64,000 nt of DNA from Leucoraja ocellata (taxonomy: Eukaryota), in assembly GCA_036785375.1 (NCBI GenBank), contig JAWMAR010000070.1, positions 7,068,001 through 7,132,000 of the forward strand, given 5' to 3'. A program made the position numbers and the translations under genes. How positions within the stretch are numbered: the first letter of the stretch is position 1; every line of letters starts with the position of its first letter. The notes under the pieces were generated by a model. The model was not told the origin of the DNA, searched no databases, and saw nothing but the letters and a program-made list of their open reading frames with translations. This document shows, piece by piece, positions 1-64,000 of the stretch.

Positions 1-272
1 CCACCAGACAGTTCTATAAACCCACCGCCCCCTGAGTGAAAATGTTGCCCCTCAGGTTCCTATTAAATCTTGCCCCTCTAACCTTAAACTTATGTCCCCC
101 TGGTTCTTGATTCCCGTACCCCAGGTAAAAGATGTTTTGTGTTCACCCCTCTATTCCCCTCATGATGAATTAAGTGACTACAATATAGAATGCTGTTGTT
201 GGCCTAAGTGTGTGAAGTTTATAATGATGGATGTTATTGTGTGTTTGTGCTGTCCTGCCACTGCCTGTTGTT

Positions 273-788
273 TCACTTCACTGTCAGCTTGATATTTAGT
301 CTACATTCCTTTTGGCCAGTGAACCAAGCGCAGGAATATATCCCAATATCAGTCTCGAGTAAACCTATGATGACCAACGAGGCATCCCGTGTCCCATCCA
401 CGTTTGTATTCATGAACCTCCAGCGGCCGACCCCCCCTGGATAGGTCGCACCATTCCCTTTAGTAAACACGCCCAGTGTCCCGCTCCCTTTACTCCAGGT
501 GATCACAAAATTCGCGGGTCCAGTCTTCCCTGTGGGTACTTTACAGGGTAGCGTAGCAGAACCACCCCTGCGTGCCGTCACATCCGTGTATTTCATCTTG
601 TTCGCAGCTGGCTTAGCACCGCATTCTGGAGAACTTTGTTTTTTGACTTGTCGAGGCTCTCGTGCGTTCCACCCGGGCAAGTTTGCTTCCTCTCCCCATT
701 CTCTGGAGATCGGACCTGTTCCAGTTGCGGAGACTTGCCACACCATCTCCACAAGGACCATGAATCCTATCCATCTCTGCAGTCCCAT
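273..788 (-). CDS. Secreted single V-type Ig-domain precursor, type A copy 1 (A1), 171 aa from the first ATG
   Basis: Hydrophobic leader MGLQRWIGFMVLVEMVWQVSA, then REPR|Q. V-set motifs are TLPC (B strand), ITW (C strand), DASLVI and DIGIYSC (D-x-G-x-Y-x-C), with the stop right after LTVK. The ATG at 788-786 follows a splice-acceptor-like tttcacccacag|gaac. The ORF track's GTG start at 815 is probably intronic. Confidence 0.85.
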   Translation of the reverse strand: MGLQRWIGFMVLVEMVWQVSATGTGPISREWGEEANLPGWNAREPRQVKKQSSPECGAKPAANKMKYTDVTARRGGSATLPCKVPTGKTGPANFVITWSKGSGTLGVFTKGNGATYPGGVGRWRFMNTNVDGTRDASLVIIGLLETDIGIYSCAWFTGQKECRLNIKLTVK

Positions 789-924
789 GTTCCTGTGGGT
801 GAAACAATGGGTCACCTTATTGCAACTCAGTAGGATTCATGATGACATTCCCTGAAGCTGCTGCCACCACACTGGGCAATGTCGCTGTGCAGCTTCTACA
901 GCTCCCGCCTGGTTTAGTTTAAGT

Positions 925-1335
925 TGCTTTGACCTGTCGTGGACCAACAACATTGAAGTGGCAGCCAAGGAGGCACACCAATGCATCTACTTCCTCAGAG
1001 ACAGAGGAAATACGACAAGTCTCCAATGTCTCTTAGAAACTTCTACAGATGCACCACAGAGAGCAGACTGTGGGGTTGCATCACAGCTTGGTTTGGGAAC
1101 AGCTCTGAGCCCAAGATCACAAGATATTGCAGAGTTGTGGATGGAGCCCAGTCCATCACACAGACCACACTCCCCACCAGTGACTCCATCTACAACCAAA
1201 AAAATCAAAGACTTGTCCCACCCCGGTCATTCCTCCTTCTCCCTGGTCCTGTCTAGCAGACGGTACAGAAGCTTGAAAGCGCGCACCACCAGACTCAGGA
1301 ACAGCTTCTTCCCCTCTGCTATCAGGCTTCTGAAC
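925..1335 (+). mobile_element. Decayed Rex1/Babar-type LINE RT C-terminal fragment in the A1 intron (also ~58047-58457; a shorter piece lies in the other six introns)
   Basis: Frameshifted peptides AHQCIYFLR, FYRCTTES..CITAWFGN and RRYRSLKARTTRLRNSFFPSAIRLLN match the intact element at 59050-59814. Confidence 0.7.
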
Positions 1336-1372
1336 TGGGGGAACAGTGAACAGAGACAATCCCACCCCCATC

Positions 1373-1750
1373 ACTCACAGACACTTGAAGGATCCACAGG
1401 GTTGGTTACCAGCTCCGGAGTCTCCACACAGGGTGACGGGGTCGGTCTTGTTCTCATCTCCTGCCATCGCTCGCTCCTTTTATACCGACTCCCGGCTTCT
1501 CCTGCCCCTCATTGTCTGCCCTCACGTACATTCAACCAATCACTGCCTCCCACGGAGCATTGGCCGGAGTCAGCCGCGACCTCTCCACCCTCTGCCAAAC
1601 GTGTCGTTGCATCAGCCGTTAACGTTTAACAAGAACAACGTCATCCCAGCTGCCAGCGGCCAACCAGGCGCCCCACACATCCTGCTTGTGTCTCCACCAC
1701 GTCTCGCTTTGGCCACCCATCGGACCAGATGTCCCAGCCACGCCACGTCA
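1373..1750 (-). promoter_or_regulatory. Promoter and first exon of A1 (UPRE, ERSE, CCAAT, TATA, splice donor)
   Basis: TGACGTGG at 1750-1743, CCAAT-N9-CCACG at 1536-1554, TATAAAA at 1484-1478 and donor GTGAGT at 1378-1373. The predicted intron is 793-1378. Confidence 0.7.
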
Positions 1751-1977
1751 CCACCACAGCCCTTGGCACCTGCGCTGGTTCCACAGTTTATACTCAATCT
1801 GAGCCGGCAGCTGGGATGGCGTTGGATCAATTCTTCCTTCCCAACAACCATCAGGCTGTTGAACACGACACGACACTGAGGTCAACAATGAACATCTATG
1901 GAACATCTTTGGTTGCACTAAGGATGTTGGCTTTTCACACTAGTATTGTGCTCTCTCATTTATTGAATTCTCTTTGA

Positions 1978-2570
1978 AAATTGAGGGGGGATCTTATAGA
2001 AACTTACAAAATTTGTAAGGGGTTGGACAGGCTAGATGCAGGAAGATCGTTGGGGAAGTCCAGGACAAGGGGTCACAGTTTATGGATAAGGGGGAAATCC
2101 TTTAGGACCGAGATGAGAAAAAGTTTTTTCACACAGAGAGTGGTGGATCTCTGGAATTCTCTGCCACAGAAGGTAGTTGAGGCCACAGTTCATTGGCTAT
2201 ATTTAAGAGGGAGTTAGATGTGACCCTTGTGGCTAAAGAGATCAGGGGGTATGGAGAGAAGGCAGGTACGGGATACTGAGTTGGATGATCAGCCATGATC
2301 ATGTTGAATGATGGTGCAGGCTCGAAGGGCCGAATGGCCTACTCCTACACCTATTGTCTATGTTTCTATGAAAGCTAGGGCATAGGAAATAGGTAACGTT
2401 TCGGGCCGAACCCCTTCGGGATTCGGCCCGAAACGTTGCCTATTTCCTTCGCTCCATAGCTACTGCTGCACTACTGAGTTGGATGATCAGCCATGATCAT
2501 ATTGAATGATGGTGCAGGCTCGAAGGGCCGAATGGCCTCTACTCCTGCACCTATTTTCTATGTTTCCATG
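1978..2570 (+). mobile_element. CR1 LINE 3' fragments with a short palindromic repeat piece (duplicated at ~60055-60647)
   Basis: RGDLIETYKI..GLDRLD..TRGHSL..FFTQRVV.LWNSLP is the CR1 ORF2 C-terminus. It is followed by the 3' UTR and a (tttctatg)-like tail. Confidence 0.8.
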
Positions 2571-2724
2571 TTTGTTGCTCGTTACATATTTTGTTGCTTT
2601 ATTGCTTTTAGTGGTTTATTGCTTAAAAGGCTCCTCAACAAAGGACACTTTCCAGTCATGGGTTTCCTTCCTGTTCCCCAGGCTCAGTGACTGATGACCA
2701 ACAACTGTGGAGGAGCCATGGTGT

Positions 2725-3391
2725 TGATGAAGCCGAATTTTAGTTAAAAATATAAGAAGATATTAAATTGGCTTCTGGGCTAGCTTACAGCTTATATTTA
2801 GTGTCAAATTAAACTTTCCTCAGGTTGCGGGGTGTGTGAGATAACATTGTCTCCCAAGTGAAGGAGCTAGAGAGATATCTTTGAAAGTAAGATGCCATAA
2901 ACCAAATGACCAATGTTTATGGGGGAGGAGGCAATAAAGGAAGAGAGAAATAAACAGTCACATCTTTGTAAACAAATGACCTATGTTTATGAGGGACCAA
3001 ATGACAGAGGAAGCAGCGAAAAGAGCTAGGGTGGTCTATTTGGAGATAAGGCAAATGGCCAATGTTTTTAGTATATCTTGTACCATGTAAAAAAAAGGTT
3101 TGATGTGATGCATTCTGTGGAAACCTTTTCCAGTACCTCTGACCATGACTAATGTCTGTGGAATGTGATAAGGGGACAAAAAAACCCTATTTAAGGCAAT
3201 GTAATTCTGTTGTTAAGGGGAGGTGGCTGAGCACAGTCAAGTGTCTGTGTTGGTCACTTGACTGGAGTTCTCGCTCCCTTCCATCGGCTGATGTTAAGTA
3301 AAGTTTTGAACTGGTCTACCAAACAGTTTGTGTGGTGTCTGTTTATTAAGAAGCGAACCTAGTTTAGTAGTTAAGATAAGTAACTTTTTCA
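2725..3391 (+). repeat. ERV 5' LTR
   Basis: TGATGAAG...CTTTTTCA, followed by a PBS-like TGG. Confidence 0.9.
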
Positions 3392-4406
3392 TTGGCCTAG
3401 TTATGCAGGCCTCGCTGGGACCACATCAACGGCTGACTGTGCAAGAGGTTGCGGAGGTTGCCGGGATTGGAAGGGAGATAACTGAGCTCTATCGGCCCCC
3501 TTGTAAGACCGACTCCCTAGAAACTCCCGGGAACGTCTGTGATCCTTCATCAGACATTGAATTGGTTCCCTGCCGAGGTTCTTAGCAACAGACAAAGGTC
3601 AGACCAGTTGGGCTTTATATGTTTTTTTTAAGAGGGGATTGTGTATGTATTTTTAAGGCAGCATTGTGCATGTATTTTTAAGAAAGGTCTTATGTATATT
3701 GTTAAGAAGGACGTGAGTGGTTCCTCTCTCTCTCTCTGTCTATCTCTCTTTGTTTTTTTCTCTCTCTACTAAGGGCTCATCAGCCTTGTTGAGATATCCG
3801 TGATTTGTCGGGTTGAGATACGGGGGTTGAAGTGTGTGTCTGGCTTATTGAGACATCCGAAGAGTTGTCGGGTTGAGAAATAAGTGACGTTGTATATTAC
3901 AGTATTAAGAAGTCTACCAAGTTGAAAAAAACTGGGGTCTCGGTTAGCGGGTCTGCTTCGTTGAGACACTTGGGTCGTATATTAAAGAGTTAAAAAAGTC
4001 AGCCAAATTGAGAAACTGGGGTCTCATTTAGTGGGTCGGCCTGGTTGATATATTTGGAACGATTTGGAATTAAGAAGTCTGTTTTCTCTCTCTCTCTTTC
4101 TATCTATCTATGGGGAATGCTATTGATACCGGTCCTATATATGTGTTATTTGAATCCTATGTATAATAAGAAATTTAGAATGTTAAGTTACAAGTTGACC
4201 AAATGGTTAGGGGATGAAGCCTGGCCAGTAGGGGGCACATGGAATGTTGAGACAATTAAATAAGCAGAGGTGTTGATATGGGAAAGGAAGACAGGAAAGA
4301 AATGGAAGAAAGGAATTAAAACATGGAAATCAGGAACAGAGGAGAAGCATGAGGAGAGTAGAGTTCGAAGTTGGATGGATACTACATGTAAGAAGGGGAT
4401 AGAGTA

Positions 4407-5437
4407 GGTATGTTACAAAACTTACCTGAATCGTCAATGAGAATCTGCCATCAGGCCGTGTGCGTGATTTTGGCGCTGTTTAGAGGAGACAGGTTTAAAA
4501 CGAGATTTTTACTAGGCTGTTGCAATCGAAAATGTTCAGCCTAGTAAATCATTAACGGAGAATCGCTGGGGGACCCTGTCGCAAAGGGTGTTATTGGTTT
4601 TTATGGCCTTGTATGGTGGTTGTAGTAGTTTGGAGGTCACTCTCTAGATCCGCGACCTCTCGCAGGCCCAGGGTTTTATAAAGCAAACAATTAAAGGTAT
4701 GTACCTTATTTTTACATTAAAAGGGGCTTCTTAAGAACCTTAAAGTTTTCTATAGCGAGTAGCTCATTTTGGGCTTTTTATATCCCGCAGTATTTTTCTG
4801 GGCATTTGAGGGCACAAATCCAGCGCAATGTGAACGTTCTAAACCAGCGCATTCACAGGAACCCACTAGAAAGCAGATTTAAAATAGACTTTAATTTACA
4901 GCAATTGAACACTAAATTCCTTCCATTTGGCCTATAAATTGATGTAAATGAGATTTAAAAATCATGTTTTATTGTGAATTATTTGTGACTATTATTTGGA
5001 CACTTAGGCTATTTAAAAATGTTAATCATTTATTAAGAAATGGATAGATGTTTGGATCTAGTAATTGAAGTTTGAAATTAGCTACAATTGGGTAACTAAC
5101 TAATTATATGCTTTAATTTCAGGTCATCCAAGTAAGATTATTTTATATTTGTTTCAGAATGCTTCAATCTATGATAACTGAAAATTTCATTCAGTTCTCT
5201 TAATTTTTAAGAAGGTTATGGGCTTTTGACTGTCCATGATCACAGTTTTTTTGTTATGTCCATAGAAAATCAATAGGGAACAAGATGCTAATTCCCGAGT
5301 ATGAAAATGGCCATAATTCTTTTATTACTTGAGATATGAAAGTGAATTAGGTGTCAAATTAAACTTATTGTTATGCTTTATCTGATGGGATAAATTGCAG
5401 ACTTGATTTTTTAAATCTCACAATTTTGTAACATTGC
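4407..5437. mobile_element. Non-autonomous DNA transposon (MITE-like, 1031 bp) nested in ERV gag; copies at 10090-11120 and 62484-63514
   Basis: Terminal inverted repeats GGTATGTTACAAAA / TTTTGTAACATTGC match at 12 of 14 positions. TA flanks both sides and the interior is AT-rich and non-coding. Confidence 0.7.
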
Positions 5438-8407
5438 TAGATAGAGTTAAGAAACAAGGATAGCACTCGGAAAGGATGGAAATTAGTGCAACTAGAATGC
5501 CAGTGGGCAGAGGAACAAGAGAATAGAATTAAAAGACAGACAGGAGGTGAGAAACAAGTGATGGTTCGTAAAAAATAAACCCAGTACTGGTAAATCCTCT
5601 GGAGGAGACTTCATGTCTGGCACGACAACCCTATTTGGTAATGAAGATGAGGAGTTAGATAATCTTGAGAGATGTCTACCAGTAGCAATGGCATCTTTAC
5701 CTGGGACAGTTCCGTCAGTAACATCCCTATAACTTGAAGTTCTGACATTACAAAGCTCCCCAGGATTGGGAGCACGGGAATCCCTTTCTGTGTGTAATTT
5801 GTTAAGGCATTGATGCTACCAGAACAGCTGGTCATTATTAAATGTACTGCACACACTGGTGCTGGGGACCCTATAGCAAAAGGCAATGAGTTGCCGATAG
5901 TGTATCCAAACAGGCAGCCTGTACATCCAAATGCATAGTGACAGCAGCTAAACAGATGCTAGCAAATAGAACGGTCCTGCCAAACATGAGGGAGGTATGT
6001 ACATTACAGAGGGACGCCTCTTATATATAAAATAATTATGGAAACAAGAGGGCTGTGCCATTAATTCAGCACACCCCGCTTGGACAAGTTGGTGTATACG
6101 ATACATTTTTACCCGTCTTACCCATGCTGGTAAGGAGGGAATGATAGGATAACAAAGGAAATGTGGTGGCACAACAGAAAATTTGATAAGAGGCACTGAA
6201 GCAGGCCTCTGAATGTAAAATTTGCCAATGAAATAATCCAGGCAAACCAATTAGGATACCCTCAGGGGTGACGCCAATGCCATCATGATCGTTTGAATGC
6301 ATACAGATTGATTTTATTGAGATGCCAAGGGCCCAGTGTTATAAATATTGCGTATTGATTTTAGATTTATTTAGTAGGTGGAGTGAAGCTCTACCAACCA
6401 CCAATAATAAGGAAAATGTGCACATTTTAATATCTGACAGAAATTCACTGTACACACCACCCACTGGTATCTGGGATGGTGGAAAGAGTCAATGGGGATT
6501 GCAAAACAAAATTACCCCGGAGGTAAATCCTTTTCCTGACAAGCAACTATGTTATAAAAATTGGGGATGAAGGAAAATTCAATGGAGAAATGAGGATAGG
6601 ATAGGGAGACTGAATAGTCAAGGGCAGTCTGACTAATCATGATCTGGATCAATGTCCAATTAGGGTTAGGTGACCAGGATTTTGGTCAACAGAAGTCTTG
6701 TCAGAAAAAGGGAAAGTAAATTACAAAGAGATGTCTTTGAAGATGAAATATTATATACTGCTGGTAAAACAATGTTTTTGTATATGTACTGCTTGTAAAA
6801 CAATGTTTTTTGTATGTGGAATGTGTGAAATTCGAAGCAATGAGCAAAGTTGTGTGTCGCTTTAAATAGTTTGTCCTTTAAAATGCAAATAGACAAAGTT
6901 TATGGTGTGCTCAGTTAAAGAAACAGGCATGAATGGGGGGGTGGAGCTATACTCGATGATAAAATGTGTTGGTTGATTATAAATCTTTTAAACCAAGTTT
7001 AAAAAAAAAGACTCATCCCGATTAAAGTGTTAAATGAGATTGGAAATGTCAAAATTACAGAGAAAAGAAAATGTATTATTGATTACTGATTCTGAATGAG
7101 TTTTTTTGGGAAAGATTGTTTTGATATGATAACAGAGGTTGTCTTTTAAAATGTAAATGAAGCAAGATTACTGTTTTCAAGCAAACAAAAAGATGTTGCT
7201 GTAGCATGTGCTGTGTGAGTGAAATGAAGGTAGATGAAAAATTGTTTTATGACTTAAAAAAGGGGGTTTGAGGGAACTCACAATGAGGGATGAAAGGTGA
7301 GAAGATAAAGTAGATTGGGGAAGAGAACATATTTGGAGAATTGAATATTTAGGTGGGGAGAGCCTCTTTGGATATAATCGGATTAAAGGATAAATTCACA
7401 GGGAAGTGTTAAGAAGGGACTGGAGATACTGGAGGATCAAAGGGGGACAAAAGTGCTGGAGAAACAGCTGGTGAACAAGATTCACAACTTTTTATTGATA
7501 CAGGAAAAGCTGCTCTGTCCACCCCCTGGAGAGTGGGGGAAAGCCACCTACAGGCCCTGGGCAATTAACTAATTATGTATGGTCGGCAATTAACCCATGT
7601 CTTGCCAGATCTACATTCCCAGGTTGGAGGAGTTTTTGCTGGAAACCAGTGACCAAGGCCATAAAGGCTATACGATGGGGGTGCTGGGACAAGAAGAAAT
7701 TGAGACTGTTGAAAGAAACAACCAAGTGTTGCTAACAACATGAACTGCTGTAAAGATGAAAGATCATCGTCGCTGGATACATTTGATTGACTGTGAACAG
7801 TTTGTGGAAACAAGGACGATGGGCTATTGATGCTCCCTTTATTCTGGGGTAGCCCAGCCCACATGGACTGAACTTTCTTCAGAATGGCAAACTTGCAGAC
7901 TAACCTACATTTAAAGGATGGTACACACCTCCTTTTAAAAAAGATTGAAGTCAAACATGACAAGCGCAGCAAAGATACCCTGACTACGGACAGTAAGAGG
8001 TCTGCAAAGGCCAGTTAAATCTACCTGTTTTTGCCACAACCAAGGCACTGGTGTATATTAAGGAAACAGTATATTTGTGACAGGGCATTGTTATGTTGCA
8101 AATGCAGTGCCACACAAGAGAAGCATGAACCAGTTACACCAGCACACAGGGAATTCCAAATGAAGCCGAATAAAGGCTGAGCAATTTTTATGAACCTTTT
8201 CCTGTCCTATGGTAGTATCTTAGTGTCACATCCGGGGGAGGTTGGTGGCCATTTAAAATGTTTGGAGGGACTTGTGAAACGATTGTCCACTATGAATTGA
8301 TTGTGCTACTAGTGTACTATTAATTTGTCTGATGAGATGCTTATGGTCTTTCGTATGTACTCAGGAAGGACTGCAGTTGTTATCAAAATTTTGATAAAAG
8401 GATGGAA

Positions 8408-9074
8408 TGATGAAGCCGAATTTTAGTTAAAAATATAAGAAGATATTAAATTGGCTTCTGGGCTAGCTTACAGCTTATATTTAGTGTCAAATTAAACTTT
8501 CCTCAGGTTGCGGGGTGTGTGAGATAACATTGTCTCCCAAGTGAAGGAGCTAGAGAGATATCTTTGAAAGTAAGATGCCATAAACCAAATGACCAATGTT
8601 TATGGGGGAGGAGGCAATAAAGGAAGAGAGAAATAAACAGTCACATCTTTGTAAACAAATGACCTATGTTTATGAGGGACCAAATGACAGAGGAAGCAGC
8701 GAAAAGAGCTAGGGTGGTCTATTTGGAGATAAGGCAAATGGCCAATGTTTTTAGTATATCTTGTACCATGTAAAAAAAAGGTTTGATGTGATGCATTCTG
8801 TGGAAACCTTTTCCAGTACCTCTGACCATGACTAATGTCTGTGGAATGTGATAAGGGGACAAAAAAACCCTATTTAAGGCAATGTAATTCTGTTGTTAAG
8901 GGGAGGTGGCTGAGCACAGTCAAGTGTCTGTGTTGGTCACTTGACTGGAGTTCTCGCTCCCTTCCATCGGCTGATGTTAAGTAAAGTTTTGAACTGGTCT
9001 ACCAAACAGTTTGTGTGGTGTCTGTTTATTAAGAAGCGAACCTAGTTTAGTAGTTAAGATAAGTAACTTTTTCA
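8408..9074 (+). repeat. ERV shared middle LTR
   Basis: Offset 5683 bp from LTR1, preceded by the PPT and followed by the PBS. Confidence 0.9.
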
Positions 9075-12000
9075 TTGGCCTAGTTATGCAGGCCTCGCTG
9101 GGACCACATCAACGGCTGACTGTGCAAGAGGTTGCGGAGGTTGCCGGGATTGGAAGGGAGATAACTGAGCTCTATCGGCCCCCTTGTAAGACCGACTCCC
9201 TAGAAACTCCCGGGAACGTCTGTGATCCTTCATCAGACATTGAATTGGTTCCCTGCCGAGGTTCTTAGCAACAGACAAAGGTCAGACCAGTTGGGCTTTA
9301 TATGTTTTTTTTAAGAGGGGATTGTGTATGTATTTTTAAGGCAGCATTGTGCATGTATTTTTAAGAAAGGTCTTATGTATATTGTTAAGAAGGACGTGAG
9401 TGGTTCCTCTCTCTCTCTCTGTCTATCTCTCTTTGTTTTTTTCTCTCTCTACTAAGGGCTCATCAGCCTTGTTGAGATATCCGTGATTTGTCGGGTTGAG
9501 ATACGGGGGTTGAAGTGTGTGTCTGGCTTATTGAGACATCCGAAGAGTTGTCGGGTTGAGAAATAAGTGACGTTGTATATTACAGTATTAAGAAGTCTAC
9601 CAAGTTGAAAAAAACTGGGGTCTCGGTTAGCGGGTCTGCTTCGTTGAGACACTTGGGTCGTATATTAAAGAGTTAAAAAAGTCAGCCAAATTGAGAAACT
9701 GGGGTCTCATTTAGTGGGTCGGCCTGGTTGATATATTTGGAACGATTCGGAATTAAGAAGTCTGTTTTCTCTCTCTCTCTTTCTATCTATCTATGGGGAA
9801 TGCTATTGATACCGGTCCTATATATGTGTTATTTGAATCCTATGTATAATAAGAAATTTAGAATGTTAAGTTACAAGTTGACCAAATGGTTAGGGGATGA
9901 AGCCTGGCCAGTAGGGGGCACATGGAATGTTGAGACAATTAAATAAGCAGAGGTGTTGATATGGGAAAGGAAGACAGGAAAGAAATGGAAGAAAGGAATT
10001 AAAACATGGAAATCAGGAACAGAGGAGAAGCATGAGGAGAGTAGAGTTCGAAGTTGGATGGATACTACATGTAAGAAGGGGATAGAGTAGGTATGTTACA
10101 AAACTTACCTGAATCGTCAATGAGAATCTGCCATCAGGCCGTGTGCGTGATTTTGGCGCTGTTTAGAGGAGACAGGTTTAAAACGAGATTTTTACTAGGC
10201 TGTTGCAATCGAAAATGTTCAGCCTAGTAAATCATTAACGGAGAATCACTGGGGGACCCCGTCGCAAAGGGTGTTATTGGTTTTTATGGCCTTGTATGGT
10301 GGTTGTAGTAGTTTGGAGGTCACTCTCTAGATCCGCGACCTCTCGCAGGCCCAGGGTTTTATAAAGCAAACAATTAAAGGTATGTACCTTATTTTTACAT
10401 TAAAAGGGGCTTCTTAAGAACCTTAAAGTTTTCTATAGCGAGTAGCTCATTTTGGGCTTTTTATATCCCGCAGTATTTTTCTGGGCATTTGAGGGCACAA
10501 ATCCAGCGCAATGTGAACGTTCTAAACCAGCGCATTCACAGGAACCCACTAGAAAGCAGATTTAAAATAGACTTTAATTTACAGCAATTGAACACTAAAT
10601 TCCTTCCATTTGGCCTATAAATTGATGTAAATGAGATTTAAAAATCATGTTTTATTGTGAATTATTTGTGACTATTATTTGGACACTTAGGCTATTTAAA
10701 AATGTTAATCATTTATTAAGAAATGGATAGATGTTTGGATCTAGTAATTGAAGTTTGAAATTAGCTACAATTGGGTAACTAACTAATTATATGCTTTAAT
10801 TTCAGGTCATCCAAGTAAGATTATTTTATATTTGTTTCAGAATGCTTCAATCTATGATAACTGAAAATTTCATTCAGTTCTCTTAATTTTTAAGAAGGTT
10901 ATGGGCTTTTGACTGTCCATGATCACAGTTTTTTTGTTATGTCCATAGAAAATCAATAGGGAACAAGATGCTAATTCCCGAGTATGAAAATGGCCATAAT
11001 TCTTTTATTACTTGAGATATGAAAGTGAATTAGGTGTCAAATTAAACTTATTGTTATGCTTTATCTGATGGGATAAATTGCAGACTTGATTTTTTAAATC
11101 TCACAATTTTGTAACATTGCTAGATAGAGTTAAGAAACAAGGATAGCACTCGGAAAGGATGGAAATTAGTGCAACTAGAATGCCAGTGGGCAGAGGAACA
11201 AGAGAATAGAATTAAAAGACAGACAGGAGGTGAGAAACAAGTGATGGTTCGTAAAAAATAAACCCAGTACTGGTAAATCCTCTGGAGGAGACTTCATGTC
11301 TGGCACGACAACCCTATTTGGTAATGAAGATGAGGAGTTAGATAATCTTGAGAGATGTCTACCAGTAGCAATGGCATCTTTACCTGGGACAGTTCCGTCA
11401 GTAACATCCCTATAACTTGAAGTTCTGACATTACAAAGCTCCCCAGGATTGGGAGCACGGGAATCCCTTTCTGTGTGTAATTTGTTAAGGCATTGATGCT
11501 ACCAGAACAGCTGGTCATTATTAAATGTACTGCACACACTGGTGCTGGGGACCCTATAGCAAAAGGCAATGAGTTGCCGATAGTGTATCCAAACAGGCAG
11601 CCTGTACATCCAAATGCATAGTGACAGCAGCTAAACAGATGCTAGCAAATAGAACGGTCCTGCCAAACATGAGGGAGGTATGTACATTACAGAGGGACGC
11701 CTCTTATATATAAAATAATTATGGAAACAAGAGGGCTGTGCCATTAATTCAGCACACCCCGCTTGGACAAGTTGGTGTATACGATACATTTTTACCCGTC
11801 TTACCCATGCTGGTAAGGAGGGAATGATAGGATAACAAAGGAAATGTGGTGGCACAACAGAAAATTTGATAAGAGGCACTGAAGCAGGCCTCTGAATGTA
11901 AAATTTGCCAATGAAATAATCCAGGCAAACCAATTAGGATACCCTCAGGGGTGACGCCAATGCCATCATGATCGTTTGAATGCATACAGATTGATTTTAT

Positions 12001-14090
12001 TGAGATGCCAAGGGCCCAGTGTTATAAATATTGCGTATTGATTTTAGATTTATTTAGTAGGTGGAGTGAAGCTCTACCAACCACCAATAATAAGGAAAAT
12101 GTGCACATTTTAATATCTGACAGAAATTCACTGTACACACCACCCACTGGTATCTGGGATGGTGGAAAGAGTCAATGGGGATTGCAAAACAAAATTACCC
12201 CGGAGGTAAATCCTTTTCCTGACAAGCAACTATGTTATAAAAATTGGGGATGAAGGAAAATTCAATGGAGAAATGAGGATAGGATAGGGAGACTGAATAG
12301 TCAAGGGCAGTCTGACTAATCATGATCTGGATCAATGTCCAATTAGGGTTAGGTGACCAGGATTTTGGTCAACAGAAGTCTTGTCAGAAAAAGGGAAAGT
12401 AAATTACAAAGAGATGTCTTTGAAGATGAAATATTATATACTGCTGGTAAAACAATGTTTTTGTATATGTACTGCTTGTAAAACAATGTTTTTTGTATGT
12501 GGAATGTGTGAAATTCGAAGCAATGAGCAAAGTTGTGTGTCGCTTTAAATAGTTTGTCCTTTAAAATGCAAATAGACAAAGTTTATGGTGTGCTCAGTTA
12601 AAGAAACAGGCATGAATGGGGGGGTGGAGCTATACTCGATGATAAAATGTGTTGGTTGATTATAAATCTTTTAAACCAAGTTTAAAAAAAAAGACTCATC
12701 CCGATTAAAGTGTTAAATGAGATTGGAAATGTCAAAATTACAGAGAAAAGAAAATGTATTATTGATTACTGATTCTGAATGAGTTTTTTTGGGAAAGATT
12801 GTTTTGATATGATAACAGAGGTTGTCTTTTAAAATGTAAATGAAGCAAGATTACTGTTTTCAAGCAAACAAAAAGATGTTGCTGTAGCATGTGCTGTGTG
12901 AGTGAAATGAAGGTAGATGAAAAATTGTTTTATGACTTAAAAAAGGGGGTTTGAGGGAACTCACAATGAGGGATGAAAGGTGAGAAGATAAAGTAGATTG
13001 GGGAAGAGAACATATTTGGAGAATTGAATATTTAGGTGGGGAGAGCCTCTTTGGATATAATCGGATTAAAGGATAAATTCACAGGGAAGTGTTAAGAAGG
13101 GACTGGAGATACTGGAGGATCAAAGGGGGACAAAAGTGCTGGAGAAACAGCTGGTGAACAAGATTCACAACTTTTTATTGATACAGGAAAAGCTGCTCTG
13201 TCCACCCCCTGGAGAGTGGGGGAAAGCCACCTACAGGCCCTGGGCAATTAACTAATTATGTATGGTCGGCAATTAACCCATGTCTTGCCAGATCTACATT
13301 CCCAGGTTGGAGGAGTTTTTGCTGGAAACCAGTGACCAAGGCCATAAAGGCTATACGATGGGGGTGCTGGGACAAGAAGAAATTGAGACTGTTGAAAGAA
13401 ACAACCAAGTGTTGCTAACAACATGAACTGCTGTAAAGATGAAAGATCATCGTCGCTGGATACATTTGATTGACTGTGAACAGTTTGTGGAAACAAGGAC
13501 GATGGGCTATTGATGCTCCCTTTATTCTGGGGTAGCCCAGCCCACATGGACTGAACTTTCTTCAGAATGGCAAACTTGCAGACTAACCTACATTTAAAGG
13601 ATGGTACACACCTCCTTTTAAAAAAGATTGAAGTCAAACATGACAAGCGCAGCAAAGATACCCTGACTACGGACAGTAAGAGGTCTGCAAAGGCCAGTTA
13701 AATCTACCTGTTTTTGCCACAACCAAGGCACTGGTGTATATTAAGGAAACAGTATATTTGTGACAGGGCATTGTTATGTTGCAAATGCAGTGCCACACAA
13801 GAGAAGCATGAACCAGTTACACCAGCACACAGGGAATTCCAAATGAAGCCGAATAAAGGCTGAGCAATTTTTATGAACCTTTTCCTGTCCTATGGTAGTA
13901 TCTTAGTGTCACATCCGGGGGAGGTTGGTGGCCATTTAAAATGTTTGGAGGGACTTGTGAAACGATTGTCCACTATGAATTGATTGTGCTACTAGTGTAC
14001 TATTAATTTGTCTGATGAGATGCTTATGGTCTTTCGTATGTACTCAGGAAGGACTGCAGTTGTTATCAAAATTTTGATAAAAGGATGGAA

Positions 14091-14757
14091 TGATGAAGCC
14101 GAATTTTAGTTAAAAATATAAGAAGATATTAAATTGGCTTCTGGGCTAGCTTACAGCTTATATTTAGTGTCAAATTAAACTTTCCTCAGGTTGCGGGGTG
14201 TGTGAGATAACATTGTCTCCCAAGTGAAGGAGCTAGAGAGATATCTTTGAAAGTAAGATGCCATAAACCAAATGACCAATGTTTATGGGGGAGGAGGCAA
14301 TAAAGGAAGAGAGAAATAGACAGTCACATCTTTGTAAACAAATGACCTATGTTTATGAGGGACCAAATGACAGAGGAAGCAGCGAAAAGAGCTAGGGTGG
14401 TCTATTTGGAGATAAGGCAAATGGCCAATGTTTTTAGTATATCTTGTACCATGTTAAAAAAAGGTTTGATGTGATGCATTCTGTGGAAACCTTTTCCAGT
14501 ACCTCTGACCATGACTAATGTCTGTGGAATGTGATAAGGGGACAAAAAAACCCTATTTAAGGCAATGTAATTCTGTTGTTAAGGGGAGGTGGCTGAGGAC
14601 AGTCAAGTGTCTGTGTTGGTCACTTGACTGGAGTTCTCCCTCCCTTCCATCGGCCGATGTTAAGTAAAGTTTTGAACTGGTCTACCAAACAGTTTGTGTG
14701 GTGTCTGTTTATTAAGAAGCGAACCTGGTTTAGTAGTTAAGATAAGTAGCTTTTTCA
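14091..14757 (+). repeat. ERV 3' LTR
   Basis: Preceded by the PPT and followed by TSD GTGT. It has at least 7 substitutions relative to LTR1 and LTR2. Confidence 0.9.
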
Positions 14758-14912
14758 GTGTGGTCTATAGATATTGATGACTTCAGTGGAACAAGATGTA
14801 AAGAAGGTGTTTATCCCTCGATCAGCGCATTGAAATCCCTCCTCAACATTAACAGTTCGGAACAATTATTATTTGCATCCCAAGTCAAACTGAACTGCCC
14901 TCATTTGTGTTT

Positions 14913-15150
14913 AAGAAGGAACTGCAGATGCTGGAAAATCGAAGGTAGACAAAAGTGCTGGAGAAACTCAGCGGGTGCAGCAACATCTATGGAGCAAAGG
15001 AAATAGGCAACGTTTTAGGACGAAACCCTTCCGGGTTTGGCCCGAAACGTTGCCTATTTCCAGAAGGGTTTTGGGACGAAATGTTGCCTATTTCCTTTGC
15101 TCTATAGATGCTGCTGCACCCGCTGAGTTTCTCCAGCATTTTTGTCTTCT
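14913..15150. repeat. Palindromic interspersed repeat, possibly derived from Penelope-like element termini (also ~2385-2470, 16258-16500, 21025-21135, 53534-53740)
   Basis: The arm tgctggagaaactcagcgggtgcagcagcatctatggagc.aaggaaataggcaacgttt and its reverse complement flank a short gggtttcggcccgaaac core. The family assignment is inference. Confidence 0.6.
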
Positions 15151-15409
15151 CTTACTTGTTCCAATCCAGAATATTTTAACAGGTCTGAGCAGCAAAGATG
15201 TGCCATGGAGTTGCCTTTAGCTGAGTTGAGTCGAGTTGACTTGAGTTTAGTTCAGATTTGTTTAGATTTATACAATGGTATATGGACACACTGATCTGTT
15301 CTGTATTTGTGCCTACTATGTTCTGTTGTGCTGAAGCAAAGCAAGAATTTCATTGTCCTATCAGGGACACATGACAATAATCTCTCTTGAACACTTGAAC
15401 TTGAGTGAT

Positions 15410-15640
15410 CACCCGTAAACTAGTTCTAACCTACACACAAGGGACAATTTACTGAAGCCAATTAACCTACAAACCCGCACGTCTTTGACATCTGTGAGGA
15501 AACTGTAGCACCTGGGAGAAACCCTCACGGTCATAGGGAAAAAGTACAACCACCGTACAGACAGTACCTACAGTCAGCATTGAACCCGGGTCACTAGCGC
15601 TGTACAGCAGCAAGTCTACTGCTGTATCACTGAGCCTCCC
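15410..15640 (-). mobile_element. tRNA-derived SINE (inverted copy at ~54358-54590)
   Basis: tRNA-like head with A/B-box-like motifs (gtgatacagc.gtag..ttgctg..gacccgggttcaatg) and a body shared with many copies in the window. Confidence 0.65.
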
Positions 15641-15715
15641 TTACATTGGCCTCTTGCACAGTTGCAGCAGCTGATTAGAGTCCAGTTTTGACCCTTGTTG
15701 GGATTGTGCACAAAC

Positions 15716-16165
15716 ATAGAAAATTGGTGCAGGAGGAGGCCATTCGGCCCCTCGATCCAGCAGCGCCATTCAATATGATCATGGCTGAACATCCTAAATC
15801 ACTACCACTTTCCTGCTTTCTCCCCATATCCCTTGATTCCGTTAGCACTAAGAGCTTAATCTAACTCTCTCTTGAAAACATCCAGTGAATTGGCCTCCAC
15901 TGCCTTCTGTGGCAGAGAATTCCACAGATTCACAATTCTCTGGGTGAAAATGTTTTTTTCATCTCAGTCCTAAATGGCCGACACCTTATTCTTAAACTGT
16001 GTGACCACTGGTTCTGGACTCCCCCAACATCGGGAATATTTTTCCTGCACCTATCTAGTCTGTCCGATCCCTTAAGAATTTTATATGTTTTTATAAATAT
16101 GTTCCAGTCTCATCCTAAATTCCAGTGAATACAAGCACAGTCGATCCATTCTTTCGTCATATGTC
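15716..16165 (-). mobile_element. CR1 LINE 3' fragment (inverted copy at ~53835-54285)
   Basis: Reverse-strand CR1 ORF2 C-terminus and 3' UTR. Confidence 0.75.
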
Positions 16166-16390
16166 AGGGGTGGAAGATTGCAACCTTCACGAGGTCCACC
16201 CTGTTTCGACTAATGCAATCAATTCGACGTGCACAAACGGAAGATCAAATAGAACAAAGGTAGACAAAAATGCTGGAGAGACTCAGCGGGTGCAGCAGCA
16301 TCTATGTAGCAAAGGAAATAGGCAATGTTTCGGAACAAAACCCTTCTGGAAATAGGCAACGTTTCAAGCCAAAACCCGGAAGGGTTTCGG

Positions 16391-17830
16391 CCCGAAACGT
16401 TGCCTATTTCCTTCGCTCCATAGATGCTGCTGCACCCGCTGAGTTTCTCCAGGATTTTTGTGTACCTTCGATTTTCCAGTATCTGCAGTTTCTTCTTCAA
16501 CATCAAATAGAACAAGTTGTCCTACAACTTTAGGCTGTGCACGCCACACGAAAGAAGAAGTTGACATGTCAGTCCCGCCATCCCGGGTATTAACCTGGTG
16601 AACCTACGTTGCACTCCCTCAATAGCAAGAATGCCCTTCCTCAAGATGACAGTGAAGGGCCGCCACTACACAGACACCCAGTAGACCTGATAGAATGATA
16701 TAAAATTATGAGAGGCGTAGATAGCTGAGATAACCTGAAGCAATTTCCCGAAGGCTTTGGAGACGGTGCAGAAACGGTTCCCCAGAATGATGTCGGGATC
16801 GGAGGTTGTTAGTTATATGGACAGGTTGGATAATCTTGGATTGGTTTCTCTAGAACTTCAGATGTTGAGCGGAGACCTGACAGAAGGTAATAAAATTCTT
16901 AAGGGGTTGGACAGGCTAGATGCAGGAACGTTGTTCCCGATGTTGGGGAAGTCCAGAACAAGGGGTCACAGTTTAAGGATAAGGGGGAAATCTTTTAGGA
17001 CCGAGATGAGAAAAACATTTTTCACACAGAGAGTGGTGAATCTGTGGAATTCTCTGCCGCAGAAGGTAGTTGAGGCCACAGTTCATTGGCTTTTTTTAGG
17101 AGGGAGATAGATGTGGCCCTTGTGGCTAAAGGGATCAGGGGGTATGGAGCGAAGGCAGATACAGGATACTGAGTTGGATGATCAGCCATGATCATATTGA
17201 ATGGCGGTGCAGGCTCGAAGGGCCGAATGGTCAACTCCTGCACCTATTGTCTATTGTCTATTGAGATAGGAAACATTTAAAGATGTGCGAAGCACAGAGG
17301 GTGGTGGGTGCCTGGAACACGATGCTGTGGGTGGTGGAGGCAGATACAATAGTTCAGAGTCTTTATCTAAAAAATCTCATGGATATGCAGGGAATTGAGA
17401 TTATGGATCAGGTGCAGGCAGAGGAGATTAGCTGAACTTGGCAGCATGTTCAGCACGGACCTTGTGGGCCGAAGGGCCTGTTCCTGTGCTGTTCCATGTT
17501 CTATGTTACATAGTCTTCTCAATCACATCTTGAGAAGAACATTTTCCAGAGGTGCCCTGGTACCACCAGTGTGACATTCATTGTATCTGCTGCAGTCAAT
17601 GAGTGTGTTGTGTAGACAGCCAGAGGAGAAGATGGGATTTATGTGCAGTTTCATTTTGTAATCATTATTTATTTAATGTCATAGTGTAATAGAGTCATAG
17701 AGTGATACAGCGTGGAAACAGGCCCTTCGGCCCAACTTGCCCACACTGGCCAACATGTCCCAGCTACACTAGTCTCACCTGCCTGTGTTTGGTCCATATC
17801 CCTCCACACCTGTCCTCTCCATGTACATGA
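16391..17830 (+). repeat. ~1.4-kb composite block directly duplicated at ~21029-22445
   Basis: Both copies have the same order of palindrome arm, CR1 fragments (METVQK.FPRMMSG.. ORFs at 16757 and 21393) and spacer sequence. Confidence 0.85.
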
Positions 17831-18802
17831 CTCACTGTTTCTTAAACATTGGGATCTAAATGTTGCCTCACCAACGCAAGATGACCTCCCAACCTCTATA
17901 CTCCATACTGTGACTGATGAAGGCCAAAGTACCAAAAGCCTTTTTGACCACCGTATCTACCTGCAACTGCATCTTCAAGGAACCATGTACCTTCACTCAT
18001 AGATCCCTCTGCTATACAACATTCCCCAGAGCTGGACTATTCACTGTGTAGGTCCTGCACATGTTAGAAACATAGAAACATAGAAACTAGGTGCAGGAGT
18101 AGGCCATTCAGCCCTTCGAGCCTGCACCGCCATTCAATATGATCATGGCTGATCATCCAACACAGTTTCCAGTACCTGCCTTCTCTCCATACCCTCTGAT
18201 CCCCTTAGCCACAAGGGCCACATCTAACTCCCTCTTCAATATAGCCATTGAATTGGCCTCGACTACCCTCTGGTTACCCTCTCCCCAAGACTCCCCAAAA
18301 CACAACATCTCACATTACTCTGTATTAAATTCCATCAACCGTTCCTCAGCCCAACTGGCCAATATTTCAGGATCCTGCTGCAATTTTTCACAACCATCTC
18401 CACTATCTGCAAAACCGCCTACTTTAGTGTCATAGAAACATAGAAAATGGGTGCAGGAGTAGAGGCCATTCGGCCCTTCGAGCCTGCACCGCTATTCAAT
18501 ATGATCATGGCTGATCATCCAACTCAGTATCCTGTACCAGCCTTCTCTCCATACCCCCTGATCCCTTTAGCCACAAGGGCCACATCTAACTCCCTCTTAA
18601 ATATAGTCATCTGCCTTTACTTCTGTTCCTGTTCTCAACATTTTCCACATGTTGTTCCGTCCCCGTGTGGTCATGGACAATGTTGGACACAGCTCATAGA
18701 AGCCGGCGATGTTGCCCGTAGTGAGCAAGAGTTGCACAAAGTTCACACCCAACTCAATGCTGGCGTACAAAGAATCACTCACACCGGCTGTCTTCAAGAG
18801 AG

Positions 18803-18808
18803 TTTATT
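18803..18808 (-). terminator. Candidate polyadenylation signal of A2 (A3 equivalent at 56955-56960)
   Basis: AATAAA in a block conserved between type A and type B genes, followed by GT-rich ggtgtgagtgattctttgt. Confidence 0.5.
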
Positions 18809-19242
18809 TCCATTAATGATACATTTACCAATGCAAGCACGATCTGTCCCATTGCACTACATTTGCCCCATATCCCCCTAAACCTTTCCCTGTCCCAAGT
18901 GTGTATTAAATATTCTTACAATTCCCACCCCACCAGATAGTTCTATAAACCCACCGCCCCCTGAGTGAAAATGTTGCCCCTCAGGTTCCTATTAAATCTT
19001 GCCCCTCTAACCTTAAACTTATGTCCCCCTGGTTCTTGATTCCCGTACCCCAGGTAAAAGATGTTTTGTGTTCACCCCTCTATTCCCCTCATGATGAATT
19101 AAGTGACTACAATATAGAATGCTGTTGTTGGCCTAAGTGTGTGAAGTTTATAATGATGGATGTTATTGTGTGTTTGTGCTGTCCTGCCACTGCCTGTTGC
19201 TTCTGTGACATGGGGGGGCCTGTGCTGGGTCAGTGTGAGGTT

Positions 19243-19755
19243 TCACATCACTGTCAGCTTGGTATTTAGTCTACATTCCTCTTTGCCAGTGAACCAAGCG
19301 CAGGAATACATCCCAACATCACTCTTCTGTAAACCCGTGATGACCAACGAGGCATCCCGTGTCCCATCCACGTTTGTTTCCTTGAACGACCAGCGGCCGG
19401 CCCCCCCTGGATAGGTCGCACCTTTCCCTTTAGTAAACACGGCCAGTGTCCCCTTCCCTTTACTCCAGGTGACAGCAAAGTTGCTGGGTCCATCCTTCCC
19501 TGTGGGTACTATACAGGGTAGCGTAGCAGAACCACCCTTTGCCGTCACATCCGTGAATTTCATCTTGTTCGCAGCTGGCCTAGCACCGCATTCTGGAGTA
19601 TCTTGTTTGTTGACTTGTCGAGGCTCCCGTGCGTTCCACCCGGGCAAGTTTGCTTCCTCTCCCCATTCTCTGGAGATCGGACCTGTTCCAGTTGCGGAGA
19701 CTTGCCACACCATCTCCACAAGGACCATGAATCCTATCCATCTCTGCAGTCCCAT
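19243..19755 (-). CDS. Secreted single V-type Ig-domain precursor, type A copy 2 (A2), 170 aa
   Basis: Leader and propeptide identical to A1. Motifs TLPC, VTW, DASLVI, DVGMYSC and KECRLN, with the stop after LTVM. Confidence 0.85.
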   Translation of the reverse strand: MGLQRWIGFMVLVEMVWQVSATGTGPISREWGEEANLPGWNAREPRQVNKQDTPECGARPAANKMKFTDVTAKGGSATLPCIVPTGKDGPSNFAVTWSKGKGTLAVFTKGKGATYPGGAGRWSFKETNVDGTRDASLVITGLQKSDVGMYSCAWFTGKEECRLNTKLTVM

Positions 19756-19829
19756 GTTCCTGTGGGTGAAACAATGGGTCACCTTATTGCAACTCAGTAG
19801 GATTCATGATGACATTCCCTGAACCCGCC

Positions 19830-20135
19830 CAGAGTTGGGGAATCGAGAACCAGAGGACATCGGTTTAAGGCGAGGGGGGGGGGAAAGATTTAATGGAAAA
19901 CTGAGGGGTGACTTTTTTACACAAAGGGTGGAGGGTGTTTGGAACGAGCTGCCAGAAGAGGTAGTTGAAGCAGGTACTATCACAATGATTAAGAAACAGT
20001 TAGACAGGTACATTGATAGGACAGGATTAGAGGGGTAAGGGCCAAACGCAGGCAGGTGGGTCTAGTATTGATGGGACACGTTGGTGGGCGTGGGCAAGTT
20101 GGGCCGAAGGTCTCGCTGTGACTCTATGACTCCAT
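19830..20135 (+). mobile_element. CR1-type 3' fragment inside the A2 intron; the same insertion is in the introns of B1-B4 and C
   Basis: FFTQRVEGVWNELPEEVVEAGTI..KKQLDRYI motif plus 3' UTR. Confidence 0.7.
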
Positions 20136-20298
20136 CACTTGTCCCACCCCGGTCATTCCTCCTTCTCCCTGGTCCTGTCTAGCAGAAGGTACAGAAGCTT
20201 GAAAGCGCGCACCACCAGACTCAGGAACAGCTTCTTCCCCTCTGCTATCAGGCTTCTGAACTGGGGGAACAGTGAACAGAGACAATCCCACCCCCATC

Positions 20299-20676
20299 AC
20301 TCACAGACACTTGAAGGATCCACAGGGTTGGTTACCAGCTCCGGAGTCTCCACACAGGGTGACGGGGTCGGTCTTGTTCTCATCTCCTGCCATCGCTCGC
20401 TCCTTTTATACCGACTCCCGGCTTCTCCTGCCCCTCATTGTCTGCCCTCACGTACATTCAACCAATCACTGCCTCCCACGGAGCATTGGCCGGAGTCAGC
20501 CGCGACCTCTCCACCCTCTGCCAAACGTGTCGTTGCATCAGCCGTTAACGTTTAACAAGAACAACGTCATCCCAGCTGCCAGCGGCCAACCAGGCGCCCC
20601 ACACATCCTGCTTGTGTCTCCACCACGTCTCGCTTTGGCCACCCATCGGACCAGATGTCCCAGCCACGCCACGTCA
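20299..20676 (-). promoter_or_regulatory. Promoter and first exon of A2
   Basis: UPRE at 20676-20669, ERSE at 20462-20480, TATAAAA at 20410-20404 and donor GTGAGT at 20304-20299. Confidence 0.7.
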
Positions 20677-22492
20677 CCACCACAGCCCTTGGCACCTGCG
20701 CTGGTTCCACAGTTTATACTCAATCTGAGCCGGCAGCTGGGATGGCGTTGGATCAATTCTTCCTTCCCAACAACCATCAGGCTGTTGAACACGACACGAC
20801 ACTGAGGTCAACGATGAACGTCTATGGAATGTCCAAGGTTGCACTAATGCCCCTGTCCCACTTAGGAAACCTGAACGGAAACCTCTGGAGACTTAGCGCC
20901 CCACCCAAGGTTTCCGTGCGGTTCACGGAGGTTTTTGTCTGTCTCCCTACCTGCTTCCACTACCTGCAACCTCCGGCAACCACCTGCAACCTCCGGGAAC
21001 CACCTGCAACCTCCGGGAACCTTCGGGACGAAACGTTGCCTATTTCCTTCACTCCATAGATGCTGCTGCACCCGCTGAGTTTCTCCAGCATTTTTGTGTA
21101 CCTTCGATTTTCCAGTATCTGCAGTTTCTTCTTCAACATCAAATAGAACAAGTTGTCCTACAACTTTAGGCTGTGCACGCCACACGAAAGAAGAAGTTGA
21201 CATGTCTGTCCCGCCATCCCGGGTATTAACCTGGTGAACCTACGTTGCACTCCCTCAATAGCAAGAATGCCCTTCCTCAAAATGACAGTGAAGTGCTGCC
21301 TCTACAGAGACACCCAATAGACCTGATAGAATGGTATAAAATGATGAGAGGCGTAGATAGCTGAGATAACCTGAAGCAATTTCCCGAAGGCTTTGGAGAC
21401 GGTGCAGAAGCAGTTCCCCAGAATGATGTCGGGATCGGAGGTTGTTAGTTATATGGACAGGTTGGATAATCTTGGATTAGTTTCTCTAGAACTTCAGATG
21501 TTGAGCGGAGACCTGACAGAAGGTAATAAAATTCTTAAGGGGTTGGACAGGCTAGATGCAGGAACGTTGTTCCCGATGTTGGGGAAGTCCAGAACTAGGG
21601 GTCACAGTTTAAGGATAAGGGGGAAATCTTTTAGGACCGAGATGAGAAAAACATTTTTCACACAGAGAGTGGTGAATGTGGAATTCTCTGCCACAGAAGG
21701 TATTTGAGGCCAGTTCATTGGCTATATTTAAGAGGGAGTTAGATGTGGCCCTTGTGGCTAAAGGGATCAGGGGGTATGGAGAGAAGGCAGGTACTGGATA
21801 CTGAGTTTGATGATCAGCCATGATCATATTGAATGGCGGTGCAGGCTCGAAGGGCCGAATGGCCTCTACTCCTGCACCTATTGTCTATTGTCTACTGTCT
21901 ATTGTCTATTGAGATAGGAAACATTTAAAGATACAAGTGGAGGTAGTTACAATAGTTCAGAGACTTTATCTAAAAAATCTCATGGTCATGCAGGGAATTG
22001 AGATTATGGATCAGGTGCAGGCAGAGGAGATTAGCTGAACTTGGCATCATGTTCAGCACGGACCATGTGGGCCGAAGGGCCTGTTCCTGTGCTGTTCCAT
22101 GTTCTATGTTACATAGTCTTCTCAATCACATCTTGAGAAGAACATTTTCCAGAGGTGCCCTGGTACCACCAGTGTGACATTCATTGTATCTGCTGCAGTC
22201 AATGAGTGTGTTGTGTAGACAGCCAGAGGAGAAGATGGGATTTATGTGGAGTTTCATTTTGTAATCATTATTTATTTAATGTCATAGTGTAATAGAGTCA
22301 TATAGTGATACAGTGTGGAAACAGGCCCTTCGGCCCAACTTGCCCACACTGGCCAACATGTCCCAGCTACACTAGTCCCACCTGCCTGTGTTTGGTCCAT
22401 ATCCTTCTAAATCTGACCTATACCTGTTCCTGTTTAACTGTTTCTTAAACGTCGGGATAGTTTCTGCCTCAACAGCGATGAGTTGACCAGAA

Positions 22493-22826
22493 CGAGACGT
22501 GGTGGAGACACAAGCAGGATGTGTGGGGCGCCTGGTTGGCCGCTGGCAGCTGGGATGACGTTGTTCTTGTTAAACGTTAACGGCTGATGCAACGACACGT
22601 TTGGCAGAGGGTGGAGAGGTCGCGGCTGACTCCGGCCAATGCTCCGTGGGAGGCAGTGATTGGTTGAATGTACGTGAGGGCAGACAATGAGGGGCAGGAG
22701 AAGCCGGGAGTCGGTATAAAAGGAGCGAGCGATGGCAGGAGATGAGAACAAGACCGACCCCGTCACCCTGTGTGGAGACTCTGGAGCTGGTAACCAACCC
22801 TGTGGATCCTTCAAGTGTCTGTGAGT
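22493..22826 (+). promoter_or_regulatory. Promoter and first exon of B1
   Basis: CCAAT at 22636, CGTGG-N9-ATTGG (reverse ERSE) at 22645-22663, TACGTG at 22671, TATAAAA at 22715-22721 and donor GTGAGT at 22821. The acceptor CAG is at 23361-23363. Confidence 0.7.
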
Positions 22827-23367
22827 GATGGGGGTGGGATTGTCTCTGTTCACTGTTCCCCCAGTTCAGAAGCCTGATAGCAGAGGGGAAGAAGCTGTTC
22901 CTGAGTCTGGTGGTGCGCGCTTTCAAGCTTCTGTACCGTCTGCTAGACAGGACCAGGAAGAAGGAGGAATGACTGGGGTGGGACAAGTGGTGGAGTCATA
23001 GAGTCACAGCGAGACCTTCGGCTCAACTTGCCCGCGCCCACCAACGTGTCCCCATCAATACTAGACCCACCTGCCTGCGTTTGGCCCTAACCCCCCTAAT
23101 CCTGTCCTATCAATGTACCTGTCTAACTGTTTCTTAATCATTGTGACAGTACCTGCCTCAACTACCTCTTCCGGCAGCTCGTTCCAAACACCCTCCACCC
23201 TTTGTGTAAAAAAGTCACCCCTCAGTTTCCCATGAAATCTTTCCCCCCCTCGCCTTAAACCGATGTCCTCTGGTTCTCGATTCCCCAACTCTGGGCGGGT
23301 TCAGGGAATGTCATCATGAATCCTACTGAGTTGCAATAAGGTGACCCATTGTTTCACCCACAGGAAC

Positions 23368-23907
23368 ATGGGACTGCAGAGATGGATAGGATTCATGGTC
23401 CTTGTGGAGATGGTGTGGCAAGTCTCCGTAACTGGAACAGGTCCGATCTCCAGAGAATGGGGAGAGGAAGCAAACTTGGCCGGGCGGAACGCACGGGCGT
23501 ATTTCAAAGTCACCAATAAACCGCTTCCAAGATGCACGAACGAGTCAGATTCTGATGCCATCAGTCATCACCCATCACCGATTAACAAGAAGGTGCTCGT
23601 TGCATCTCTGGGCGGTTCTGTTACGTTGCCATGTAATATATCCATCCTTAAAAATCATTACAGGTTTGTTGAATGGATAAAAGATGGTGTTGAAATTGCC
23701 CATTTCCATGAGAGAGCGTATGCGCATTATACGGGATCTGATGTTCACTGGAAGTTCGTTGATCACGACGTCTATGTGACTCAGGACGCCACGTTGCTCC
23801 TGACAGGTGTAAAAGAGGAAGATAAAGGGACGTATTCCTGTGTTTGGTCCGTGTATAGAGATAGACCGTTTTGTGAATTATTGATGCAGCTGATGATCTC
23901 TCACTGA
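23368..23907 (+). CDS. Secreted single V-type Ig-domain precursor, type B copy 1 (B1), 179 aa; the RxxR site is altered to RAYFK
   Basis: Shared leader, then GGSVTLPC, VEWIKDG, DATLLL, EDKGTYSC and PFCELL. The stop follows ISH and there is no TM segment. Confidence 0.85.
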   Translation: MGLQRWIGFMVLVEMVWQVSVTGTGPISREWGEEANLAGRNARAYFKVTNKPLPRCTNESDSDAISHHPSPINKKVLVASLGGSVTLPCNISILKNHYRFVEWIKDGVEIAHFHERAYAHYTGSDVHWKFVDHDVYVTQDATLLLTGVKEEDKGTYSCVWSVYRDRPFCELLMQLMISH

Positions 23908-24129
23908 TTCAGCAGGGCCAGTCCCAGGGTCAGTAGCAAAGTCTAGTTTAGTTTAGTTTTGTTCAGAGGTACAACAGGGAAACAAGCCCTTCGGCCCACA
24001 GAGTCAATGGGGACCAGTGATCACCCCATATACTAGTTCTATCCCACACACTAGATACAATTTACACTGACCAATTAACCTACAAACCTGCACGTCTCTG
24101 GGGTGTGGGACGAAACCGGAGCACCCGGA

Positions 24130-24610
24130 TTCCAAAGAGGAAGGAAGATTCCAAGGGGAGTTAGGGGCGACCGTGGCTGACAAGGGAAGTCAGGGACACT
24201 ATCACAATAAAAGAGAACAGGTATAACGTTGCAAAGATGAGCGGAAAGCCAGGGGATTGGGTAACTCTTTTAAAGAGCAACAGAAGATAACTAAAAAAGC
24301 AATACGGGGAGAAATGATGAGGTATGAAGGTAAGATAGCCAAGAATAGTAAGGAGGATCGTAAAAGCTTCTTTAGATATGTGAAAAAAATTAGTTCAGAC
24401 TAAAATTGGACCTTTATAGACTAAAAACTTTGGATCCGTCTTCACTAAGGAGAACACAAACAATCTCCCTGATGTATTAGTGGTCAGAGGATCTGGGGAC
24501 AACGGAGAGCCAGTGGATGTAGTGTACCTGGACTTGCAGGAAGTATTTGATAAGGTCCCACATAGGAGATTAGTGGGCAAAATTAGAGCACATGGTATTG
24601 GGGGAAGGGC
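24130..24610 (+). mobile_element. Internally deleted CR1 ORF2 fragments in the predicted 3' UTR of B genes (also ~31265-31745, 37770-38315, 44320-44865)
   Basis: PWLTREV.., FGSVFTKE and [17 protein letters not shown] motifs. Confidence 0.7.
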
Positions 24611-24751
24611 CTGTTTCCATATTGTTTGACTCTGACACTAAGTAGGGAAGAGTAAAGGTATAAAGATGAGCAGCGTGGAAGGTGTGAGCGTGGATCGCAT
24701 GCAGTGAGGAGAACTGACCTTGCTTGCTCCGGTAAATGTACGTTTAATGTA

Positions 24752-24757
24752 AATAAA
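24752..24757 (+). terminator. Candidate polyadenylation signal of B1 (B2 31888-31893, B3 38456-38461, B4 45006-45011)
   Basis: AATAAA conserved with the type A genes, followed by a GT-rich element. Confidence 0.5.
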
Positions 24758-24871
24758 CTTTCTTCTGCCTGCCCTGAAGACAGCCGGTGTGAGTGATTCT
24801 TTGTACGCCAGCATTGAGTTGGGTGTGAACTTTGTGCAACTTTTGCTCACTACGGGCAACATCGCCGGATT

Positions 24872-25030
24872 AAAGGGCCTGTCCCACGAGCATGCGACTC
24901 CATGCGGCAAGCGCGACCTAACGTGGTCACTTGAGCCGTACGGCCTCGCGGGGCCGGTCCCACTTTGATCGCCGGAGCCGTATGGAGTTGTGTGGAGCTG
25001 GTCCCGACATCGCGCGGGGCTCTGAAAAAC
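24872..25030. mobile_element. Truncated PIF/Harbinger-like non-autonomous element end (in each B unit; related end at ~20846-21022)
   Basis: Begins taaAGGGCCTGTCCCAC and interrupts the conserved 3' block relative to type A. Only one end is visible. Confidence 0.4.
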
Positions 25031-25039
25031 TGAATATGT

Positions 25040-25324
25040 TAGGATATGGAAACAGGTTCTTCGGCCCACCGAGTCTAACCCAACCAGTGATCACCCCTAC
25101 ACTAGTTCTAACCTACACACTACGGACAATTTACTGAAGCCAATTAACCTACAAATCTACACATCTTTGTAATCTGAAAGGAAACCAGAGCACCCGGAGG
25201 AAACCCACGTGGTCACAGGGACAATGTACATACACTGTACAGACAGTGCCCGTAGTTACCATCGAAGGCGGGTCTCTAGCGCTGTAAGGCAGCAACTCTA
25301 CCGCTGCGCCACTGTACCGCCCCT
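25040..25324 (-). mobile_element. tRNA-derived SINE (also ~32175-32460, 38745-39000, 45295-45578; 3' partial copies just after each B/C stop codon)
   Basis: Head ggggcggtacagtggcgcagcggtagagttgctgcc..gacccgccttcgat has A-box- and B-box-like motifs. Confidence 0.7.
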
Positions 25325-26111
25325 GCATTGCCCTCGTGCATTGTTAGGGCTGCTGATTAGAGTCCAGTTTTGACCCTCGTTGGGTGTCAATTGTGGTTGT
25401 CAAGGAGCTTTCTTACCTCCGTATGGAGCCTGGTCTTCCAGTTATAGACCCACACCACCCTGGCCACACTCTCGTATCACCACTACTGAGGGGAAAGTAC
25501 AGGAGCCTGAGAACCGTGAGCTCCAGGTTCAAGAGCAGCTTCTTCCCAGCAAGCACAAGGTTGTTGAACCAGCCTGCACAACCCCAACCATAACCCTACG
25601 CCACTCACCACAACCCTACACAACCCTGATGGACACTGCACCACTGGTGATATAAAGTTACTGTGCAGACCAAGTGCAGATCCATTGGGTCTGCTCCCCC
25701 AACGCAATATTCCACCACTCACCCGCTCCCCAACACTATATTCCACCACTCACTCATAGCCCCCAACTCTGGAGGCGCGGCTCATTTCGCCGCATCCCCT
25801 CTTCCTACTCTTCACCCTCCCTCTTCAATACCTAGAGGGAGAGAGGAGGGGGAGAGAAGGAGAGAGGCAGAGAGAAAGGAGGTAGAGAGAGAGTGGGAAG
25901 GGGTAGAGGGAGAAGGAGGGTGGTAGTGGGGGGGGGGGAGGGATTAAATACATTCTTCTCAAGCTTACCCCCAGTCTAGTTCAGTCAAAAACCACTGAGT
26001 CAAGCACTGGAACAACTAATCTTTATTTTTGGATTGTACATCAAATTCCCCTACACGATACCTAAACCACTGCGGGTTCAATCCTTGTATCTGCTTGGCC
26101 AAGCCCTTCAG

Positions 26112-27907
26112 GTCCCTTGCAGTCAGAAGCAAGTGAATTGATCATGGGGAACAAGGACATGGCAGACCAATTGAATAACTACTTTGGTTCTGTCTTCACT
26201 AAGGAAGACATAAATAATCTGCCGGAAATAGCAGGGGACCGCGGGTCAAATGAGATGGAGGAACTGAGTGAAATCCAGGTTAGCCGGGAAGTGGTGGTAG
26301 GTAAATTGAATGAATTAAAAGCCGATAAATCCCCAGGGCCAGATAGGTTGCATCCCAGAGTACTTAAGGAAGTAGCCCCAGAAATAGTGGATGCATTAGT
26401 GATAATTTTTCAAAACTCTTTAGATTTGGAAGTAGTTCCTGAGGATTGGAGGGTAGCTAATGTAACACCACATTTTAAAAAGAGAGGGAGAGAGAAAATG
26501 GGGAATTACAGACCAGTTAGTCTAACGTCGGTAGTGGGGAAACTGCTAGAATCAGTTATTAAAGATGGGATAGTAGCACATTTGGAAAGTGGTGAAATCA
26601 TTGGACAAGGTCAGCATGGATTTATGAAGGGTAAATCATGTCTGACGAATCTTATAGAATTTTTCGAGGATGTAACTAGTAGAGTGGATAAGGGAGAACC
26701 AGTGGATGTGTTGTATCTGGACTTCCAGAAGGCTTTCAACAAGGTCCCACATAAGAGATTAGTATACAAACTTAAAGCACACGGTATTGGGGGTTCAGTA
26801 CTGATGTGGATAGAGAACTGGCTGGCAGACAGAAAGCAAAGAGTAGGAGTAAACGGGTCCTTTTCAGAATGGCAGGCAGTGACTAGTGGGGTACCGCAAG
26901 GCTCAGTTCTGGGACCCCAGCTATTTACGGTATATATTAATGATTTGGACGAGGGAATTGAATGCAACATCTCCAAGTTTGCGGATGACACAAAGCTGGG
27001 GGCAGTGTTAGCTGTGAGGAGGATGCTAGGAGGCTGCAAGGTGACTTGGATAGGCTGGGTTGGTGGGCAAATGCATGGCAGATGCAGTATAATGTGGATA
27101 AATGTGAGGTTATCCACTTTGGTGGCAAAAACAGGAAATTAGACTATTATCTGAATGGTGGCCGATTAGGAAAGGGGGAGATGCAACGAGACCTGGGTGT
27201 CATGGTACACCAGTCATTAAAAGTAGGCATGCAGGTGCAGCAGGCAGTGAAGAAGGCGAATGGTATTTTAGCATTCATAGCAAAAGGATTTGAGTATAGG
27301 AGAAGGGAGGTTCTACTGCAGTTGTACATGCTCTTGGTGAGACCACACCTGGAGTATTGCGTACAGTTTGGTCTCTTAATCTGAGGAAAGACATTCTTGC
27401 CATAGAGGGAGTACAGAGAAGGCTCACCAGACTGATTCCTGGGATGTCAGGACTTTCATATGACGAAAGACTGGATAGACTCGGTTTGTACTCGCTAGAA
27501 TTTAGAAGATTGAGGGGGGATCTTATAGAAACTTACAAAATTCTTAAGGGGTTGGACAGGCTAGATGCAGGAAAATTGGTCCCGATGTTGGGGAAGTCCA
27601 GAACAAGGGGTCACAGTTTAAGGATAAGGGGGAAATCTTTTGGGGCCGAGATGAGGAAAACTTTTTTCACACAGCGTGGTGAATCTCTGGAATTCTCTGC
27701 CGCAGAAGGTAGTTGAAGCCAGTTCATTGGCTATATTTAAGAGGGAGTTAGATGTGGCCCTTGTGGCTAAATGGATCAGGTGGTATGGAGAGAACGCAGG
27801 TACAGGATACTGAGTTGGATGATCTGCCATGATCATATTGAATGGCAGTGCAGGCTCGAAGGGCCGAATGGCCTACTCCTGCACCTGTACCTATATATGT
27901 TTCTATG
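26112..27907 (+). mobile_element. 5'-truncated CR1 LINE, 1.8 kb, RT domain frameshifted
   Basis: [37 protein letters not shown] and FADD motifs plus 3' UTR. It is flanked by a TTCAG direct repeat, and the empty site is visible at ~33390 and ~39934. Confidence 0.9.
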
Positions 27908-28577
27908 TTCAGCCTCGTGCAAGCAGAAACACTCCAAAAGGTCACGCTGTCCCAAGGATTCTTCCAGAAGATCGACAAAGGACCTCGTGGGGGCTGCCTT
28001 TTATAAGTCCCCGAACCTTGAGGGGCCGAACTACATAGGGGTGGTCTCTTTACAATCCAATCAAACATATTAATTACATCAGTATATTATAGACAGTTCC
28101 CCAGACCACTAACAGTCTCCCACACATTGTTTCAGGAGAAGCTTCTGGAAGATGCTAACTTAACTTGAATAATGCAACATTTACCCTGGAATTCAAACAA
28201 ACCTGCCAGGGCTCAACACTTTAGCCAATCAACAAACAGTAGGATAACTGCCTGGCACATTATGTACAATATTTACAATGCTGTTACAGTAATCTAATCA
28301 ACCATGCATTTACACTTCATTGGAGGTCATCTCCATGCATGGAAATCGGTATCAAAACATGGGGGGGGCACAATTCCATGGCGGCACACATGCACACGCG
28401 TGCATGCGGCACACACGCGAGGATTCAGCCATGGGCCCTGTGGACGGTAACATCGGGAACTGACTTGGTTGGTGACCGACTCCGAACTCCAGCAACAGCA
28501 GCTTCGTCCGCCCGGAATCGTGGGGCTTGAATCGGCCCGTTCGCGGGGCCTTTCATCGCCCGGCGGGGGTTTCAACA

Positions 28578-29342
28578 TTGGTATTGATGTGGATAGAGAA
28601 CTGGCTGGCAGACAGAAAGCAAAGAGTAGGAGTAAACGGGTCCTTTTCAGAATGGCAGACAGTGACTAGTGGGGTACTGCAAGGCTCAGTGCTGGGACCC
28701 CAGCTATTTACAATATATATTAATGATTTGAATGAGGGAGTTGAATGCAACATCTCCAAGTTTGCGGATGACACGAAACTGGGGGGCAGTGTTAGCTGTG
28801 AGGAGGACGCTAGGAGGCCGCAAGGTGACTTGGATAGGTTGGGTTAGTGGGAAAATGAATGGAAGATGCAGTATAATGTGGATAGATGTGAGGTTATCCA
28901 TTTTGGTGGCAAAAACAGGAAAGTAGATTATTATCTGAATGGTGGCCGATTAGGAAAAGGGGAGATGCAACGAGACCTGGGTGTCATGGTACACCGGTCA
29001 TTAAAAGTGGGCATGCAGGTGCAGCAGGCAGTGAAGAAAGAGAATGGTATGTTAGCTTTCATTGCAAAAGGATTTGAGTATAAGAGCAGGGAGGTTCTAC
29101 TGCAGTTGTACAAGGTCTTGGTGAGACCACACCTGGAGTATTGCGTACAGTTTTGGTCTCATAATCTGAGGAAAGACATTCTTGCCATAGAGAGAGTACA
29201 GAGAAAGTTCACCAGACTGATTCCTGGGATGGCAGGACTTTATGGCATACTGAGTTGGATGATCAGTATAATCATATTAAATGGCAGTGCAGGCTCGAAG
29301 GGCCGAATGGCCTACTCCTGCACCTATTTTCCATGTTTCTAT
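28578..29342 (+). mobile_element. Internally deleted CR1 RT fragment (also 34038-34822, 40582-41366 and a further-deleted 48948-49166)
   Basis: [17 protein letters not shown] and YCVQFWS motifs joined directly to the 3' UTR. Confidence 0.85.
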
Positions 29343-29630
29343 GGGAGCCTCGATCGCCTCGATGCAGCAGTTTGATTTTAAGCCGCTTGGGCGCTGAAAG
29401 GCCCCGCGAACGGGACGATTCTGCCCATAGAAAGCGTCTGATAAAGTCCGGAACACAAAACATGGGCGGGGGGGGAATCGTCCCCCACCTCCCAAAGCAT
29501 AGGGGGACATGCCCCCTGTCCCCCCCCCCCAGGATTCCTGCCCATGGCGGTCACGATGTCTCCTTCACCGCCGCAGTCTCGACGCCTCTATGATGGCCGC
29601 GAAAAACTCAGATCTCTGGGTTGACCAGAA

Positions 29631-29964
29631 CGAGACGTGGTGGAGACACAAGCAGGATGTGTGGGGCGCCTGGTTGGCCGCTGGCAGCTGGGATGACGTT
29701 GTTCTTGTTAAACGTTAACGGCTGATGCAACGACACGTTTGGCAGAGGGTGGAGAGGTCGCGGCTGACTCCGGCCAATGCTCCGTGGGAGGCAGTGATTG
29801 GTTGAATGTACGTGAGGGCAGACAATGAGGGGCAGGAGAAGCCGGGAGTCGGTATAAAAGGAGCGAGCGATGGCAGGAGATGAGAACAAGACCGACCCCG
29901 TCACCCTGTGTGGAGACTCCGGAGCTGGTAACCAACCCTGTGGATCCTTCAAGTGTCTGTGAGT
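29631..29964 (+). promoter_or_regulatory. Promoter and first exon of B2
   Basis: ERSE at 29783-29801, TATAAAA at 29853-29859 and donor at 29959. Confidence 0.7.
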
Positions 29965-30506
29965 GATGGGGGTGGGATTGTCTCTGTTCACTGTTCCCCC
30001 AGTTCAGAAGCCTGATAGCAGAGGGGAAGAAGCTGTTCCTGAGTCTGGTGGTGCGCGCTTTCAAGCTTCTGTACCTTCTGCTAGACAGGACCAGGGAGAA
30101 GGAGGAATGACAGGGGTGGGACAAGTGATGGAGTCATAGAGTCACAGCGAGACCTTCGGCCCAACTTGCCCGCGCCCACCAACGTGTCCCCATCAATACT
30201 AGACCCACCTGCCTGCGTTTGGCCCTTACCCCTCTAATCCTGTCCTATCAATGTACCTGTCTAACTGTTTCTTAATCATTGTGATAGTACCTGCCTCAAC
30301 TACCTCTTCCGGCAGCTCGTTCCAAACACCCTCCACCCTTTGTGTAAAAAAAGTCACCCCTCAGTTTCCCATGAAATCTTTCCCCCCCTCACCTTAAACC
30401 GATGTCCTCTGGTTCTCGATTCCCCAACTCTGGGCGGGTTCAGGGAATGTCATCATGAATCCTACTGAGTTGCAATAAGGTGACCCATTGTTTCACCCAC
30501 AGGAAC

Positions 30507-31043
30507 ATGGGGCTGCAGAGATGGATAGGATTCATGGTCCTTGTGGAGATGGTGTGGCAAGTCTCCGTAACTGGAACAGGTCCGATCTCCAGCGAATGGG
30601 GAGAGGAAGCAAACTTGGCCGGGTGGAATGCACGGGCCCCTCGGCAAGTCACCGATGAACAGCTTCCAAGATGCACGGACAAGTCAGATTCTGATGCCAT
30701 CAGTCATCACCTATCAACGATTAACAAGAAGGTGCTCGTTGCATCTCTGGGTGGTTCTGTTACGTTGCCATGTAATGTATCCAACGTTGACAATAGTCCC
30801 ACGGTTACATGGAAAAAAGATGGTGTTGAAATTGCCTATTTCCATAGTAGAGTGCATGAGCGTTATAAGGGATCTGATGTTCATTGGAAGTTCGTGGAAC
30901 GAAACGTCCTTTGGAAACAGGACGCCACGTTGCTCCTGACAGGTGTAAAAGAGGAAGATACAGGGACGTATTCCTGTGTTTGGATCAAGTATCCTAAGAA
31001 ACCGTTTTGTGAATTATTGATGCAGCTGATGATCTCTCACTGA
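30507..31043 (+). CDS. Secreted single V-type Ig-domain precursor, type B copy 2 (B2), 178 aa
   Basis: Leader, RAPR|Q, TLPC, VTWKKDG, EDTGTYSC and PFC. Confidence 0.85.
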   Translation: MGLQRWIGFMVLVEMVWQVSVTGTGPISSEWGEEANLAGWNARAPRQVTDEQLPRCTDKSDSDAISHHLSTINKKVLVASLGGSVTLPCNVSNVDNSPTVTWKKDGVEIAYFHSRVHERYKGSDVHWKFVERNVLWKQDATLLLTGVKEEDTGTYSCVWIKYPKKPFCELLMQLMISH

Positions 31044-34000
31044 TTCAGCAGGGCCAGTCCCAGGGTCAGTAACAAAGTCTAGTTTAGTTTAGTTCCGTTC
31101 AGAGGTACAACAGGGAAACAAGCCCTTCGGCCCACAGAGTCAATGGGGACCAGTGATCACCCCATATACTAGTACTATCCCACACACTAGATACAATTTA
31201 CACTGACCAATTAACCTACAAACCTGCACGTCTCTGGGGTGTGGGACGAAACCGGAGCTCCCGGATTCCAAAGAGGAAGGAAGATTCCAAGGGGAGTTAG
31301 GGGCGACCGTGGCTGACAAGGGAAGTCAGGGACACTATCACAATAAAAGAGAACAGGTATAACGTTGCAAAGATGAGCGGAAAGCCAGGGGATTGGGTAA
31401 CTCTTTTAAAGAGCAACAGAAGATAACCAAAAAAGCAATACGGGGAGAAAAGATGAGGTATGAAGGTAAGATAGCCAAGAATAGAAAGGAGGATCGTAAA
31501 AGCTTCTTTAGATATGTGAAAAAAATTAGTTCAGACTAAAATTGGTCCTTTATAGACTAAAAACTTTGGATCCGTCTTCACTAAGGAGAACACAAACAAT
31601 CTCCCTGATGTACTAGTGGCCAGAGGATCTGGGGACAATGGAGAGCCAGTGGATGTAGTGTACCTGGACTTGCAGGAAGTATTTGATAAGGTCCCACATA
31701 GGAGATTAATGGGCAAAATTAGAGCACATGGTATTGGGGGAAGGGCCTGTTTCCATATTGTTTGACTCTGACACTAAGTAGGGAATAGTAAAGGTATAAA
31801 GATGAGCAGCGTGGAAGGTGTGAGCGTGGATCACATGCAGTGAGGAGAACTGACCTTGCTTGCACCGGTAAATGTACGTTTAATTTAAATAAACTCTCTT
31901 CTGCCTGCCCTGAAGACAGCCGGTGTGAGTGATTCTTTGTACGCCAGCATTGAGTTGGGTGTGAACTTTGTGCAACTTTTGCTCACTACGGGCAACATCG
32001 CCGGATTAAAGGGCCTGTCCCACGAGCATGCGACTGCATGCGGCAAGCGCGACCTAACGTGGTCACTTGAGCCGTACGGCCTCGCGGGGCCGGTCCCACT
32101 TTGATCGCCGGAGCCGTATGGAGTTGTGTGGAGCTGGTCCCGACATCGCGCGGGGCTCTGAAAAACTGAATATGTTAGGATATGGAAACAGGTTCTTCGG
32201 CCCACCGAGTCTAACCCAACCAGTGATCACCCCTACACTAGTTCTAACCTACACACTAGGGACAATTTACTGAAGCCAATTAACCATCAAATCTACACGT
32301 CTTTGTAATCTGAAAGGGAACCAGAGCACCCGGAGGAAACCCACATGGTCACAGGGACAATGTACATACACTGTACAGACAGTGCGCGTAGTTACAATCG
32401 AAGGCGGGTCTCTAGCGCTGTAAGGCAGCAACTCTACCGCTGCGCCACTGTACCGCCCCTGCATTGCCCTCGTGCATTGTTAGGGCTGCTGATTAGAGTC
32501 CAGTTTTGACCCTCGTTGGGTGTCAATTGTGGTTGTCAAGGAGCTTTCTTACCTCCATATGGAGCCTGGTCTTCCAGTTATAGACCCACACCACCCTGGC
32601 CACACTCTCTTATCACCACTACTGAGGGGAAGGTACAGGAGCCTGAGAACCGTGAGCTCCAGGTTCAAGAGCAGCTTCTTCCCAGCAAGCACAAGGTTGT
32701 TGAACCAGCCTGCACAACCCCAACCACAACCCTACGCCACTCACCACAACCCTACACAACCCTGATGGACACTGCACCACTGGTGATGCCCCACGTACGT
32801 TGTCTTGTACTATCATGGTCTGGTTTACTTGGAATAACTGAGACCTTATTGTGTACTTATGGTGTAAGTATATAATCATGATAGGCCAGGGTAGACAGTG
32901 GAGGGCTGCCACTACAGAGCCACCCATAGACCTGATAGAATTATATAAAGTTACTGTGCAGACCAAGTACAAACCCAACGCAATATTCCACCACTCATCC
33001 ATTCCCCAACGCTATATTCCACCACTCACTCATAGCCCCTAATTGTGCAGGAGCGGCTCATTTCTCCGTTTCCCCTCTTCCTCCTCTTCACCCTCCCTCT
33101 TCAATACCTAGAGAGGGAGGAGGGGTAGAGGGAGGGCGTAGAGAGGGAGAGAGGCAGAGAGAAAGGGGGTAGAGAGAGAGTGGGAAGGGGTAGAGGGTGA
33201 GGGGGGGGTAGAGTGGGGTGGAGGGATTAAATACATTATTTTCAAGCTTACCCCCAGTCTAGTTCAGTCAAAAACCACTGAGTCAAGCACTGGAACAATT
33301 AATCTTTATTTTTGGACTGTACATCTAATTCAACTACACGATACCTAAACCACTGCGGGTTCGATCCTTGTATCTGCTTGGCCAAACCCTTCAGCCTCGT
33401 GCAAGCAGAAACACTCCAAAAGGTCACGCTGTCCCAAGGATTCTTCCAGAAGATCGACAAAGGACCTCGTGGGGGCTGCCTTTTATAAGTCCCCGAACCT
33501 TGAGGGGCCGAACTACATAGGGGTGGTCTCTTTACAATCCAATCAAACATATTAATTACATCAGTATATTATAGACAGTTCCCCAGACCACTAACAGATC
33601 CCATACATTGTTTCAGGAGAAGCTTCTGGAAGATGCTAACTTAACTTGAATAATGCAACATTTACCCTGGAATTCAAACAAACCTGCCAGTGCTCAACAC
33701 TTTAGCCAATCAACAAACAGTAGGATAACTGCCTGGCACATTATATACAATATTTACAATGCTGTTGCAGTAATCCAATCAACCATGCATTTACACTTCA
33801 TTGGAGGTCATCTCCTTGCACGGAAATCGGCATCAAAACATGGGGGTGCACAATTCCATGGCGGCACACATGCACACGTGTGCATGCGGCACACACGCGA
33901 GGATTCGGCCATGGGCCCTGTGGACGGTAACATCGGGAGCTGACTTGGTTGGTGACCGACTCCGAACTCCAGCAACAGCAGCTTCGTCCGCCCGGAATCG

Positions 34001-35079
34001 TGAGGCTTGAATCGGCCCGTTCGCGGGGCCTTTCATCGCCCGACGGGGGTTTCAACATTGGTATTGATGTGGATAGAGAACTGGCTGGCAGACAGAAAGC
34101 AAAGAGTAGGAGTAAACGGGTCCTTTTCAGAATGGCAGGCAGTGACTAGTGGGGTACTGCAAGACTCAGTGCTGGGACCCCAGCTATTTACGATATATAT
34201 TAATGATCTGGATGAGGGAGTTGAATGCAACATCTCCAAGTTTGCAGATGACACGAAATGGGGGGCAGTGTTAGCTGTGAGGAGGATGCTAGGAGGCTGC
34301 AAGGTGACTTGGATATGTTGGGTGAGTGGGCAAATGCATGGAAGATGCAGTATAATGTGGATAAATGTGAGGTTATCCATTTTGGTGTAAAAAACAGGAA
34401 AGTAGATTATTATCTGAATGGTGGCCGATTAGGAAAAGGGGAGATGCAACGAGACCTGGGTGTCATGGTACACCAGTCATTAAAAGTGGGCATGCAGGTG
34501 CAGCAGGCAGTGAAGAAAGAGAATGGTATGTTAGCATTCATAGCAAAAGGATTTGAGTATAAGAGCAGGGAGGTTCTACTGCAGTTGTACAGGGTCTTGG
34601 TGAGACCACACCTGGAGTATTGCGTACAGTTTTGGTCTCCTAATCTGAGGAAGGACATTCTTGCCATAGAGGGAGTACAGAGAAGGTTCACCAGACTGAT
34701 TCCTGGGATGTCAGGACTTTATGGCATACTGAGTTGGATGATCAGTATAATCATATTAAATGGCAGTGCAGGCTCGAAGGGCCGAATGGCCTACTCCTGC
34801 ACCTATTTTCTACGTTTCTATGGGAGCCTCGATCGCCTCGATGCAGCAGTTTGATTTTAAGCCGCTCGGGCGCTGAAAGGCCCCGCGAACGGGACGATTC
34901 TGCCCATAGAAAGCGTCTGATAAAGTCCGGAACACAAAACATGGGCGGGGGGGGGAATCGTCCCCACCTCCCAAAGCATAGGGGACGTGCCCCCTGTCCC
35001 CCCCCCCAGGATTTCTGCCCATGGCGGTGACGATATCTCCTTCACCGCCGCAGTCTCGACGCCTCTTTGATGGCCGCGA

Positions 35080-35753
35080 AAAACCCCATGTGGGGCGTAG
35101 AAGGCCGGGTCGGATAAAGCGGAAAGTTAATTTCAATGAGGTCATCCCCCTGACATCACTGGAAGCTGCTGGTCGACCACTCCCCCTTTGTGACATCACT
35201 CGAAGCGGGGTGAAGGTTTGCCGTTTAATAAGTTGGTTTTCACTATTTTTAAAACGCTATAACTTGTGAACTACAGCATGTAATGTGAAGTGGAGCAGTT
35301 TATTTTGTCAAAGGGGTTAATGTGATTAATAATGTGCGGAGGAGGGGAGGAGGAGAGGGGAGAGAAGGAGGAGGGTAAAGACGAGGGGGAGGGAGTGTAA
35401 GAGACTCGCCTGCGCAGTTGTGGGGTATGGGTGAGTGGTGGAATATTACGTTGGGGGGACGGGTACATCGCAAAGGAATCTCATTTAGATTTCTTGGGAG
35501 GAGGCTTTTCATTGTGGGGGGTGGAATTGCTGAGAGGTTTCATTTACTCCTTATTTATAAAATAATTACGATTGTGGGGAGGGGTGGGTTGGGGGCGGGG
35601 GCTCCCCGTTTCATTGTGGGGGGGTGGAGTAAGAGAGAGGTTTCATTTCCAGAATTTTCCTTGCTAGGGGATGGGGTGAGTATTGTGGGGTATGGGTGAG
35701 TGGTGGAATATTACGTTGGGGGAACGGGACCCAACGGGTCCCACTTGGTCTAG
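35080..35753 (+). mobile_element. Putative non-autonomous Helitron-like element (3' end defined, 5' end approximate); copies end at 42297 and 50107
   Basis: Hairpin GGGACCC-AAC-GGGTCCC (35726-35742), a 7-nt gap, then CTAG|T. Confidence 0.45.
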
Positions 35754-36136
35754 TTATCATTATTTATTTAATGTTTCACGTTTACACCAATCTCTCCACC
35801 ACCACGAACAAGCAGCACAAGACGCGACAAGACAGACACCATTGTATGCAGATGCCGAGAAGTGTGATCAGCTCTGGCTGAACAACTAATCTTGTGTGTG
35901 GATTCGATAAGCAGAAGATTTAATGTCATAGTGTTATACAGTCATAGAGTGATACAGCATGGAAACAGGCCCTTTGGCCCAACGTGCCCACATTGGACAA
36001 CATGTCCCAGCTACACTAGTCCCACCTGTCCACGTTTGGTCCATATCCCTCCAAATCTGACCTATCCCTGTTCCTGTCTAGCTGTTTCTTAAACGTCGGG
36101 ATAGTTTCTGCCTCAACTGCGATGGGTTGACCAGAA

Positions 36137-36470
36137 CGAGACGTGGTGGAGACACAAGCAGGATGTGTGGGGCGCCTGGTTGGCCGCTGGCAGCTGGGAT
36201 GACGTTGTTCTTGTTAAACGTTAACGGCTGATGCAACGACACATTTGGCAGAGGGTGGAGAGGTCGCGGCTGACTCCGGCCAATGCTCCGTGGGAGGCAG
36301 TGATTGGTTGAATGTACGTGAGGGCAGACAATGAGGGGCAGGAGAAGCCGGGAGTCGGTATAAAAGGAGCGAGCGATGGCAGGAGATGAGAACAAGACCG
36401 ACCCCGTCACCCTGTGTGGAGACTCCGGAGCTGGTAACCAACCCTGTGGATCCTTCAAGTGCCTGTGAGT
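36137..36470 (+). promoter_or_regulatory. Promoter and first exon of B3
   Basis: ERSE at 36289-36307, TATAAAA at 36359-36365 and donor at 36465. Confidence 0.7.
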
Positions 36471-37013
36471 GATGGGGGTGGGATTGTCTCTGTTCACTGT
36501 TCCCCCAGTTCAGAAGCCTGATAGCAGAGGGGAAGAAGCTGTTCCTGAGTCTGGTGGTGCGCGCTTTCAAGCTTCTGTATCTTCTGCTAGACAGGACCAG
36601 GGAGAAGGAGGAATGACCGGGGTGGGACAAGTGATGGAGTCATAGAGTCACAGCGAGACCTTCGGCCCAACTTGCCCGCGCCCACCAACGTGTCCCCATC
36701 AATACTAGACCCACCTGCCTGCGTTTGGCCCTTACCCCTCTAATCCTGTCCTATCAATGTACCTGTCTAACTGTTTCTTAATCATTGTGATAGTACCTGC
36801 CTCAACTACCTCTTCCGGCAGCTCGTTCCAAACACCCTCCACCCTTTGTGTAAAAAAGTCACCCCTCAGTTTTCCATGAAATCTTTCCCCCCCCCTCGCC
36901 TTAAACCGATGTCCTCTGGTTCTCGATTCCCCAACTCTGGGCGGGTTCAGGGAATGTCATCATGAATCCTACTGAGTTGCAATAAGGTGACCCATTGTTT
37001 CACCCACAGGAAC

Positions 37014-37550
37014 ATGGGACTGCAGAGATGGATAGGATTCATGGTCCTTGTGGAGATGGTGTGGCAAGTCTCCGCAACTGGAACAGGTCCGATCTCCAGA
37101 GAATGGGGAGAGGAAGCAAACTTGGCCGGGCGGAACGCACGGGCCCCTCGACAGGTCACCAATGAAACGCTTCCAAGATGCACGAACGAGTCAGATTCTG
37201 ATGCCATCAGTCATCACCTATCAACGATTAACAAGAAGGTGCTCGTTGCATCTCTGGGTGGTTCCGTTACTTTGCCATGTAATGTATCCAACGTTGACAA
37301 TAGTCCCGAGGTTACATGGAATAAAGATGGTGTTGAAATTGCCTATTTCCATAGTAGAGTGCATGAGCGTTATACGGGATCTGATGTTCACTGGAAGTTC
37401 GTGCAACGAAACGTCCTTTGGGAACAGGACGCCACGTTGCTCCTGACAGGTGTAAAAGAGGAAGATAAAGGGACGTATTCCTGTGTTTGGATCAAGTATC
37501 GTCAGAAACCGGTTTGTGAATTATTGATGCAGCTGATGATCTCTCACTGA
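37014..37550 (+). CDS. Secreted single V-type Ig-domain precursor, type B copy 3 (B3), 178 aa
   Basis: Leader, RAPR|Q, four Cys, EDKGTYSC and sequons NET, NES and NVS. Confidence 0.85.
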   Translation: MGLQRWIGFMVLVEMVWQVSATGTGPISREWGEEANLAGRNARAPRQVTNETLPRCTNESDSDAISHHLSTINKKVLVASLGGSVTLPCNVSNVDNSPEVTWNKDGVEIAYFHSRVHERYTGSDVHWKFVQRNVLWEQDATLLLTGVKEEDKGTYSCVWIKYRQKPVCELLMQLMISH

Positions 37551-37849
37551 TTCAGCAGGGCCAGTCCCAGGGTCAGTAACAAAGTCTAGTCTAGTTTAGT
37601 TACGTTCAGAGGTACAACAGGGAAACAAGCCCTTCGGCCCACAGAGTCAATGGGGACCAGTGATCACCCCATATACTAGTTCTATCCCACACACTAGATA
37701 CAATTTACACTGACCAATTAACCTACAAACCTGCACGTCTCTGGGGTGTGGGACGAAACCGGAGCTCCCGGATTCCAAAGAGGAAGGAAGATTCCAAGGG
37801 GAGTTAGGGGCGACCGTGGCTGACAAGGGAAGTCAGGGACACTATCACA

Positions 37850-37911
37850 AATGCATTTCGTTGTCTCTGTTCTGTACACTGACAATGACAATTAAATTGA
37901 ATCTGAATCTG
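37850..37911 (+). mobile_element. ~62-bp extreme 3' end of a Rex1-type LINE (also 44399-44460)
   Basis: Matches the 3' end and (GAATCT)n tail of the element at 58882-59830. It is absent at the equivalent site in the B1 and B2 units. Confidence 0.75.
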
Positions 37912-40900
37912 ATAAAAGTGAACAGGTATAACGTTGCAAAGATGAGCGGAAAGCCAGGGGATTAGGTAACTCTTTTAAAGAGCAACAGAAGATAACTAAA
38001 AAAGCAATACGGGGAGAAAAGATGAGGTATGAAGGTAAGATAGCCAAGAATAGAAAGGAGGATCGTAAAAGCTTCTTTAGATATGTGAAAAAAATTAGTT
38101 CAGACTAAAATTGGTCTTTATAGACTAAAAACTTTGGATCCGTCTTCACTAAGGAGAACACAAACAATCTCCCTGATGTACTAGTGGCCAGAGGATCTGG
38201 GGACAACGGAGAGCCAGTGGATGTAGTGTACATGGACTTGCAGGAAGTATTTGATAAGGTCCCACATAGGAGATTAGTGGGCAAAATTAGAGCACATGGT
38301 ATTGGGGGAAGGGCCTGTTTCCATATTGTTTGACTCTGACACTAAGTAGGGAATAGTAAAGGTATAAAGATGAGCAGCGTGGAAGGTGTGAGCGTGGATC
38401 GCATGCAGTGAGGAGAACTGACCCTGCTTGCACCGGTAAATGTACGTTTAATGTAAATAAACTTTCTTCTGCCTGCCCTGAAGACAGCCGGTGTGAGTGA
38501 TTCTTTGTACGCCAGCATTGAGTTGGGTGTGAACTTTGTGCAACTTTTGCTCACTACGGGCAACATCGCCGGATTAAAGGGCCTGTCCCACGAGCATGCG
38601 ACTCCATGCGGCAAGCGCGACCTAACGTGGTCACTTGAGCCGTACGGCCTCGCGGGGCCGGTCCCACTTTGATCGCCGGAGCCGTATGGAGTTGTGTGGA
38701 GCTGGTCCCGACATCGCGCGGGGCTCTGAAAAACTGAATATGTTAGGATATGGAAACAGGTTCTTCGGCACCCCTACACTAGTTCTAACCTACACACTAG
38801 GGACAATTTACTGAAGCCAATTAACCATCAAATCTACACGTCTTTGTAATCTGAAAGGGAACCAGAGCACCCGGAGGAAACCCACATGGTCCCAGGGACA
38901 ATGTACATACACTGTACAGACAGTGCCCGTAGTCACCATCGAAGGCGGGTCTCTAGCGCTGTAAGACAGCAACTCTACCGCTGCGCCACTGTACCGCCCC
39001 TGCATTGCCCTCGTGCATTGTTAGGGCTGCTGATTAGAGTCCAGTTTTGACCCTCGTTGGGTGTCAATTGTGGTTGTCAAGGAGCTTTCTTACCTCCGTA
39101 TGGAGCCTGGTCTTCCAGTTATAGACCCACACCACCCTGGCCACACTCTCTTATCACCACTACTGAGGGGAAGGTACAGGAGCCTGAGAACCGTGAGCTC
39201 CAGGTTCAAGAGCAGCTTCTTCCCAGCAAGCACAAGGTTGTTGAACCAGCCTGCACAACCCCAACCACAACCCTACGCCACTCACCACAACCCTACACAA
39301 CCCTGATGGACACTGCACCACTGGTGATGCCCCACGTACGTTGTCTTGTACTATCATGGTCTGGAATAACTGAGACCTTATTGTGTACTTATGGTGTAAG
39401 TATATAATCATGATAGGCCAGGGTAGACAGTGGAGAGCTGCCACTACAGAGCCATCCATAGACCTGATAGAATTATATAAAGTTACTGTGCAGACCAAGT
39501 ACAAACCCAACGCAATATTCCACCACTCACCCATTCCCCAACGCTATATTCCACCACTCACTCATAGCCCCTAATTGTGCAGGAGCGGCTCATTTCTCCG
39601 TTTCCCCTCTTCCTCCTCTTCACCCTCCCTCTTCAATACCTAGAGAGGGAGGAGGGGTAGAGGGAGGGGGTAGAGAGGGAGAGAGGCAGAGAGAAGGGGT
39701 AGAGAGAGAGTGGGAAGGGGTAGAGGGTGAGGGGGGGGGGGGGGGGGGGGGGTAGAGTGGGGTGGAGGGATTAAATACATTATTTTCAAGCTTACCCCCA
39801 GTCTAGTTCAGTCAAAAACCACTGAGTCAAGCACTGGAACAATTAATCTTTATTTTTGGATTGTACATCTAATTCAACTACACGATACCTAAACCACTGC
39901 GGGTTCGATCCTTGTATCTGCTTGGCCAAGCCCTTCAGCCTCGTGCAAGCAGAAACACTCCAAAAGGTCACGCTGTCCCAAGGATTCTTCCAGAAGATCG
40001 ACAAAGGACCTCGTGGGGGCTGCCTTTTATAAGTCCCCGAACCTTGAGGGGCCGAACTACATAGGGGTGGTCTCTTTACAATCCAATCAAACATATTAAT
40101 TACATCAGTATATTATAGACAGTTCCCCAGACCACTAACAGATCCCATACATTGTTTCAGGAGAAGCTTCTGGAAGATGCTAACTTAACTTGAATAATGC
40201 AACATTTACCCTGGAATTCAAACAAACCTGCCAGTGCTCAACACTTTAGCCAATCAACAAACAGTAGGATAACTGCCTGGCACATTATATACAATATTTA
40301 CAATGCTGTTGCAGTAATCCAATCAACCATGCATTTACACTTCATTGGAGGTCATCTCCTTGCACGGAAATCGGCATCAAAACATGGGGGTGCACAATTC
40401 CATGGCGGCACACATGCACACGTGTGCATGCGGCACACACGCGAGGATTCGGCCATGGGCCCTGTGGACGGTAACATCGGGAGCTGACTTGGTTGGTGAC
40501 CGACTCCGAACTCCAGCAACAGCAGCTTCGTCCGCCCGGAATCGTGAGGCTTGAATCGGCCCGTTCGCGGGGCCTTTCATCGCCCGACGGGGGTTTCAAC
40601 ATTGGTATTGATGTGGATAGAGAACTGGCTGGCAGACAGAAAGCAAAGAGTAGGAGTAAACGGGTCCTTTTCAGAATGGCAGGCAGTGACTAGTGGGGTA
40701 CTGCAAGACTCAGTGCTGGGACCCCAGCTATTTACGATATATATTAATGATCTGGATGAGGGAGTTGAATGCAACATCTCCAAGTTTGCAGATGACACGA
40801 AATGGGGGGCAGTGTTAGCTGTGAGGAGGATGCTAGGAGGCTGCAAGGTGACTTGGATATGTTGGGTGAGTGGGCAAATGCATGGAAGATGCAGTATAAT

Positions 40901-42680
40901 GTGGATAAATGTGAGGTTATCCATTTTGGTGTAAAAAACAGGAAAGTAGATTATTATCTGAATGGTGGCCGATTAGGAAAAGGGGAGATGCAACGAGACC
41001 TGGGTGTCATGGTACACCAGTCATTAAAAGTGGGCATGCAGGTGCAGCAGGCAGTGAAGAAAGAGAATGGTATGTTAGCATTCATAGCAAAAGGATTTGA
41101 GTATAAGAGCAGGGAGGTTCTACTGCAGTTGTACAGGGTCTTGGTGAGACCACACCTGGAGTATTGCGTACAGTTTTGGTCTCCTAATCTGAGGAAGGAC
41201 ATTCTTGCCATAGAGGGAGTACAGAGAAGGTTCACCAGACTGATTCCTGGGATGTCAGGACTTTATGGCATACTGAGTTGGATGATCAGTATAATCATAT
41301 TAAATGGCAGTGCAGGCTCGAAGGGCCGAATGGCCTACTCCTGCACCTATTTTCTACGTTTCTATGGGAGCCTCGATCGCCTCGATGCAGCAGTTTGATT
41401 TTAAGCCGCTCGGGCGCTGAAAGGCCCCGCGAACGGGACGATTCTGCCCATAGAAAGCGTCTGATAAAGTCCGGAACACAAAACATGGGCGGGGGGGGGA
41501 ATCGTCCCCACCTCCCAAAGCACTGGGGACGTGCCCCCTGTCCCCCCCCCCAGGATTTCTGCCCATGGCGGTGACGATATCTCCTTCACCGCCGCAGTCT
41601 CGACGCCTCTTTGATGGCCGCGAAAAACCCCATGTGGGGCGTAGAAGGCCGGGTCGGATAAAGCGGAAAGTTAATTTCAATGAGGTCCTCCCCCTGACAT
41701 CACTGGAAGCTGCTGGTCGACCACTCCCCCTTTGTGACATCACTCGAAGCGGGGTGAAGGTTTGCCGTTTAATAAGTTGGTTTTCACTATTTTTAAAACG
41801 CTATAACTTGTGAACTACAGCATGTAATGTGAAGTGGAGCAGTTTATTTTGTCAAAGGGGTTAATGTGATTAATAATGTGCGGAGGAGGGGAGGAGGAGA
41901 GGGGAGAGAAGGAGGAGGGTGTAGACGAGGGGGAGGGAGTGTAAGAGACTCGCCTGCGCAGTTGTGGGGTATGGGTGAGTGGTGGAATATTACGTTGGGG
42001 GGACGGGTACATCGCAAAGGAATCTCATTTAGATTTCTTGGGAGGAGGCTTTTCATTGTGGGGGGTGGAATTGCTGAGAGGTTTCATTTACTCCTTATTT
42101 ATAAAATAATTACGATTGTGGGGAGGGGTGGGTTGGGGGCGGGGGCTCCCCGTTTCATTGTGGGGGGGTGGAGTAAGAGAGAGGTTTCATTTCCAGAATT
42201 TTCCTTGCTAGGGGATGGGGTGAGTATTGTGGGGTATGGGTGAGTGGTGGAATATTACGTTGGGGGAACGGGGCCCAACGGGTCCCACTTGGTCTAGTTA
42301 TCATTATTTATTTAATGTTTCACGTTTACACCAATCTCTCCACCACCACGAACAAGCAGCACAAGACGCAACAAGACAGACACCATTTTATGCAGATGCC
42401 GAGAAGTGTGATCAGCTCTGGCTGAACAACTAATCTTGTGTGTGGATTCGATAAGCAGAAGATTTAATGTCATAGTGTTATACAGTCATAGAGTGATACA
42501 GCATGGAAACAGGCCCTTTGGCCCAACTTGCCCACATTGGACAACATGTCCCAGCTACACTAGTCCCACCTGTCCACGTTTGGTCCATATCCCTCCAAAT
42601 CTGACCTATCCCTGTTCCTGTCTAGCAGTTTCTTAAACGTCGGGATAGTTTCTGCCTCAACTGCGATGGGTTGACCAGAA

Positions 42681-43014
42681 CGAGACGTGGTGGAGACACA
42701 AGCAGGATGTGTGGGGCGCCTGGTTGGCCGCTGGCAGCTGGGATGACGTTGTTCTTGTTAAACGTTAACGGCTGATGCAACGACACGTTTGGCAGAGGGT
42801 GGAGAGGTCGCGGCTGACTCCGGCCAATGCTCCGTGGGAGGCAGTGATTGGTTGAATGTACGTGAGGGCAGACAATGAGGGGCAGGAGAAGCCGGGAGTC
42901 GGTATAAAAGGAGCGAGCGATGGCAGGAGATGAGAACAAGACCGACCCCGTCACCCTGTGTGGAGACTCCGGAGCTGGTAACCAACCCTGTGGATCCTTC
43001 AAGTGTCTGTGAGT
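42681..43014 (+). promoter_or_regulatory. Promoter and first exon of B4
   Basis: ERSE at 42833-42851, TATAAAA at 42903-42909 and donor at 43009. Confidence 0.7.
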
Positions 43015-43558
43015 GATGGGGGTGGGATTGTCTCTGTTCACTGTTCCCCCAGTTCAGAAGCCTGATAGCAGAGGGGAAGAAGCTGTTCCTGAGTCTGGTG
43101 GTGCGCGCTTTCAAGCTTCTGTACCTTCTGCTAGAGAGGACCAGGGAGAAGGAGGAATGACCGGGGTGGGACAAGTGATGGAGTCATAGAGTCACAGCGA
43201 GACCTTCGGCCCAACTTGCCCGCGCCCACCAACGTGTCCCCATCAATACTAGACCCACCTGCCTGCGTTTGGCCCTTACCCCTCTAATCCTGTCCTATCA
43301 ATGTACCTGTCTAACTGTTTCTTAATCATTGTGATAGTACCTGCCTCAACTACCTCTTCCGGCAGCTCGTTCCAAACACCCTCCACCCTTTGTGTAAAAA
43401 AGTCACCCCTCAGTTTCCCATGAAATCTTTCCCCCCCCCCTCGCCTTAAACCGATGTCCTCTGGTTCTCGATTCCCCAACTCTGGGCGGGTTCAGGGAAT
43501 GTCATCATGAATCCTACTGAGTTGCAATAAGGTGACCCATTGTTTCACCCACAGGAAC

Positions 43559-44095
43559 ATGGGACTGCAGAGATGGATAGGATTCATGGTCCTTGTGGAG
43601 ATGGTGTGGCAAGTCTCCGCAACTGGAACAGGTCCGATCTCCAGAGAATGGGGAGAGGAAGCAAACTTGGCCGGGCGGAACGCACGGGCTCCTCGACAAG
43701 TCACCAATGAAACGCTTCCAAGATGCACGAACGAGTCAGATTCTGATGCCATCAGTCATCACCTATCAACGATTAACAAGAAGGTGCTCGTTGCATCTCT
43801 GGGTGGTTCTGTTACTTTGCCATGTAATGTATCCAACGTTGACAATAGTCCCGAGGTTACATGGAATAAAGATGGTGTTGAAATTGCCTATTTCCATAGT
43901 AGAGTGCATGAGCGTTATACAGGATCTGATGTTCACTGGAAGTTCGTGCAACGAAACGTCCTTTGGGAACAGGACGCCACGTTGCTCCTGACAGGTGTAA
44001 AAGAGGAAGATAAAGGGACGTATTCCTGTGTTTGGATCAAGTATCGTCAGAAACCGGTTTGTGAATTATTGATGCAGCTGATGATCTCTCACTGA
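43559..44095 (+). CDS. Secreted single V-type Ig-domain precursor, type B copy 4 (B4), protein identical to B3
   Basis: Same translation as B3, with a few synonymous differences. Confidence 0.85.
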   Translation: MGLQRWIGFMVLVEMVWQVSATGTGPISREWGEEANLAGRNARAPRQVTNETLPRCTNESDSDAISHHLSTINKKVLVASLGGSVTLPCNVSNVDNSPEVTWNKDGVEIAYFHSRVHERYTGSDVHWKFVQRNVLWEQDATLLLTGVKEEDKGTYSCVWIKYRQKPVCELLMQLMISH

Positions 44096-45950
44096 TTCAG
44101 CAGGGCCAGTCCCAGGGTCAGTAACAAAGTCTAGTTTAGTTTAGTTTAGTTCCGTTCAGAGGTACAACAGGGAAACAAGCCCTTCGGCCACAGAGTCAAT
44201 GGGGACCAGTGATCACCCCATATACTAGTACTATCCCACACACTAGATACAATTTACACTGACCAATTAACCTACAAACCTGCACGTCTCTGGGGTGTGG
44301 GACGAAACCGGAGCTCCCGGATTCCAAAGAGGAAGGAAGATTCCAAGGGGAGTTAGGGGCGACCGTGGCTGACAAGGGAAGTCAGGGACACTATCACAAA
44401 TGCATTTCGTTGTCTCTGTTCTGTACACTGACAATGACAATTAAATTGAATCTGAATCTGATAAAAGTGAACAGGTATAACGTTGCAAAGATGAGCGGAA
44501 AGCCAGGGGATTAGGTAACTCTTTTAAAGAGCAACAGAAGATAACTAAAAAAGCAATACGGGGAGAAAAGATGAGGTATGAAGGTAAGATAGCCAAGAAT
44601 AGAAAGGAGGATCGTAAAAGCTTCTTTAGATATGTGAAAAAAATTAGTTCAGACTAAAATTGGACCTTTATAGACTAAAAACTTTGGATCCGTCTTCACT
44701 AAGGAGAACACAAACAATCTCCCTGATGTACTAGTGGCCAGGGGATCTGGGGACAATGGAGAGCCAGTGGATGTAGTGTACCTGGACTTGCAGGAAGTAT
44801 TTGATAAGGTCCCACATAGGAGATTAGTGGGCAAAATTAGAGCACATGGTATTGGGGGAAGGGCCTGTTTCCATATTGTTTGACTCTGACACTAAGTAGG
44901 GAATAGTAAAGGTATAAAGATGAGCAGCGTGGAAGGTGTGAGCGTGGATCACATGCAGTGAGGAGAACTGGCCTTGCTTGCACCGGTAAATGTACGTTTA
45001 ATTTAAATAAACTTTCTTCTGCCTGCCCTGAAGACAGCCGGTGTGAGTGATTCTTTGTACGCCAGCATTGAGTTGGGTGTGAACTTTGTGCAACTTTTGC
45101 TCACTACGGGCAACATCGCCGGATTAAAGGGCCAGTCCCACGAGCATGCGACTCCATGCGGCAAGCGCGACCTAACGTGGTCACTTGAGCCGTACGGCCT
45201 CGCGGGGCCGGTCCCACTTTGATCGCCGGAGCCGTATGGAGTTGTGTGGAGCTGGTCCCGACATCGCGCGGGGCTCTGAAAAACTGAATATGTTAGGATA
45301 TGGAAACAGGTTCATCGGCCCACCGAGTCTAACCCAACCAGTGATCACCCCTACACTAGTTCTAACCTACACACTAGGGACAATTTACTGAAGCCAATTA
45401 ACCTACAAATCTACACGTCTTTGTAATCTGAAAGGAAACCAGAGCACCCGGAGGAAACCCACATGGTCCCAGGGACAATGTACATACACTGTACAGACAG
45501 TGCCCGTAGTCACCATCGAAGGCGGGTCTCTAGCGCTGTAAGGCAGCAACTCTACCGCTGCGCCACTGTACCGCCCCTGCATTGCCCTCGTGCATTGTTA
45601 GGGCTGCTGATTAGAGTCCAGTTTTGACCCTCGTTGGGTGTCAATTGTGGTTGTCAAGGAGCTTTCTTACCTCCGTATGGAGCCTGGTCTTCCAGTTATA
45701 GACCCACACCACCCTGGCCACACTCTCTTATCACCACTACTGAGGGGAAGGTACAGGAGCCTGAGAACCGTGAGCTCCAGGTTCAAGAGCAGCTTCTTCC
45801 CAGCAAGCACAAGGTTGTTGAACCAGCCTGCACAACCCCAACCACAGCCCTACGCCACTCACCACAACCCTACACAACCCTGATGGACACTGCACCACTG
45901 GTGATATAAAGTTACTGAGCAGACCAAGTGCAGATCCATTGGGTCTGCTC

Positions 45951-46136
45951 CCCCAACGCAATATTCCACCACTCACCCGCTCCTCAACACTATATTCCAC
46001 CACTCACCCGTTCCCCAACGCAATATTCCACCACTCACCCGTTCCCCAACGCTATATTGCACCACTCACCCATTCCCCAACGCAATATTCCACCACTCAC
46101 CCGCTCCCCAACATTATATTCCACCACTCACTCATA
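45951..46136 (+). repeat. 31-bp minisatellite, ~6 units (2 units at the paralogous sites ~25698, ~32974, ~39505)
   Basis: Unit ccccaacgcaatattccaccactcacccgct with variants. Confidence 0.85.
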
Positions 46137-46475
46137 GCCCCCAACTCTGGAGGCGCGGCTCATTTTGCCGCATCCCCTCGTCCTACTCTTCACCCTCCCT
46201 CTTCAATACCTAGAGAGAGAGAGGAGGGGGAGAGAAGGAGAGAGGCAGAGAGAAAGGAGGTAGAGAGAGAGTGGGAAGGGGTAGAGGGAGAAGGAGGGTG
46301 GTAGTGATTAAATACATTCTTCTCAAGCTTACCCCCAGTCTAGTTCAGTCAAAAACCACTGAGTCAAGCACTGGAACAACTAATCTTTATTTTTGGATTG
46401 TACATCAAATTCCCCTACACGATACCTAAACCACTGCGGGTTCAATCCTTGTATCTGCTTGGCCAAGCCCTTCAG

Positions 46476-48279
46476 GTCCCTTGCAGTCAGAAACAAGTGA
46501 ATTGATCATGGGGAACAAGGACATGGCAGACCAATTGAATAACTACTTTGGTTCTGTCTTCACTAAGGAAGACATAAATAATCTGCCGGAAATAGCAGGG
46601 GACCGGAGGTCAAATGAGATGGAGGAACTGAGTGAAATCCAGGTTAGCCGGGAAGTGGTGGTAGGTAAATTGAATGAATTAAAAGCCGATAAATCCCCAG
46701 GGCCAGATAGGTTGTATCCCAGAGTACTTAAGGAAATAGCCCCAGAAATAGTGGATGCATTAGTGATAATTTTTCAAAACTCTAGATTTGGAAGTAGTTC
46801 CTGAGGATTGGAGGGTAGCTAATGTAACACCACATTTTAAAAAGAGAGGGAGAGAGAAAATGGGGAATTACAGACCAGTTAGTCTAACGTTGGTAGTGGG
46901 GAAACTGCTAGAATCAGTTATTAAAGATGGGATAGTAGCACATTTGGAAAGTGGTGAAATCATTGGACAAAGTCAGCATGGATTTATGAAGGGTAAATCA
47001 TGTCTGACGAATCTTATAGAATTTTTCGAGGATGTAACTAGTAGCGTGGATAGGGGAGAACCAGTGGATGTGGTGTATCTGGACTTTCAGAAGGCTTTCG
47101 ACAAGGTCCCACATAAGAGATTAGTATACAAACTTAAAGCACACGGTATTGGGGGTTCAGTATTGATGTGGATAGAGAACTGGCTGGCAGACAGGAAGCA
47201 AAGAGTAGGAGTAAACGGGTCCTTTTCACAATGGCAGGCAGTGACTAGTGGGGTACCGCAAGGCTCAGTTCTGGGACCCCAGTTATTTACGGTATATATT
47301 AATGATTTGGACGAGGGAATTGAATGCAACATCTCCAAGTTTGTGGATGACACAAAGCTGGGGGCAGTGTTAGCTGTGAGGAGGATGCTAGGAGGCTGCA
47401 AGGTGACTTGGATAGGCTGGGTGAGTGGGCAAATGCATGGCAGATGCAGAATAATGTGGATAAATGTGAGGTTATCCACTTTGGTGGCAAAAACAGGAAA
47501 TTAGACTATTATCTGAATGGTGGCCGATTAGGAAAGGGGGAGATGCAACGAGACCTGGGTGTCATGGTGCACCAGTCATTAAAAGTAGGCATGCAGGTGC
47601 AGCAGGCAGTGAAGAAGGCGAATGGTATATTAGCATTCATAGTAAAAGGATTTGAGTATAGGAGCAGGGAGGTTCTACTGCAGTTGTACATGCTCTTGGT
47701 GAGACCACACCTGGAGTATTGCGTACAGTTTTGGTCTCTTAATCTGAGGAAAGACATTCTTGCCATAGAGGGAGTACAGAGAAGGCTCACCAGATTGATT
47801 CCTGGGATGTCAGGACTTTCATATGACGAAAGACTGGATAGACTCGGTTTGTACTCGCTAGAATTTAGAAGATTGAGGGGGGATCTTATAGAAACTTACA
47901 AAATTCTTAAGGGGTTGGACAGGCTAGATGCAGGAAAATTGTTCCCGATCTTGGGGAAGTCCAGAACAAGGGGTCACAGTTTAAGGATAAGGAGGAAATC
48001 TTTTGGGGCCGAGATGAGGAAAACTTTTTTCACACAGAGAGTGGTGAATCTGTGGAATTCTCTGCTGCAGAAGGTAGTTGAGGCCACAGTTCATTGGCTA
48101 TATTTAAGTGGGAGTTAGATGTGGCCCTTGTGGCTAAATGGATCAGGTGGTATGGAGAGAACGCAGGTACAGGATACTGAGTTGGATGATCTGCCATGAT
48201 CATATTGAATGGCGGTGCAGGCTCGAAGGGCCGAATGGCCTACTCCTGCACCTATTAGCTATGTTTCTATGTTTCTATG
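46476..48279 (+). mobile_element. 5'-truncated CR1 LINE, duplicate of the 26112-27907 insertion
   Basis: Same junctions (ttcag|gtccc ... tatg|ttcag) and RT motifs, with frameshifts. Confidence 0.9.
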
Positions 48280-50490
48280 TTCAGCCTCGTGCAAGCAGAA
48301 ACACTCCAAAAGGTCACGCTGTCCCAAGGATTCTTCCAGAAGATCGACAAAGGACCTCGTGGGGGCTGCCTTTTATAAGTCCCCGAACCTTGAGGGGCCG
48401 AACTACATAGGGGTGGTCTCTTTACAATCCAATCAAACATATTAATTACATCAGTATATTATAGACAGTTCCCCAGACCACTAATAGATCCCATACATTG
48501 TTTCAGGAGAAGCTTCTGGAAGATGCTAACTTAACTTGAATAATGCAACATTTACCCTGGAATTCAAACAAACCCTGCCAGGGCTCAACACTTTAGCCAA
48601 TCAACAAACAGTAGGATAACTGCCTGGCACATTATATACAATATTTACAATGCTGTTACAGTAATCCAATCAACCATGCATTTACACTTCATTGGAGGTC
48701 ATCTCCTTGCACGGAAATCGGCATCAAAACATAGGGGGCCACAATTCCATGGCAGCACACATGCACACGCATGCATGCGGCACACACGCGAGGATTCGGC
48801 CATGGGCCCTGTGGACAGTAACATCGGGAGCTGACTTGGTTGGTGACCGACTCCGAACTCCAGCAACAGCAGCTTCGTCCGCCCCGAACCGTGGGGCTTG
48901 AATCGGCCCGTTCGCGGGGCCTTTCATCGCCCGGCAGGGGTTTCAACATTGGCATTGATGTGGATAGAGAACTGGCTGGTCTCTTAATCTGAGGAAAGAC
49001 ATTATTGCCATAGAGAGAGTACAGAGAAAGTTCACCAGACTGATTCCTGGGATGTCAGGACTTTATGGCATACTGAGTTGGATGATCAGTATAATCATAT
49101 TAAATGGCAGTGCAGGCTCGAAGGGCCGAATGGCCTACTCCTGCACCTATTTTCTATGTTTCTATGGGAGCCTCGATCGCCTCGATCGCCTCGATGCAGC
49201 AGTTTGATTATAAGCCGCTTGGGCGCTGAAAGGCCCCGCGAACGGGACGATTCTGCCCATAGAAAGCGTCTGATAAAGTCCGGAACACAAAACATGGGCG
49301 GGGGGGGAATCGTCCCCCACCTCCCAAAGCATAGGGAGACGTGCCCCCTGTTCCCCCCCCCAGGATTTCCGCCCATGGCGGTCACGATGTCTCCTTCACC
49401 GCTGCAGTCTCGACGCCTCTTTGATGGCCGCGAAAAACCCCATGTGGGGCGTAGAAGGCCGGGTCGGATAAAGCGGAAAGTTAATTTCAATGAGGTCCTC
49501 CCCCTGACATCACTGGAAGCTGCTGGTCGACCACTCCCCCTTTGTGACATCACTCGAAGCGGGGTGAAGGTTTGCCGTTTAATAAGTTGGTTTTCACTAT
49601 TTTTAAAACGCTATAACTTGTGAACTACAGCATGTAATGTGAAGTGGAGGAGTTTATTTTGTCAAAGGGGTTAATGTGATTAATAATGTGCGGAGGAGGG
49701 GAGGAGGAGAGGGGAGAGAAGGAGGAGGGTAAAGACGAGGGGGAGGGAGTGTAAGAGACTCGCCTGCGCAGTTGTGGGGTATGGGTGAGTGGTGGAATAT
49801 TACGTTGGGGGGACGGGTACATCGCAAAGGAATCTCATTTAGATTTCTTGGGAGGGGGCTTTTCATTGTGGGGGGTGGAATTGCTGAGAGGTTTCATTTA
49901 CTCCTTATTTACAAAATAATTACGATTGTGGGGAGGGGTGGGTTGGAGGCGGGGGCTCCCCGTTTCATTGTGGGGGGGTGGAGTAAGAGAGAGGTTTCAT
50001 TTCCAGAATTTTCCTTGTGGGAGGATGGGGTGAGTATTGTGGGGTATGGGTGAGTGGTGGAATATTACGTTGGGGGAACGGGGCCCAACGGGTCCCACTT
50101 GGTCTAGTTATCATTATTTATTTAATGTTTCACGTTTACACCAATCTCTCCACCACCACGAACAAGCAGCACAAGACGCGACAAGACAGACACCATTTTA
50201 TGCAGATGCCGAGAAGTGTGATCAGCTCTGGCTGAACAACTAATCTTGTGTGTGGATTCGATAAGCAGAAGATTTAATGTCATAGTGTTATACAGTTATA
50301 GAGTGATACAGCATGGAAACAGGCCCTTCGGCCCAACTTGCCCACATTGGACAACATGTCCCAGCTACACTAGTCCCACCTGTCCACGTTTGGTCCATAT
50401 CCCTCCAAATCTGACCTATACCTGTTCCTGTCTAGCTGTTTCTTAAACGTCGGGATAGTTTCTGCCTCAACTGCGATGGGTTGACCAGAA

Positions 50491-50824
50491 CGAGACGTGG
50501 TGGAGACACAAGCAGGATGTGTGGGGCGCCTGGTTGGCCGCTGGCAGCTGGGATGACGTTGTTCTTGTTAAACGTTAACGGCTGATGCAACGACACGTTT
50601 GGCAGAGGGTGGAGAGGTCGCGGCTGACTCCGGCCAATGCTCCGTGGGAGGCAGTGATTGGTTGAATGTACGTGAGGGCAGACAATGAGGGGCAGGAGAA
50701 GCCGGGAGTCGGTATAAAAGGAGCGAGCGATGGCAGGAGATGAGAACAAGACCGACCCCGTCACCCTGTGTGGAGACTCCGGAGCTGGTAACCAACCCTG
50801 TGGATCCTTCAAGTGTCTGTGAGT
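50491..50824 (+). promoter_or_regulatory. Promoter and first exon of type C copy
   Basis: ERSE at 50643-50661, TATAAAA at 50713-50719 and donor at 50819. Confidence 0.7.
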
Positions 50825-51379
50825 GATGGGGGTGGGATTGTCTCTGTTCACTGTTCCCCCAGTTCAGAAGCCTGATAGCAGAGGGGAAGAAGCTGTTCCT
50901 GAGTCTGGTGGTGCGCGCTTTCAAGCTTCTGTACCTTCTGCTAGACAGGACCAGGGAGAAGGAGGAATGACCGGGGTGGGACAAGTGATGGAGTCATAGA
51001 GTCACAGCGAGACCTTTGGCCCAACTTGCCCGCGCCCACCAACGTGTCCCCATCAATACTAGACCCACCTGCCTGCGTTTGGCCCTTACCCCTCTAATCC
51101 TGTCCTATCAATGTACCTGTCTAACTGTTTCTTAATCATTGTGATAGTACCTGCCTCAACTACCTCTTCCGGCAGCTCGTTCCAAACACCCTCCACCCTT
51201 TGTGTAAAAAAGTCACCCCTCAGTTTCCCATTAAATCTTCCCCCCCCCCCCCCCCCCCCCCTCGCCTTAAACCGATGTCCTCTGGTTCTCGATTCCCCAA
51301 CTCTGGGCGGGTTCAGGGAATGTCATCATGAATCCTACTGAGTTGCAATAAGGTGACCCATTGTTTCACCCACAGGAAC

Positions 51380-51929
51380 ATGGGACTGCAGAGATGGATA
51401 GGATTCATGGTCCTTGTGGAGATGGCGTGGCAAGTCTCCGCAACTGGAACAGGTCCGATCTCCAGAGAATGGGGAGAGGAAGCAAACTTGGCCGGGTGGA
51501 ACGCACGGGCCCCTCGGCAAGTCACCAATGAACCGCTTCCAAGATGCACGAACGAGTCAGATTCTGACAATGATCACGGTGCATCGAATAGCGATATTAG
51601 GCTCATTGCATCTCCGGGTGATTCTTTGACGCTGCCCTGTAAAATATCCAAAGATTACAAACAACTCTGGTTAGTTCAGTGGAGACAAAACGATGTTGAA
51701 ATTGACAATTATAATGAGAAAACGTATGATGAATATACGGGATCTGATGTCCGCTGGATATTTGTGGATCTAGAATTCCTTTGGGACTGGGACGGCTCGT
51801 TGCTCCTGAGGCATAAAAGAGAAAGATGAAGGGATATATTCCTGTGTTTGGTTCATTGATACTCATGTGTTATGTGAAGAATTGGCCCAGCTGACAATCC
51901 TCCCAGTGATTCAGCAGGGCCCGACCTAG
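51380..51929 (+). pseudogene. Divergent acidic type C Ig-domain paralog with a 2-bp frameshift at ~51809
   Basis: ctg-a--ggc-ata versus ctg-aca-ggt-gta in B. Restoring 2 nt gives GIKEKDEGIYSCVWFIDTHVLCEELAQLTILPVIQQGPT*. As sequenced it stops at 51829, before the F-strand Cys. Confidence 0.8.
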
Positions 51930-52993
51930 GGTCAGTAGCAAAGTCTAGCTTAGTTTCGTTTTGTTTAGTTCTGGGAAACAGGCCCTTCGGCCCACAGTCA
52001 ACGGGGACCAGTGATCACCCAATATACACTAGTTCTATCCCACACACTGGATACAATTTACACCGACCAATTAACCTACAAACACGCACGTCCCTGGGAT
52101 GTGGGAGGAAACCGGAGCGCCCGTCGGTCACAGTGAGAACGTGCAAACTCCGTACAGACAGCACCCGGGGAATAGAGAGGGTGAATGCACTCTTTTACCC
52201 AGAGTGCGGGAATCAAGAACCAGGGGACACAGGTTTAACGTGAGAGGGGCGAATTTTGAAAGGAATCTGAGGGGCAACTTTTTCACTCAGGTGGGGGGGG
52301 GGGGGAGGTGTGTATGGAACGAGCTGCCAGAGGAGGTAGTTGAGGCAGGTTCTACAACAACATTTAATGGGCACTTGGATAGGTCCATGGATAGGAATGG
52401 TTTTATGGGGATATGGGCCAAATGTAATGAAATAGGACTAGCTTAGTGGGTCTGCATGGGCGAGGTCAAATGGCTATTTCCTACTAGCCAATTATTGTGC
52501 TTGTTAGTAGTGACTAGATAGATAGATAGAATCTTTATTTGCCACACGACCAGGGTTGGTGGTATGTGGGTTCGGTACATGATGCTACACTGCTTTAGTC
52601 ACATTAACACTAATAACAACACAGATCACAGTAATAAAGTGCATCCATACCACATCACAAATCACAAATCTCACCAACAATACATAGTGCAAAAGAACAA
52701 ACAAAGACCATAGACGAGACACTGTATACATCAAAAGTCTTAGTATTGTCTGATTATTGGAGGGAATTGAGTGTTCTTATTGCTGAGGGGAAGAAACTGT
52801 TTTTAAAGCGGGTGGATTTTGTAGCAAGTGACCTGAGGCGCCTCCCTGAAGGGAGAGACTGGAAAAGGTGGTTTGCTGGAGGGGAGGGGTCCGAGATGAT
52901 CTTTATTGCCCATTTTGAGGTACGTTGGAGATAAATGGAATGGATTGAGGGCAGGGGGGAGTTGATGATCCTGAGGCCTTAGAGACAATGCGC

Positions 52994-55900
52994 TGTAATC
53001 TGTGTAGTGAGTAGACTACACCTATTATGCGCGTTATATTATCAAGAGCTTGCCTCCGCTAGTTTGTACGAGTAGCTACTAGGAAATGCAATGTCCTGCA
53101 GATCTATGCTGTAAGTAGATTTAATAAACATGTGTTGTATCTTGATATGTGTCCGACTCAGCTCATTACATGATGTCCACCATGTCATGTTTTTTTAATT
53201 AGTTTATGTGTCTACTATATCCATCATGACACATTTTTGTCGCCTTCCTAGTCCTGTGATCTTTGACTCTGACGTCTTTTCGAGCATGACTACGCTCATT
53301 ATGCTGGCATTGTTCATCGCAACGACCCCCCCCCAATGTGCGTGCTTTTGTGTTGCTCAACTTAGCGGGACCTGAAGCTATGAATCGCGCTGGCAATTTC
53401 ACATTTGAGCCTGCTGTTCTGGATGCTAATGGTCAGGTCCTGGCGCCTGCTGAGACGAATGACGACCCTGCTGTCTTTCTTGCAAAGTTCAGATGGTTGT
53501 GTGATCTGCACTCAAACTATATTATTGAACGGAGGTACACAAAAATGCTGGAGAAACTCAGCGGGTGCAGCAGCATCTGTGGAGCGAAGGAAATAGGCGA
53601 CGTTTCGGGCCGAAACCCTTCCGGGTTTCGGCCCGAAACGTTGCCTATTTCTAGAAGTGTTTCGGGACGAAACGTTGCCTATTTACTTCGCTCCATAGAT
53701 GCTGCTGCACCTGCTGAGTTTCTCCAGCATTTTTGTCTACCTTTGTTCCATTTGATCTTCCGTTTGTGCACGTCGAGTTGATTGCATTAGTCGAAACAGG
53801 GCGGACCTCGTGAAGGTTGCAATCTTCAACCCCTGACATATGACGAAAGAATGGATCGACTGTGCTTGTATTCACTGGAATTTAGGATGAGACTGGAACT
53901 TATAAAAACATATAAAATTCTTAAGGGATCGGACAGACTAGATAGATGCAGGAAAAATATTCCCGATGTTGGGGGAGTCCAGAACCAGTGGTCACACAGT
54001 TTAAGAATAAGGTCTCGGCCATTTAGGACTGAGATGAAAAAAAACCTTTTCACCCAGAGAGTTGTGAATCTGTGGAATTCTCTGCCACAGAAGGCAGTGG
54101 AGGCCAATTCACTGGATGTTCTCAAGAGAGAGTTAGATTAAGCTCTTAGTGCTAACGTAATCAAGGGATATGGGGAGAAAGCAGGAACGGGGTAATGATT
54201 TAGGATGTTCAGCCATGATCATATTGAATGGCGGTGCTGGCTCGAGGGGCCGAATGGCCTCCTCCTGCACCAATTTTCTATGTTTCTGCACAATCCCAAC
54301 AAGGGTCAAAACTGGACTCTAATCAGCTGCTGCAACTGTGCAAGAGGCCAATGTAAGGGAGGCTCAGTGATACAGCTGTAGAGTTGCTGCCGTACAGCGC
54401 TAGTGACCCGGGTTCAATGCTGACTGTAGGTACTGTCTGTACGGTGGTTGTACTTTTTCCCTATGACCGTGAGGGTTTCGCCCAGGTGCTACAGTTTCCT
54501 CACAGATGTCAAAGACGTGCAGGTTTGTAGGTTAATTGGCTTCAGTAAATTGTCCCTTGTGTGTAGGTTAGAACTAGTGTACGGGCGATCACTCAAGTTC
54601 AAGTGTTTAAGAGAGATTATTGTCATGTGTCCCTGATAGGACAATGAAATTCTTGCTTTGCTTCAGCACAACAGAACATAGTAGGCATTTACTACAGAAC
54701 AGATCAGAGTTTCTCCAGCATTTTTGTGTACCTTTGATCTTCCAGCATCTGCAGTTCCTTCTTGAGCATATTATTGAACGGACCAAGTTTTATGCTCGTA
54801 TGCAACAGGTTGGTGAACCAAAGGTTTTATCAGTGACTTAAAACAAATGGCTGCACGCTGCTGATTTCAAGATCTCTGCGATGAACTCATCCATGACAAA
54901 CTTGTCGGAGGAATGCTTGATAGCAAGTTACGGGGTGAACTTCTTTGTAATACTGACCTAACCCTTAATCAAGCAGAGCATGCCTGTTGGATGCTGAGAT
55001 AACATCTTCCCACACTGAGTCTGTGTCCTCTGGTCACTGTTCGCAGCATAGTGTTAATCTTGCAGACTACTCCTCTTGTAACACCCACACAAGGTCTGTT
55101 CGATGTCAAAATTGCAACTATTTTCTTGCTAGGTGTCAGCAGTTCTGCGTTGCTTATGGTAAAGCCTGTAATTTCTGCAAGAAGTTAAACCACTTTTCTC
55201 GATGCTGCCGTTCCCGTGTGACTCAAGCAGCGTCAAGGATGAGCCTGCACCTGCTGCAACATGAGCTTGTTGATAATGACTTCCAAGAGCTTGATTTGCC
55301 ATCCCCCGCTCCACTCTCAGAAAGTACAGATACCAGTTCTGCAACCCATTCTCCCCTCCCTTCGTCTAACAAGCAACTTGACCCTGAGGTAACCATGTTT
55401 GTGATTAACAGGCCTTTAATCGCTAAGGTTGATACTGGCACAAAATGCAATGTCATCTCGTTAACAGAGTTTTAAAAATTCGTTATGCTGCATGTATTGA
55501 AAAGGCCTCGGCCACGCTTTGGACTTACGGGGGAGATGTTCTACACCCTCTTGGACAAGCTGATTTAAAGTGCACCATAGACAAGCAGACTCATACTTTA
55601 AAGGTTTATATTGTTAAGGGGGATTCAGAGACTTTGCTCAGTATCAACGCAATCCACGATCTAGGCCTGGTATAGTTTGGCTACGCCGTCCATCAAGACT
55701 TTCTCGCTGATGGACACACTCAACAGGTACTCTCTCAATACAAAGATCTGTTTAACGCCAAGCTTAGCAAATTGCCTATCAAATACCACATTGTTGTCGA
55801 TCCCAACATAACTCCTGTGGTCCGAGAACCGCATCATGCTCTGCACGCCATGCGTGGCAGAGTAAACAATGAACTCAAGCGGATGGTCTCCATGGGTGTT

Positions 55901-56607
55901 ATTGCCGAGGTTACAGACCCATCTGACTGGGTTTCCACAATGGTGGTCGCAACAAAGAAAAACAAAGAGGAGATCCATATCTGCATAAACCCCAGAGACC
56001 TTAACTGCCATCAAACGGCCACACTACCCAATGCGATTATTAGAGGAAGTTGCTGCTCAGGTAGGCAACACATCAGTATTCTCCATTCTGGATGCCAAGA
56101 GCTCATTTTGGAAGATTCCACTGGACCCAGACACGTCAAATCTCATTTCATTCGGCACCCCCTTTGGCCGATACAAATTTCTGAGAATGCCCTTTGGCAT
56201 CAACTCTGCCAGCGACGTTTTCCAGCGCACGATGGAACAATTGTTTGTTGAGTACCCATGTGCCATCATTGTTGATGACATTCTCGTCTACAGACGTGAT
56301 TGGACTGAACATGACGCCAATCTGAAGAAAGAACTATACAATGCCAAAGACATTCAGCTCAAACTCAATCCCTTGAAGGGCAAGTTTCGAGTTCCAGAAG
56401 ATACTGACGTTGGACATGTCTTCACAAGTGATGGTCTCAGACCAGACCCATCCAAAACTGCACCTATCAACAAAATGCCGGTTCCTTGGAATGGTCAACT
56501 ACCAGGGGAAATTTATTCCCAACCTCAGCGACATATCTGCCCCCTGTGGGAACTGACACACAAGGACGCTGCATGGTCATGGTATCCGCAGCACCAAAGA
56601 GTTTTCC
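52994..56607 (+). mobile_element. Decayed, 3'-truncated Ty3/Gypsy LTR retrotransposon
   Basis: 177-bp LTR TGTAAT...ATTACA (52994-53170) containing AATAAA. Gag has NYIIER|TKFYARMQQ and a CNFCKKLNHFSRCC zinc knuckle. The protease motif is KVDTG, and RT reads FSILDAKSSFW..YKFLRMPFG..IVDDILV. Confidence 0.85.
53534..54767. mobile_element. Composite 1.2-kb insertion in Gypsy gag (palindrome arms, CR1 piece and SINE) with a 15-bp flanking direct repeat
   Basis: ATATTATTGAACGGA occurs at 53519-53533 and 54768-54782. The interior is an inverted copy of ~15290-16330. Confidence 0.75.
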
Positions 56608-57394
56608 ATCAACCGTTCCTCAGCCCACCTGGCCATTATTTCAGGATGCTGCTGCAATTTATCACAACCATCTCCACTATCTGCAAAACCGCCTACTTTT
56701 GTGTCATCTCCCTTTACTTCTGTCCCTGTTTTGTTCCTGACAACATTCCCTTTTACTTTTGTTCCTGTTCTCAACACCTGCGGACTCCATGATTTTCCAC
56801 ATGTTGTTCCGGCCCCGTGTGGTCATGGACAATGTTGGACACAGCTCATAGAAGCCGGCGATGTTGCCCGTAGTGAGCAAGAGTTGCACAAAGTTCACAC
56901 CCAACTCAATGCCGGCGTACAAAGAATCACTCACACCGGCTGTCTTCAAGAGAGTTTATTTCCATTAATGATACATTTACCGATGCAAGCACGATCTGTC
57001 CCATTGCACTACATTTGCCCCATATCCCCCTAAACCTTTCCCTGTCCCAAGTGTGTATTAAATATTGTTACAATTCCCACCCCACCAGACAGTTCTATAA
57101 ACCCACCGCCCCCTGAGTGAAAATGTTGCCCTTCAGGTTCCTATTAAATCTTGCCCCTCTAACCTTAAACTTATGTCCCCCTGGTTCTTGATTCCCGTAC
57201 CCCAGGTAAAATATGTTTTGTGTTCACCCCTCTATTCCCCACATGATGAATTAAGTGACTACAATATAGAATGCTGTTGTTGGCCTAAGTATGTGGAGTT
57301 TATAATGATGGATGTTATTGTGTGTTTGTGCTGTCCTGCCACTGCCTGTTGCTTCTGTCACATGGGGGGGCCTGTGCTGGGTCAGTGTGAGGTT

Positions 57395-57910
57395 TCACTT
57401 CACTGTCAGCTTGATATTTAGTCTACATTCCTTTTGGCCAGTGAACCAAGAGCAGGAATATATCCCAATATCAGTCTCGAGTAAACCTATGATGACCAAC
57501 GAGGCATCCCGTGTCCCATCCACGTTTGTATTCATGAACCTCCAGCGGCCGACCCCCCCTGGATAAGTCGCTCCTTTCCCTTTAGTAAACACGCCCAGTA
57601 TCCCGCTCCCTTTACTCCAGGTGATCATAAAATCCGCGGGTCCAGTCTTCCCTGTGGGTACTTTACAGGGTAGCGTAGCAGAACCACCCTTGCGTGCCGT
57701 CACATCCGTGAATTTCATCTTGGTCGCAGCTGGCTTAGCACCGCATTCTGGAGAACTTTGTTTTTTGACTTGTCGAGGCTCCCGTGCGTTCCACCCGGGC
57801 AAGTTTGCTTCCTCTCCCCATTCTCTGGAGATCGGACCTGTTCCAGTTGCGGAGACTTGCCACACCATCTCCACAAGGACCATGAATCCTATCCATCTCT
57901 GCAGTCCCAT
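57395..57910 (-). CDS. Secreted single V-type Ig-domain precursor, type A copy 3 (A3), 171 aa
   Basis: Same architecture as A1, with 8 amino-acid differences, all in the mature domain. Confidence 0.85.
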   Translation of the reverse strand: MGLQRWIGFMVLVEMVWQVSATGTGPISREWGEEANLPGWNAREPRQVKKQSSPECGAKPAATKMKFTDVTARKGGSATLPCKVPTGKTGPADFMITWSKGSGILGVFTKGKGATYPGGVGRWRFMNTNVDGTRDASLVIIGLLETDIGIYSCSWFTGQKECRLNIKLTVK

Positions 57911-58494
57911 GTTCCTGTGGGTGAAACAATGGGTCACCTTATTGCAACTCAGTAGGATTCATGATGACATTCCCTGAAGCTGCTGCCACCACACTGGGCA
58001 ATGTCACTGTGCAGCTTCTACAGCTCCCGCCTGGTTTAGTTTAAGTTGCTTTGACCTGTCGTGGACCAACAACATTGAAGTGGCAGCCAAGGAGGCACAC
58101 CAATGCATCGACTTCCTCAGAGACAGAGGAAATACGACAAGTCTCCAATGTCTCTTAGAAACTTCTACAGATGCACCACAGAGAGCAGACTGTGGGGTTG
58201 CATCACAGCTTGGTTTGGGAACAGCTCTGAGCCCAAGACCACAAGATATTGCAGAGTTGTGGATGGAGCCCAGTCCATCACACAGACCACACTCCCCACC
58301 AGTGACTCCATCTACAACCAAAAAAATCAAAGTCTTGTCCCACCCCGGGCATTCCTCCTTCTCCCTGGTCCTGTCTAGCAGAAGGTACAGAAGCTTGAAA
58401 GCGCGCACCACCAGACTCAGGAACAGCTTCTTCCCCTCTGCTATCAGGCTTCTGAACTGGGGGAACAGTGAACAGAGACAATCCCACCCCCATC

Positions 58495-58872
58495 ACTCAC
58501 AGACACTTGAAGGATCCACAGGGTTGGTTACCAGCTCCGGAGTCTCCACACAGGGTGACGGGGTCGGTCTTGTTCTCATCTCCTGCCATCGCTCGCTCCT
58601 TTTATACCGACTCCCGGCTTCTCCTGCCCCTCATTGTCTGCCCTCACGTACATTCAACCAATCACTGCCTCCCACGGAGCATTGGCCGGAGTCAGCCGCG
58701 ACCTCTCCACTCTCTGCCAAACGTGTCGTTGCATCAGCCGTTAACGTTTAACAAGAACAACGTCATCCCAGCTGCCAGCGGCCAACCAGGCGCCCCACAC
58801 ATCCTGCTTGTGTCTCCACCACGTCTCGCTTTGGCCACCCATCGGACCAGATGTCCCAGCCACGCCACGTCA
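58495..58872 (-). promoter_or_regulatory. Promoter and first exon of A3
   Basis: UPRE at 58872-58865, ERSE at 58658-58676, TATAAAA at 58606-58600 and donor at 58500-58495. Confidence 0.7.
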
Positions 58873-58881
58873 CCACCACAG

Positions 58882-59830
58882 ATTCAGATTCAGATTCAGA
58901 TTCAATTTTAATTGTCATTGTCAGTGTACAGTACAGAGACAACGAAATGCATTTAGCATCTCCCTTGAAGAGCGACATAGCAAACGATTTGAATTAAAAA
59001 AAAAAAAAATAAGTGTCCGGGGGGGGGGGGGGGGGGGGGTGATTGGCAGTCACCGAGGTACGTTGTTTAGTAGAGTGACAGCGGCCGGAAAGAAGCTGTT
59101 CCTCGACCTGCTGGTTCGGCAACGGAGAGACCTGTAGCGCCTCCCGGATGGTAGGAGGGTAAACAGTCCATGGTTGGGGTGAGAGCAGTCTTTGGCGATG
59201 CTGAGCGCCCTCCGCAGACAGCGCTTGCTTTGGACAGACTCAATGGAGGGGAGCGTGGAACCGGTGATGCGTTGGGCAATTTTCACCACCCTCTGCAATG
59301 TCTTCCGGTCGGAGACAGAGCAGTTGCCATACCATACTGTGATGCAGTTGGTAAGGATGCTCTCGATGGTGCAGCGGTAGAAGTTCACCAGGATCTGAGG
59401 AGACAGATGGACCTTCTTCAGTCTCCTCAGGAAGAAGAGACGCTGATGAGCCTTCTTGATCAGAGTAGAGGTATTGTGGGTCCAAGAGAGGTCATCGGAG
59501 ATGTTGACTCCCAGGAACCTGAAGCTAGAAACACGTTCCACCTCCGTCCCGTTAATGTGGATGGGGGTGTGCGTGCCGCCTCTGGACTTCCTGAAGTCTA
59601 CAATGAGCTCCTTGGTCTTCTTGGAGTTAAGGGCCAGGTTGTTGTCAGCGCACCATGCTGCTAAGTGCTGGACCTCCTCCCTGTAGGCCAGCTCATCGTT
59701 GTTGCTGATGAGGCCAATCACCGTTGTATCATCTGCATACTTGATGATGGTGTTAGTACCATGTACAGGTGTGCAGTCATAGGTGAAGAGGGAGTAGAGG
59801 AGGGGGCTCAGCACACAGCCCCCTCAGCCC
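58882..59830 (-). mobile_element. Young 5'-truncated Rex1/Babar-type LINE insertion
   Basis: Uninterrupted 254-codon RT C-terminus (KYADD; KKAHQRLFFLRRL; FYRCTIESILT) with a (GAATCT)n tail. TSD CCACAG lies at 58876-58881 and 59831-59836, and the empty site is at ~1754-1759. Confidence 0.9.
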
Positions 59831-60801
59831 CCACAGCCCTTGGCACCTGCGCTGGTTCCACAGTTTATACTCAATCTGAGCCGGCAGCTGGGATGGCGTT
59901 GGATCAATTCTTCCTTCCCAACAACCATCAGGCTGTTGAACACGACACGACACTGAGGTCAACAATGAACATCTATGGAACATCTTTGGTTGCACTAAGG
60001 ATGTTGGCTTTTCACACTAGTATTGTGCTCTCTCATTTATTGAATTCTCTTTGAAAATTGAGGGGGGATCTTATAGAAACTTACAAAATTTGTAAGGGGT
60101 TGGACAGGCTAGATGCAGGAAGATCGTTGGGGAAGTCCAGGACAAGGGGTCACAGTTTATGGATAAGGGGGAAATCCTTTAGGACCGAGATGAGAAAAAG
60201 TTTTTTCACACAGAGAGTGGTGGATCTCTGGAATTCTCTGCCACAGAAGGTAGTTGAGGCCACAGTTCATTGGCTATATTTAAGAGGGAGTTGGATGTGA
60301 CCCTTGTGGCTAAAGAGATCAGGGGGTATGGAGAGAAGGCAGGTACGGGATACTGAGTTGGATGATCAGCCATGATCATGTTGAATGATGGTGCAGGCTC
60401 GAAGGGCCGAATGGCCTACTCCTGCACCTATTGTCTATGTTTCTATGAAAGCTAGGGCATAGGAAATAGGTAACGTTTCGGGCCGAACCCCTTCGGGATT
60501 CGGCCCGAAACGTTGCCTATTTCCTTCGCTCCATAGCTACTGCTGCACTACTGAGTTGGATGATCAGCCATGATCATATTGAATGATGGTGCAGGCTCGA
60601 AGGGCCGAATGGCCTCTACTCCTGCACCTATTTTCTATGTTTCCATGTTTGTTGCTTGTTACATATTTTGTTGCTTTATTGCTTTTAGTGGTTTATTGCT
60701 TAAAAGGCTCCTCAACAAAGGACACTTTCCAGTCATGGGTTTCCTTCCTGTTCCCCAGGCTCAGTGACTGATGACCAACAACTGTGGAGGAGCCATGGTG
60801 T

Positions 60802-63800
60802 TGATGAAGCCGAATTTTAGTTAAAAATATAAGAAGATATTAAATTGGCTTCTGGGCTAGCTTACAGCTTATATTTAGTGTCAAATTAAACTTTCCTCAG
60901 GTTGCGGGGTGTGTGAGATAACATTGTCTCCCAAGTGAAGGAGCTAGAGAGATATCTTTGAAAGTAAGATGCCATAAACGAAATGACCAATGTTTATGGG
61001 GGAGGAGGCAATAAAGGAAGAGAGAAATAAACAGTCACATCTTTGTAAACAAATGACCTATGTTTATGAGGGACCAAATGACAGAGGAAGCAGCGAAAAG
61101 AGCTAGGGTGGTCTATTTGGAGATAAGGCAAATGGCCAATGTTTTTAGTATATCTTGTACCATGTAAAAAAAAGGTTTGATGTGATGCATTCTGTGGAAA
61201 CCTTTTCCAGTACCTCTGACCATGACTAATGTCTGTGGAATGTGATAAGGGGACAAAAAAACCCTATTTAAGGCAATGTAATTCTGTTGTTAAGGGGAGG
61301 TGGCTGAGCACAGTCAAGTGTCTGTGTTGGTCACTTGACTGGAGTTCTCGCTCCCTTCCATCGGCTGATGTTAAGTAAAGTTTTGAACTGGTCTACCAAA
61401 CAGTTTGTGTGGTGTCTGTTTATTAAGAAGCGAACCTAGTTTAGTAGTTAAGATAAGTAACTTTTTCATTGGCCTAGTTATGCAGGCCTCGCTGGGACCA
61501 CATCAACGGCTGACTGTGCAAGAGGTTGCGGAGGTTGCCGGGATTGGAAGGGAGATAACTGAGCTCTATCGGCCCCCTTGTAAGACCGACTCCCTAGAAA
61601 CTCCCGGGAACGTCTGTGATCCTTCATCAGACATTGAATTGGTTCCCTGCCGAGGTTCTTAGCAACAGACAAAGGTCAGACCAGTTGGGCTTTATATGTT
61701 TTTTTTAAGAGGGGATTGTGTATGTATTTTTAAGGCAGCATTGTGCATGTATTTTTAAGAAAGGTCTTATGTATATTGTTAAGAAGGACGTGAGTGGTTC
61801 CTCTCTCTCTCTCTGTCTATCTCTCTTTGTTTTTTTCTCTCTCTACTAAGGGCTCATCAGCCTTGTTGAGATATCCGTGATTTGTCGGGTTGAGATACGG
61901 GGGTTGAAGTGTGTGTCTGGCTTATTGAGACATCCGAAGAGTTGTCGGGTTGAGAAATAAGTGACGTTGTATATTACAGTATTAAGAAGTCTACCAAGTT
62001 GAAAAAAACTGGGGTCTCGGTTAGCGGGTCTGCTTCGTTGAGACACTTGGGTCGTATATTAAAGAGTTAAAAAAGTCAGCCAAATTGAGAAACTGGGGTC
62101 TCATTTAGTGGGTCGGCCTGGTTGATATATTTGGAACGATTCGGAATTAAGAAGTCTGTTTTCTCTCTCTCTCTTTCTATCTATCTATGGGGAATGCTAT
62201 TGATACCGGTCCTATATATGTGTTATTTGAATCCTATGTATAATAAGAAATTTAGAATGTTAAGTTACAAGTTGACCAAATGGTTAGGGGATGAAGCCTG
62301 GCCAGTAGGGGGCACATGGAATGTTGAGACAATTAAATAAGCAGAGGTGTTGATATGGGAAAGGAAGACAGGAAAGAAATGGAAGAAAGGAATTAAAACA
62401 TGGAAATCAGGAACAGAGGAGAAGCATGAGGAGAGTAGAGTTCGAAGTTGGATGGATACTACATGTAAGAAGGGGATAGAGTAGGTATGTTACAAAACTT
62501 ACCTGAATCGTCAATGAGAATCTGCCATCAGGCCGTGTGCGTGATTTTGGCGCTGTTTAGAGGAGACAGGTTTAAAACGAGATTTTTACTAGGCTGTTGC
62601 AATCGAAAATGTTCAGCCTAGTAAATCATTAACGGAGAATCGCTGGGGGACCCCGTCGCAAAGGGTGTTATTGGTTTTTATGGCCTTGTATGGTGGTTGT
62701 AGTAGTTTGGAGGTCACTCTCTAGATCCGCGACCTCTCGCAGGCCCAGGGTTTTATAAAGCAAACAATTAAAGGTATGTACCTTATTTTCACATTAAAAG
62801 GGGCTTCTTAAGAACCTTAAAGTTTTCTATAGCGAGTAGCTCATTTTGGGCTTTTTATATCCCGCAGTATTTTTCTGGGCATTTGAGGGCACAAATCCAG
62901 CGCAATGTGAACGTTCTAAACCAGCGCATTCACAGGAACCCACTAGAAAGCAGATTTAAAATAGACTTTAATTTACAGCAATTGAACACTAAATTCCTTC
63001 CATTTGGCCTATAAATTGATGTAAATGAGATTTAAAAATCATGTTTTATTGTGAATTATTTGTGACTATTATTTGGACACTTAGGCTATTTAAAAATGTT
63101 AATCATTTATTAAGAAATGGATAGATGTTTGGATCTAGTAATTGAAGTTTGAAATTAGCTACAATTGGGTAACTAACTAATTATATGCTTTAATTTCAGG
63201 TCATCCAAGTAAGATTATTTTATATTTGTTTCAGAATGCTTCAATCTATGATAACTGAAAATTTCATTCAGTTCTCTTAATTTTTAAGAAGGTTATGGGC
63301 TTTTGACTGTCCATGATCACAGTTTTTTTGTTATGTCCATAGAAAATCAATAGGGAACAAGATGCTAATTCCCGAGTATGAAAATGGCCATAATTCTTTT
63401 ATTACTTGAGATATGAAAGTGAATTAGGTGTCAAATTAAACTTATTGTTATGCTTTATCTGATGGGATAAATTGCAGACTTGATTTTTTAAATCTCACAA
63501 TTTTGTAACATTGCTAGATAGAGTTAAGAAACAAGGATAGCACTCGGAAAGGATGGAAATTAGTGCAACTAGAATGCCAGTGGGCAGAGGAACAAGAGAA
63601 TAGAATTAAAAGACAGACAGGAGGTGAGAAACAAGTGATGGTTCGTAAAAAATAAACCCAGTACTGGTAAATCCTCTGGAGGAGACTTCATGTCTGGCAC
63701 GACAACCCTATTTGGTAATGAAGATGAGGAGTTAGATAATCTTGAGAGATGTCTACCAGTAGCAATGGCATCTTTACCTGGGACAGTTCCGTCAGTAACA

Positions 63801-64000
63801 TCCCTATAACTTGAAGTTCTGACATTACAAAGCTCCCCAGGATTGGGAGCACGGGAATCCCTTTCTGTGTGTAATTTGTTAAGGCATTGATGCTACCAGA
63901 ACAGCTGGTCATTATTAAATGTACTGCACACACTGGTGCTGGGGACCCTATAGCAAAAGGCAATGAGTTGCCGATAGTGTATCCAAACAGGCAGCCTGTA
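60802..64000 (+). mobile_element. Duplicate of the ERV (5' LTR 60802-61468), running off the window end
   Basis: Same 5' flank and GTGT junction as 2725, so it was copied by segmental duplication rather than by new integration. Confidence 0.9.

Follow-up and report, generated by a model that had tools for sequence, protein, structure and literature searches.

The SITR genes of teleosts form a germline-encoded multigene family of the immunoglobulin superfamily (IgSF), whose products have no transmembrane (TM) segment or signalling motif, are secreted and have been linked to host defence. In amphioxus, the variable region-containing chitin-binding proteins (VCBPs) are secreted, non-rearranging and diversified V-domain molecules of innate recognition, in which two V domains are combined with a chitin-binding domain. 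A different precursor design is that of conotoxins and of frog-skin or cathelicidin-type peptides, where a near-invariant leader and pro-region are joined to a hypervariable mature part. Among membrane proteins, CAR (CXADR), JAML, CD226, PVR and the nectins combine two or three Ig domains with a TM segment and a tail. V domains usually bind through their C, C'' and FG side, and the nectin/CAR-type receptor group does so too.

Here we analysed a 64-kb window of skate DNA (the window denotes this whole stretch) that holds an array of genes for small proteins with a leader, a linker and a single V-set domain. They resemble SITR in design; SITR is a teleost gene with two Ig domains and a CD300-like V domain, and no sequence relationship was found or tested. 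No search run here related the skate genes to the VCBPs. With the conotoxin and cathelicidin precursors they share a near-invariant leader and linker, and in type A an acidic linker (pI 4.9) precedes a basic domain (pI 9.4-9.9). The mature part is, however, a folded Ig domain about 110 residues long and not a short peptide, and cleavage of the pro-piece is putative. In contrast to the CAR/nectin group, the skate proteins have one domain only, stop past the G strand and possess an additional Cys pair and an N-terminal linker predicted to be disordered. We consider it somewhat likelier than an even chance that the array represents a batoid-restricted tandem family of secreted V-domain binding proteins under diversifying selection, with a likely role in host defence.

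Gene array and exon structure

A preliminary description of this DNA had reported eight paralogs, and an ORF was found at each of the eight positions, three on the minus strand (A1 to A3) and five on the plus strand (B1 to B5) (Table 1). The order encoded in exon 2 is start codon, leader, linker, an N-terminal arm with a conserved Cys, one V-set domain and a stop after the G strand. In the seven intact copies a single ORF spans leader, linker and V domain and stops directly past the G strand, the point at which the models of three other species also end, and no usable splice donor was found at the 3' end of exon 2 in these seven. B5 is frameshifted: a 2-bp deletion past the E strand ends its ORF at 51829, and the F and G strands lie in another frame. 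Therefore the claim that every copy holds a whole V-set domain within a single unbroken exon is true of seven copies and not of B5. The Pfam V-set profile (PF07686, curated cut-off 26 bits) is likewise passed by 7/8 copies, with 29.4-41.2 bits, and failed by B5. The view that the array is an expanding tandem family, encoded in the germline, whose small products have a leader and a single V domain, is supported.

Also borne out was the reported absence of a TM segment, a C domain, an FGxG motif and a recombination signal sequence (RSS), the search of the intergenic DNA for C exons being less than exhaustive. The RSS heptamer CAC[A/T]GTG was found within -60/+120 nt of the 3' end in 0/8 copies and the FGxG motif is absent in all of them. 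By hydrophobicity no TM-like segment was found within the protein, because the sole hydrophobic peaks inside it coincide with beta strands of its Ig fold.

Contrary to the preliminary description, the genes do not consist of a single exon. Using tblastn with database proteins, we found a 100% conserved exon 1 located 545-590 bp 5' of each ORF (8/8), with a GTGAGT donor and with an acceptor (...cacccacag) 4 nt ahead of the ATG in exon 2; therefore the genes have two exons, the first of them short and probably non-coding. Only the ORF of exon 2 was used for the family searches. Each of the eight genes has, some 50 nt 5' of its TATA box, a perfect match to the ER-stress element (ERSE) consensus CCAAT-N9-CCACG, which was taken from PMC5890977. 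The window holds 8 such matches against 0.12 expected by chance, and all eight are copies of one cassette: the ERSE, putative as to its activity, is one event copied eight times. The predicted promoter would be driven by unfolded-protein-response factors in the professional secretory cells that would make the proteins; ERSE-driven target genes of this response are induced under ER stress by way of ATF6/XBP1 and NF-Y. The preliminary description as a whole is thus confirmed in part as to the array and partly supported in its interpretation.

Table 1. Features of the eight genes in the window (positions counted from its first letter). ERSE, match to the ER-stress element consensus.
Feature	Position	Strand	Details
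A1 exon 2	273..792	-	4-nt 5'UTR and CDS of 171 aa; leader, linker, V-set domain
A1 CDS	273-788	-	ATG at 788, stop 275-273; Pfam V-set 32.6 bits
A1 promoter core and exon 1	1379..1554	-	ERSE 1536-1554; exon 1 end 1379; donor GT 1378
A1 TATA	~17 nt ahead of Gnomon ATG at 1467	-	
A2 exon 2	19243..19759	-	CDS 170 aa, ORF 19243-19755
A2 promoter core and exon 1	20305..20480	-	ERSE 20462-20480; exon 1 end 20305
A3 exon 2	57395..57914	-	CDS 171 aa, ORF 57395-57910; 95% identity with A1
A3 promoter core and exon 1	58501..58676	-	ERSE 58658-58676
B1 promoter core and exon 1	22645..22820	+	ERSE 22645-22663; TATA box start 22715
B1 exon 1 detail	Gnomon upstream ATG 22732; exon 1 end 22820; donor GTGAGT 22821	+	
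B1 exon 2	23364..23907	+	CDS 179 aa, ATG at 23368; nearest relative Leucoraja erinacea LOC129708939
B2 promoter core and exon 1	29783..29958	+	ERSE 29783-29801
B2 exon 2	30503..31043	+	CDS 178 aa, ORF 30507-31043
B3 promoter core and exon 1	36289..36464	+	ERSE 36289-36307
B3 exon 2	37010..37550	+	CDS 178 aa, ORF 37014-37550
B4 promoter core and exon 1	42833..43008	+	ERSE 42833-42851
B4 exon 2	43555..44095	+	CDS 178 aa, ORF 43559-44095; protein identical to B3
B5 promoter core and exon 1	50643..50818	+	ERSE 50643-50661
B5 exon 2, pseudogene	51376..51911	+	ORF 51380-51829; F/G-strand homology in other frame to ~51911

Distribution among batoids

Size-matched relatives were found among predicted proteins of batoids only, namely Leucoraja erinacea (LOC129708937-46, "uncharacterized protein"), Rhinoraja longicauda (LOC144605155) and the electric ray Narcine bancroftii (XP_069798310, "nectin-1-like"). 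When 5.8 billion proteins were searched by word index, the matches of comparable size were 7 skate clusters and 1 Narcine cluster only; of the 150 top-ranking matches in a set of 1.84 billion representatives, just 2 were full-length and single-domain, and both were batoid. E-values were 3e-96 to 7.5e-36 for the skate relatives and 4.3e-61 for Narcine against the family profile, with identities to the window copies of 45-92% and 30-35%, respectively. These gene models, which are predictions only, have no described function and are in no case identical to a window copy, are colinear over their full length with the window copies (leader, linker, arm Cys, one V domain, end past the G strand). The Narcine model has 218 aa and one V-set domain, whereas those of Leucoraja erinacea carry 31 extra N-terminal residues from exon 1 that are probably not translated. 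Despite the 30-35% identity, four Cys and the core Trp, Tyr and Asp positions are invariant from skates to Narcine. Furthermore, B1 groups with Leucoraja erinacea LOC129708939 (support 96/90), apart from B2-B4; the V lineages, as read from the sequences, are old and common to the window and Leucoraja erinacea.

The family had been called possibly undescribed. Sequence, profile and structure searches found no full-length match to a characterised family, and no description turned up in literature searches on the family, although supplementary tables of skate genome papers might list it. On the other hand, automatic gene models for three batoid species are already in public databases and the family is therefore unstudied, not unseen.

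Diversification of the V domain

Within a subtype, the flanking DNA is 98-100% identical compared with 86-89% for the mature domain, at a dN/dS of 2-3. Promoter, intron and 3' flank of B1 and B2 are 98-100% identical and their mature coding part 86.5%; the corresponding values for A1 and A2 are 99.6% in the 3' flank and 89.4% in the mature part. Divergence of the mature part is 5-18 times that of the neutral flanks. For the mature part, dN/dS was 3.20 for A1-A2 (35.3 non-synonymous vs 3.7 synonymous changes), 2.76 for B1-B2 (47.8 vs 5.2), 2.31 for A2-A3 and 2.05 for B1-B3, values that pairwise are open to distortion by gene conversion. One-sided Fisher tests with approximated site counts gave p values of 0.025, 0.005, 0.033 and 0.036 in the same order and were not significant for B2-B3 (p=0.35) and A1-A3 (p=0.57); the tests draw on few synonymous changes, and among the pairs tested only A1-A2 and B1-B2 are independent.

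The variable sites of type B fall into 5 blocks (p<1e-4 by permutation); the changes cluster in four blocks around the BC, C'C'', DE and FG loops, and variation also extends to adjoining residues of the C, C'' and F/G strands. Type-A variable sites showed no clustering (13 blocks, p=0.85). A plain comparison of non-strand with strand positions gave p values of 0.086, 0.20, 0.073 and 0.029, and of 0.05 and 0.11 when repeated, which are marginal at best.

Between the subtypes, identity is 97.8-100% in the promoter, exon 1 and the ends of the intron and 93-96% in the leader, compared with 53-55% in the mature part; the V domains share 46-49% protein identity and the 3' flanks are not alignable. 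Since promoter and intron are conserved too, the pattern is a product of DNA exchange and cannot be put down to peptide selection alone. A2 is a mosaic, with a mid-intron 96.8% identical to B1 and 40.5% to A1 and a 3' flank 99.6% identical to A1; that is, a B-like intron is joined to an A-type V domain and 3' flank. Recombination or gene conversion would hold the promoter-to-leader cassette near identical, even between A and B, and the V domain would be kept diverse, with an excess of amino-acid-changing substitutions. With its near-identical cassette next to diverging V domains, this unusual gene design offers a clean system in which to study how gene conversion limited to one region is opposed by diversifying selection.

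Host defence is the most likely role, in which the genes would form a germline repertoire of secreted binders against fast-changing targets, but the evidence does not tie the family to immunity over another fast-evolving context. Doubtful in our judgement is the bolder proposal that skates and rays possess a large germline humoral repertoire of stand-alone V domains, an "innate nanobody" system with diversified loops and a secretory, UPR-wired cassette kept identical by DNA exchange. If true, the oldest jawed vertebrates would have a non-rearranging system of soluble recognition alongside their immunoglobulins. No lineage with antibodies is older than the cartilaginous fish, and a second, non-rearranging family of secreted single V domains with hypervariable loop blocks in them would inform how V domains came into use in soluble recognition. 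Moreover, small, stable single-domain binders would be naturally available from such a family, and the ERSE provides a direct, testable handle on its regulation.

Unlikely, and yet the most probable of the alternatives, is that these are secreted reproductive or gland proteins (clasper gland, oviducal gland, egg case, semen), the fast evolution of which would stem from sexual selection or conflict and not from pathogens. Such a role is consistent with a lineage-restricted tandem family of small predicted-secreted proteins with dN/dS >1, with a promoter type seen in heavily secreting cells and with absence from two bulk RNA runs, as expected of a tissue-restricted gene. Against it, V lineages kept across species and loop-side hypervariable blocks are more typical of recognition repertoires, though still compatible with such a role.

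Fold and nearest structures

AF2 models of A1 and B3 contain strands A', B, C, C', C'', D, E, F and G, with a pLDDT of about 71-92 by 10-residue block in the V domain and below 50 in the N-terminal part (A1 residues 1-49; B3 1-52 and 58-71). The B- and F-strand Cys and the C-strand Trp are invariant. In both the fold and the profile searches, the V domains of CAR, JAML, CD226, PVR and the nectins came closest. Foldseek against the PDB placed CAR D1 at the top (3.8e-09), followed by JAML, CD226, PVR, PD-L1 and nectin, with a range of 3.8e-09 to ~1e-06 for the CAR, JAML, CD226, PVR and nectin V domains and a TM-score to the target of ~0.7. The profile search of the PDB gave JAML (2.6e-11) and CD226 (5.7e-11) within a range of 2.6e-11 to 1e-08. 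Searching the ESM Atlas returned generic V-set clusters only (0.92-0.94).

These matches bear on a second alternative, which we rate as distinctly unlikely: as soluble ligands or decoys, the proteins would act on nectin, CAR, JAM or CD226-type receptors of the animal itself and tune cell adhesion or immune signalling, or they would decoy viruses that use these receptors. The NCBI pipeline named the Narcine member after nectin-1, and the variation in type B maps to the side (C, C'' and FG) with which this receptor group binds. Nevertheless the V-set likeness is generic, since the matches share 18-30% identity, with PD-L1, TIM-4 and sodium-channel beta subunits scoring nearly as well, and many divergent copies are ill-suited to a single conserved host receptor. 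Membership of the nectins (V-C2-C2 ectodomain, TM segment and cytoplasmic tail) was rejected on the single V domain and the lack of a TM-like segment. The CTX/JAM/CAR group (V and C2 ectodomain, TM segment) shares the V-fold likeness only, there being no second domain or TM segment in the skate proteins. A viral origin found no support, the BFVD matches being generic viral Ig domains that are weaker than the cellular ones.

Leader, linker and start of translation

The predicted signal peptide is only moderately hydrophobic and its hydrophobic core contains a Glu, which counts against it; the small residues at -3/-1 (V-S-A) are compatible with signal-peptidase cleavage, and the peptide looks cleavable. 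The linker that follows has about 27 residues, is invariant and is predicted to be disordered. Before Q or V, most copies carry R-x-P-R, a motif missing in B1 (AYFK) and in Leucoraja erinacea LOC129708937 (SYWH); Narcine is without the P4 Arg. The propeptide and secretion are putative, and the products would be soluble proteins of a predicted 16-18 kDa. The fourth conserved Cys, on the G strand, is probably bonded to the Cys of the arm.

Secretion would not apply if translation began at the ATG of exon 1, which would add 31 residues before the hydrophobic segment and turn it into a type II signal anchor, leaving the proteins membrane-anchored. We regard this as quite improbable. It is true that 6/7 skate protein clusters, all six of them from Leucoraja, begin at this ATG and that the frame is kept across the splice. 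However, the TATA box begins just 17 nt before the upstream ATG used by the Leucoraja erinacea models, and because of this short distance, judged by the usual TATA-to-start spacing, the exon-1 ATG probably lies 5' of the transcription start. The Rhinoraja model begins at the second Met; the Narcine extension is without clear similarity, in contrast to its conserved second Met and leader. The V-S-A residues likewise favour a cleaved signal peptide over an anchor.

Gene integrity and RNA reads

The array is rich in transposons and in duplications of 93-99% identity, one of the eight copies is frameshifted, and essentially no reads fell on exons in the RNA runs sampled. Taken together, these points could suggest silent relics, a recently amplified segmental duplication carrying an Ig exon in which the excess of changes would come from relaxed constraint and gene conversion. 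We consider this very improbable: 7/8 ORFs are intact, the fold-defining residues are invariant over the distance from skates to the electric ray, and dN/dS is above 1 and not near it. Relaxed constraint alone is insufficient because the mature part so far exceeds the neutral flanks in divergence. A reading as antigen-receptor V segments that rearrange, or as Ig, TCR or IgNAR genes joined in the germline, has next to no probability, since despite the V-set fold and a G-strand end that resembles the end of a J segment (...KLTV), there is neither an RSS heptamer near the 3' end nor FGxG, the leader is unsplit by an intron, the stop lies directly past the G strand, and the nearest folds are adhesion-type V domains and not Ig or TCR V domains.

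One polyA and one oligo-dT RNA-seq run, from coded organisms not shown to be the species of the window and from unspecified tissues, of which ~6% and ~5% of the reads were sampled, had essentially no reads on the exons. Read data comprised raw RNA reads (X21 and X24) and contigs (X1 and X6). Depth was 0 in all four on the A2 and B1 mature-domain and 3'-flank bins, on A2 exon 1 and on the B1 promoter, and two leader bins had a depth of 0.12-0.35 in X21. The bin with B1 exon 1 and an intronic LINE fragment was covered in all four runs, at a depth of 1.6-5.8 in the RNA runs. The remaining RNA reads lie on transposon fragments, and the share of ~0.10 of words found in X1 and X6 is likewise transposon-derived.

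Organization of the V-set gene array

The window holds eight paralogous ORFs, three of type A on the minus strand and five of type B on the plus strand, and all eight lie where the preliminary description had placed them (Table). Compared over their whole length, A and B products share 46-49% identity; within the first 48 residues 41 are invariant across all eight copies, and B3 and B4 encode an identical protein. A complete V-set domain had been claimed for each gene. This holds for the seven intact copies, which passed the Pfam V-set model with 29.4-41.2 bits (cut-off 26 bits), but not for B5, where a 2-bp deletion lies 3' of the E strand and the F and G strands are legible in another frame to approximately 51911; B5 is thus a pseudogene or an assembly error.

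Coordinates of the V-set genes, of B1 landmarks and of LINE-type ORFs in the window
Feature	Position	Strand	Remark
A1 ORF	273-788	minus	ORF listing
A2 ORF	19243-19755	minus	ORF listing
A3 ORF	57395-57910	minus	ORF listing
B1 ORF	23368-23907	plus	ORF listing
B2 ORF	30507-31043	plus	ORF listing
B3 ORF	37014-37550	plus	ORF listing
B4 ORF	43559-44095	plus	ORF listing
B5 ORF	51380-51829	plus	ORF listing; frameshifted
B1 TATA box, start	22715		GGTATAAAAGG
B1 upstream ATG	22732		used by Leucoraja models
B1 exon 1, end	22820		followed by GTGAGT donor
B1 intron, end	23363		543 bp; acceptor ...cacccacag
B1 second ATG	23368		good context (-3 A, +4 G)
LINE-type reverse-transcriptase ORFs	26117-27716, 46481-48118, 59050-59814		RVT_1 3.2e-27 and 6.9e-08

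The type-B genes form tandem units spaced ~6.5-7.8 kb apart; over long matches the B1-B4 units are mutually 94.8-98.9% identical, and the B5 unit is 89.5-93.4% identical to them. A2 and B1 stand head to head. A1 and A3 lie within one duplication (98.8-99.7% identical), judged large and recent from copies of a GC-poor repeat: this unit, with a period of 5,683 bp, occupies 2725-14757, where two overlapping 6,350-bp stretches match at 99.8%, and a further copy (99.7-99.9%) lies beside A3 within 59809-64000. A1 lacks 41 nt that are present directly 3' of the stop in A2 and A3 (site at 232-272).

Gene structure and promoter

Gene models of Leucoraja erinacea carry 31 additional N-terminal residues compared with the window ORFs, and tblastn matched this piece at 100% identity 545-590 bp 5' of each ORF (8/8). 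The genes therefore have two exons rather than the single uninterrupted exon first described. Because just 17 nt separate the beginning of the TATA box from the upstream ATG in B1, transcription would start downstream of this ATG; we infer that exon 1 is non-coding and that the protein would begin with MGLQRW at the second ATG. Consistent with a non-coding exon 1, the Rhinoraja longicauda model starts at the second Met (MGLQRW), and the Narcine bancroftii model has an N-terminal extension without clear similarity, followed by a conserved second Met and leader. At the 3' end the stop directly follows the G strand in both types, as had been reported, no usable donor was found at the 3' ends of either type, and putative poly(A) signals (AATAAA or ATTAAA) follow at 299-435 nt past the stop. 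The reported lack of a transmembrane segment, recombination signal and FGxG motif was also borne out: the RSS heptamer was found in 0/8 copies and FGxG in none of the eight, and the internal hydrophobic peaks are only the beta strands of the Ig fold. Hence the original observation is real with two corrections, namely two exons per gene and one broken copy.

Promoter, exon 1, intron ends and leader part form a cassette common to both types. All eight genes carry a perfect ER-stress response element (ERSE, CCAAT-N9-CCACG) ~50 nt 5' of the TATA box, against 0.12 expected by chance; the eight count as a single event since all are copies of one cassette. The ERSE consensus is that given in PMC5890977, which names NF-Y and ATF6 as the factors that bind it; here the sequence is a candidate regulatory element. 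Inspection by eye of the conserved promoter (22490-22720 and copies) also revealed another CCAAT box, in forward orientation, and several sites with an ACGT core (..GACGTGG.., ..TGACGT.., ..TACGTGA..), which could be candidate sites for bZIP factors.

Predicted protein

The predicted precursor begins with a leader that has Arg5, a hydrophobic core and, just ahead of residue 22, V-S-A; next come a linker of ~27 residues, an arm with the invariant Cys56 and the V domain. In AF2 models of A1 and B3 the V domain reached a pLDDT of ~71-92 per 10-residue block, and N-terminal to it values were below 50 (residues 1-49 in A1; 1-52 and 58-71 in B3). Since residues 55-56 form a short bridge in both models and a fourth invariant Cys stands at the start of the G strand, a disulfide between Cys56 and the G-strand Cys (Cys162) is likely. 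In type A a basic mature part (pI 9.4-9.9) follows an acidic linker (pI 4.9) and there is no N-glycosylation sequon; type B is near-neutral with 1-3 sequons. A propeptide is possible but putative, as the proposed R-x-P-R cleavage site is missing from B1 and from Leucoraja LOC129708937 and the Narcine protein lacks the P4 Arg; its removal would leave an N-terminus near residue 47-48, instead of residue 22 after signal cleavage alone.

Relatives of the family

Database searches were run with the exon-2 ORF alone. In a set of 5.8 billion proteins, searched among proteins of 0.55-1.75 times the query length, matches of comparable size were exclusively batoid: six clusters of L. erinacea (LOC129708937-46, annotated as uncharacterized), one of R. 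longicauda and one of the electric ray N. bancroftii, the latter named 'nectin-1-like'. Rajiformes and Torpediniformes both belong to Batoidea. At 30-35% identity to the window copies, the Narcine protein retains their arrangement of parts, all four Cys and the core residues. When 1.84 billion representatives were searched by profile, many proteins with several Ig domains matched, and among the best 150 matches just two were full-length single-domain proteins, both batoid; weaker single-domain relatives may be hidden below these 150. Among solved structures, profile and fold comparison alike put the V domains of JAML, CD226, PVR, CAR, nectins and PD-L1 closest, a generic similarity (18-30% identity) to proteins none of which has the architecture of the window genes. 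Viral and Atlas searches added nothing specific. The initial failure to recognize a family thus withstood sequence, profile and structure comparison, as no characterized protein with this architecture emerged. The family is present in databases as automatic gene models only, and no account of it was found in the literature searched, although it might be mentioned in supplements to skate genome papers. Among predicted proteins the family is restricted to batoids, and its members are single-V proteins with predicted secretion.

Near-identical flanks and diversified V domains

The pattern of substitutions and flanks is the most informative result of our analysis. Copies of one subtype are near-identical in the non-coding DNA that flanks the mature part on either side, but not in the mature part itself. 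Between B1 and B2 identity is 100% in the promoter, 98-100% in the intron and 98% in the 3' flank but 86.5% in the mature part, and between A1 and A2 it is 99.6% in the 3' flank, 99.3% in the leader and 89.4% in the mature part. There, A1-A2 differ by 35.3 non-synonymous versus 3.7 synonymous changes (dN/dS 3.20) and B1-B2 by 47.8 versus 5.2 (dN/dS 2.76); dN/dS is 2.31 for A2-A3, 2.05 for B1-B3 and 1.26-1.41 for closer pairs, and the identical pair B3-B4 has 0 non-synonymous changes. One-sided Fisher tests with approximated site counts gave p=0.025 for A1-A2 and p=0.005 for B1-B2, the two independent pairs. Two overlapping pairs reached 0.033 and 0.036, and the close pairs were not significant (0.35 and 0.57). 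Synonymous divergence of the V part (0.04-0.08) exceeds flank divergence (0.5-2%). In the tree of mature parts B1 groups with Leucoraja LOC129708939 (support 96/90), apart from B2-B4, and A1 and A3 group with LOC129708942 (88/84); therefore the V lineages are older than the species split and the flanks look young. Our reading is that the flanks were probably homogenized by recombination or gene conversion from which the V part was exempt.

Direct signs of exchange between the types are seen: from promoter to leader the A and B cassettes are 93-100% identical, although identity is 53-55% in the mature parts and the 3' flanks do not align, and A2 is a mosaic of a B-type intron with an A-type V domain and 3' flank. 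Variable positions of type B fall into five blocks, four and a singleton (p<1e-4 by permutation), which on the B3 model map to the last part of strand B, the BC loop and alternate C-strand residues, to C'-C'', to the DE region and to the F-FG-G turn. In V domains generally, such loops are grouped on the binding side. Variable sites of type A are spread and not clustered (permutation, p=0.85), and simple tests of loop versus strand were marginal. In this reading each gene combines a homogenized cassette of regulatory DNA and leader with a V domain on which selection is diversifying. The putative function is most likely extracellular recognition in host defence; a role in reproductive or gland secretion and action as host-receptor decoys are live rivals.

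Expression data and neighbouring transposons

Two raw RNA-seq runs (X21 and X24, one polyA and one oligo-dT, with 6% and 5% of reads, respectively, for the two library types) and two contig sets were aligned to 19150-24000 at 90% likeness. For both A2 and B1 the mature-domain and 3'-flank bins had depth 0, as had the A2 exon-1 bin and the B1 promoter bin; none of the runs having been tied to the species of the window, these zero depths are weak negative evidence. Two leader bins reached a depth of 0.12-0.35 in one run. The B1 exon-1 bin reached 1.6-5.8 in the RNA runs but says nothing on exon 1 because it also spans an intronic LINE fragment. Thousands of reads fell on transposon fragments between the genes; on those at 20770-22400, between A2 and B1, depth was hundreds to thousands on both strands, with peak bins up to ~3,900 in X21 and 6,300 in X24, beside mature-domain bins at 0.

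In all eight genes the 5' part of intron 1 (22860-22986 in B1) holds an antisense fragment encoding the C-terminal tail motif of a LINE reverse transcriptase. Long ORFs opposite exon 1 (e.g. 958-1629 and 22570-22986) are read-through of this fragment and not genes; the one tested, 958-1629, had no Pfam match. At 54987-56792 retroelement-like ORFs are split across several frames, among them one that is zinc-knuckle-like and one for a reverse transcriptase (RVT_1 1.8e-13), and this element looks decayed. The tail motif found in intron 1 also closes the last LINE-type ORF of the Table, which in addition matches Pfam ALKBH8_N (1.1e-15), an unexpected name for the C-terminal region of a LINE.

What the first reader, a model, noticed from the sequence alone, without database searches (positions are those of the whole stretch)
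22493..22826. Every Ig gene has a promoter with a perfect ER-stress response element, like an ER chaperone gene
Seen: all 8 copies carry CCAAT-N9-CCACG, read as CGTGG-gaggcagtg-ATTGG in gene sense (1536, 20462, 22645, 29783, 36289, 42833, 50643, 58658). It lies ~50-70 bp upstream of TATAAAA, with a second CCAAT and several ACGT cores nearby. Known: CCAAT-N9-CCACG is the ERSE bound by NF-Y with ATF6 or XBP1s in promoters such as HSPA5, HSP90B1 and CALR. Inference: a diversifying secreted Ig family is wired to the unfolded-protein response. It may be induced by ER stress or infection, or driven in professional secretory cells. The promoter may have been captured from a UPR target gene.
Basis: partly seen in the sequence, partly recalled or inferred. 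Interest (0 to 1): 0.85.

Follow-up and report, generated by a model that had tools for sequence, protein, structure and literature searches.

The report
ERSE-like motif in skate IgV promoters
Eight skate genes for small secreted antibody-like (V-type Ig) proteins share one almost identical promoter that carries a perfect match to the DNA motif used by ER-stress genes, but the eight copies count as a single evolutionary event and nothing yet shows that the motif works.

Summary
CCAAT-N9-CCACG occurs 8 times against 0.12 expected. Each copy lies 52 nt upstream of TATAAAA and 723-766 nt upstream of the leader ATG of one of the window's 8 V-set Ig genes.

The eight copies are not independent. They sit in a 5' cassette of promoter, exon 1 and intron parts that is 99.8% identical between two subfamilies. 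The mature V domains of those subfamilies are only 55% identical in DNA. The promoter is no better conserved than the adjoining intron. The evidence is therefore one motif, copied.

Contig depths indicate a family-linked block, not a dispersed repeat.

Gene models of a related skate place exon 1 inside the block. Their ATG starts 17 nt after the TATA start, so the transcription start is unresolved.

Two RNA runs gave zero reads on the gene.

Other bZIP-type motifs lie in the same 231 bp: two 7/8 UPRE-like sites, a C/EBP-ATF core and five ACGT cores.

Verdict: a real promoter cassette with a plausible but untested ERSE. I put UPR wiring at about 0.35. Other notes of this scan place arrays of the same family beyond the window.

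The parts
22484..22863 (+). Family-specific 5' segment of gene B1: proximal promoter, exon 1 and the first 42 nt of intron 1.
   Evidence: It is near-invariant in all 8 copies. Summed contig depth in X1 is 1.1-3.2 thousand, close to the leader exon's 0.8-1.7 thousand, while flanking repeats reach 1e5-1.6e7. The 231 bp upstream of the TATA box have GC 59% and CpG o/e 0.90, against 0.50 for the window.
22645..22663 (-). Perfect ERSE-I match CCAAT-N9-CCACG, reading CGTGG-N9-ATTGG in gene sense.
   Evidence: Its CCAAT half matches 9 of 9 positions of a recalled extended NF-Y consensus.
22636..22640 (+). Second CCAAT box, 4 nt upstream of the CGTGG half. The arrangement is CCAAT-N4-CGTGG-N9-ATTGG.
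   Evidence: 8 of 9 to the recalled NF-Y consensus.
22495..22502 (+). UPRE-like site matching 7 of 8 positions of TGACGTGG. It holds the second CCACG (minus strand, 22498-22502) and an ACGT core.
22556..22563 (+). CRE/UPRE-like site TGACGTTG (7 of 8 to the UPRE consensus, with the TGACG half-site).
22585..22592 (-). C/EBP-ATF composite (CARE/AARE) core TTGCATCA.
   Evidence: The 10-mer around it matches 8 of 10 positions of the CHOP site quoted in bioRxiv 10.1101/2022.10.10.511668. This core arises in 270 of 20000 shuffles.
22715..22721 (+). TATAAAA box.
   Evidence: Present at the same offset in 8 of 8 copies.
22732..22821 (+). Exon 1 as used in the NCBI models of the related skate (30 codons, MAGDENK...KCL). 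Its real 5' end is unknown. If the TATA box directs the start, it is 5' UTR from about 22745.
   Evidence: translation. The donor CT|GTGAGT is kept in 8 of 8 copies. No ATG lies between 22745 and 22821.
22864..22957 (.). Old fragment of a high-copy repeat inside intron 1, shared by all 8 copies.
   Evidence: Depth jumps to 2.7-5.3e5 in X1, and loose ends lie before 22864 in all four runs. 3 of 94 columns vary among the copies.
23364..23907 (+). Exon 2 of B1. The acceptor is ...cacag|, the leader ATG is at 23368, and signal peptide, pro-region and V-set Ig domain follow up to the stop.
   Evidence: (Pfam V-set, E 4.2e-08).
1211..1715 (-). Same block in gene A1: ERSE 1536-1554, TATA 1478-1484, leader ATG 788.
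20137..20641 (-). Same block in gene A2: ERSE 20462-20480, TATA 20404-20410, leader ATG 19755. It lies head to head with B1.
29622..30126 (+). Same block in gene B2: ERSE 29783-29801, TATA 29853-29859, leader ATG 30507.
36128..36632 (+). Same block in gene B3: ERSE 36289-36307, TATA 36359-36365, leader ATG 37014.
42672..43176 (+). Same block in gene B4: ERSE 42833-42851, TATA 42903-42909, leader ATG 43559.
50482..50986 (+). Same block in gene B5: ERSE 50643-50661, TATA 50713-50719, leader ATG 51380. The ORF stops after 149 aa.
58333..58837 (-). Same block in gene A3: ERSE 58658-58676, TATA 58600-58606, leader ATG 57910.

Best explanation
The segment is the shared proximal promoter and first exon of a ray- and skate-specific family of secreted single-V-domain IgSF genes. 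One ancestral promoter was copied with the genes. It is kept almost identical as part of a homogenised 5' cassette (promoter, exon 1, family-specific intron parts, leader and pro-region), most likely by gene conversion, while the mature V domain diverges. This promoter has two CCAAT boxes, a TATA box and a cluster of ACGT/CCACG bZIP-type sites. One CCAAT-CCACG pair has exact ERSE-I geometry.

Shown here: the motif, its position, its 1:1 linkage to the genes, the homogenisation, and that it is not a dispersed repeat.

Inferred:
- NF-Y binds the CCAAT boxes and a TATA-directed start lies near 22745, which makes exon 1 a 5' UTR.
- A bZIP factor occupies the CCACG/ACGT sites.
- I put the chance that this factor belongs to the ATF6/XBP1s/CREB3 group, so that the family responds to ER stress or a secretory-cell programme, at about 0.35. 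It is somewhat more likely that the CCACG half is incidental or serves another factor.
For: - 8 of 8 Ig exons pair with 8 of 8 blocks.
- TATAAAA lies at a fixed +70 in 8 of 8 copies.
- Six of the 7 related proteins begin with the peptide encoded at 22732-22821, joined to the leader exon.
- GT donor and AG acceptor are intact in 8 of 8 copies.
- A-versus-B identity is 99.8% in the promoter, 99.6% in exon 1, 100% in the family-specific intron ends and 97.7% in leader plus pro-region, but 55% in the mature V part.
- Variable columns number 2 of 239 in the promoter and 7 of 231 in the conserved intron parts (Fisher p = 0.10), so conservation is tract-wide.
- In X1, block depth (1.1-3.2 thousand) is close to leader-exon depth (0.8-1.7 thousand) and about 10 times that of the B1-specific V exon (0.1-0.33 thousand). 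Neighbouring repeats reach 1e5-1.6e7.
- The ERSE's CCAAT matches 9 of 9 positions of a recalled NF-Y consensus.
- The octamer of antibody V promoters is absent.
Against: - No transcript evidence. Two RNA runs (7.3 and 17.6 million records read, about 6% and 1% of the runs) gave zero depth on the block and on exon 2.
- The NCBI models may be partly ab initio. Their ATG (22732) starts 17 nt after the first T of the TATA box, which does not fit a TATA-directed start.
- The Rhinoraja model starts at the leader Met, and the Narcine relative has an unrelated N-terminal extension.
- Summed contig depths are only a rough proxy for copy number, as the header itself says.
- Gene conversion is inferred from the identity pattern and was not demonstrated.
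Confidence: 0.7

Rival explanations
1. The ERSE is functional: NF-Y on CCAAT recruits ATF6(N), or XBP1s or a CREB3-family factor binds CCACG. The whole family is then induced by ER stress or infection, or is driven in professional secretory cells.
For: - The 10 specified bases and the spacing match perfectly. The chance is 15 in 20000 shuffles of the promoter, or 0.8% given two CCAAT and two CCACG placed at random.
- The element sits proximally, 52-70 nt upstream of the TATA box.
- ERSEs act in both orientations (PMC3672785, passage read).
- The same 231 bp hold further stress-type bZIP motifs: two 7/8 UPRE-like sites, a CARE core identical to the 8-nt core of the CHOP site, and five ACGT cores. 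Five or more ACGT cores arise in 16 of 20000 shuffles.
- CHOP combines an ERSE with a C/EBP-ATF site (bioRxiv 10.1101/2022.10.10.511668, passages read).
- ER-stress bZIPs can drive secreted defence proteins: CREBH drives SAP and CRP (PMC6125421, passage read).
Against: - The effective sample is one promoter.
- A scan of the human genome listed 535 perfect ERSE-I matches, of which few are validated (PMC5890977, passages read).
- There is only one ERSE per promoter, whereas chaperone genes use several (same paper).
- Two RNA samples gave zero reads, unlike the broad basal activity I would expect, from recall, of NF-Y/ERSE chaperone promoters.
- The accessory motifs were found by a post hoc scan of about 20 recalled consensus strings.
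- Raising secreted cargo under ER stress is not the usual UPR logic (general knowledge).
Confidence: 0.35
2. An ordinary NF-Y/TATA promoter. The CCAAT boxes and TATA box are functional, and the CCACG nine bases away is incidental or bound by an unrelated ACGT/CGTG factor (CREB/ATF, a bHLH factor, HIF-type). Tissue specificity comes from elsewhere.
For: - CCAAT plus TATA is a generic architecture.
- The promoter is CpG-rich (o/e 0.90), so CGTG-type strings are frequent: three RCGTG matches.
- No conservation signal separates the motif from neutral intron sequence.
- The gene was silent in two RNA samples.
Against: Exact ERSE geometry has about a 0.8% positional chance even when the half-sites are given. 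ACGT cores are enriched beyond dinucleotide expectation, with five or more in 16 of 20000 shuffles.
Confidence: 0.45
3. The block is not the promoter in use. Transcription starts elsewhere, for example further upstream as the NCBI ATG at 22732 would require, or just upstream of the leader exon. The TATA and ERSE are then relics.
For: The model ATG lies too close to the TATA box. The Rhinoraja model lacks the exon-1 peptide. There are no RNA reads.
Against: Six of the 7 related proteins use exon 1. The splice sites are intact in 8 of 8 copies. The sequence just upstream of the leader exon is a polypyrimidine/AG acceptor preceded by repeat-derived DNA.
Confidence: 0.15
4. The block is a promoter captured from a UPR target gene, or derives from a mobile element such as a solo LTR.
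For: The family-specific segment begins with TG (22484) and ends with CA (22863). CCAAT plus TATA is common in LTR U3 regions (recalled). The 5' homology boundary is sharp in all copies.
Against: Block depth equals leader-exon depth, with no excess copies. No polyadenylation signal or terminal inverted repeat is visible in 22745-22863 (read). No comparison with a chaperone gene promoter was possible.
Confidence: 0.05

Closest known systems
ERSE-I promoters of ER chaperone genes (HSPA5, HSP90B1, CALR)
   Same: The CCAAT-N9-CCACG consensus is exact, in a proximal promoter with CCAAT boxes. The definition is taken from passages read in PMC8301375 and PMC6125421.
   Different: There is one ERSE per promoter rather than several (PMC5890977). 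The gene encodes secreted cargo, not folding machinery. No expression was seen in two RNA samples. Inducibility is untested.
[quoted passage not shown]
   Same: A perfect ERSE and the 8-nt TTGCATCA core of the composite site occur together.
   Different: CHOP is described as TATA-less in a passage read in PMC1475745, whereas a TATAAAA is present here. The composite site matches only 8 of 10 positions. The function of either site is untested.
PRNP promoter ERSEs (PMC3672785)
   Same: A non-chaperone gene with an ERSE in the opposite orientation close to the start site.
   Different: The PRNP elements are imperfect and were tested experimentally, giving 1.7- to 2.6-fold induction. The element here is perfect but untested.
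CREBH/ATF6-driven acute-phase genes (SAP, CRP)
   Same: Secreted defence-type proteins placed under an ER-stress-activated bZIP factor (PMC6125421, passage read). This is the nearest precedent for the physiological idea.
   Different: Those are single-copy liver genes. Whether they use an ERSE-I is not stated in what I read. The gene here belongs to a multigene V-domain family of unknown tissue.
Gene families with an invariant prepro/5' region and a hypervariable mature part (conotoxins, amphibian skin peptides; recalled, not checked here)
   Same: The 5' cassette is constant and the mature domain divergent: 97.7-99.8% against 55% nt identity.
   Different: Here the invariance includes the promoter and intron, which points to conversion or recombination rather than selection on the motif.

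Membership tests
ERSE-I (NF-Y + ATF6/XBP1s element) | Sequence CCAAT-N9-CCACG with exact 9-nt spacing | tested here: met
   One search finds 8 of 8 copies perfect. Shuffles of one promoter give 15 of 20000.
ERSE-I (NF-Y + ATF6/XBP1s element) | Lies in the proximal promoter of the regulated gene | tested here: inconclusive
   The element ends 52 nt upstream of TATAAAA, and exon 1 of the related NCBI models starts 69 nt downstream of it. No RNA read places the TSS.
ERSE-I (NF-Y + ATF6/XBP1s element) | The CCAAT half is bound by NF-Y | not testable with these tools
   Only a sequence match is available: 9 of 9 positions of a recalled extended consensus.
ERSE-I (NF-Y + ATF6/XBP1s element) | The CCACG half is bound by ATF6(N) or XBP1s, and transcription is induced by ER stress | not testable with these tools
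   No stressed-tissue RNA was available. Two unrelated RNA runs show zero depth.
ERSE-I (NF-Y + ATF6/XBP1s element) | Kept in promoters of diverged relatives (phylogenetic footprint) | tested here: inconclusive
   Paralogues within the window are homogenised. A 504-nt contig of organism B differs at 6 letters only, which is too close to be informative.
Chaperone-type UPR promoter | Multiple ERSE copies per promoter | tested here: not met
   There is one perfect ERSE per block. The second CCACG (22498) has no CCAAT at N9.
ERSE-II (ATTGG-N-CCACG) | Exact consensus | tested here: not met
   No match in 22484-22826 on either strand.
UPRE (TGACGTGG/A) | Exact consensus | tested here: not met
   No exact match. 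Two sites match 7 of 8 positions, at 22495 and 22556.
C/EBP-ATF composite site (CARE/AARE) | Match to the CHOP site as quoted in the preprint | tested here: inconclusive
   The 8-nt core matches 8 of 8 at 22585-22592, and the 10-mer 8 of 10. The core arises in 270 of 20000 shuffles.
Antibody V-gene promoter | Octamer ATGCAAAT upstream of the TATA box | tested here: not met
   No octamer on either strand in 22484-22826.
MHC-type X-Y module (recalled) | An RFX X box upstream of a CRE-like X2 box and an inverted CCAAT Y box | tested here: not met
   No RFX palindrome with 0-3 nt spacer and up to 1 mismatch, and no RGYAAC half-site, in 22484-22720. The consensus was recalled.
Interspersed repeat / TE-derived block | Many copies unlinked to the genes | tested here: not met
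   Summed depth of the block is 1.1-3.2 thousand, against 1e5-1.6e7 for the flanking repeats, and is close to the leader exon's depth. This is a rough measure.

The most novel reading that the evidence does not exclude
A batoid-specific multigene family of secreted, propeptide-bearing single-V-domain proteins is transcriptionally coupled to ER-stress and integrated-stress bZIP factors through a compact promoter that holds an ERSE, UPRE-like sites and a C/EBP-ATF core. That would make it an inducible humoral effector repertoire, an Ig-domain analogue of acute-phase proteins. The whole array would be switched on together because gene conversion keeps every promoter identical.
Probability: 0.3. 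Interest if true: 0.65.

Novelty: new member of a known kind. Interest (0 to 1): 0.35.

Why it matters
If the element works, dozens of diversified secreted V-domain genes in skates and rays would share one stress-responsive switch. That would be an unusual link between the unfolded-protein response and a germline-encoded recognition repertoire in the oldest jawed vertebrates. It would also be easy to test, because a 230-bp promoter fits directly into a reporter.

If it does not work, the case is a caution: a motif repeated in every member of a homogenised gene array is one observation, not eight.

Either way, the invariant 5' cassette joined to hypervariable V exons is the more robust and probably the more interesting feature of this locus.

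Tried and rejected
- **RNA evidence.** One read-laying run on 22250-24000 with two raw-read RNA runs (X23 and X24) and two contig runs (X1 and X5). The RNA runs covered only repeat-derived parts, so no TSS, splice or expression evidence came out. The contig runs behave as DNA: one contig runs unspliced across the exon 1 donor. I used them only for rough relative depth.
- **Cross-species promoter comparison.** A metagenome scan with the family alignment found no relative.
- **Conservation as evidence for the motif.** Rejected, because the promoter (2 of 239 variable columns) does not differ from the conserved intron parts (7 of 231, p = 0.10). Taking only the 5' intron part (7 of 167) gives p = 0.036, but adding the invariant 3' intron end removes the signal.
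- **CpG richness as a promoter signature.** The promoter has o/e 0.90, but exon 2 has 0.86, so it is not specific.
- **Small RNA gene in the block.** There are no Rfam matches in 22000-24300 at E up to 1.
- **MHC-like X-Y module.** No RFX box is present.
- **LTR origin.** Only the TG...CA ends speak for it, and depth argues against it.
- **Family identity.** The profile search gave 1530 hits at E up to 0.001. Among the 150 listed, only P0001 and P0042 cover leader plus V; the others match Ig domains of large multi-domain proteins.
- **Papers.** No paper holds the leader peptide or the LOC identifiers (full-text search of the held library only). A search for skate secreted V-set families listed nothing relevant in the 12 rows shown, of 196 papers.
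- **Supplements.** I did not request them. S1 Table and S2-S4 Figs of PMC5890977 may bear on base rates and orientation.
- **Joined product.** I did not build or search a joined exon 1-exon 2 product. The junction is seen only in the stored NCBI proteins.

Full report
**1. The observation**

A search for CCAAT-N9-CCACG finds eight perfect matches. They lie at 1536, 20462 and 58658 on the + strand and at 22645, 29783, 36289, 42833 and 50643 on the - strand. All eight carry the same 19-mer. The expectation is 0.12, and none of 100 shuffles reaches eight.

In gene sense every copy reads CGTGG-N9-ATTGG. TATAAAA starts 70 nt after the first base of the element in 8 of 8 copies.

One search confirms a second CCAAT at 22636 and five ACGT cores at 22497, 22558, 22574, 22597 and 22672.

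**2. The genes**

tblastn with one A-type and one B-type product finds exactly eight Ig exons in the window, each downstream of one block. The leader ATGs are:

| Gene | Leader ATG | Strand |
|---|---|---|
| A1 | 788 | - |
| A2 | 19755 | - |
| B1 | 23368 | + |
| B2 | 30507 | + |
| B3 | 37014 | + |
| B4 | 43559 | + |
| B5 | 51380 | + |
| A3 | 57910 | - |

- The B1 product (179 aa) has a signal-like leader, a pro-region and one V-set domain (Pfam PF07686, E 4.2e-08).
- The best database relatives are uncharacterised proteins of Leucoraja erinacea (at most 92% identity) and Rhinoraja longicauda. The window therefore comes from a skate whose own products are not in that collection.
- A profile search adds one distant member with the same layout, XP_069798310.1, named 'nectin-1-like', from the electric ray Narcine bancroftii. 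The family thus spans skates and electric rays.
- These are stand-alone IgSF V genes, not antibody genes. No octamer is present in the block.
- Other first-stage notes of this scan place more arrays of the family 60-375 kb beyond the window. These are leads I did not check.

**3. Anatomy of the block**

- Six of the seven related proteins begin with a 30-residue peptide that is encoded, letter for letter, at 22732-22821.
- It joins the leader exon through a CT|GTGAGT donor at 22821/22822 and a ...cacag| acceptor at 23363/23364. Both sites are intact in 8 of 8 copies. Exon 1 therefore lies inside the block.
- The family-specific segment runs from 22484 to 22863.
- From 22864 to 22957 the intron carries an old fragment of a high-copy repeat, shared by all eight copies. 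After that, A and B copies differ by later repeat insertions until homology resumes at 23300.

**4. Where transcription starts is open**

The model ATG (22732) begins 17 nt after the first T of the TATA box. A TATA-directed start is usually 25-35 nt downstream (established knowledge), which would be about 22740-22750 and would exclude that ATG. The leader Met (23368, context AACATGG) would then be the start codon.

Three facts fit that reading:
- the signal-like segment would then be N-terminal;
- the Rhinoraja model starts at the leader Met;
- the N-terminal extension of the Narcine relative is unrelated.

The two variable sites in exon 1 are both synonymous in the model frame (read), but two sites prove nothing.

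I favour a TATA-directed start with a non-coding exon 1, at about 0.65. This is inference.

**5. Eight copies are one observation**

| Segment | Mean A-vs-B nt identity | Variable columns among 8 copies |
|---|---|---|
| Promoter | 99.8% | 2 of 239 |
| Exon 1 | 99.6% | 2 of 90 |
| Family-specific 5' end of intron | 100% | 0 of 42 |
| 3' end of intron | 100% | 0 of 64 |
| Repeat fragment in intron | 99.1% | 3 of 94 |
| Leader plus pro-region | 97.7% | 8 of 134 |
| Mature V part | 55% | 221 of 356 |

(All figures.)

The conserved intron parts together show 7 of 231 variable columns, against 2 of 239 in the promoter (Fisher p = 0.10). A neutral intron that is as invariant as the promoter means the tract is homogenised, most likely by gene conversion or recombination of a 5' cassette. 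It is not held by selection on the motif. The recurrence in 'every gene' therefore adds nothing to the case for function.

**6. Is a single ERSE there by chance?**

- In 20000 dinucleotide-preserving shuffles of the 231-bp promoter, a perfect ERSE appears 15 times.
- Given two CCAAT and two CCACG placed at random, exact geometry arises in 0.8% of trials.
- Against this stands the size of the search. This scan reads very many windows, and a published scan lists 535 perfect ERSE-I matches in the human genome, with few validated (PMC5890977, passages read).
- From general knowledge, I estimate that roughly a third of perfect, promoter-proximal ERSEs are real UPR elements.

**7. Other motifs in the promoter**

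The same 231 bp hold:
- two sites matching 7 of 8 positions of the UPRE TGACGTGG (22495 and 22556);
- five ACGT cores.

In the 20000 shuffles the composite core arises 270 times, and five or more ACGT cores arise 16 times. The ERSE's CCAAT fits a recalled extended NF-Y consensus at 9 of 9 positions.

This looks like a promoter rich in bZIP sites and recalls CHOP, which combines an ERSE with a C/EBP-ATF site (same preprint, passages read). I found these motifs with a post hoc list of about 20 recalled consensus strings, so they give modest support only.

No exact UPRE, ERSE-II, NF-kB, ISRE, STAT, octamer or RFX box is present.

**8. Reads**

The one read-laying run used two raw-read RNA runs: X23, poly-A, from organism E, and X24, single-cell, from organism B. 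With 7.3 and 17.6 million records read (about 6% and 1% of the runs), depth was zero in every bin of 22486-22839 and 23312-23901. Repeat-derived bins reached 455 and 972.

The family was therefore silent in those samples, whose tissues I do not know. That argues against a chaperone-like, broadly active promoter. It does not argue against an inducible or tissue-restricted one.

The two contig runs behave as DNA, since a contig crosses the exon 1 donor unspliced.
- In X1 the summed depth is 1.1-3.2 thousand on the block and 0.8-1.7 thousand on the leader exon.
- It is 0.1-0.33 thousand on the B1-specific V part and 1e5-1.6e7 on the flanking repeats.
- In X5 one 504-nt contig (22390-22893) differs from the window at 6 letters.

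Summed contig depth is a poor copy-number measure, as the tool itself says. Even so, the block tracks the leader exon and lies two to four orders of magnitude below the repeats.

X1 also holds a diverged variant of 22629-22744, with 9 differences in 116 nt. I could not see its letters.

**9. Comparison with what is known**

- Definitions. ERSE-I is CCAAT-N9-CCACG, and ATF6(N) binds CCACG only when NF-Y holds CCAAT. XBP1s also binds. ERSE-II is ATTGG-N-CCACG and the UPRE is TGACGTGG/A (PMC8301375, passages read).
- ERSEs tolerate substitutions and act in both orientations (PMC3672785, passage read). The reversed orientation here is therefore no objection.
- NF-Y sits constitutively on ER-stress promoters (PMC1475745, passages read).
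- Chaperone genes use several ERSEs (PMC5890977). This promoter has one.
- The nearest precedent for secreted defence proteins under an ER-stress bZIP factor is CREBH driving SAP and CRP (PMC6125421, passage read).

**10. Verdict**

The sequence observation is confirmed. The block is very probably the family's promoter and first exon, and it is family-linked. The ERSE match is perfect and well placed, but it is one event, with no transcript, conservation or functional evidence behind it.

I rate UPR-type wiring at about 0.35 and an ordinary NF-Y/TATA promoter with an incidental or otherwise-used CCACG at about 0.45. A start site elsewhere gets about 0.15, and capture or TE origin about 0.05.

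The firmer result is the homogenised 5' cassette joined to hypervariable V exons. The decisive tests are TSS mapping, the Rhinoraja and Narcine promoters, and a 340-bp reporter with point mutants.

**11. What I could not do**

No tool searches this genome for further copies. I did not request supplements of the cited papers.

Noticed in passing
window 23364-23907 and the seven paralogous exons: The identity between subfamilies A and B switches sharply at about 23497. It is 97.7% nt over leader plus pro-region and 55% over the mature V part, while family-specific intron parts are 100% identical. This is a constant 5' cassette on hypervariable V exons.
   Followed up: partly
window 51380-51850 (gene B5): The ORF stops after 149 aa, and tblastn shows a second, shifted piece. 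It is probably a pseudogene, yet it keeps a perfect promoter block.
   Followed up: no
window 23499-23521 (gene B1): B1 has a private patch of clustered changes that replaces the ..APRQV.. motif kept by the other seven copies. The organism B contig differs from the window exactly there.
   Followed up: no
P0042 (XP_069798310.1, Narcine bancroftii, 'nectin-1-like'): This is a distant family member with the same leader, PRQV motif and four-cysteine layout but an unrelated 28-aa N-terminal extension. It extends the family to electric rays.
   Followed up: partly
window 22629-22744, run X1: Organism A holds a diverged variant of the ERSE-to-TATA stretch, with 9 differences in 116 nt and depth 59, against about 900-1100 for the exact block. 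Its letters were not shown.
   Followed up: no
alignment A1: Four cysteines are invariant in 12 of 12 family members: C56, C89, C158 and C169 in B1 numbering. That suggests a second disulfide tying the pre-V linker to the C-terminal strand.
   Followed up: no
window 26117-27142 (+), also 28527-29375: LINE reverse-transcriptase ORFs (Pfam RVT_1, E 3.2e-27) fill much of each repeat unit between the genes. The SINE-like stretch at 22309-22367 has a summed depth of 1.6e7 in X1.
   Followed up: no
window 19243-23907: A2 and B1 lie head to head, with their ERSEs 2.2 kb apart (20462 and 22645) and repeat-derived DNA between them.
   Followed up: no
window 276 and downstream on the - strand (gene A1): No AATAAA or ATTAAA lies within 900 nt after the stop of A1. 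In the other copies the first signal is 301-806 nt after the stop. The 3' ends of these genes are undefined.
   Followed up: no

What the first reader, a model, noticed from the sequence alone, without database searches (positions are those of the whole stretch)
23368..44095. Antibody-like loop hypervariability among type B paralogs despite near-identical framework and flanks
Seen: B1 versus B2-B4 differences cluster in the BC loop (NISILKNHYRFVEW vs NVSNVDNSP[T/E]VTW), C'C'' (HFHERAYAHY vs YFHSRVHERY), DE (DHDVYVTQ vs [E/Q]RNVLW[K/E]Q) and FG loop (SVYRDRPF / IKYPKKPF / IKYRQKPV). Framework codons, introns and 3' flanks are almost identical. B2 and B3 differ at 13 mature-domain residues, many of them charge-changing, and B2 lacks two N-glycosylation sequons. 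Inference: diversifying selection acts on a CDR-like binding surface.
Basis: partly seen in the sequence, partly recalled or inferred. Interest (0 to 1): 0.78.

Follow-up and report, generated by a model that had tools for sequence, protein, structure and literature searches.

The report
Skate secreted nectin-derived Ig family
A skate carries a tandem cluster of small secreted proteins built from one nectin-type immunoglobulin domain whose binding surface has been driven apart by natural selection while the front end of the genes is kept identical; they are not antibodies, and most likely act as soluble decoys or recognition molecules.

Summary
B1-B4 are four of eight paralogs (five B, one of them broken; three A) of a skate gene whose whole coding sequence (signal, acidic propeptide, RxxR|Q site, one IgV domain with an extra Cys pair, stop) lies in one exon. 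B1 differs from B2/B3 at 25 of 39 loop residues but 2-4 of 68 framework residues. Site models give omega about 9 at a quarter of codons (LRT 31; 14.7 with multi-base mutations). The signal rests on B1 versus B2-B4: without B1 it is gone, B3 and B4 encode the same protein, and type A variation is not loop-clustered. 'Antibody-like' is the wrong frame: no RSS, no J or C parts, and the domain is nectin/PVR-derived (all 14 PDB hits of the electric-ray relative are PVR/nectins; it keeps both lock-and-key motifs). Two variable clusters lie on the nectin lock and key. A 1-kb cassette from promoter to propeptide is 95-100% identical even between A and B (mature domains about 30%), and the B1 loop set recurs in little skate on a shuffled framework: gene conversion, with selection protecting the binding surface. 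Closest analogue: bat/horse PSG-like secreted decoys. Tissue and ligand are unknown.

The parts
22476..23497 (+). Homogenised 5' cassette of B1 (promoter, exon 1, intron, signal peptide, propeptide); 97.5% identical to the inverted copy at type A gene A2 (19626-20648)
22715..22721 (+). TATAAAA box with two CCAAT boxes upstream; the 225 nt around it are identical in all 8 copies but for two single-base variants
   Evidence: promoter role inferred
22732..22820 (+). Exon 1 of B1 (from an upstream in-frame ATG to the GT donor); 5' UTR or a 31-residue N-terminal extension
   Evidence: RefSeq models and a Logan protein join this exon to exon 2
22821..23363 (+). Single intron of B1, GTGAGT...CCACAG, 543 nt
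23368..23907 (+). B1 CDS, 179 aa: signal, propeptide, one IgV domain, stop; loop type shared with L. erinacea LOC129708938/939; RxxR|Q site lost
23494..23505 (+). Codons 43-46: RxxR|Q convertase-like site in the other 7 copies (RAYF in B1); coincides with the 3' edge of the homogenised cassette
   Evidence: cleavage inferred
23638..23667 (+). BC loop and start of strand C (residues 91-100), variable cluster 1
23701..23727 (+). C'-C'' region (residues 112-120), variable cluster 2; aligns to the nectin/PVR AX6G lock
23761..23781 (+). DE loop (residues 132-138), variable cluster 3; outside the nectin lock and key
23848..23865 (+). F end and FG loop (residues 161-166), variable cluster 4; aligns to the T(F/Y)P key, with Tyr163 invariant in B1-B4
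24206..24211 (+). First AATAAA downstream of B1 (candidate poly(A) signal)
30507..31043 (+). B2 CDS, 178 aa (intron 29959-30502); K-Y-P at the key position; one sequon
37014..37550 (+). B3 CDS, 178 aa (intron 36465-37009)
43559..44095 (+). B4 CDS, same protein as B3, 4 synonymous differences (intron 43009-43554)
51380..51829 (+). B5: a third, strongly acidic B loop type (43-47% identical to B1-B4 in the mature domain), frameshifted by a 2-base gap late in the V domain
273..788 (-). A1 CDS, 171 aa, basic mature domain (intron 793-1378)
19243..19755 (-). A2 CDS, 170 aa, keeps the AX6G motif; head to head with B1 (intron 19760-20304)
57395..57910 (-). A3 CDS, 171 aa (intron 57915-58500)

Best explanation
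A batoid (skate/ray) family of germline-encoded, secreted single-IgV proteins derived from domain 1 of a nectin/PVR-type adhesion receptor. Shown: the anatomy (signal, acidic propeptide, RxxR|Q, V domain with two extra conserved Cys, no membrane anchor), the nectin affinity of the domain, positive selection at the loop end and front face in B1 versus B2-B4, and a 5' cassette kept identical across very different paralogs. Inferred: all copies are co-expressed from the same promoter in one secretory cell type; the precursor is cleaved after RxxR to release a 14-15 kDa domain; gene conversion homogenises everything except the binding surface, where selection fixes and preserves distinct specificities (B1 type, B2-4 type, B5 type, A types); the ligands are non-self and changing, most likely microbial or parasite adhesins that use nectin-like surfaces, so that the proteins work as soluble decoys in the manner proposed for bat PSG-like proteins.
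For: Anatomy: (4 Cys invariant in 16 of 16 rows; RxxR|Q in 14 of 19). Nectin origin: all 14 PDB sequences hit at E<=1e-5 by the Narcine bancroftii relative are PVR, nectin-2 or nectin-1; the family profile's best PDB hits are PVR (8e-14); Foldseek's top hit for the B2 model is nectin-1 D1; Atlas structure neighbours of the Narcine protein are mostly nectin-2/3/4, TIGIT and CD96; Narcine keeps AX6G and TYP, and 3 of 8 type A rows keep AX6G. Selection: M8a vs M8 LRT 31.4, omega 9 at 25% of codons; 14.7 (M1a vs M2a, p=6e-4) with double and triple mutations allowed; top loops omega 17 (p=0.0025) against 0.9 elsewhere; 0 of 42 simulations with neutral old loops reached the observed LRT (maximum 15.6); type A also selected (LRT 11.9; 7.0 with multi-base mutations). 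Conversion: A2 vs B1 0-5% different per 60-nt bin from 22533 to 23492, then 33-55% across the mature domain; 17 of 27 informative residues, all between 91 and 166, split B2/B3 from B1/Le938/Le939, while the other 10 give 7 further, conflicting groupings. Transcription: a Logan protein from a 900-nt contig reads across the exon 1-2 junction. Precedent: PMC5594555, PMC7042247, PMC9263721.
Against: No ligand, tissue or binding datum. The selection test uses my own codon-model code, 4 sequences and 3 distinct proteins on one fixed tree; whole-gene pairwise counts are not significant (B1-B2 p=0.064, B1-B3 p=0.14); with a free local rate the test of omega>1 is only p=0.026; without B1 there is no signal (p=0.61). 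Type A changes are not loop-clustered (7 of 35 loop vs 20 of 65 other columns). B types have lost the lock Gly and the key Thr, so they may no longer bind as nectins do; BC and DE clusters lie outside the lock and key. Three RNA runs showed 0, 0 and at most about 1x depth on exon 2, so constitutive broad expression is unlikely. If the upstream ATG is used the precursor could be a type II membrane protein.
Confidence: 0.45

Rival explanations
1. Same genes and same selection, but a reproductive role: a seminal-fluid, oviducal or egg-surface recognition protein diversifying through sexual selection or species recognition.
For: Near absence from 3 of 3 RNA runs laid fits a gland-restricted gene; a testis-specific CEACAM paralog escapes conversion in just this pattern, with conversion in leader and introns but not Ig exons (PMC7042247, abstract); nectins act in sperm-Sertoli adhesion (recalled).
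Against: Several co-existing specificities per genome and a B1 loop type shared with L. erinacea at 91-93% identity fit a maintained repertoire better than species-specific divergence; tissues of the runs are unknown.
Confidence: 0.22
2. A defensive skin or gland secretion acting directly on microbes or on predators/parasites (peptide-precursor-like family: constant signal and propeptide, variable mature part), not a decoy.
For: Prepro architecture with the conversion boundary at the processing site; net charge of the mature domains runs from -15 (B5) to +11 (type A); conserved-signal/variable-mature families are typical of conotoxins and frog skin peptides (recalled).
Against: No activity data; the fold is an adhesion-type V domain and no toxin-like hit appeared.
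Confidence: 0.13
3. Soluble modulators of the animal's own nectin/TIGIT/CD226-type receptors, each paralog co-evolving with a host receptor.
For: Tyr163 at the key aromatic position is invariant in B1-B4 and both L. erinacea B1-type proteins, and B2 reads K-Y-P; soluble CD155 isoforms exist (PMC9263721, passages).
Against: The residues around the key and the lock are the fastest-changing ones, hard to square with a conserved host partner.
Confidence: 0.1
4. No positive selection: the loops are old, neutrally diverged islands left behind while gene conversion erased divergence elsewhere.
For: Mosaic framework; synonymous divergence in the CDS above the flanks; 15 of 46 differing B1-B2 codons have 2-3 changes; rate-mixture test only p=0.026.
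Against: Inside the loops dN 0.56-0.63 vs dS 0.16, omega 17 with their own branch lengths; simulation of this very model gave LRT at most 15.6 in 42 runs vs 31.5 seen; islands that fall on four separate loops need selection to persist.
Confidence: 0.08
5. An antibody-like antigen receptor V gene that rearranges or is somatically mutated.
For: V-set fold and variation at BC, C'C'', DE and FG positions.
Against: No RSS near any gene (0 exact matches; one poor match at 55936 in a mismatch scan); stop codon right after strand G, no FGxG, no leader intron, no C exon found in six frames; AID hotspots not enriched at variable G/C sites (4 of 24, 8 of 23, 10 of 27 vs 26-31% background); nectin, not Ig/TCR, is the nearest kin.
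Confidence: 0.02

Closest known systems
Nectin / poliovirus receptor (CD155) family, domain 1
   Same: V-set domain with nectin-type C'-C''-D pattern; AX6G and T(F/Y)P intact in the Narcine relative, AX6G in some type A, key aromatic in B1-B4.
   Different: No C2 domains, transmembrane segment or tail; added propeptide and extra Cys pair; signal and V domain in one exon; tandem expansion under positive selection.
Bat and horse PSG-like secreted CEACAMs (PMC5594555)
   Same: Secreted, often single-IgV proteins derived from a pathogen-exploited adhesion receptor, tandemly expanded, many pseudogenes, positive selection on the binding face, proposed decoys.
   Different: Parent is CEACAM, not nectin; PSG genes keep separate leader, N and A exons; no propeptide; placental mammals, whereas skates lay eggs. 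An analogue, not a homologue.
Ruminant CEACAM32 (PMC7042247)
   Same: Gene conversion in leader and intron but not in Ig exons, attributed to selection.
   Different: A single membrane-bound, testis-specific paralog.
Skate MDIR and carp SITR (PMC3031540, passages)
   Same: Germline multigene Ig-type receptors of fishes; SITR is soluble.
   Different: CD300/TREM/pIgR-like, with two Ig domains (SITR) or activating/inhibitory receptor forms (MDIR); no CD300-type hit led or 65. Sequences not compared directly.
Immunoglobulin / IgNAR / TCR V genes
   Same: V-set fold; variation at the loop end.
   Different: No RSS, D/J or constant parts, no leader intron, germline variation only.

Membership tests
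Rearranging antigen receptors (Ig, IgNAR, TCR) | RSS flanking the V segment | tested here: not met
   (consensus recalled)
Rearranging antigen receptors (Ig, IgNAR, TCR) | J-type FGxG strand and constant-domain exons | tested here: not met
   stop follows strand G; no other Ig ORF seen among six-frame ORFs and tblastn hits of the window (output was cut)
Rearranging antigen receptors (Ig, IgNAR, TCR) | Somatic hypermutation, AID hotspot bias | tested here: inconclusive
   no germline hotspot enrichment; no cDNA to test somatic change
Nectin/PVR family | D1 nearest to nectin/PVR by sequence and fold | tested here: met
   (B2 alone gives PVR at E 4e-6 among generic Ig hits)
Nectin/PVR family | AX6G lock and T(F/Y)P key (PMC10486284) | tested here: inconclusive
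   both in Narcine; AX6G in 4 of 19 rows; full key in 1 of 19; neither complete in B1-B4
Nectin/PVR family | V-C-C ectodomain, transmembrane segment, cytoplasmic tail | tested here: not met
   single V domain then stop
Nectin/PVR family | Synteny or tree placement with a named nectin locus | not testable with these tools
   no genome held
PSG / secreted CEACAM | CEACAM N-domain homology and leader-N-A exon layout | tested here: not met
   no CEACAM among listed hits; single coding exon; canonical B-F Cys pair present
PSG / secreted CEACAM | Secreted single-V product under positive selection (functional likeness) | tested here: met
   secretion predicted from sequence only
MDIR / SITR (CD300-like) | CD300/TREM-type V domain | tested here: inconclusive
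   no such hit at the top; MDIR sequences not in hand
Virus-derived Ig gene | Closer to viral Ig proteins than to host proteins | tested here: not met
   viral fold hits generic, 10-23% identity

The most novel reading that the evidence does not exclude
Skates and rays have turned a nectin domain into a germline repertoire of secreted, proteolytically matured single-domain binders: one conversion-maintained expression and secretion cassette fused to interchangeable V domains whose whole loop end and front face are under selection, perhaps a dozen or more per genome, acting as an innate 'nanobody-like' defence or recognition system independent of Ig/TCR.
Probability: 0.25. Interest if true: 0.8.

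Novelty: new variant of a known kind. Interest (0 to 1): 0.58.

Why it matters
It points to an undescribed, batoid-restricted family (annotated only as 'uncharacterized' or 'nectin-1-like') that parallels mammalian PSG-like decoys but arose from nectin, a receptor class used by herpesviruses and poliovirus. It gives a clean case of selection holding a binding surface against gene conversion, with the conversion boundary at the propeptide cleavage site, and supplies small disulfide-rich single V domains with naturally diversified surfaces whose ligands can be sought directly.

Tried and rejected
No whole genome is held, so neighbours and copy number outside the window could not be read. Run search with B1 exon 2: no RNA holder listed among 24 runs; this is no evidence on expression. 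A2+B1 complex prediction: no verdict, score 0.01 against a mark of 0.34, alignments not used; no evidence either way. Atlas feature searches gave only generic V-set clusters. Three word-seeded homolog searches found 7, 7 and 8 proteins, all skate or electric ray; the profile search of 1.84 billion representatives listed 150 of 1606 hits, of which only P0007 and P0066 were single-stretch matches over most of the profile, so weaker shark relatives may be hidden below the list. The B1 model was poor (pLDDT 56) and was not searched. No coordinates are returned, so surface contiguity was not measured. An IL-1 receptor D1 origin (similar extra Cys pattern, recalled) was considered; IL-1R family hits were weak (E about 1e-3) against PVR at 8e-14. 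Viral origin rejected. An in-frame intron between signal and V domain was considered and dropped: RefSeq models and the Logan protein read straight through. Three look-ups of earlier scan findings returned nothing.
Full report
Setting. The window is repeat-rich vertebrate DNA with no whole genome held. Its closest database proteins are nine 'uncharacterized' Leucoraja erinacea RefSeq models of one contig (LOC129708937-942, 945, 946; seven cluster representatives and two further members across, one of the representatives being from Rhinoraja longicauda), so the source is a skate. No window protein is more than 93% identical to an L. erinacea one in the mature domain; whether the window is that species or a relative I cannot tell.

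Anatomy. Eight copies of one gene lie in the window: B1-B4 and a frameshifted B5 on the plus strand, A1-A3 on the minus strand. Each has the same promoter (two CCAAT boxes, TATAAAA), a short first exon, one GT-AG intron of 543-586 nt and a second exon that holds the whole reading frame from MGLQRW. The product is a hydrophobic signal-like segment, an acidic propeptide, an RxxR|Q site (14 of 19 family rows; lost in B1), one V-set domain (Pfam V-set above cut-off in 5 of 6 window proteins scanned, the exception being truncated B5) and a stop. Four cysteines are invariant in 16 of 16 aligned rows: the canonical B-F pair and a second pair (Cys56, Cys169), which I infer forms a second disulfide. 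RefSeq models and a Logan protein from a 900-nt contig join exon 1 to exon 2 exactly at these splice sites, which shows a spliced transcript of a type A gene exists. They begin at an upstream ATG only 17 nt after the start of the TATA box; by usual spacing (recalled) transcription would start downstream of it, so I favour a secreted protein from the second Met, but a 31-residue extension and a type II precursor are not excluded.

The observation. All quoted peptides are present. B1 differs from B2 and from B3 at 25 of 39 loop columns but at 4 and 2 of 68 framework columns; flanks differ by 0-1.7%. With loops taken from the DSSP of an AlphaFold model of B2 (mean pLDDT 65.5, 70-90 in the V domain), 18 of 32 top-loop columns vary against 12 of 72 others (p=7e-5). 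The 13 mature B2-B3 differences and the two lost sequons are right. But B3 and B4 are the same protein, so the 'hypervariability' is two loop types, plus a third in B5.

Selection. I wrote GY94 site models (F3x4, naive empirical Bayes, fixed tree), as no PAML is on hand. B1-B4: M7 vs M8 LRT 32.2, M8a vs M8 31.4, omega 9 at 25% of codons; 19 sites above 0.9, 16 of them in the V domain (95-104, 115, 132-138, 161-165) and 3 at 45, 46, 52. Allowing double and triple mutations leaves LRT 14.7 (p=6e-4). Given their own branch lengths, top loops have omega 17 (p=0.0025), the rest of the V domain 0.89 and the signal/pro/linker 0.90. Simulating neutral but older loops gave LRT at most 15.6 in 42 runs (2 of 42 above 5.99) against 31.5 observed. 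Against: whole-gene Nei-Gojobori counts are not significant (p=0.064, 0.14, 0.087); a mixture with a free local rate gives only p=0.026; B2-B4 alone give p=0.61. Type A is also selected (LRT 11.9; 7.0 with multi-base mutations) but its changes are spread over the domain (7 of 35 loop vs 20 of 65 other columns). So selection is real but rests mostly on one branch, and loop clustering is particular to B1 versus B2-B4.

Gene conversion. From 22533 to 23492 B1 and A2 differ by 0-5% per 60-nt bin, then by 33-55% across the mature domain, where the proteins are about 30% identical. The edge is at the RxxR|Q codons. The 225 nt around the TATA box are the same in all 8 copies but for two single-base variants. 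Among B1, B2, B3 and the two B1-type L. erinacea proteins, 17 of 27 informative residues, all between positions 91 and 166, separate B2/B3 from the rest, while the other 10 fall into 7 conflicting groupings. B1 differs from Le939 and Le938 at 4 and 6 of 35 loop columns, from B2 and B3 at 24 of 35. The loop set thus travels as a stable block on a shuffled framework. Synonymous divergence in the CDS exceeds that of the flanks (p=0.015, 3e-4, 0.02 for three pairs), as expected if coding tracts resist homogenisation.

What the domain is. A profile search of 1.84 billion representatives (150 of 1606 hits listed) gave one distant single-domain match across signal, pro and V: a Narcine bancroftii protein named 'nectin-1-like', with the same layout and cysteines. 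All 14 PDB sequences it hits at E<=1e-5 are PVR, nectin-2 or nectin-1; the family profile's top hits are PVR (8e-14); the B2 model's top Foldseek hit is nectin-1 D1, with PD-L1 close behind; Atlas structure neighbours are mostly nectins, TIGIT and CD96. PVR-family binding uses an AX6G lock and a T(Y/F)P key (PMC10486284, PMC9263721; passages). Narcine has both; AX6G survives in 3 of 8 type A rows; in B the lock region (112-120) and the key flanks (161, 162, 164-166) are two of the four variable clusters, while the key aromatic (Tyr163) is fixed in B1-B4. BC and DE clusters lie at the same end of a V domain (topology from general knowledge; not measured, as no coordinates are returned). There is no RSS, no J or C part, and no AID-hotspot bias. 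Viral fold matches are generic. It is therefore nectin-derived but not a nectin, and not an antigen receptor.

Expression and copy number. Three RNA runs of unknown tissue (5-25% of each read) gave no reads on exon 1 and depths of 0, 0 and at most about 1 on exon 2; repeats in the stretch were well covered. One DNA run showed a contig identical to B1's loop region (depth 61), another B1-like variant with 8 differences (89), B 3' flank pieces (336-352), the signal piece (748) and exon 1 (1084). The tool warns that depth is no copy number, and this run may be the window's own source; at most it suggests more copies than the eight seen.

How it most likely works. One promoter and secretion cassette, kept uniform by conversion, drives a set of different V domains in one secretory tissue; convertase cleavage frees a small two-disulfide domain; selection has set up and preserves distinct binding surfaces over the ancestral nectin face and the neighbouring loops. 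The ligands are most likely changing non-self molecules. Nectin-1 and CD155 domain 1 are the entry receptors of HSV and poliovirus (PMC6825474, passages), soluble CD155 has been proposed as a virus sink (PMC9263721, passages), and bat PSG-like genes are secreted single-IgV derivatives of CEACAM under diversifying selection, proposed as decoys (PMC5594555, abstract and passages). A ruminant CEACAM shows conversion in leader and intron but not Ig exons (PMC7042247, abstract and outline). Structure, ancestry, selection and conversion are shown; secretion, cleavage, co-expression and ligand are inferred. A reproductive role is the main rival.

Novelty. Six accessions of the family occur in 0 papers, and six topic searches (listings and abstract starts only) showed no description of it; the library lacks most subscription journals and I opened no supplements, where these loci may be listed. 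MDIR and SITR are CD300-like (PMC3031540, passages). Verdict: a real, apparently undescribed batoid family, a new variant of a known kind (secreted decoy-like derivatives of adhesion receptors), with the antibody analogy overstated.

Noticed in passing
window 2725-14760 and 60802-64000: LTR-type element in tandem: three copies of a 670-nt terminal repeat (2725, 8408, 14091) with two internal copies 99.8% identical; a decayed integrase fragment at 6289-6567 (Pfam rve E 1e-4, below cut-off). A further copy starts at 60802.
   Followed up: partly
window 1-5923 vs 57082-64000: The A1 gene plus flanking element recurs at A3 (96-99.7% identical), suggesting the whole A/B cluster is itself repeated with a period of about 57-58 kb.
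   Followed up: no
window 31343-39328 vs 37912-45905: B3 and B4 units are 98.2% identical over 8 kb; a recent tandem duplication or an assembly of two haplotypes cannot be told apart here.
   Followed up: partly
window 19607-20648 and 22476-23497: A2 and B1 are head to head, their 5' cassettes forming a 1-kb inverted repeat about 1.8 kb apart; A2 carries the B-type intron (545 nt) while A1 and A3 carry a different 586-nt intron, a sign of conversion from B into A2.
   Followed up: partly
window 23494-23505: B1, L. erinacea LOC129708938 and LOC129708937 replace the RxxR|Q site with aromatic residues (AYFK, SYWH); codons 45-46 score as positively selected, so processing itself may be a variable trait.
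   Followed up: partly
window 22782, 36462 region (exon 1): Both single-base variants in exon 1 among the 8 copies are synonymous in the upstream reading frame, a faint hint that the 31-residue extension is translated.
   Followed up: no
window 26066-27139 and related copies: LINE reverse-transcriptase fragments (Pfam RVT_1 E 4e-27) fill the spacers between B genes.
   Followed up: no
P0017, P0020, P0021: Top multi-domain profile hits are lungfish (Protopterus annectens) proteins with 8-15 tandem V domains; they score by repetition and were not studied.
   Followed up: no
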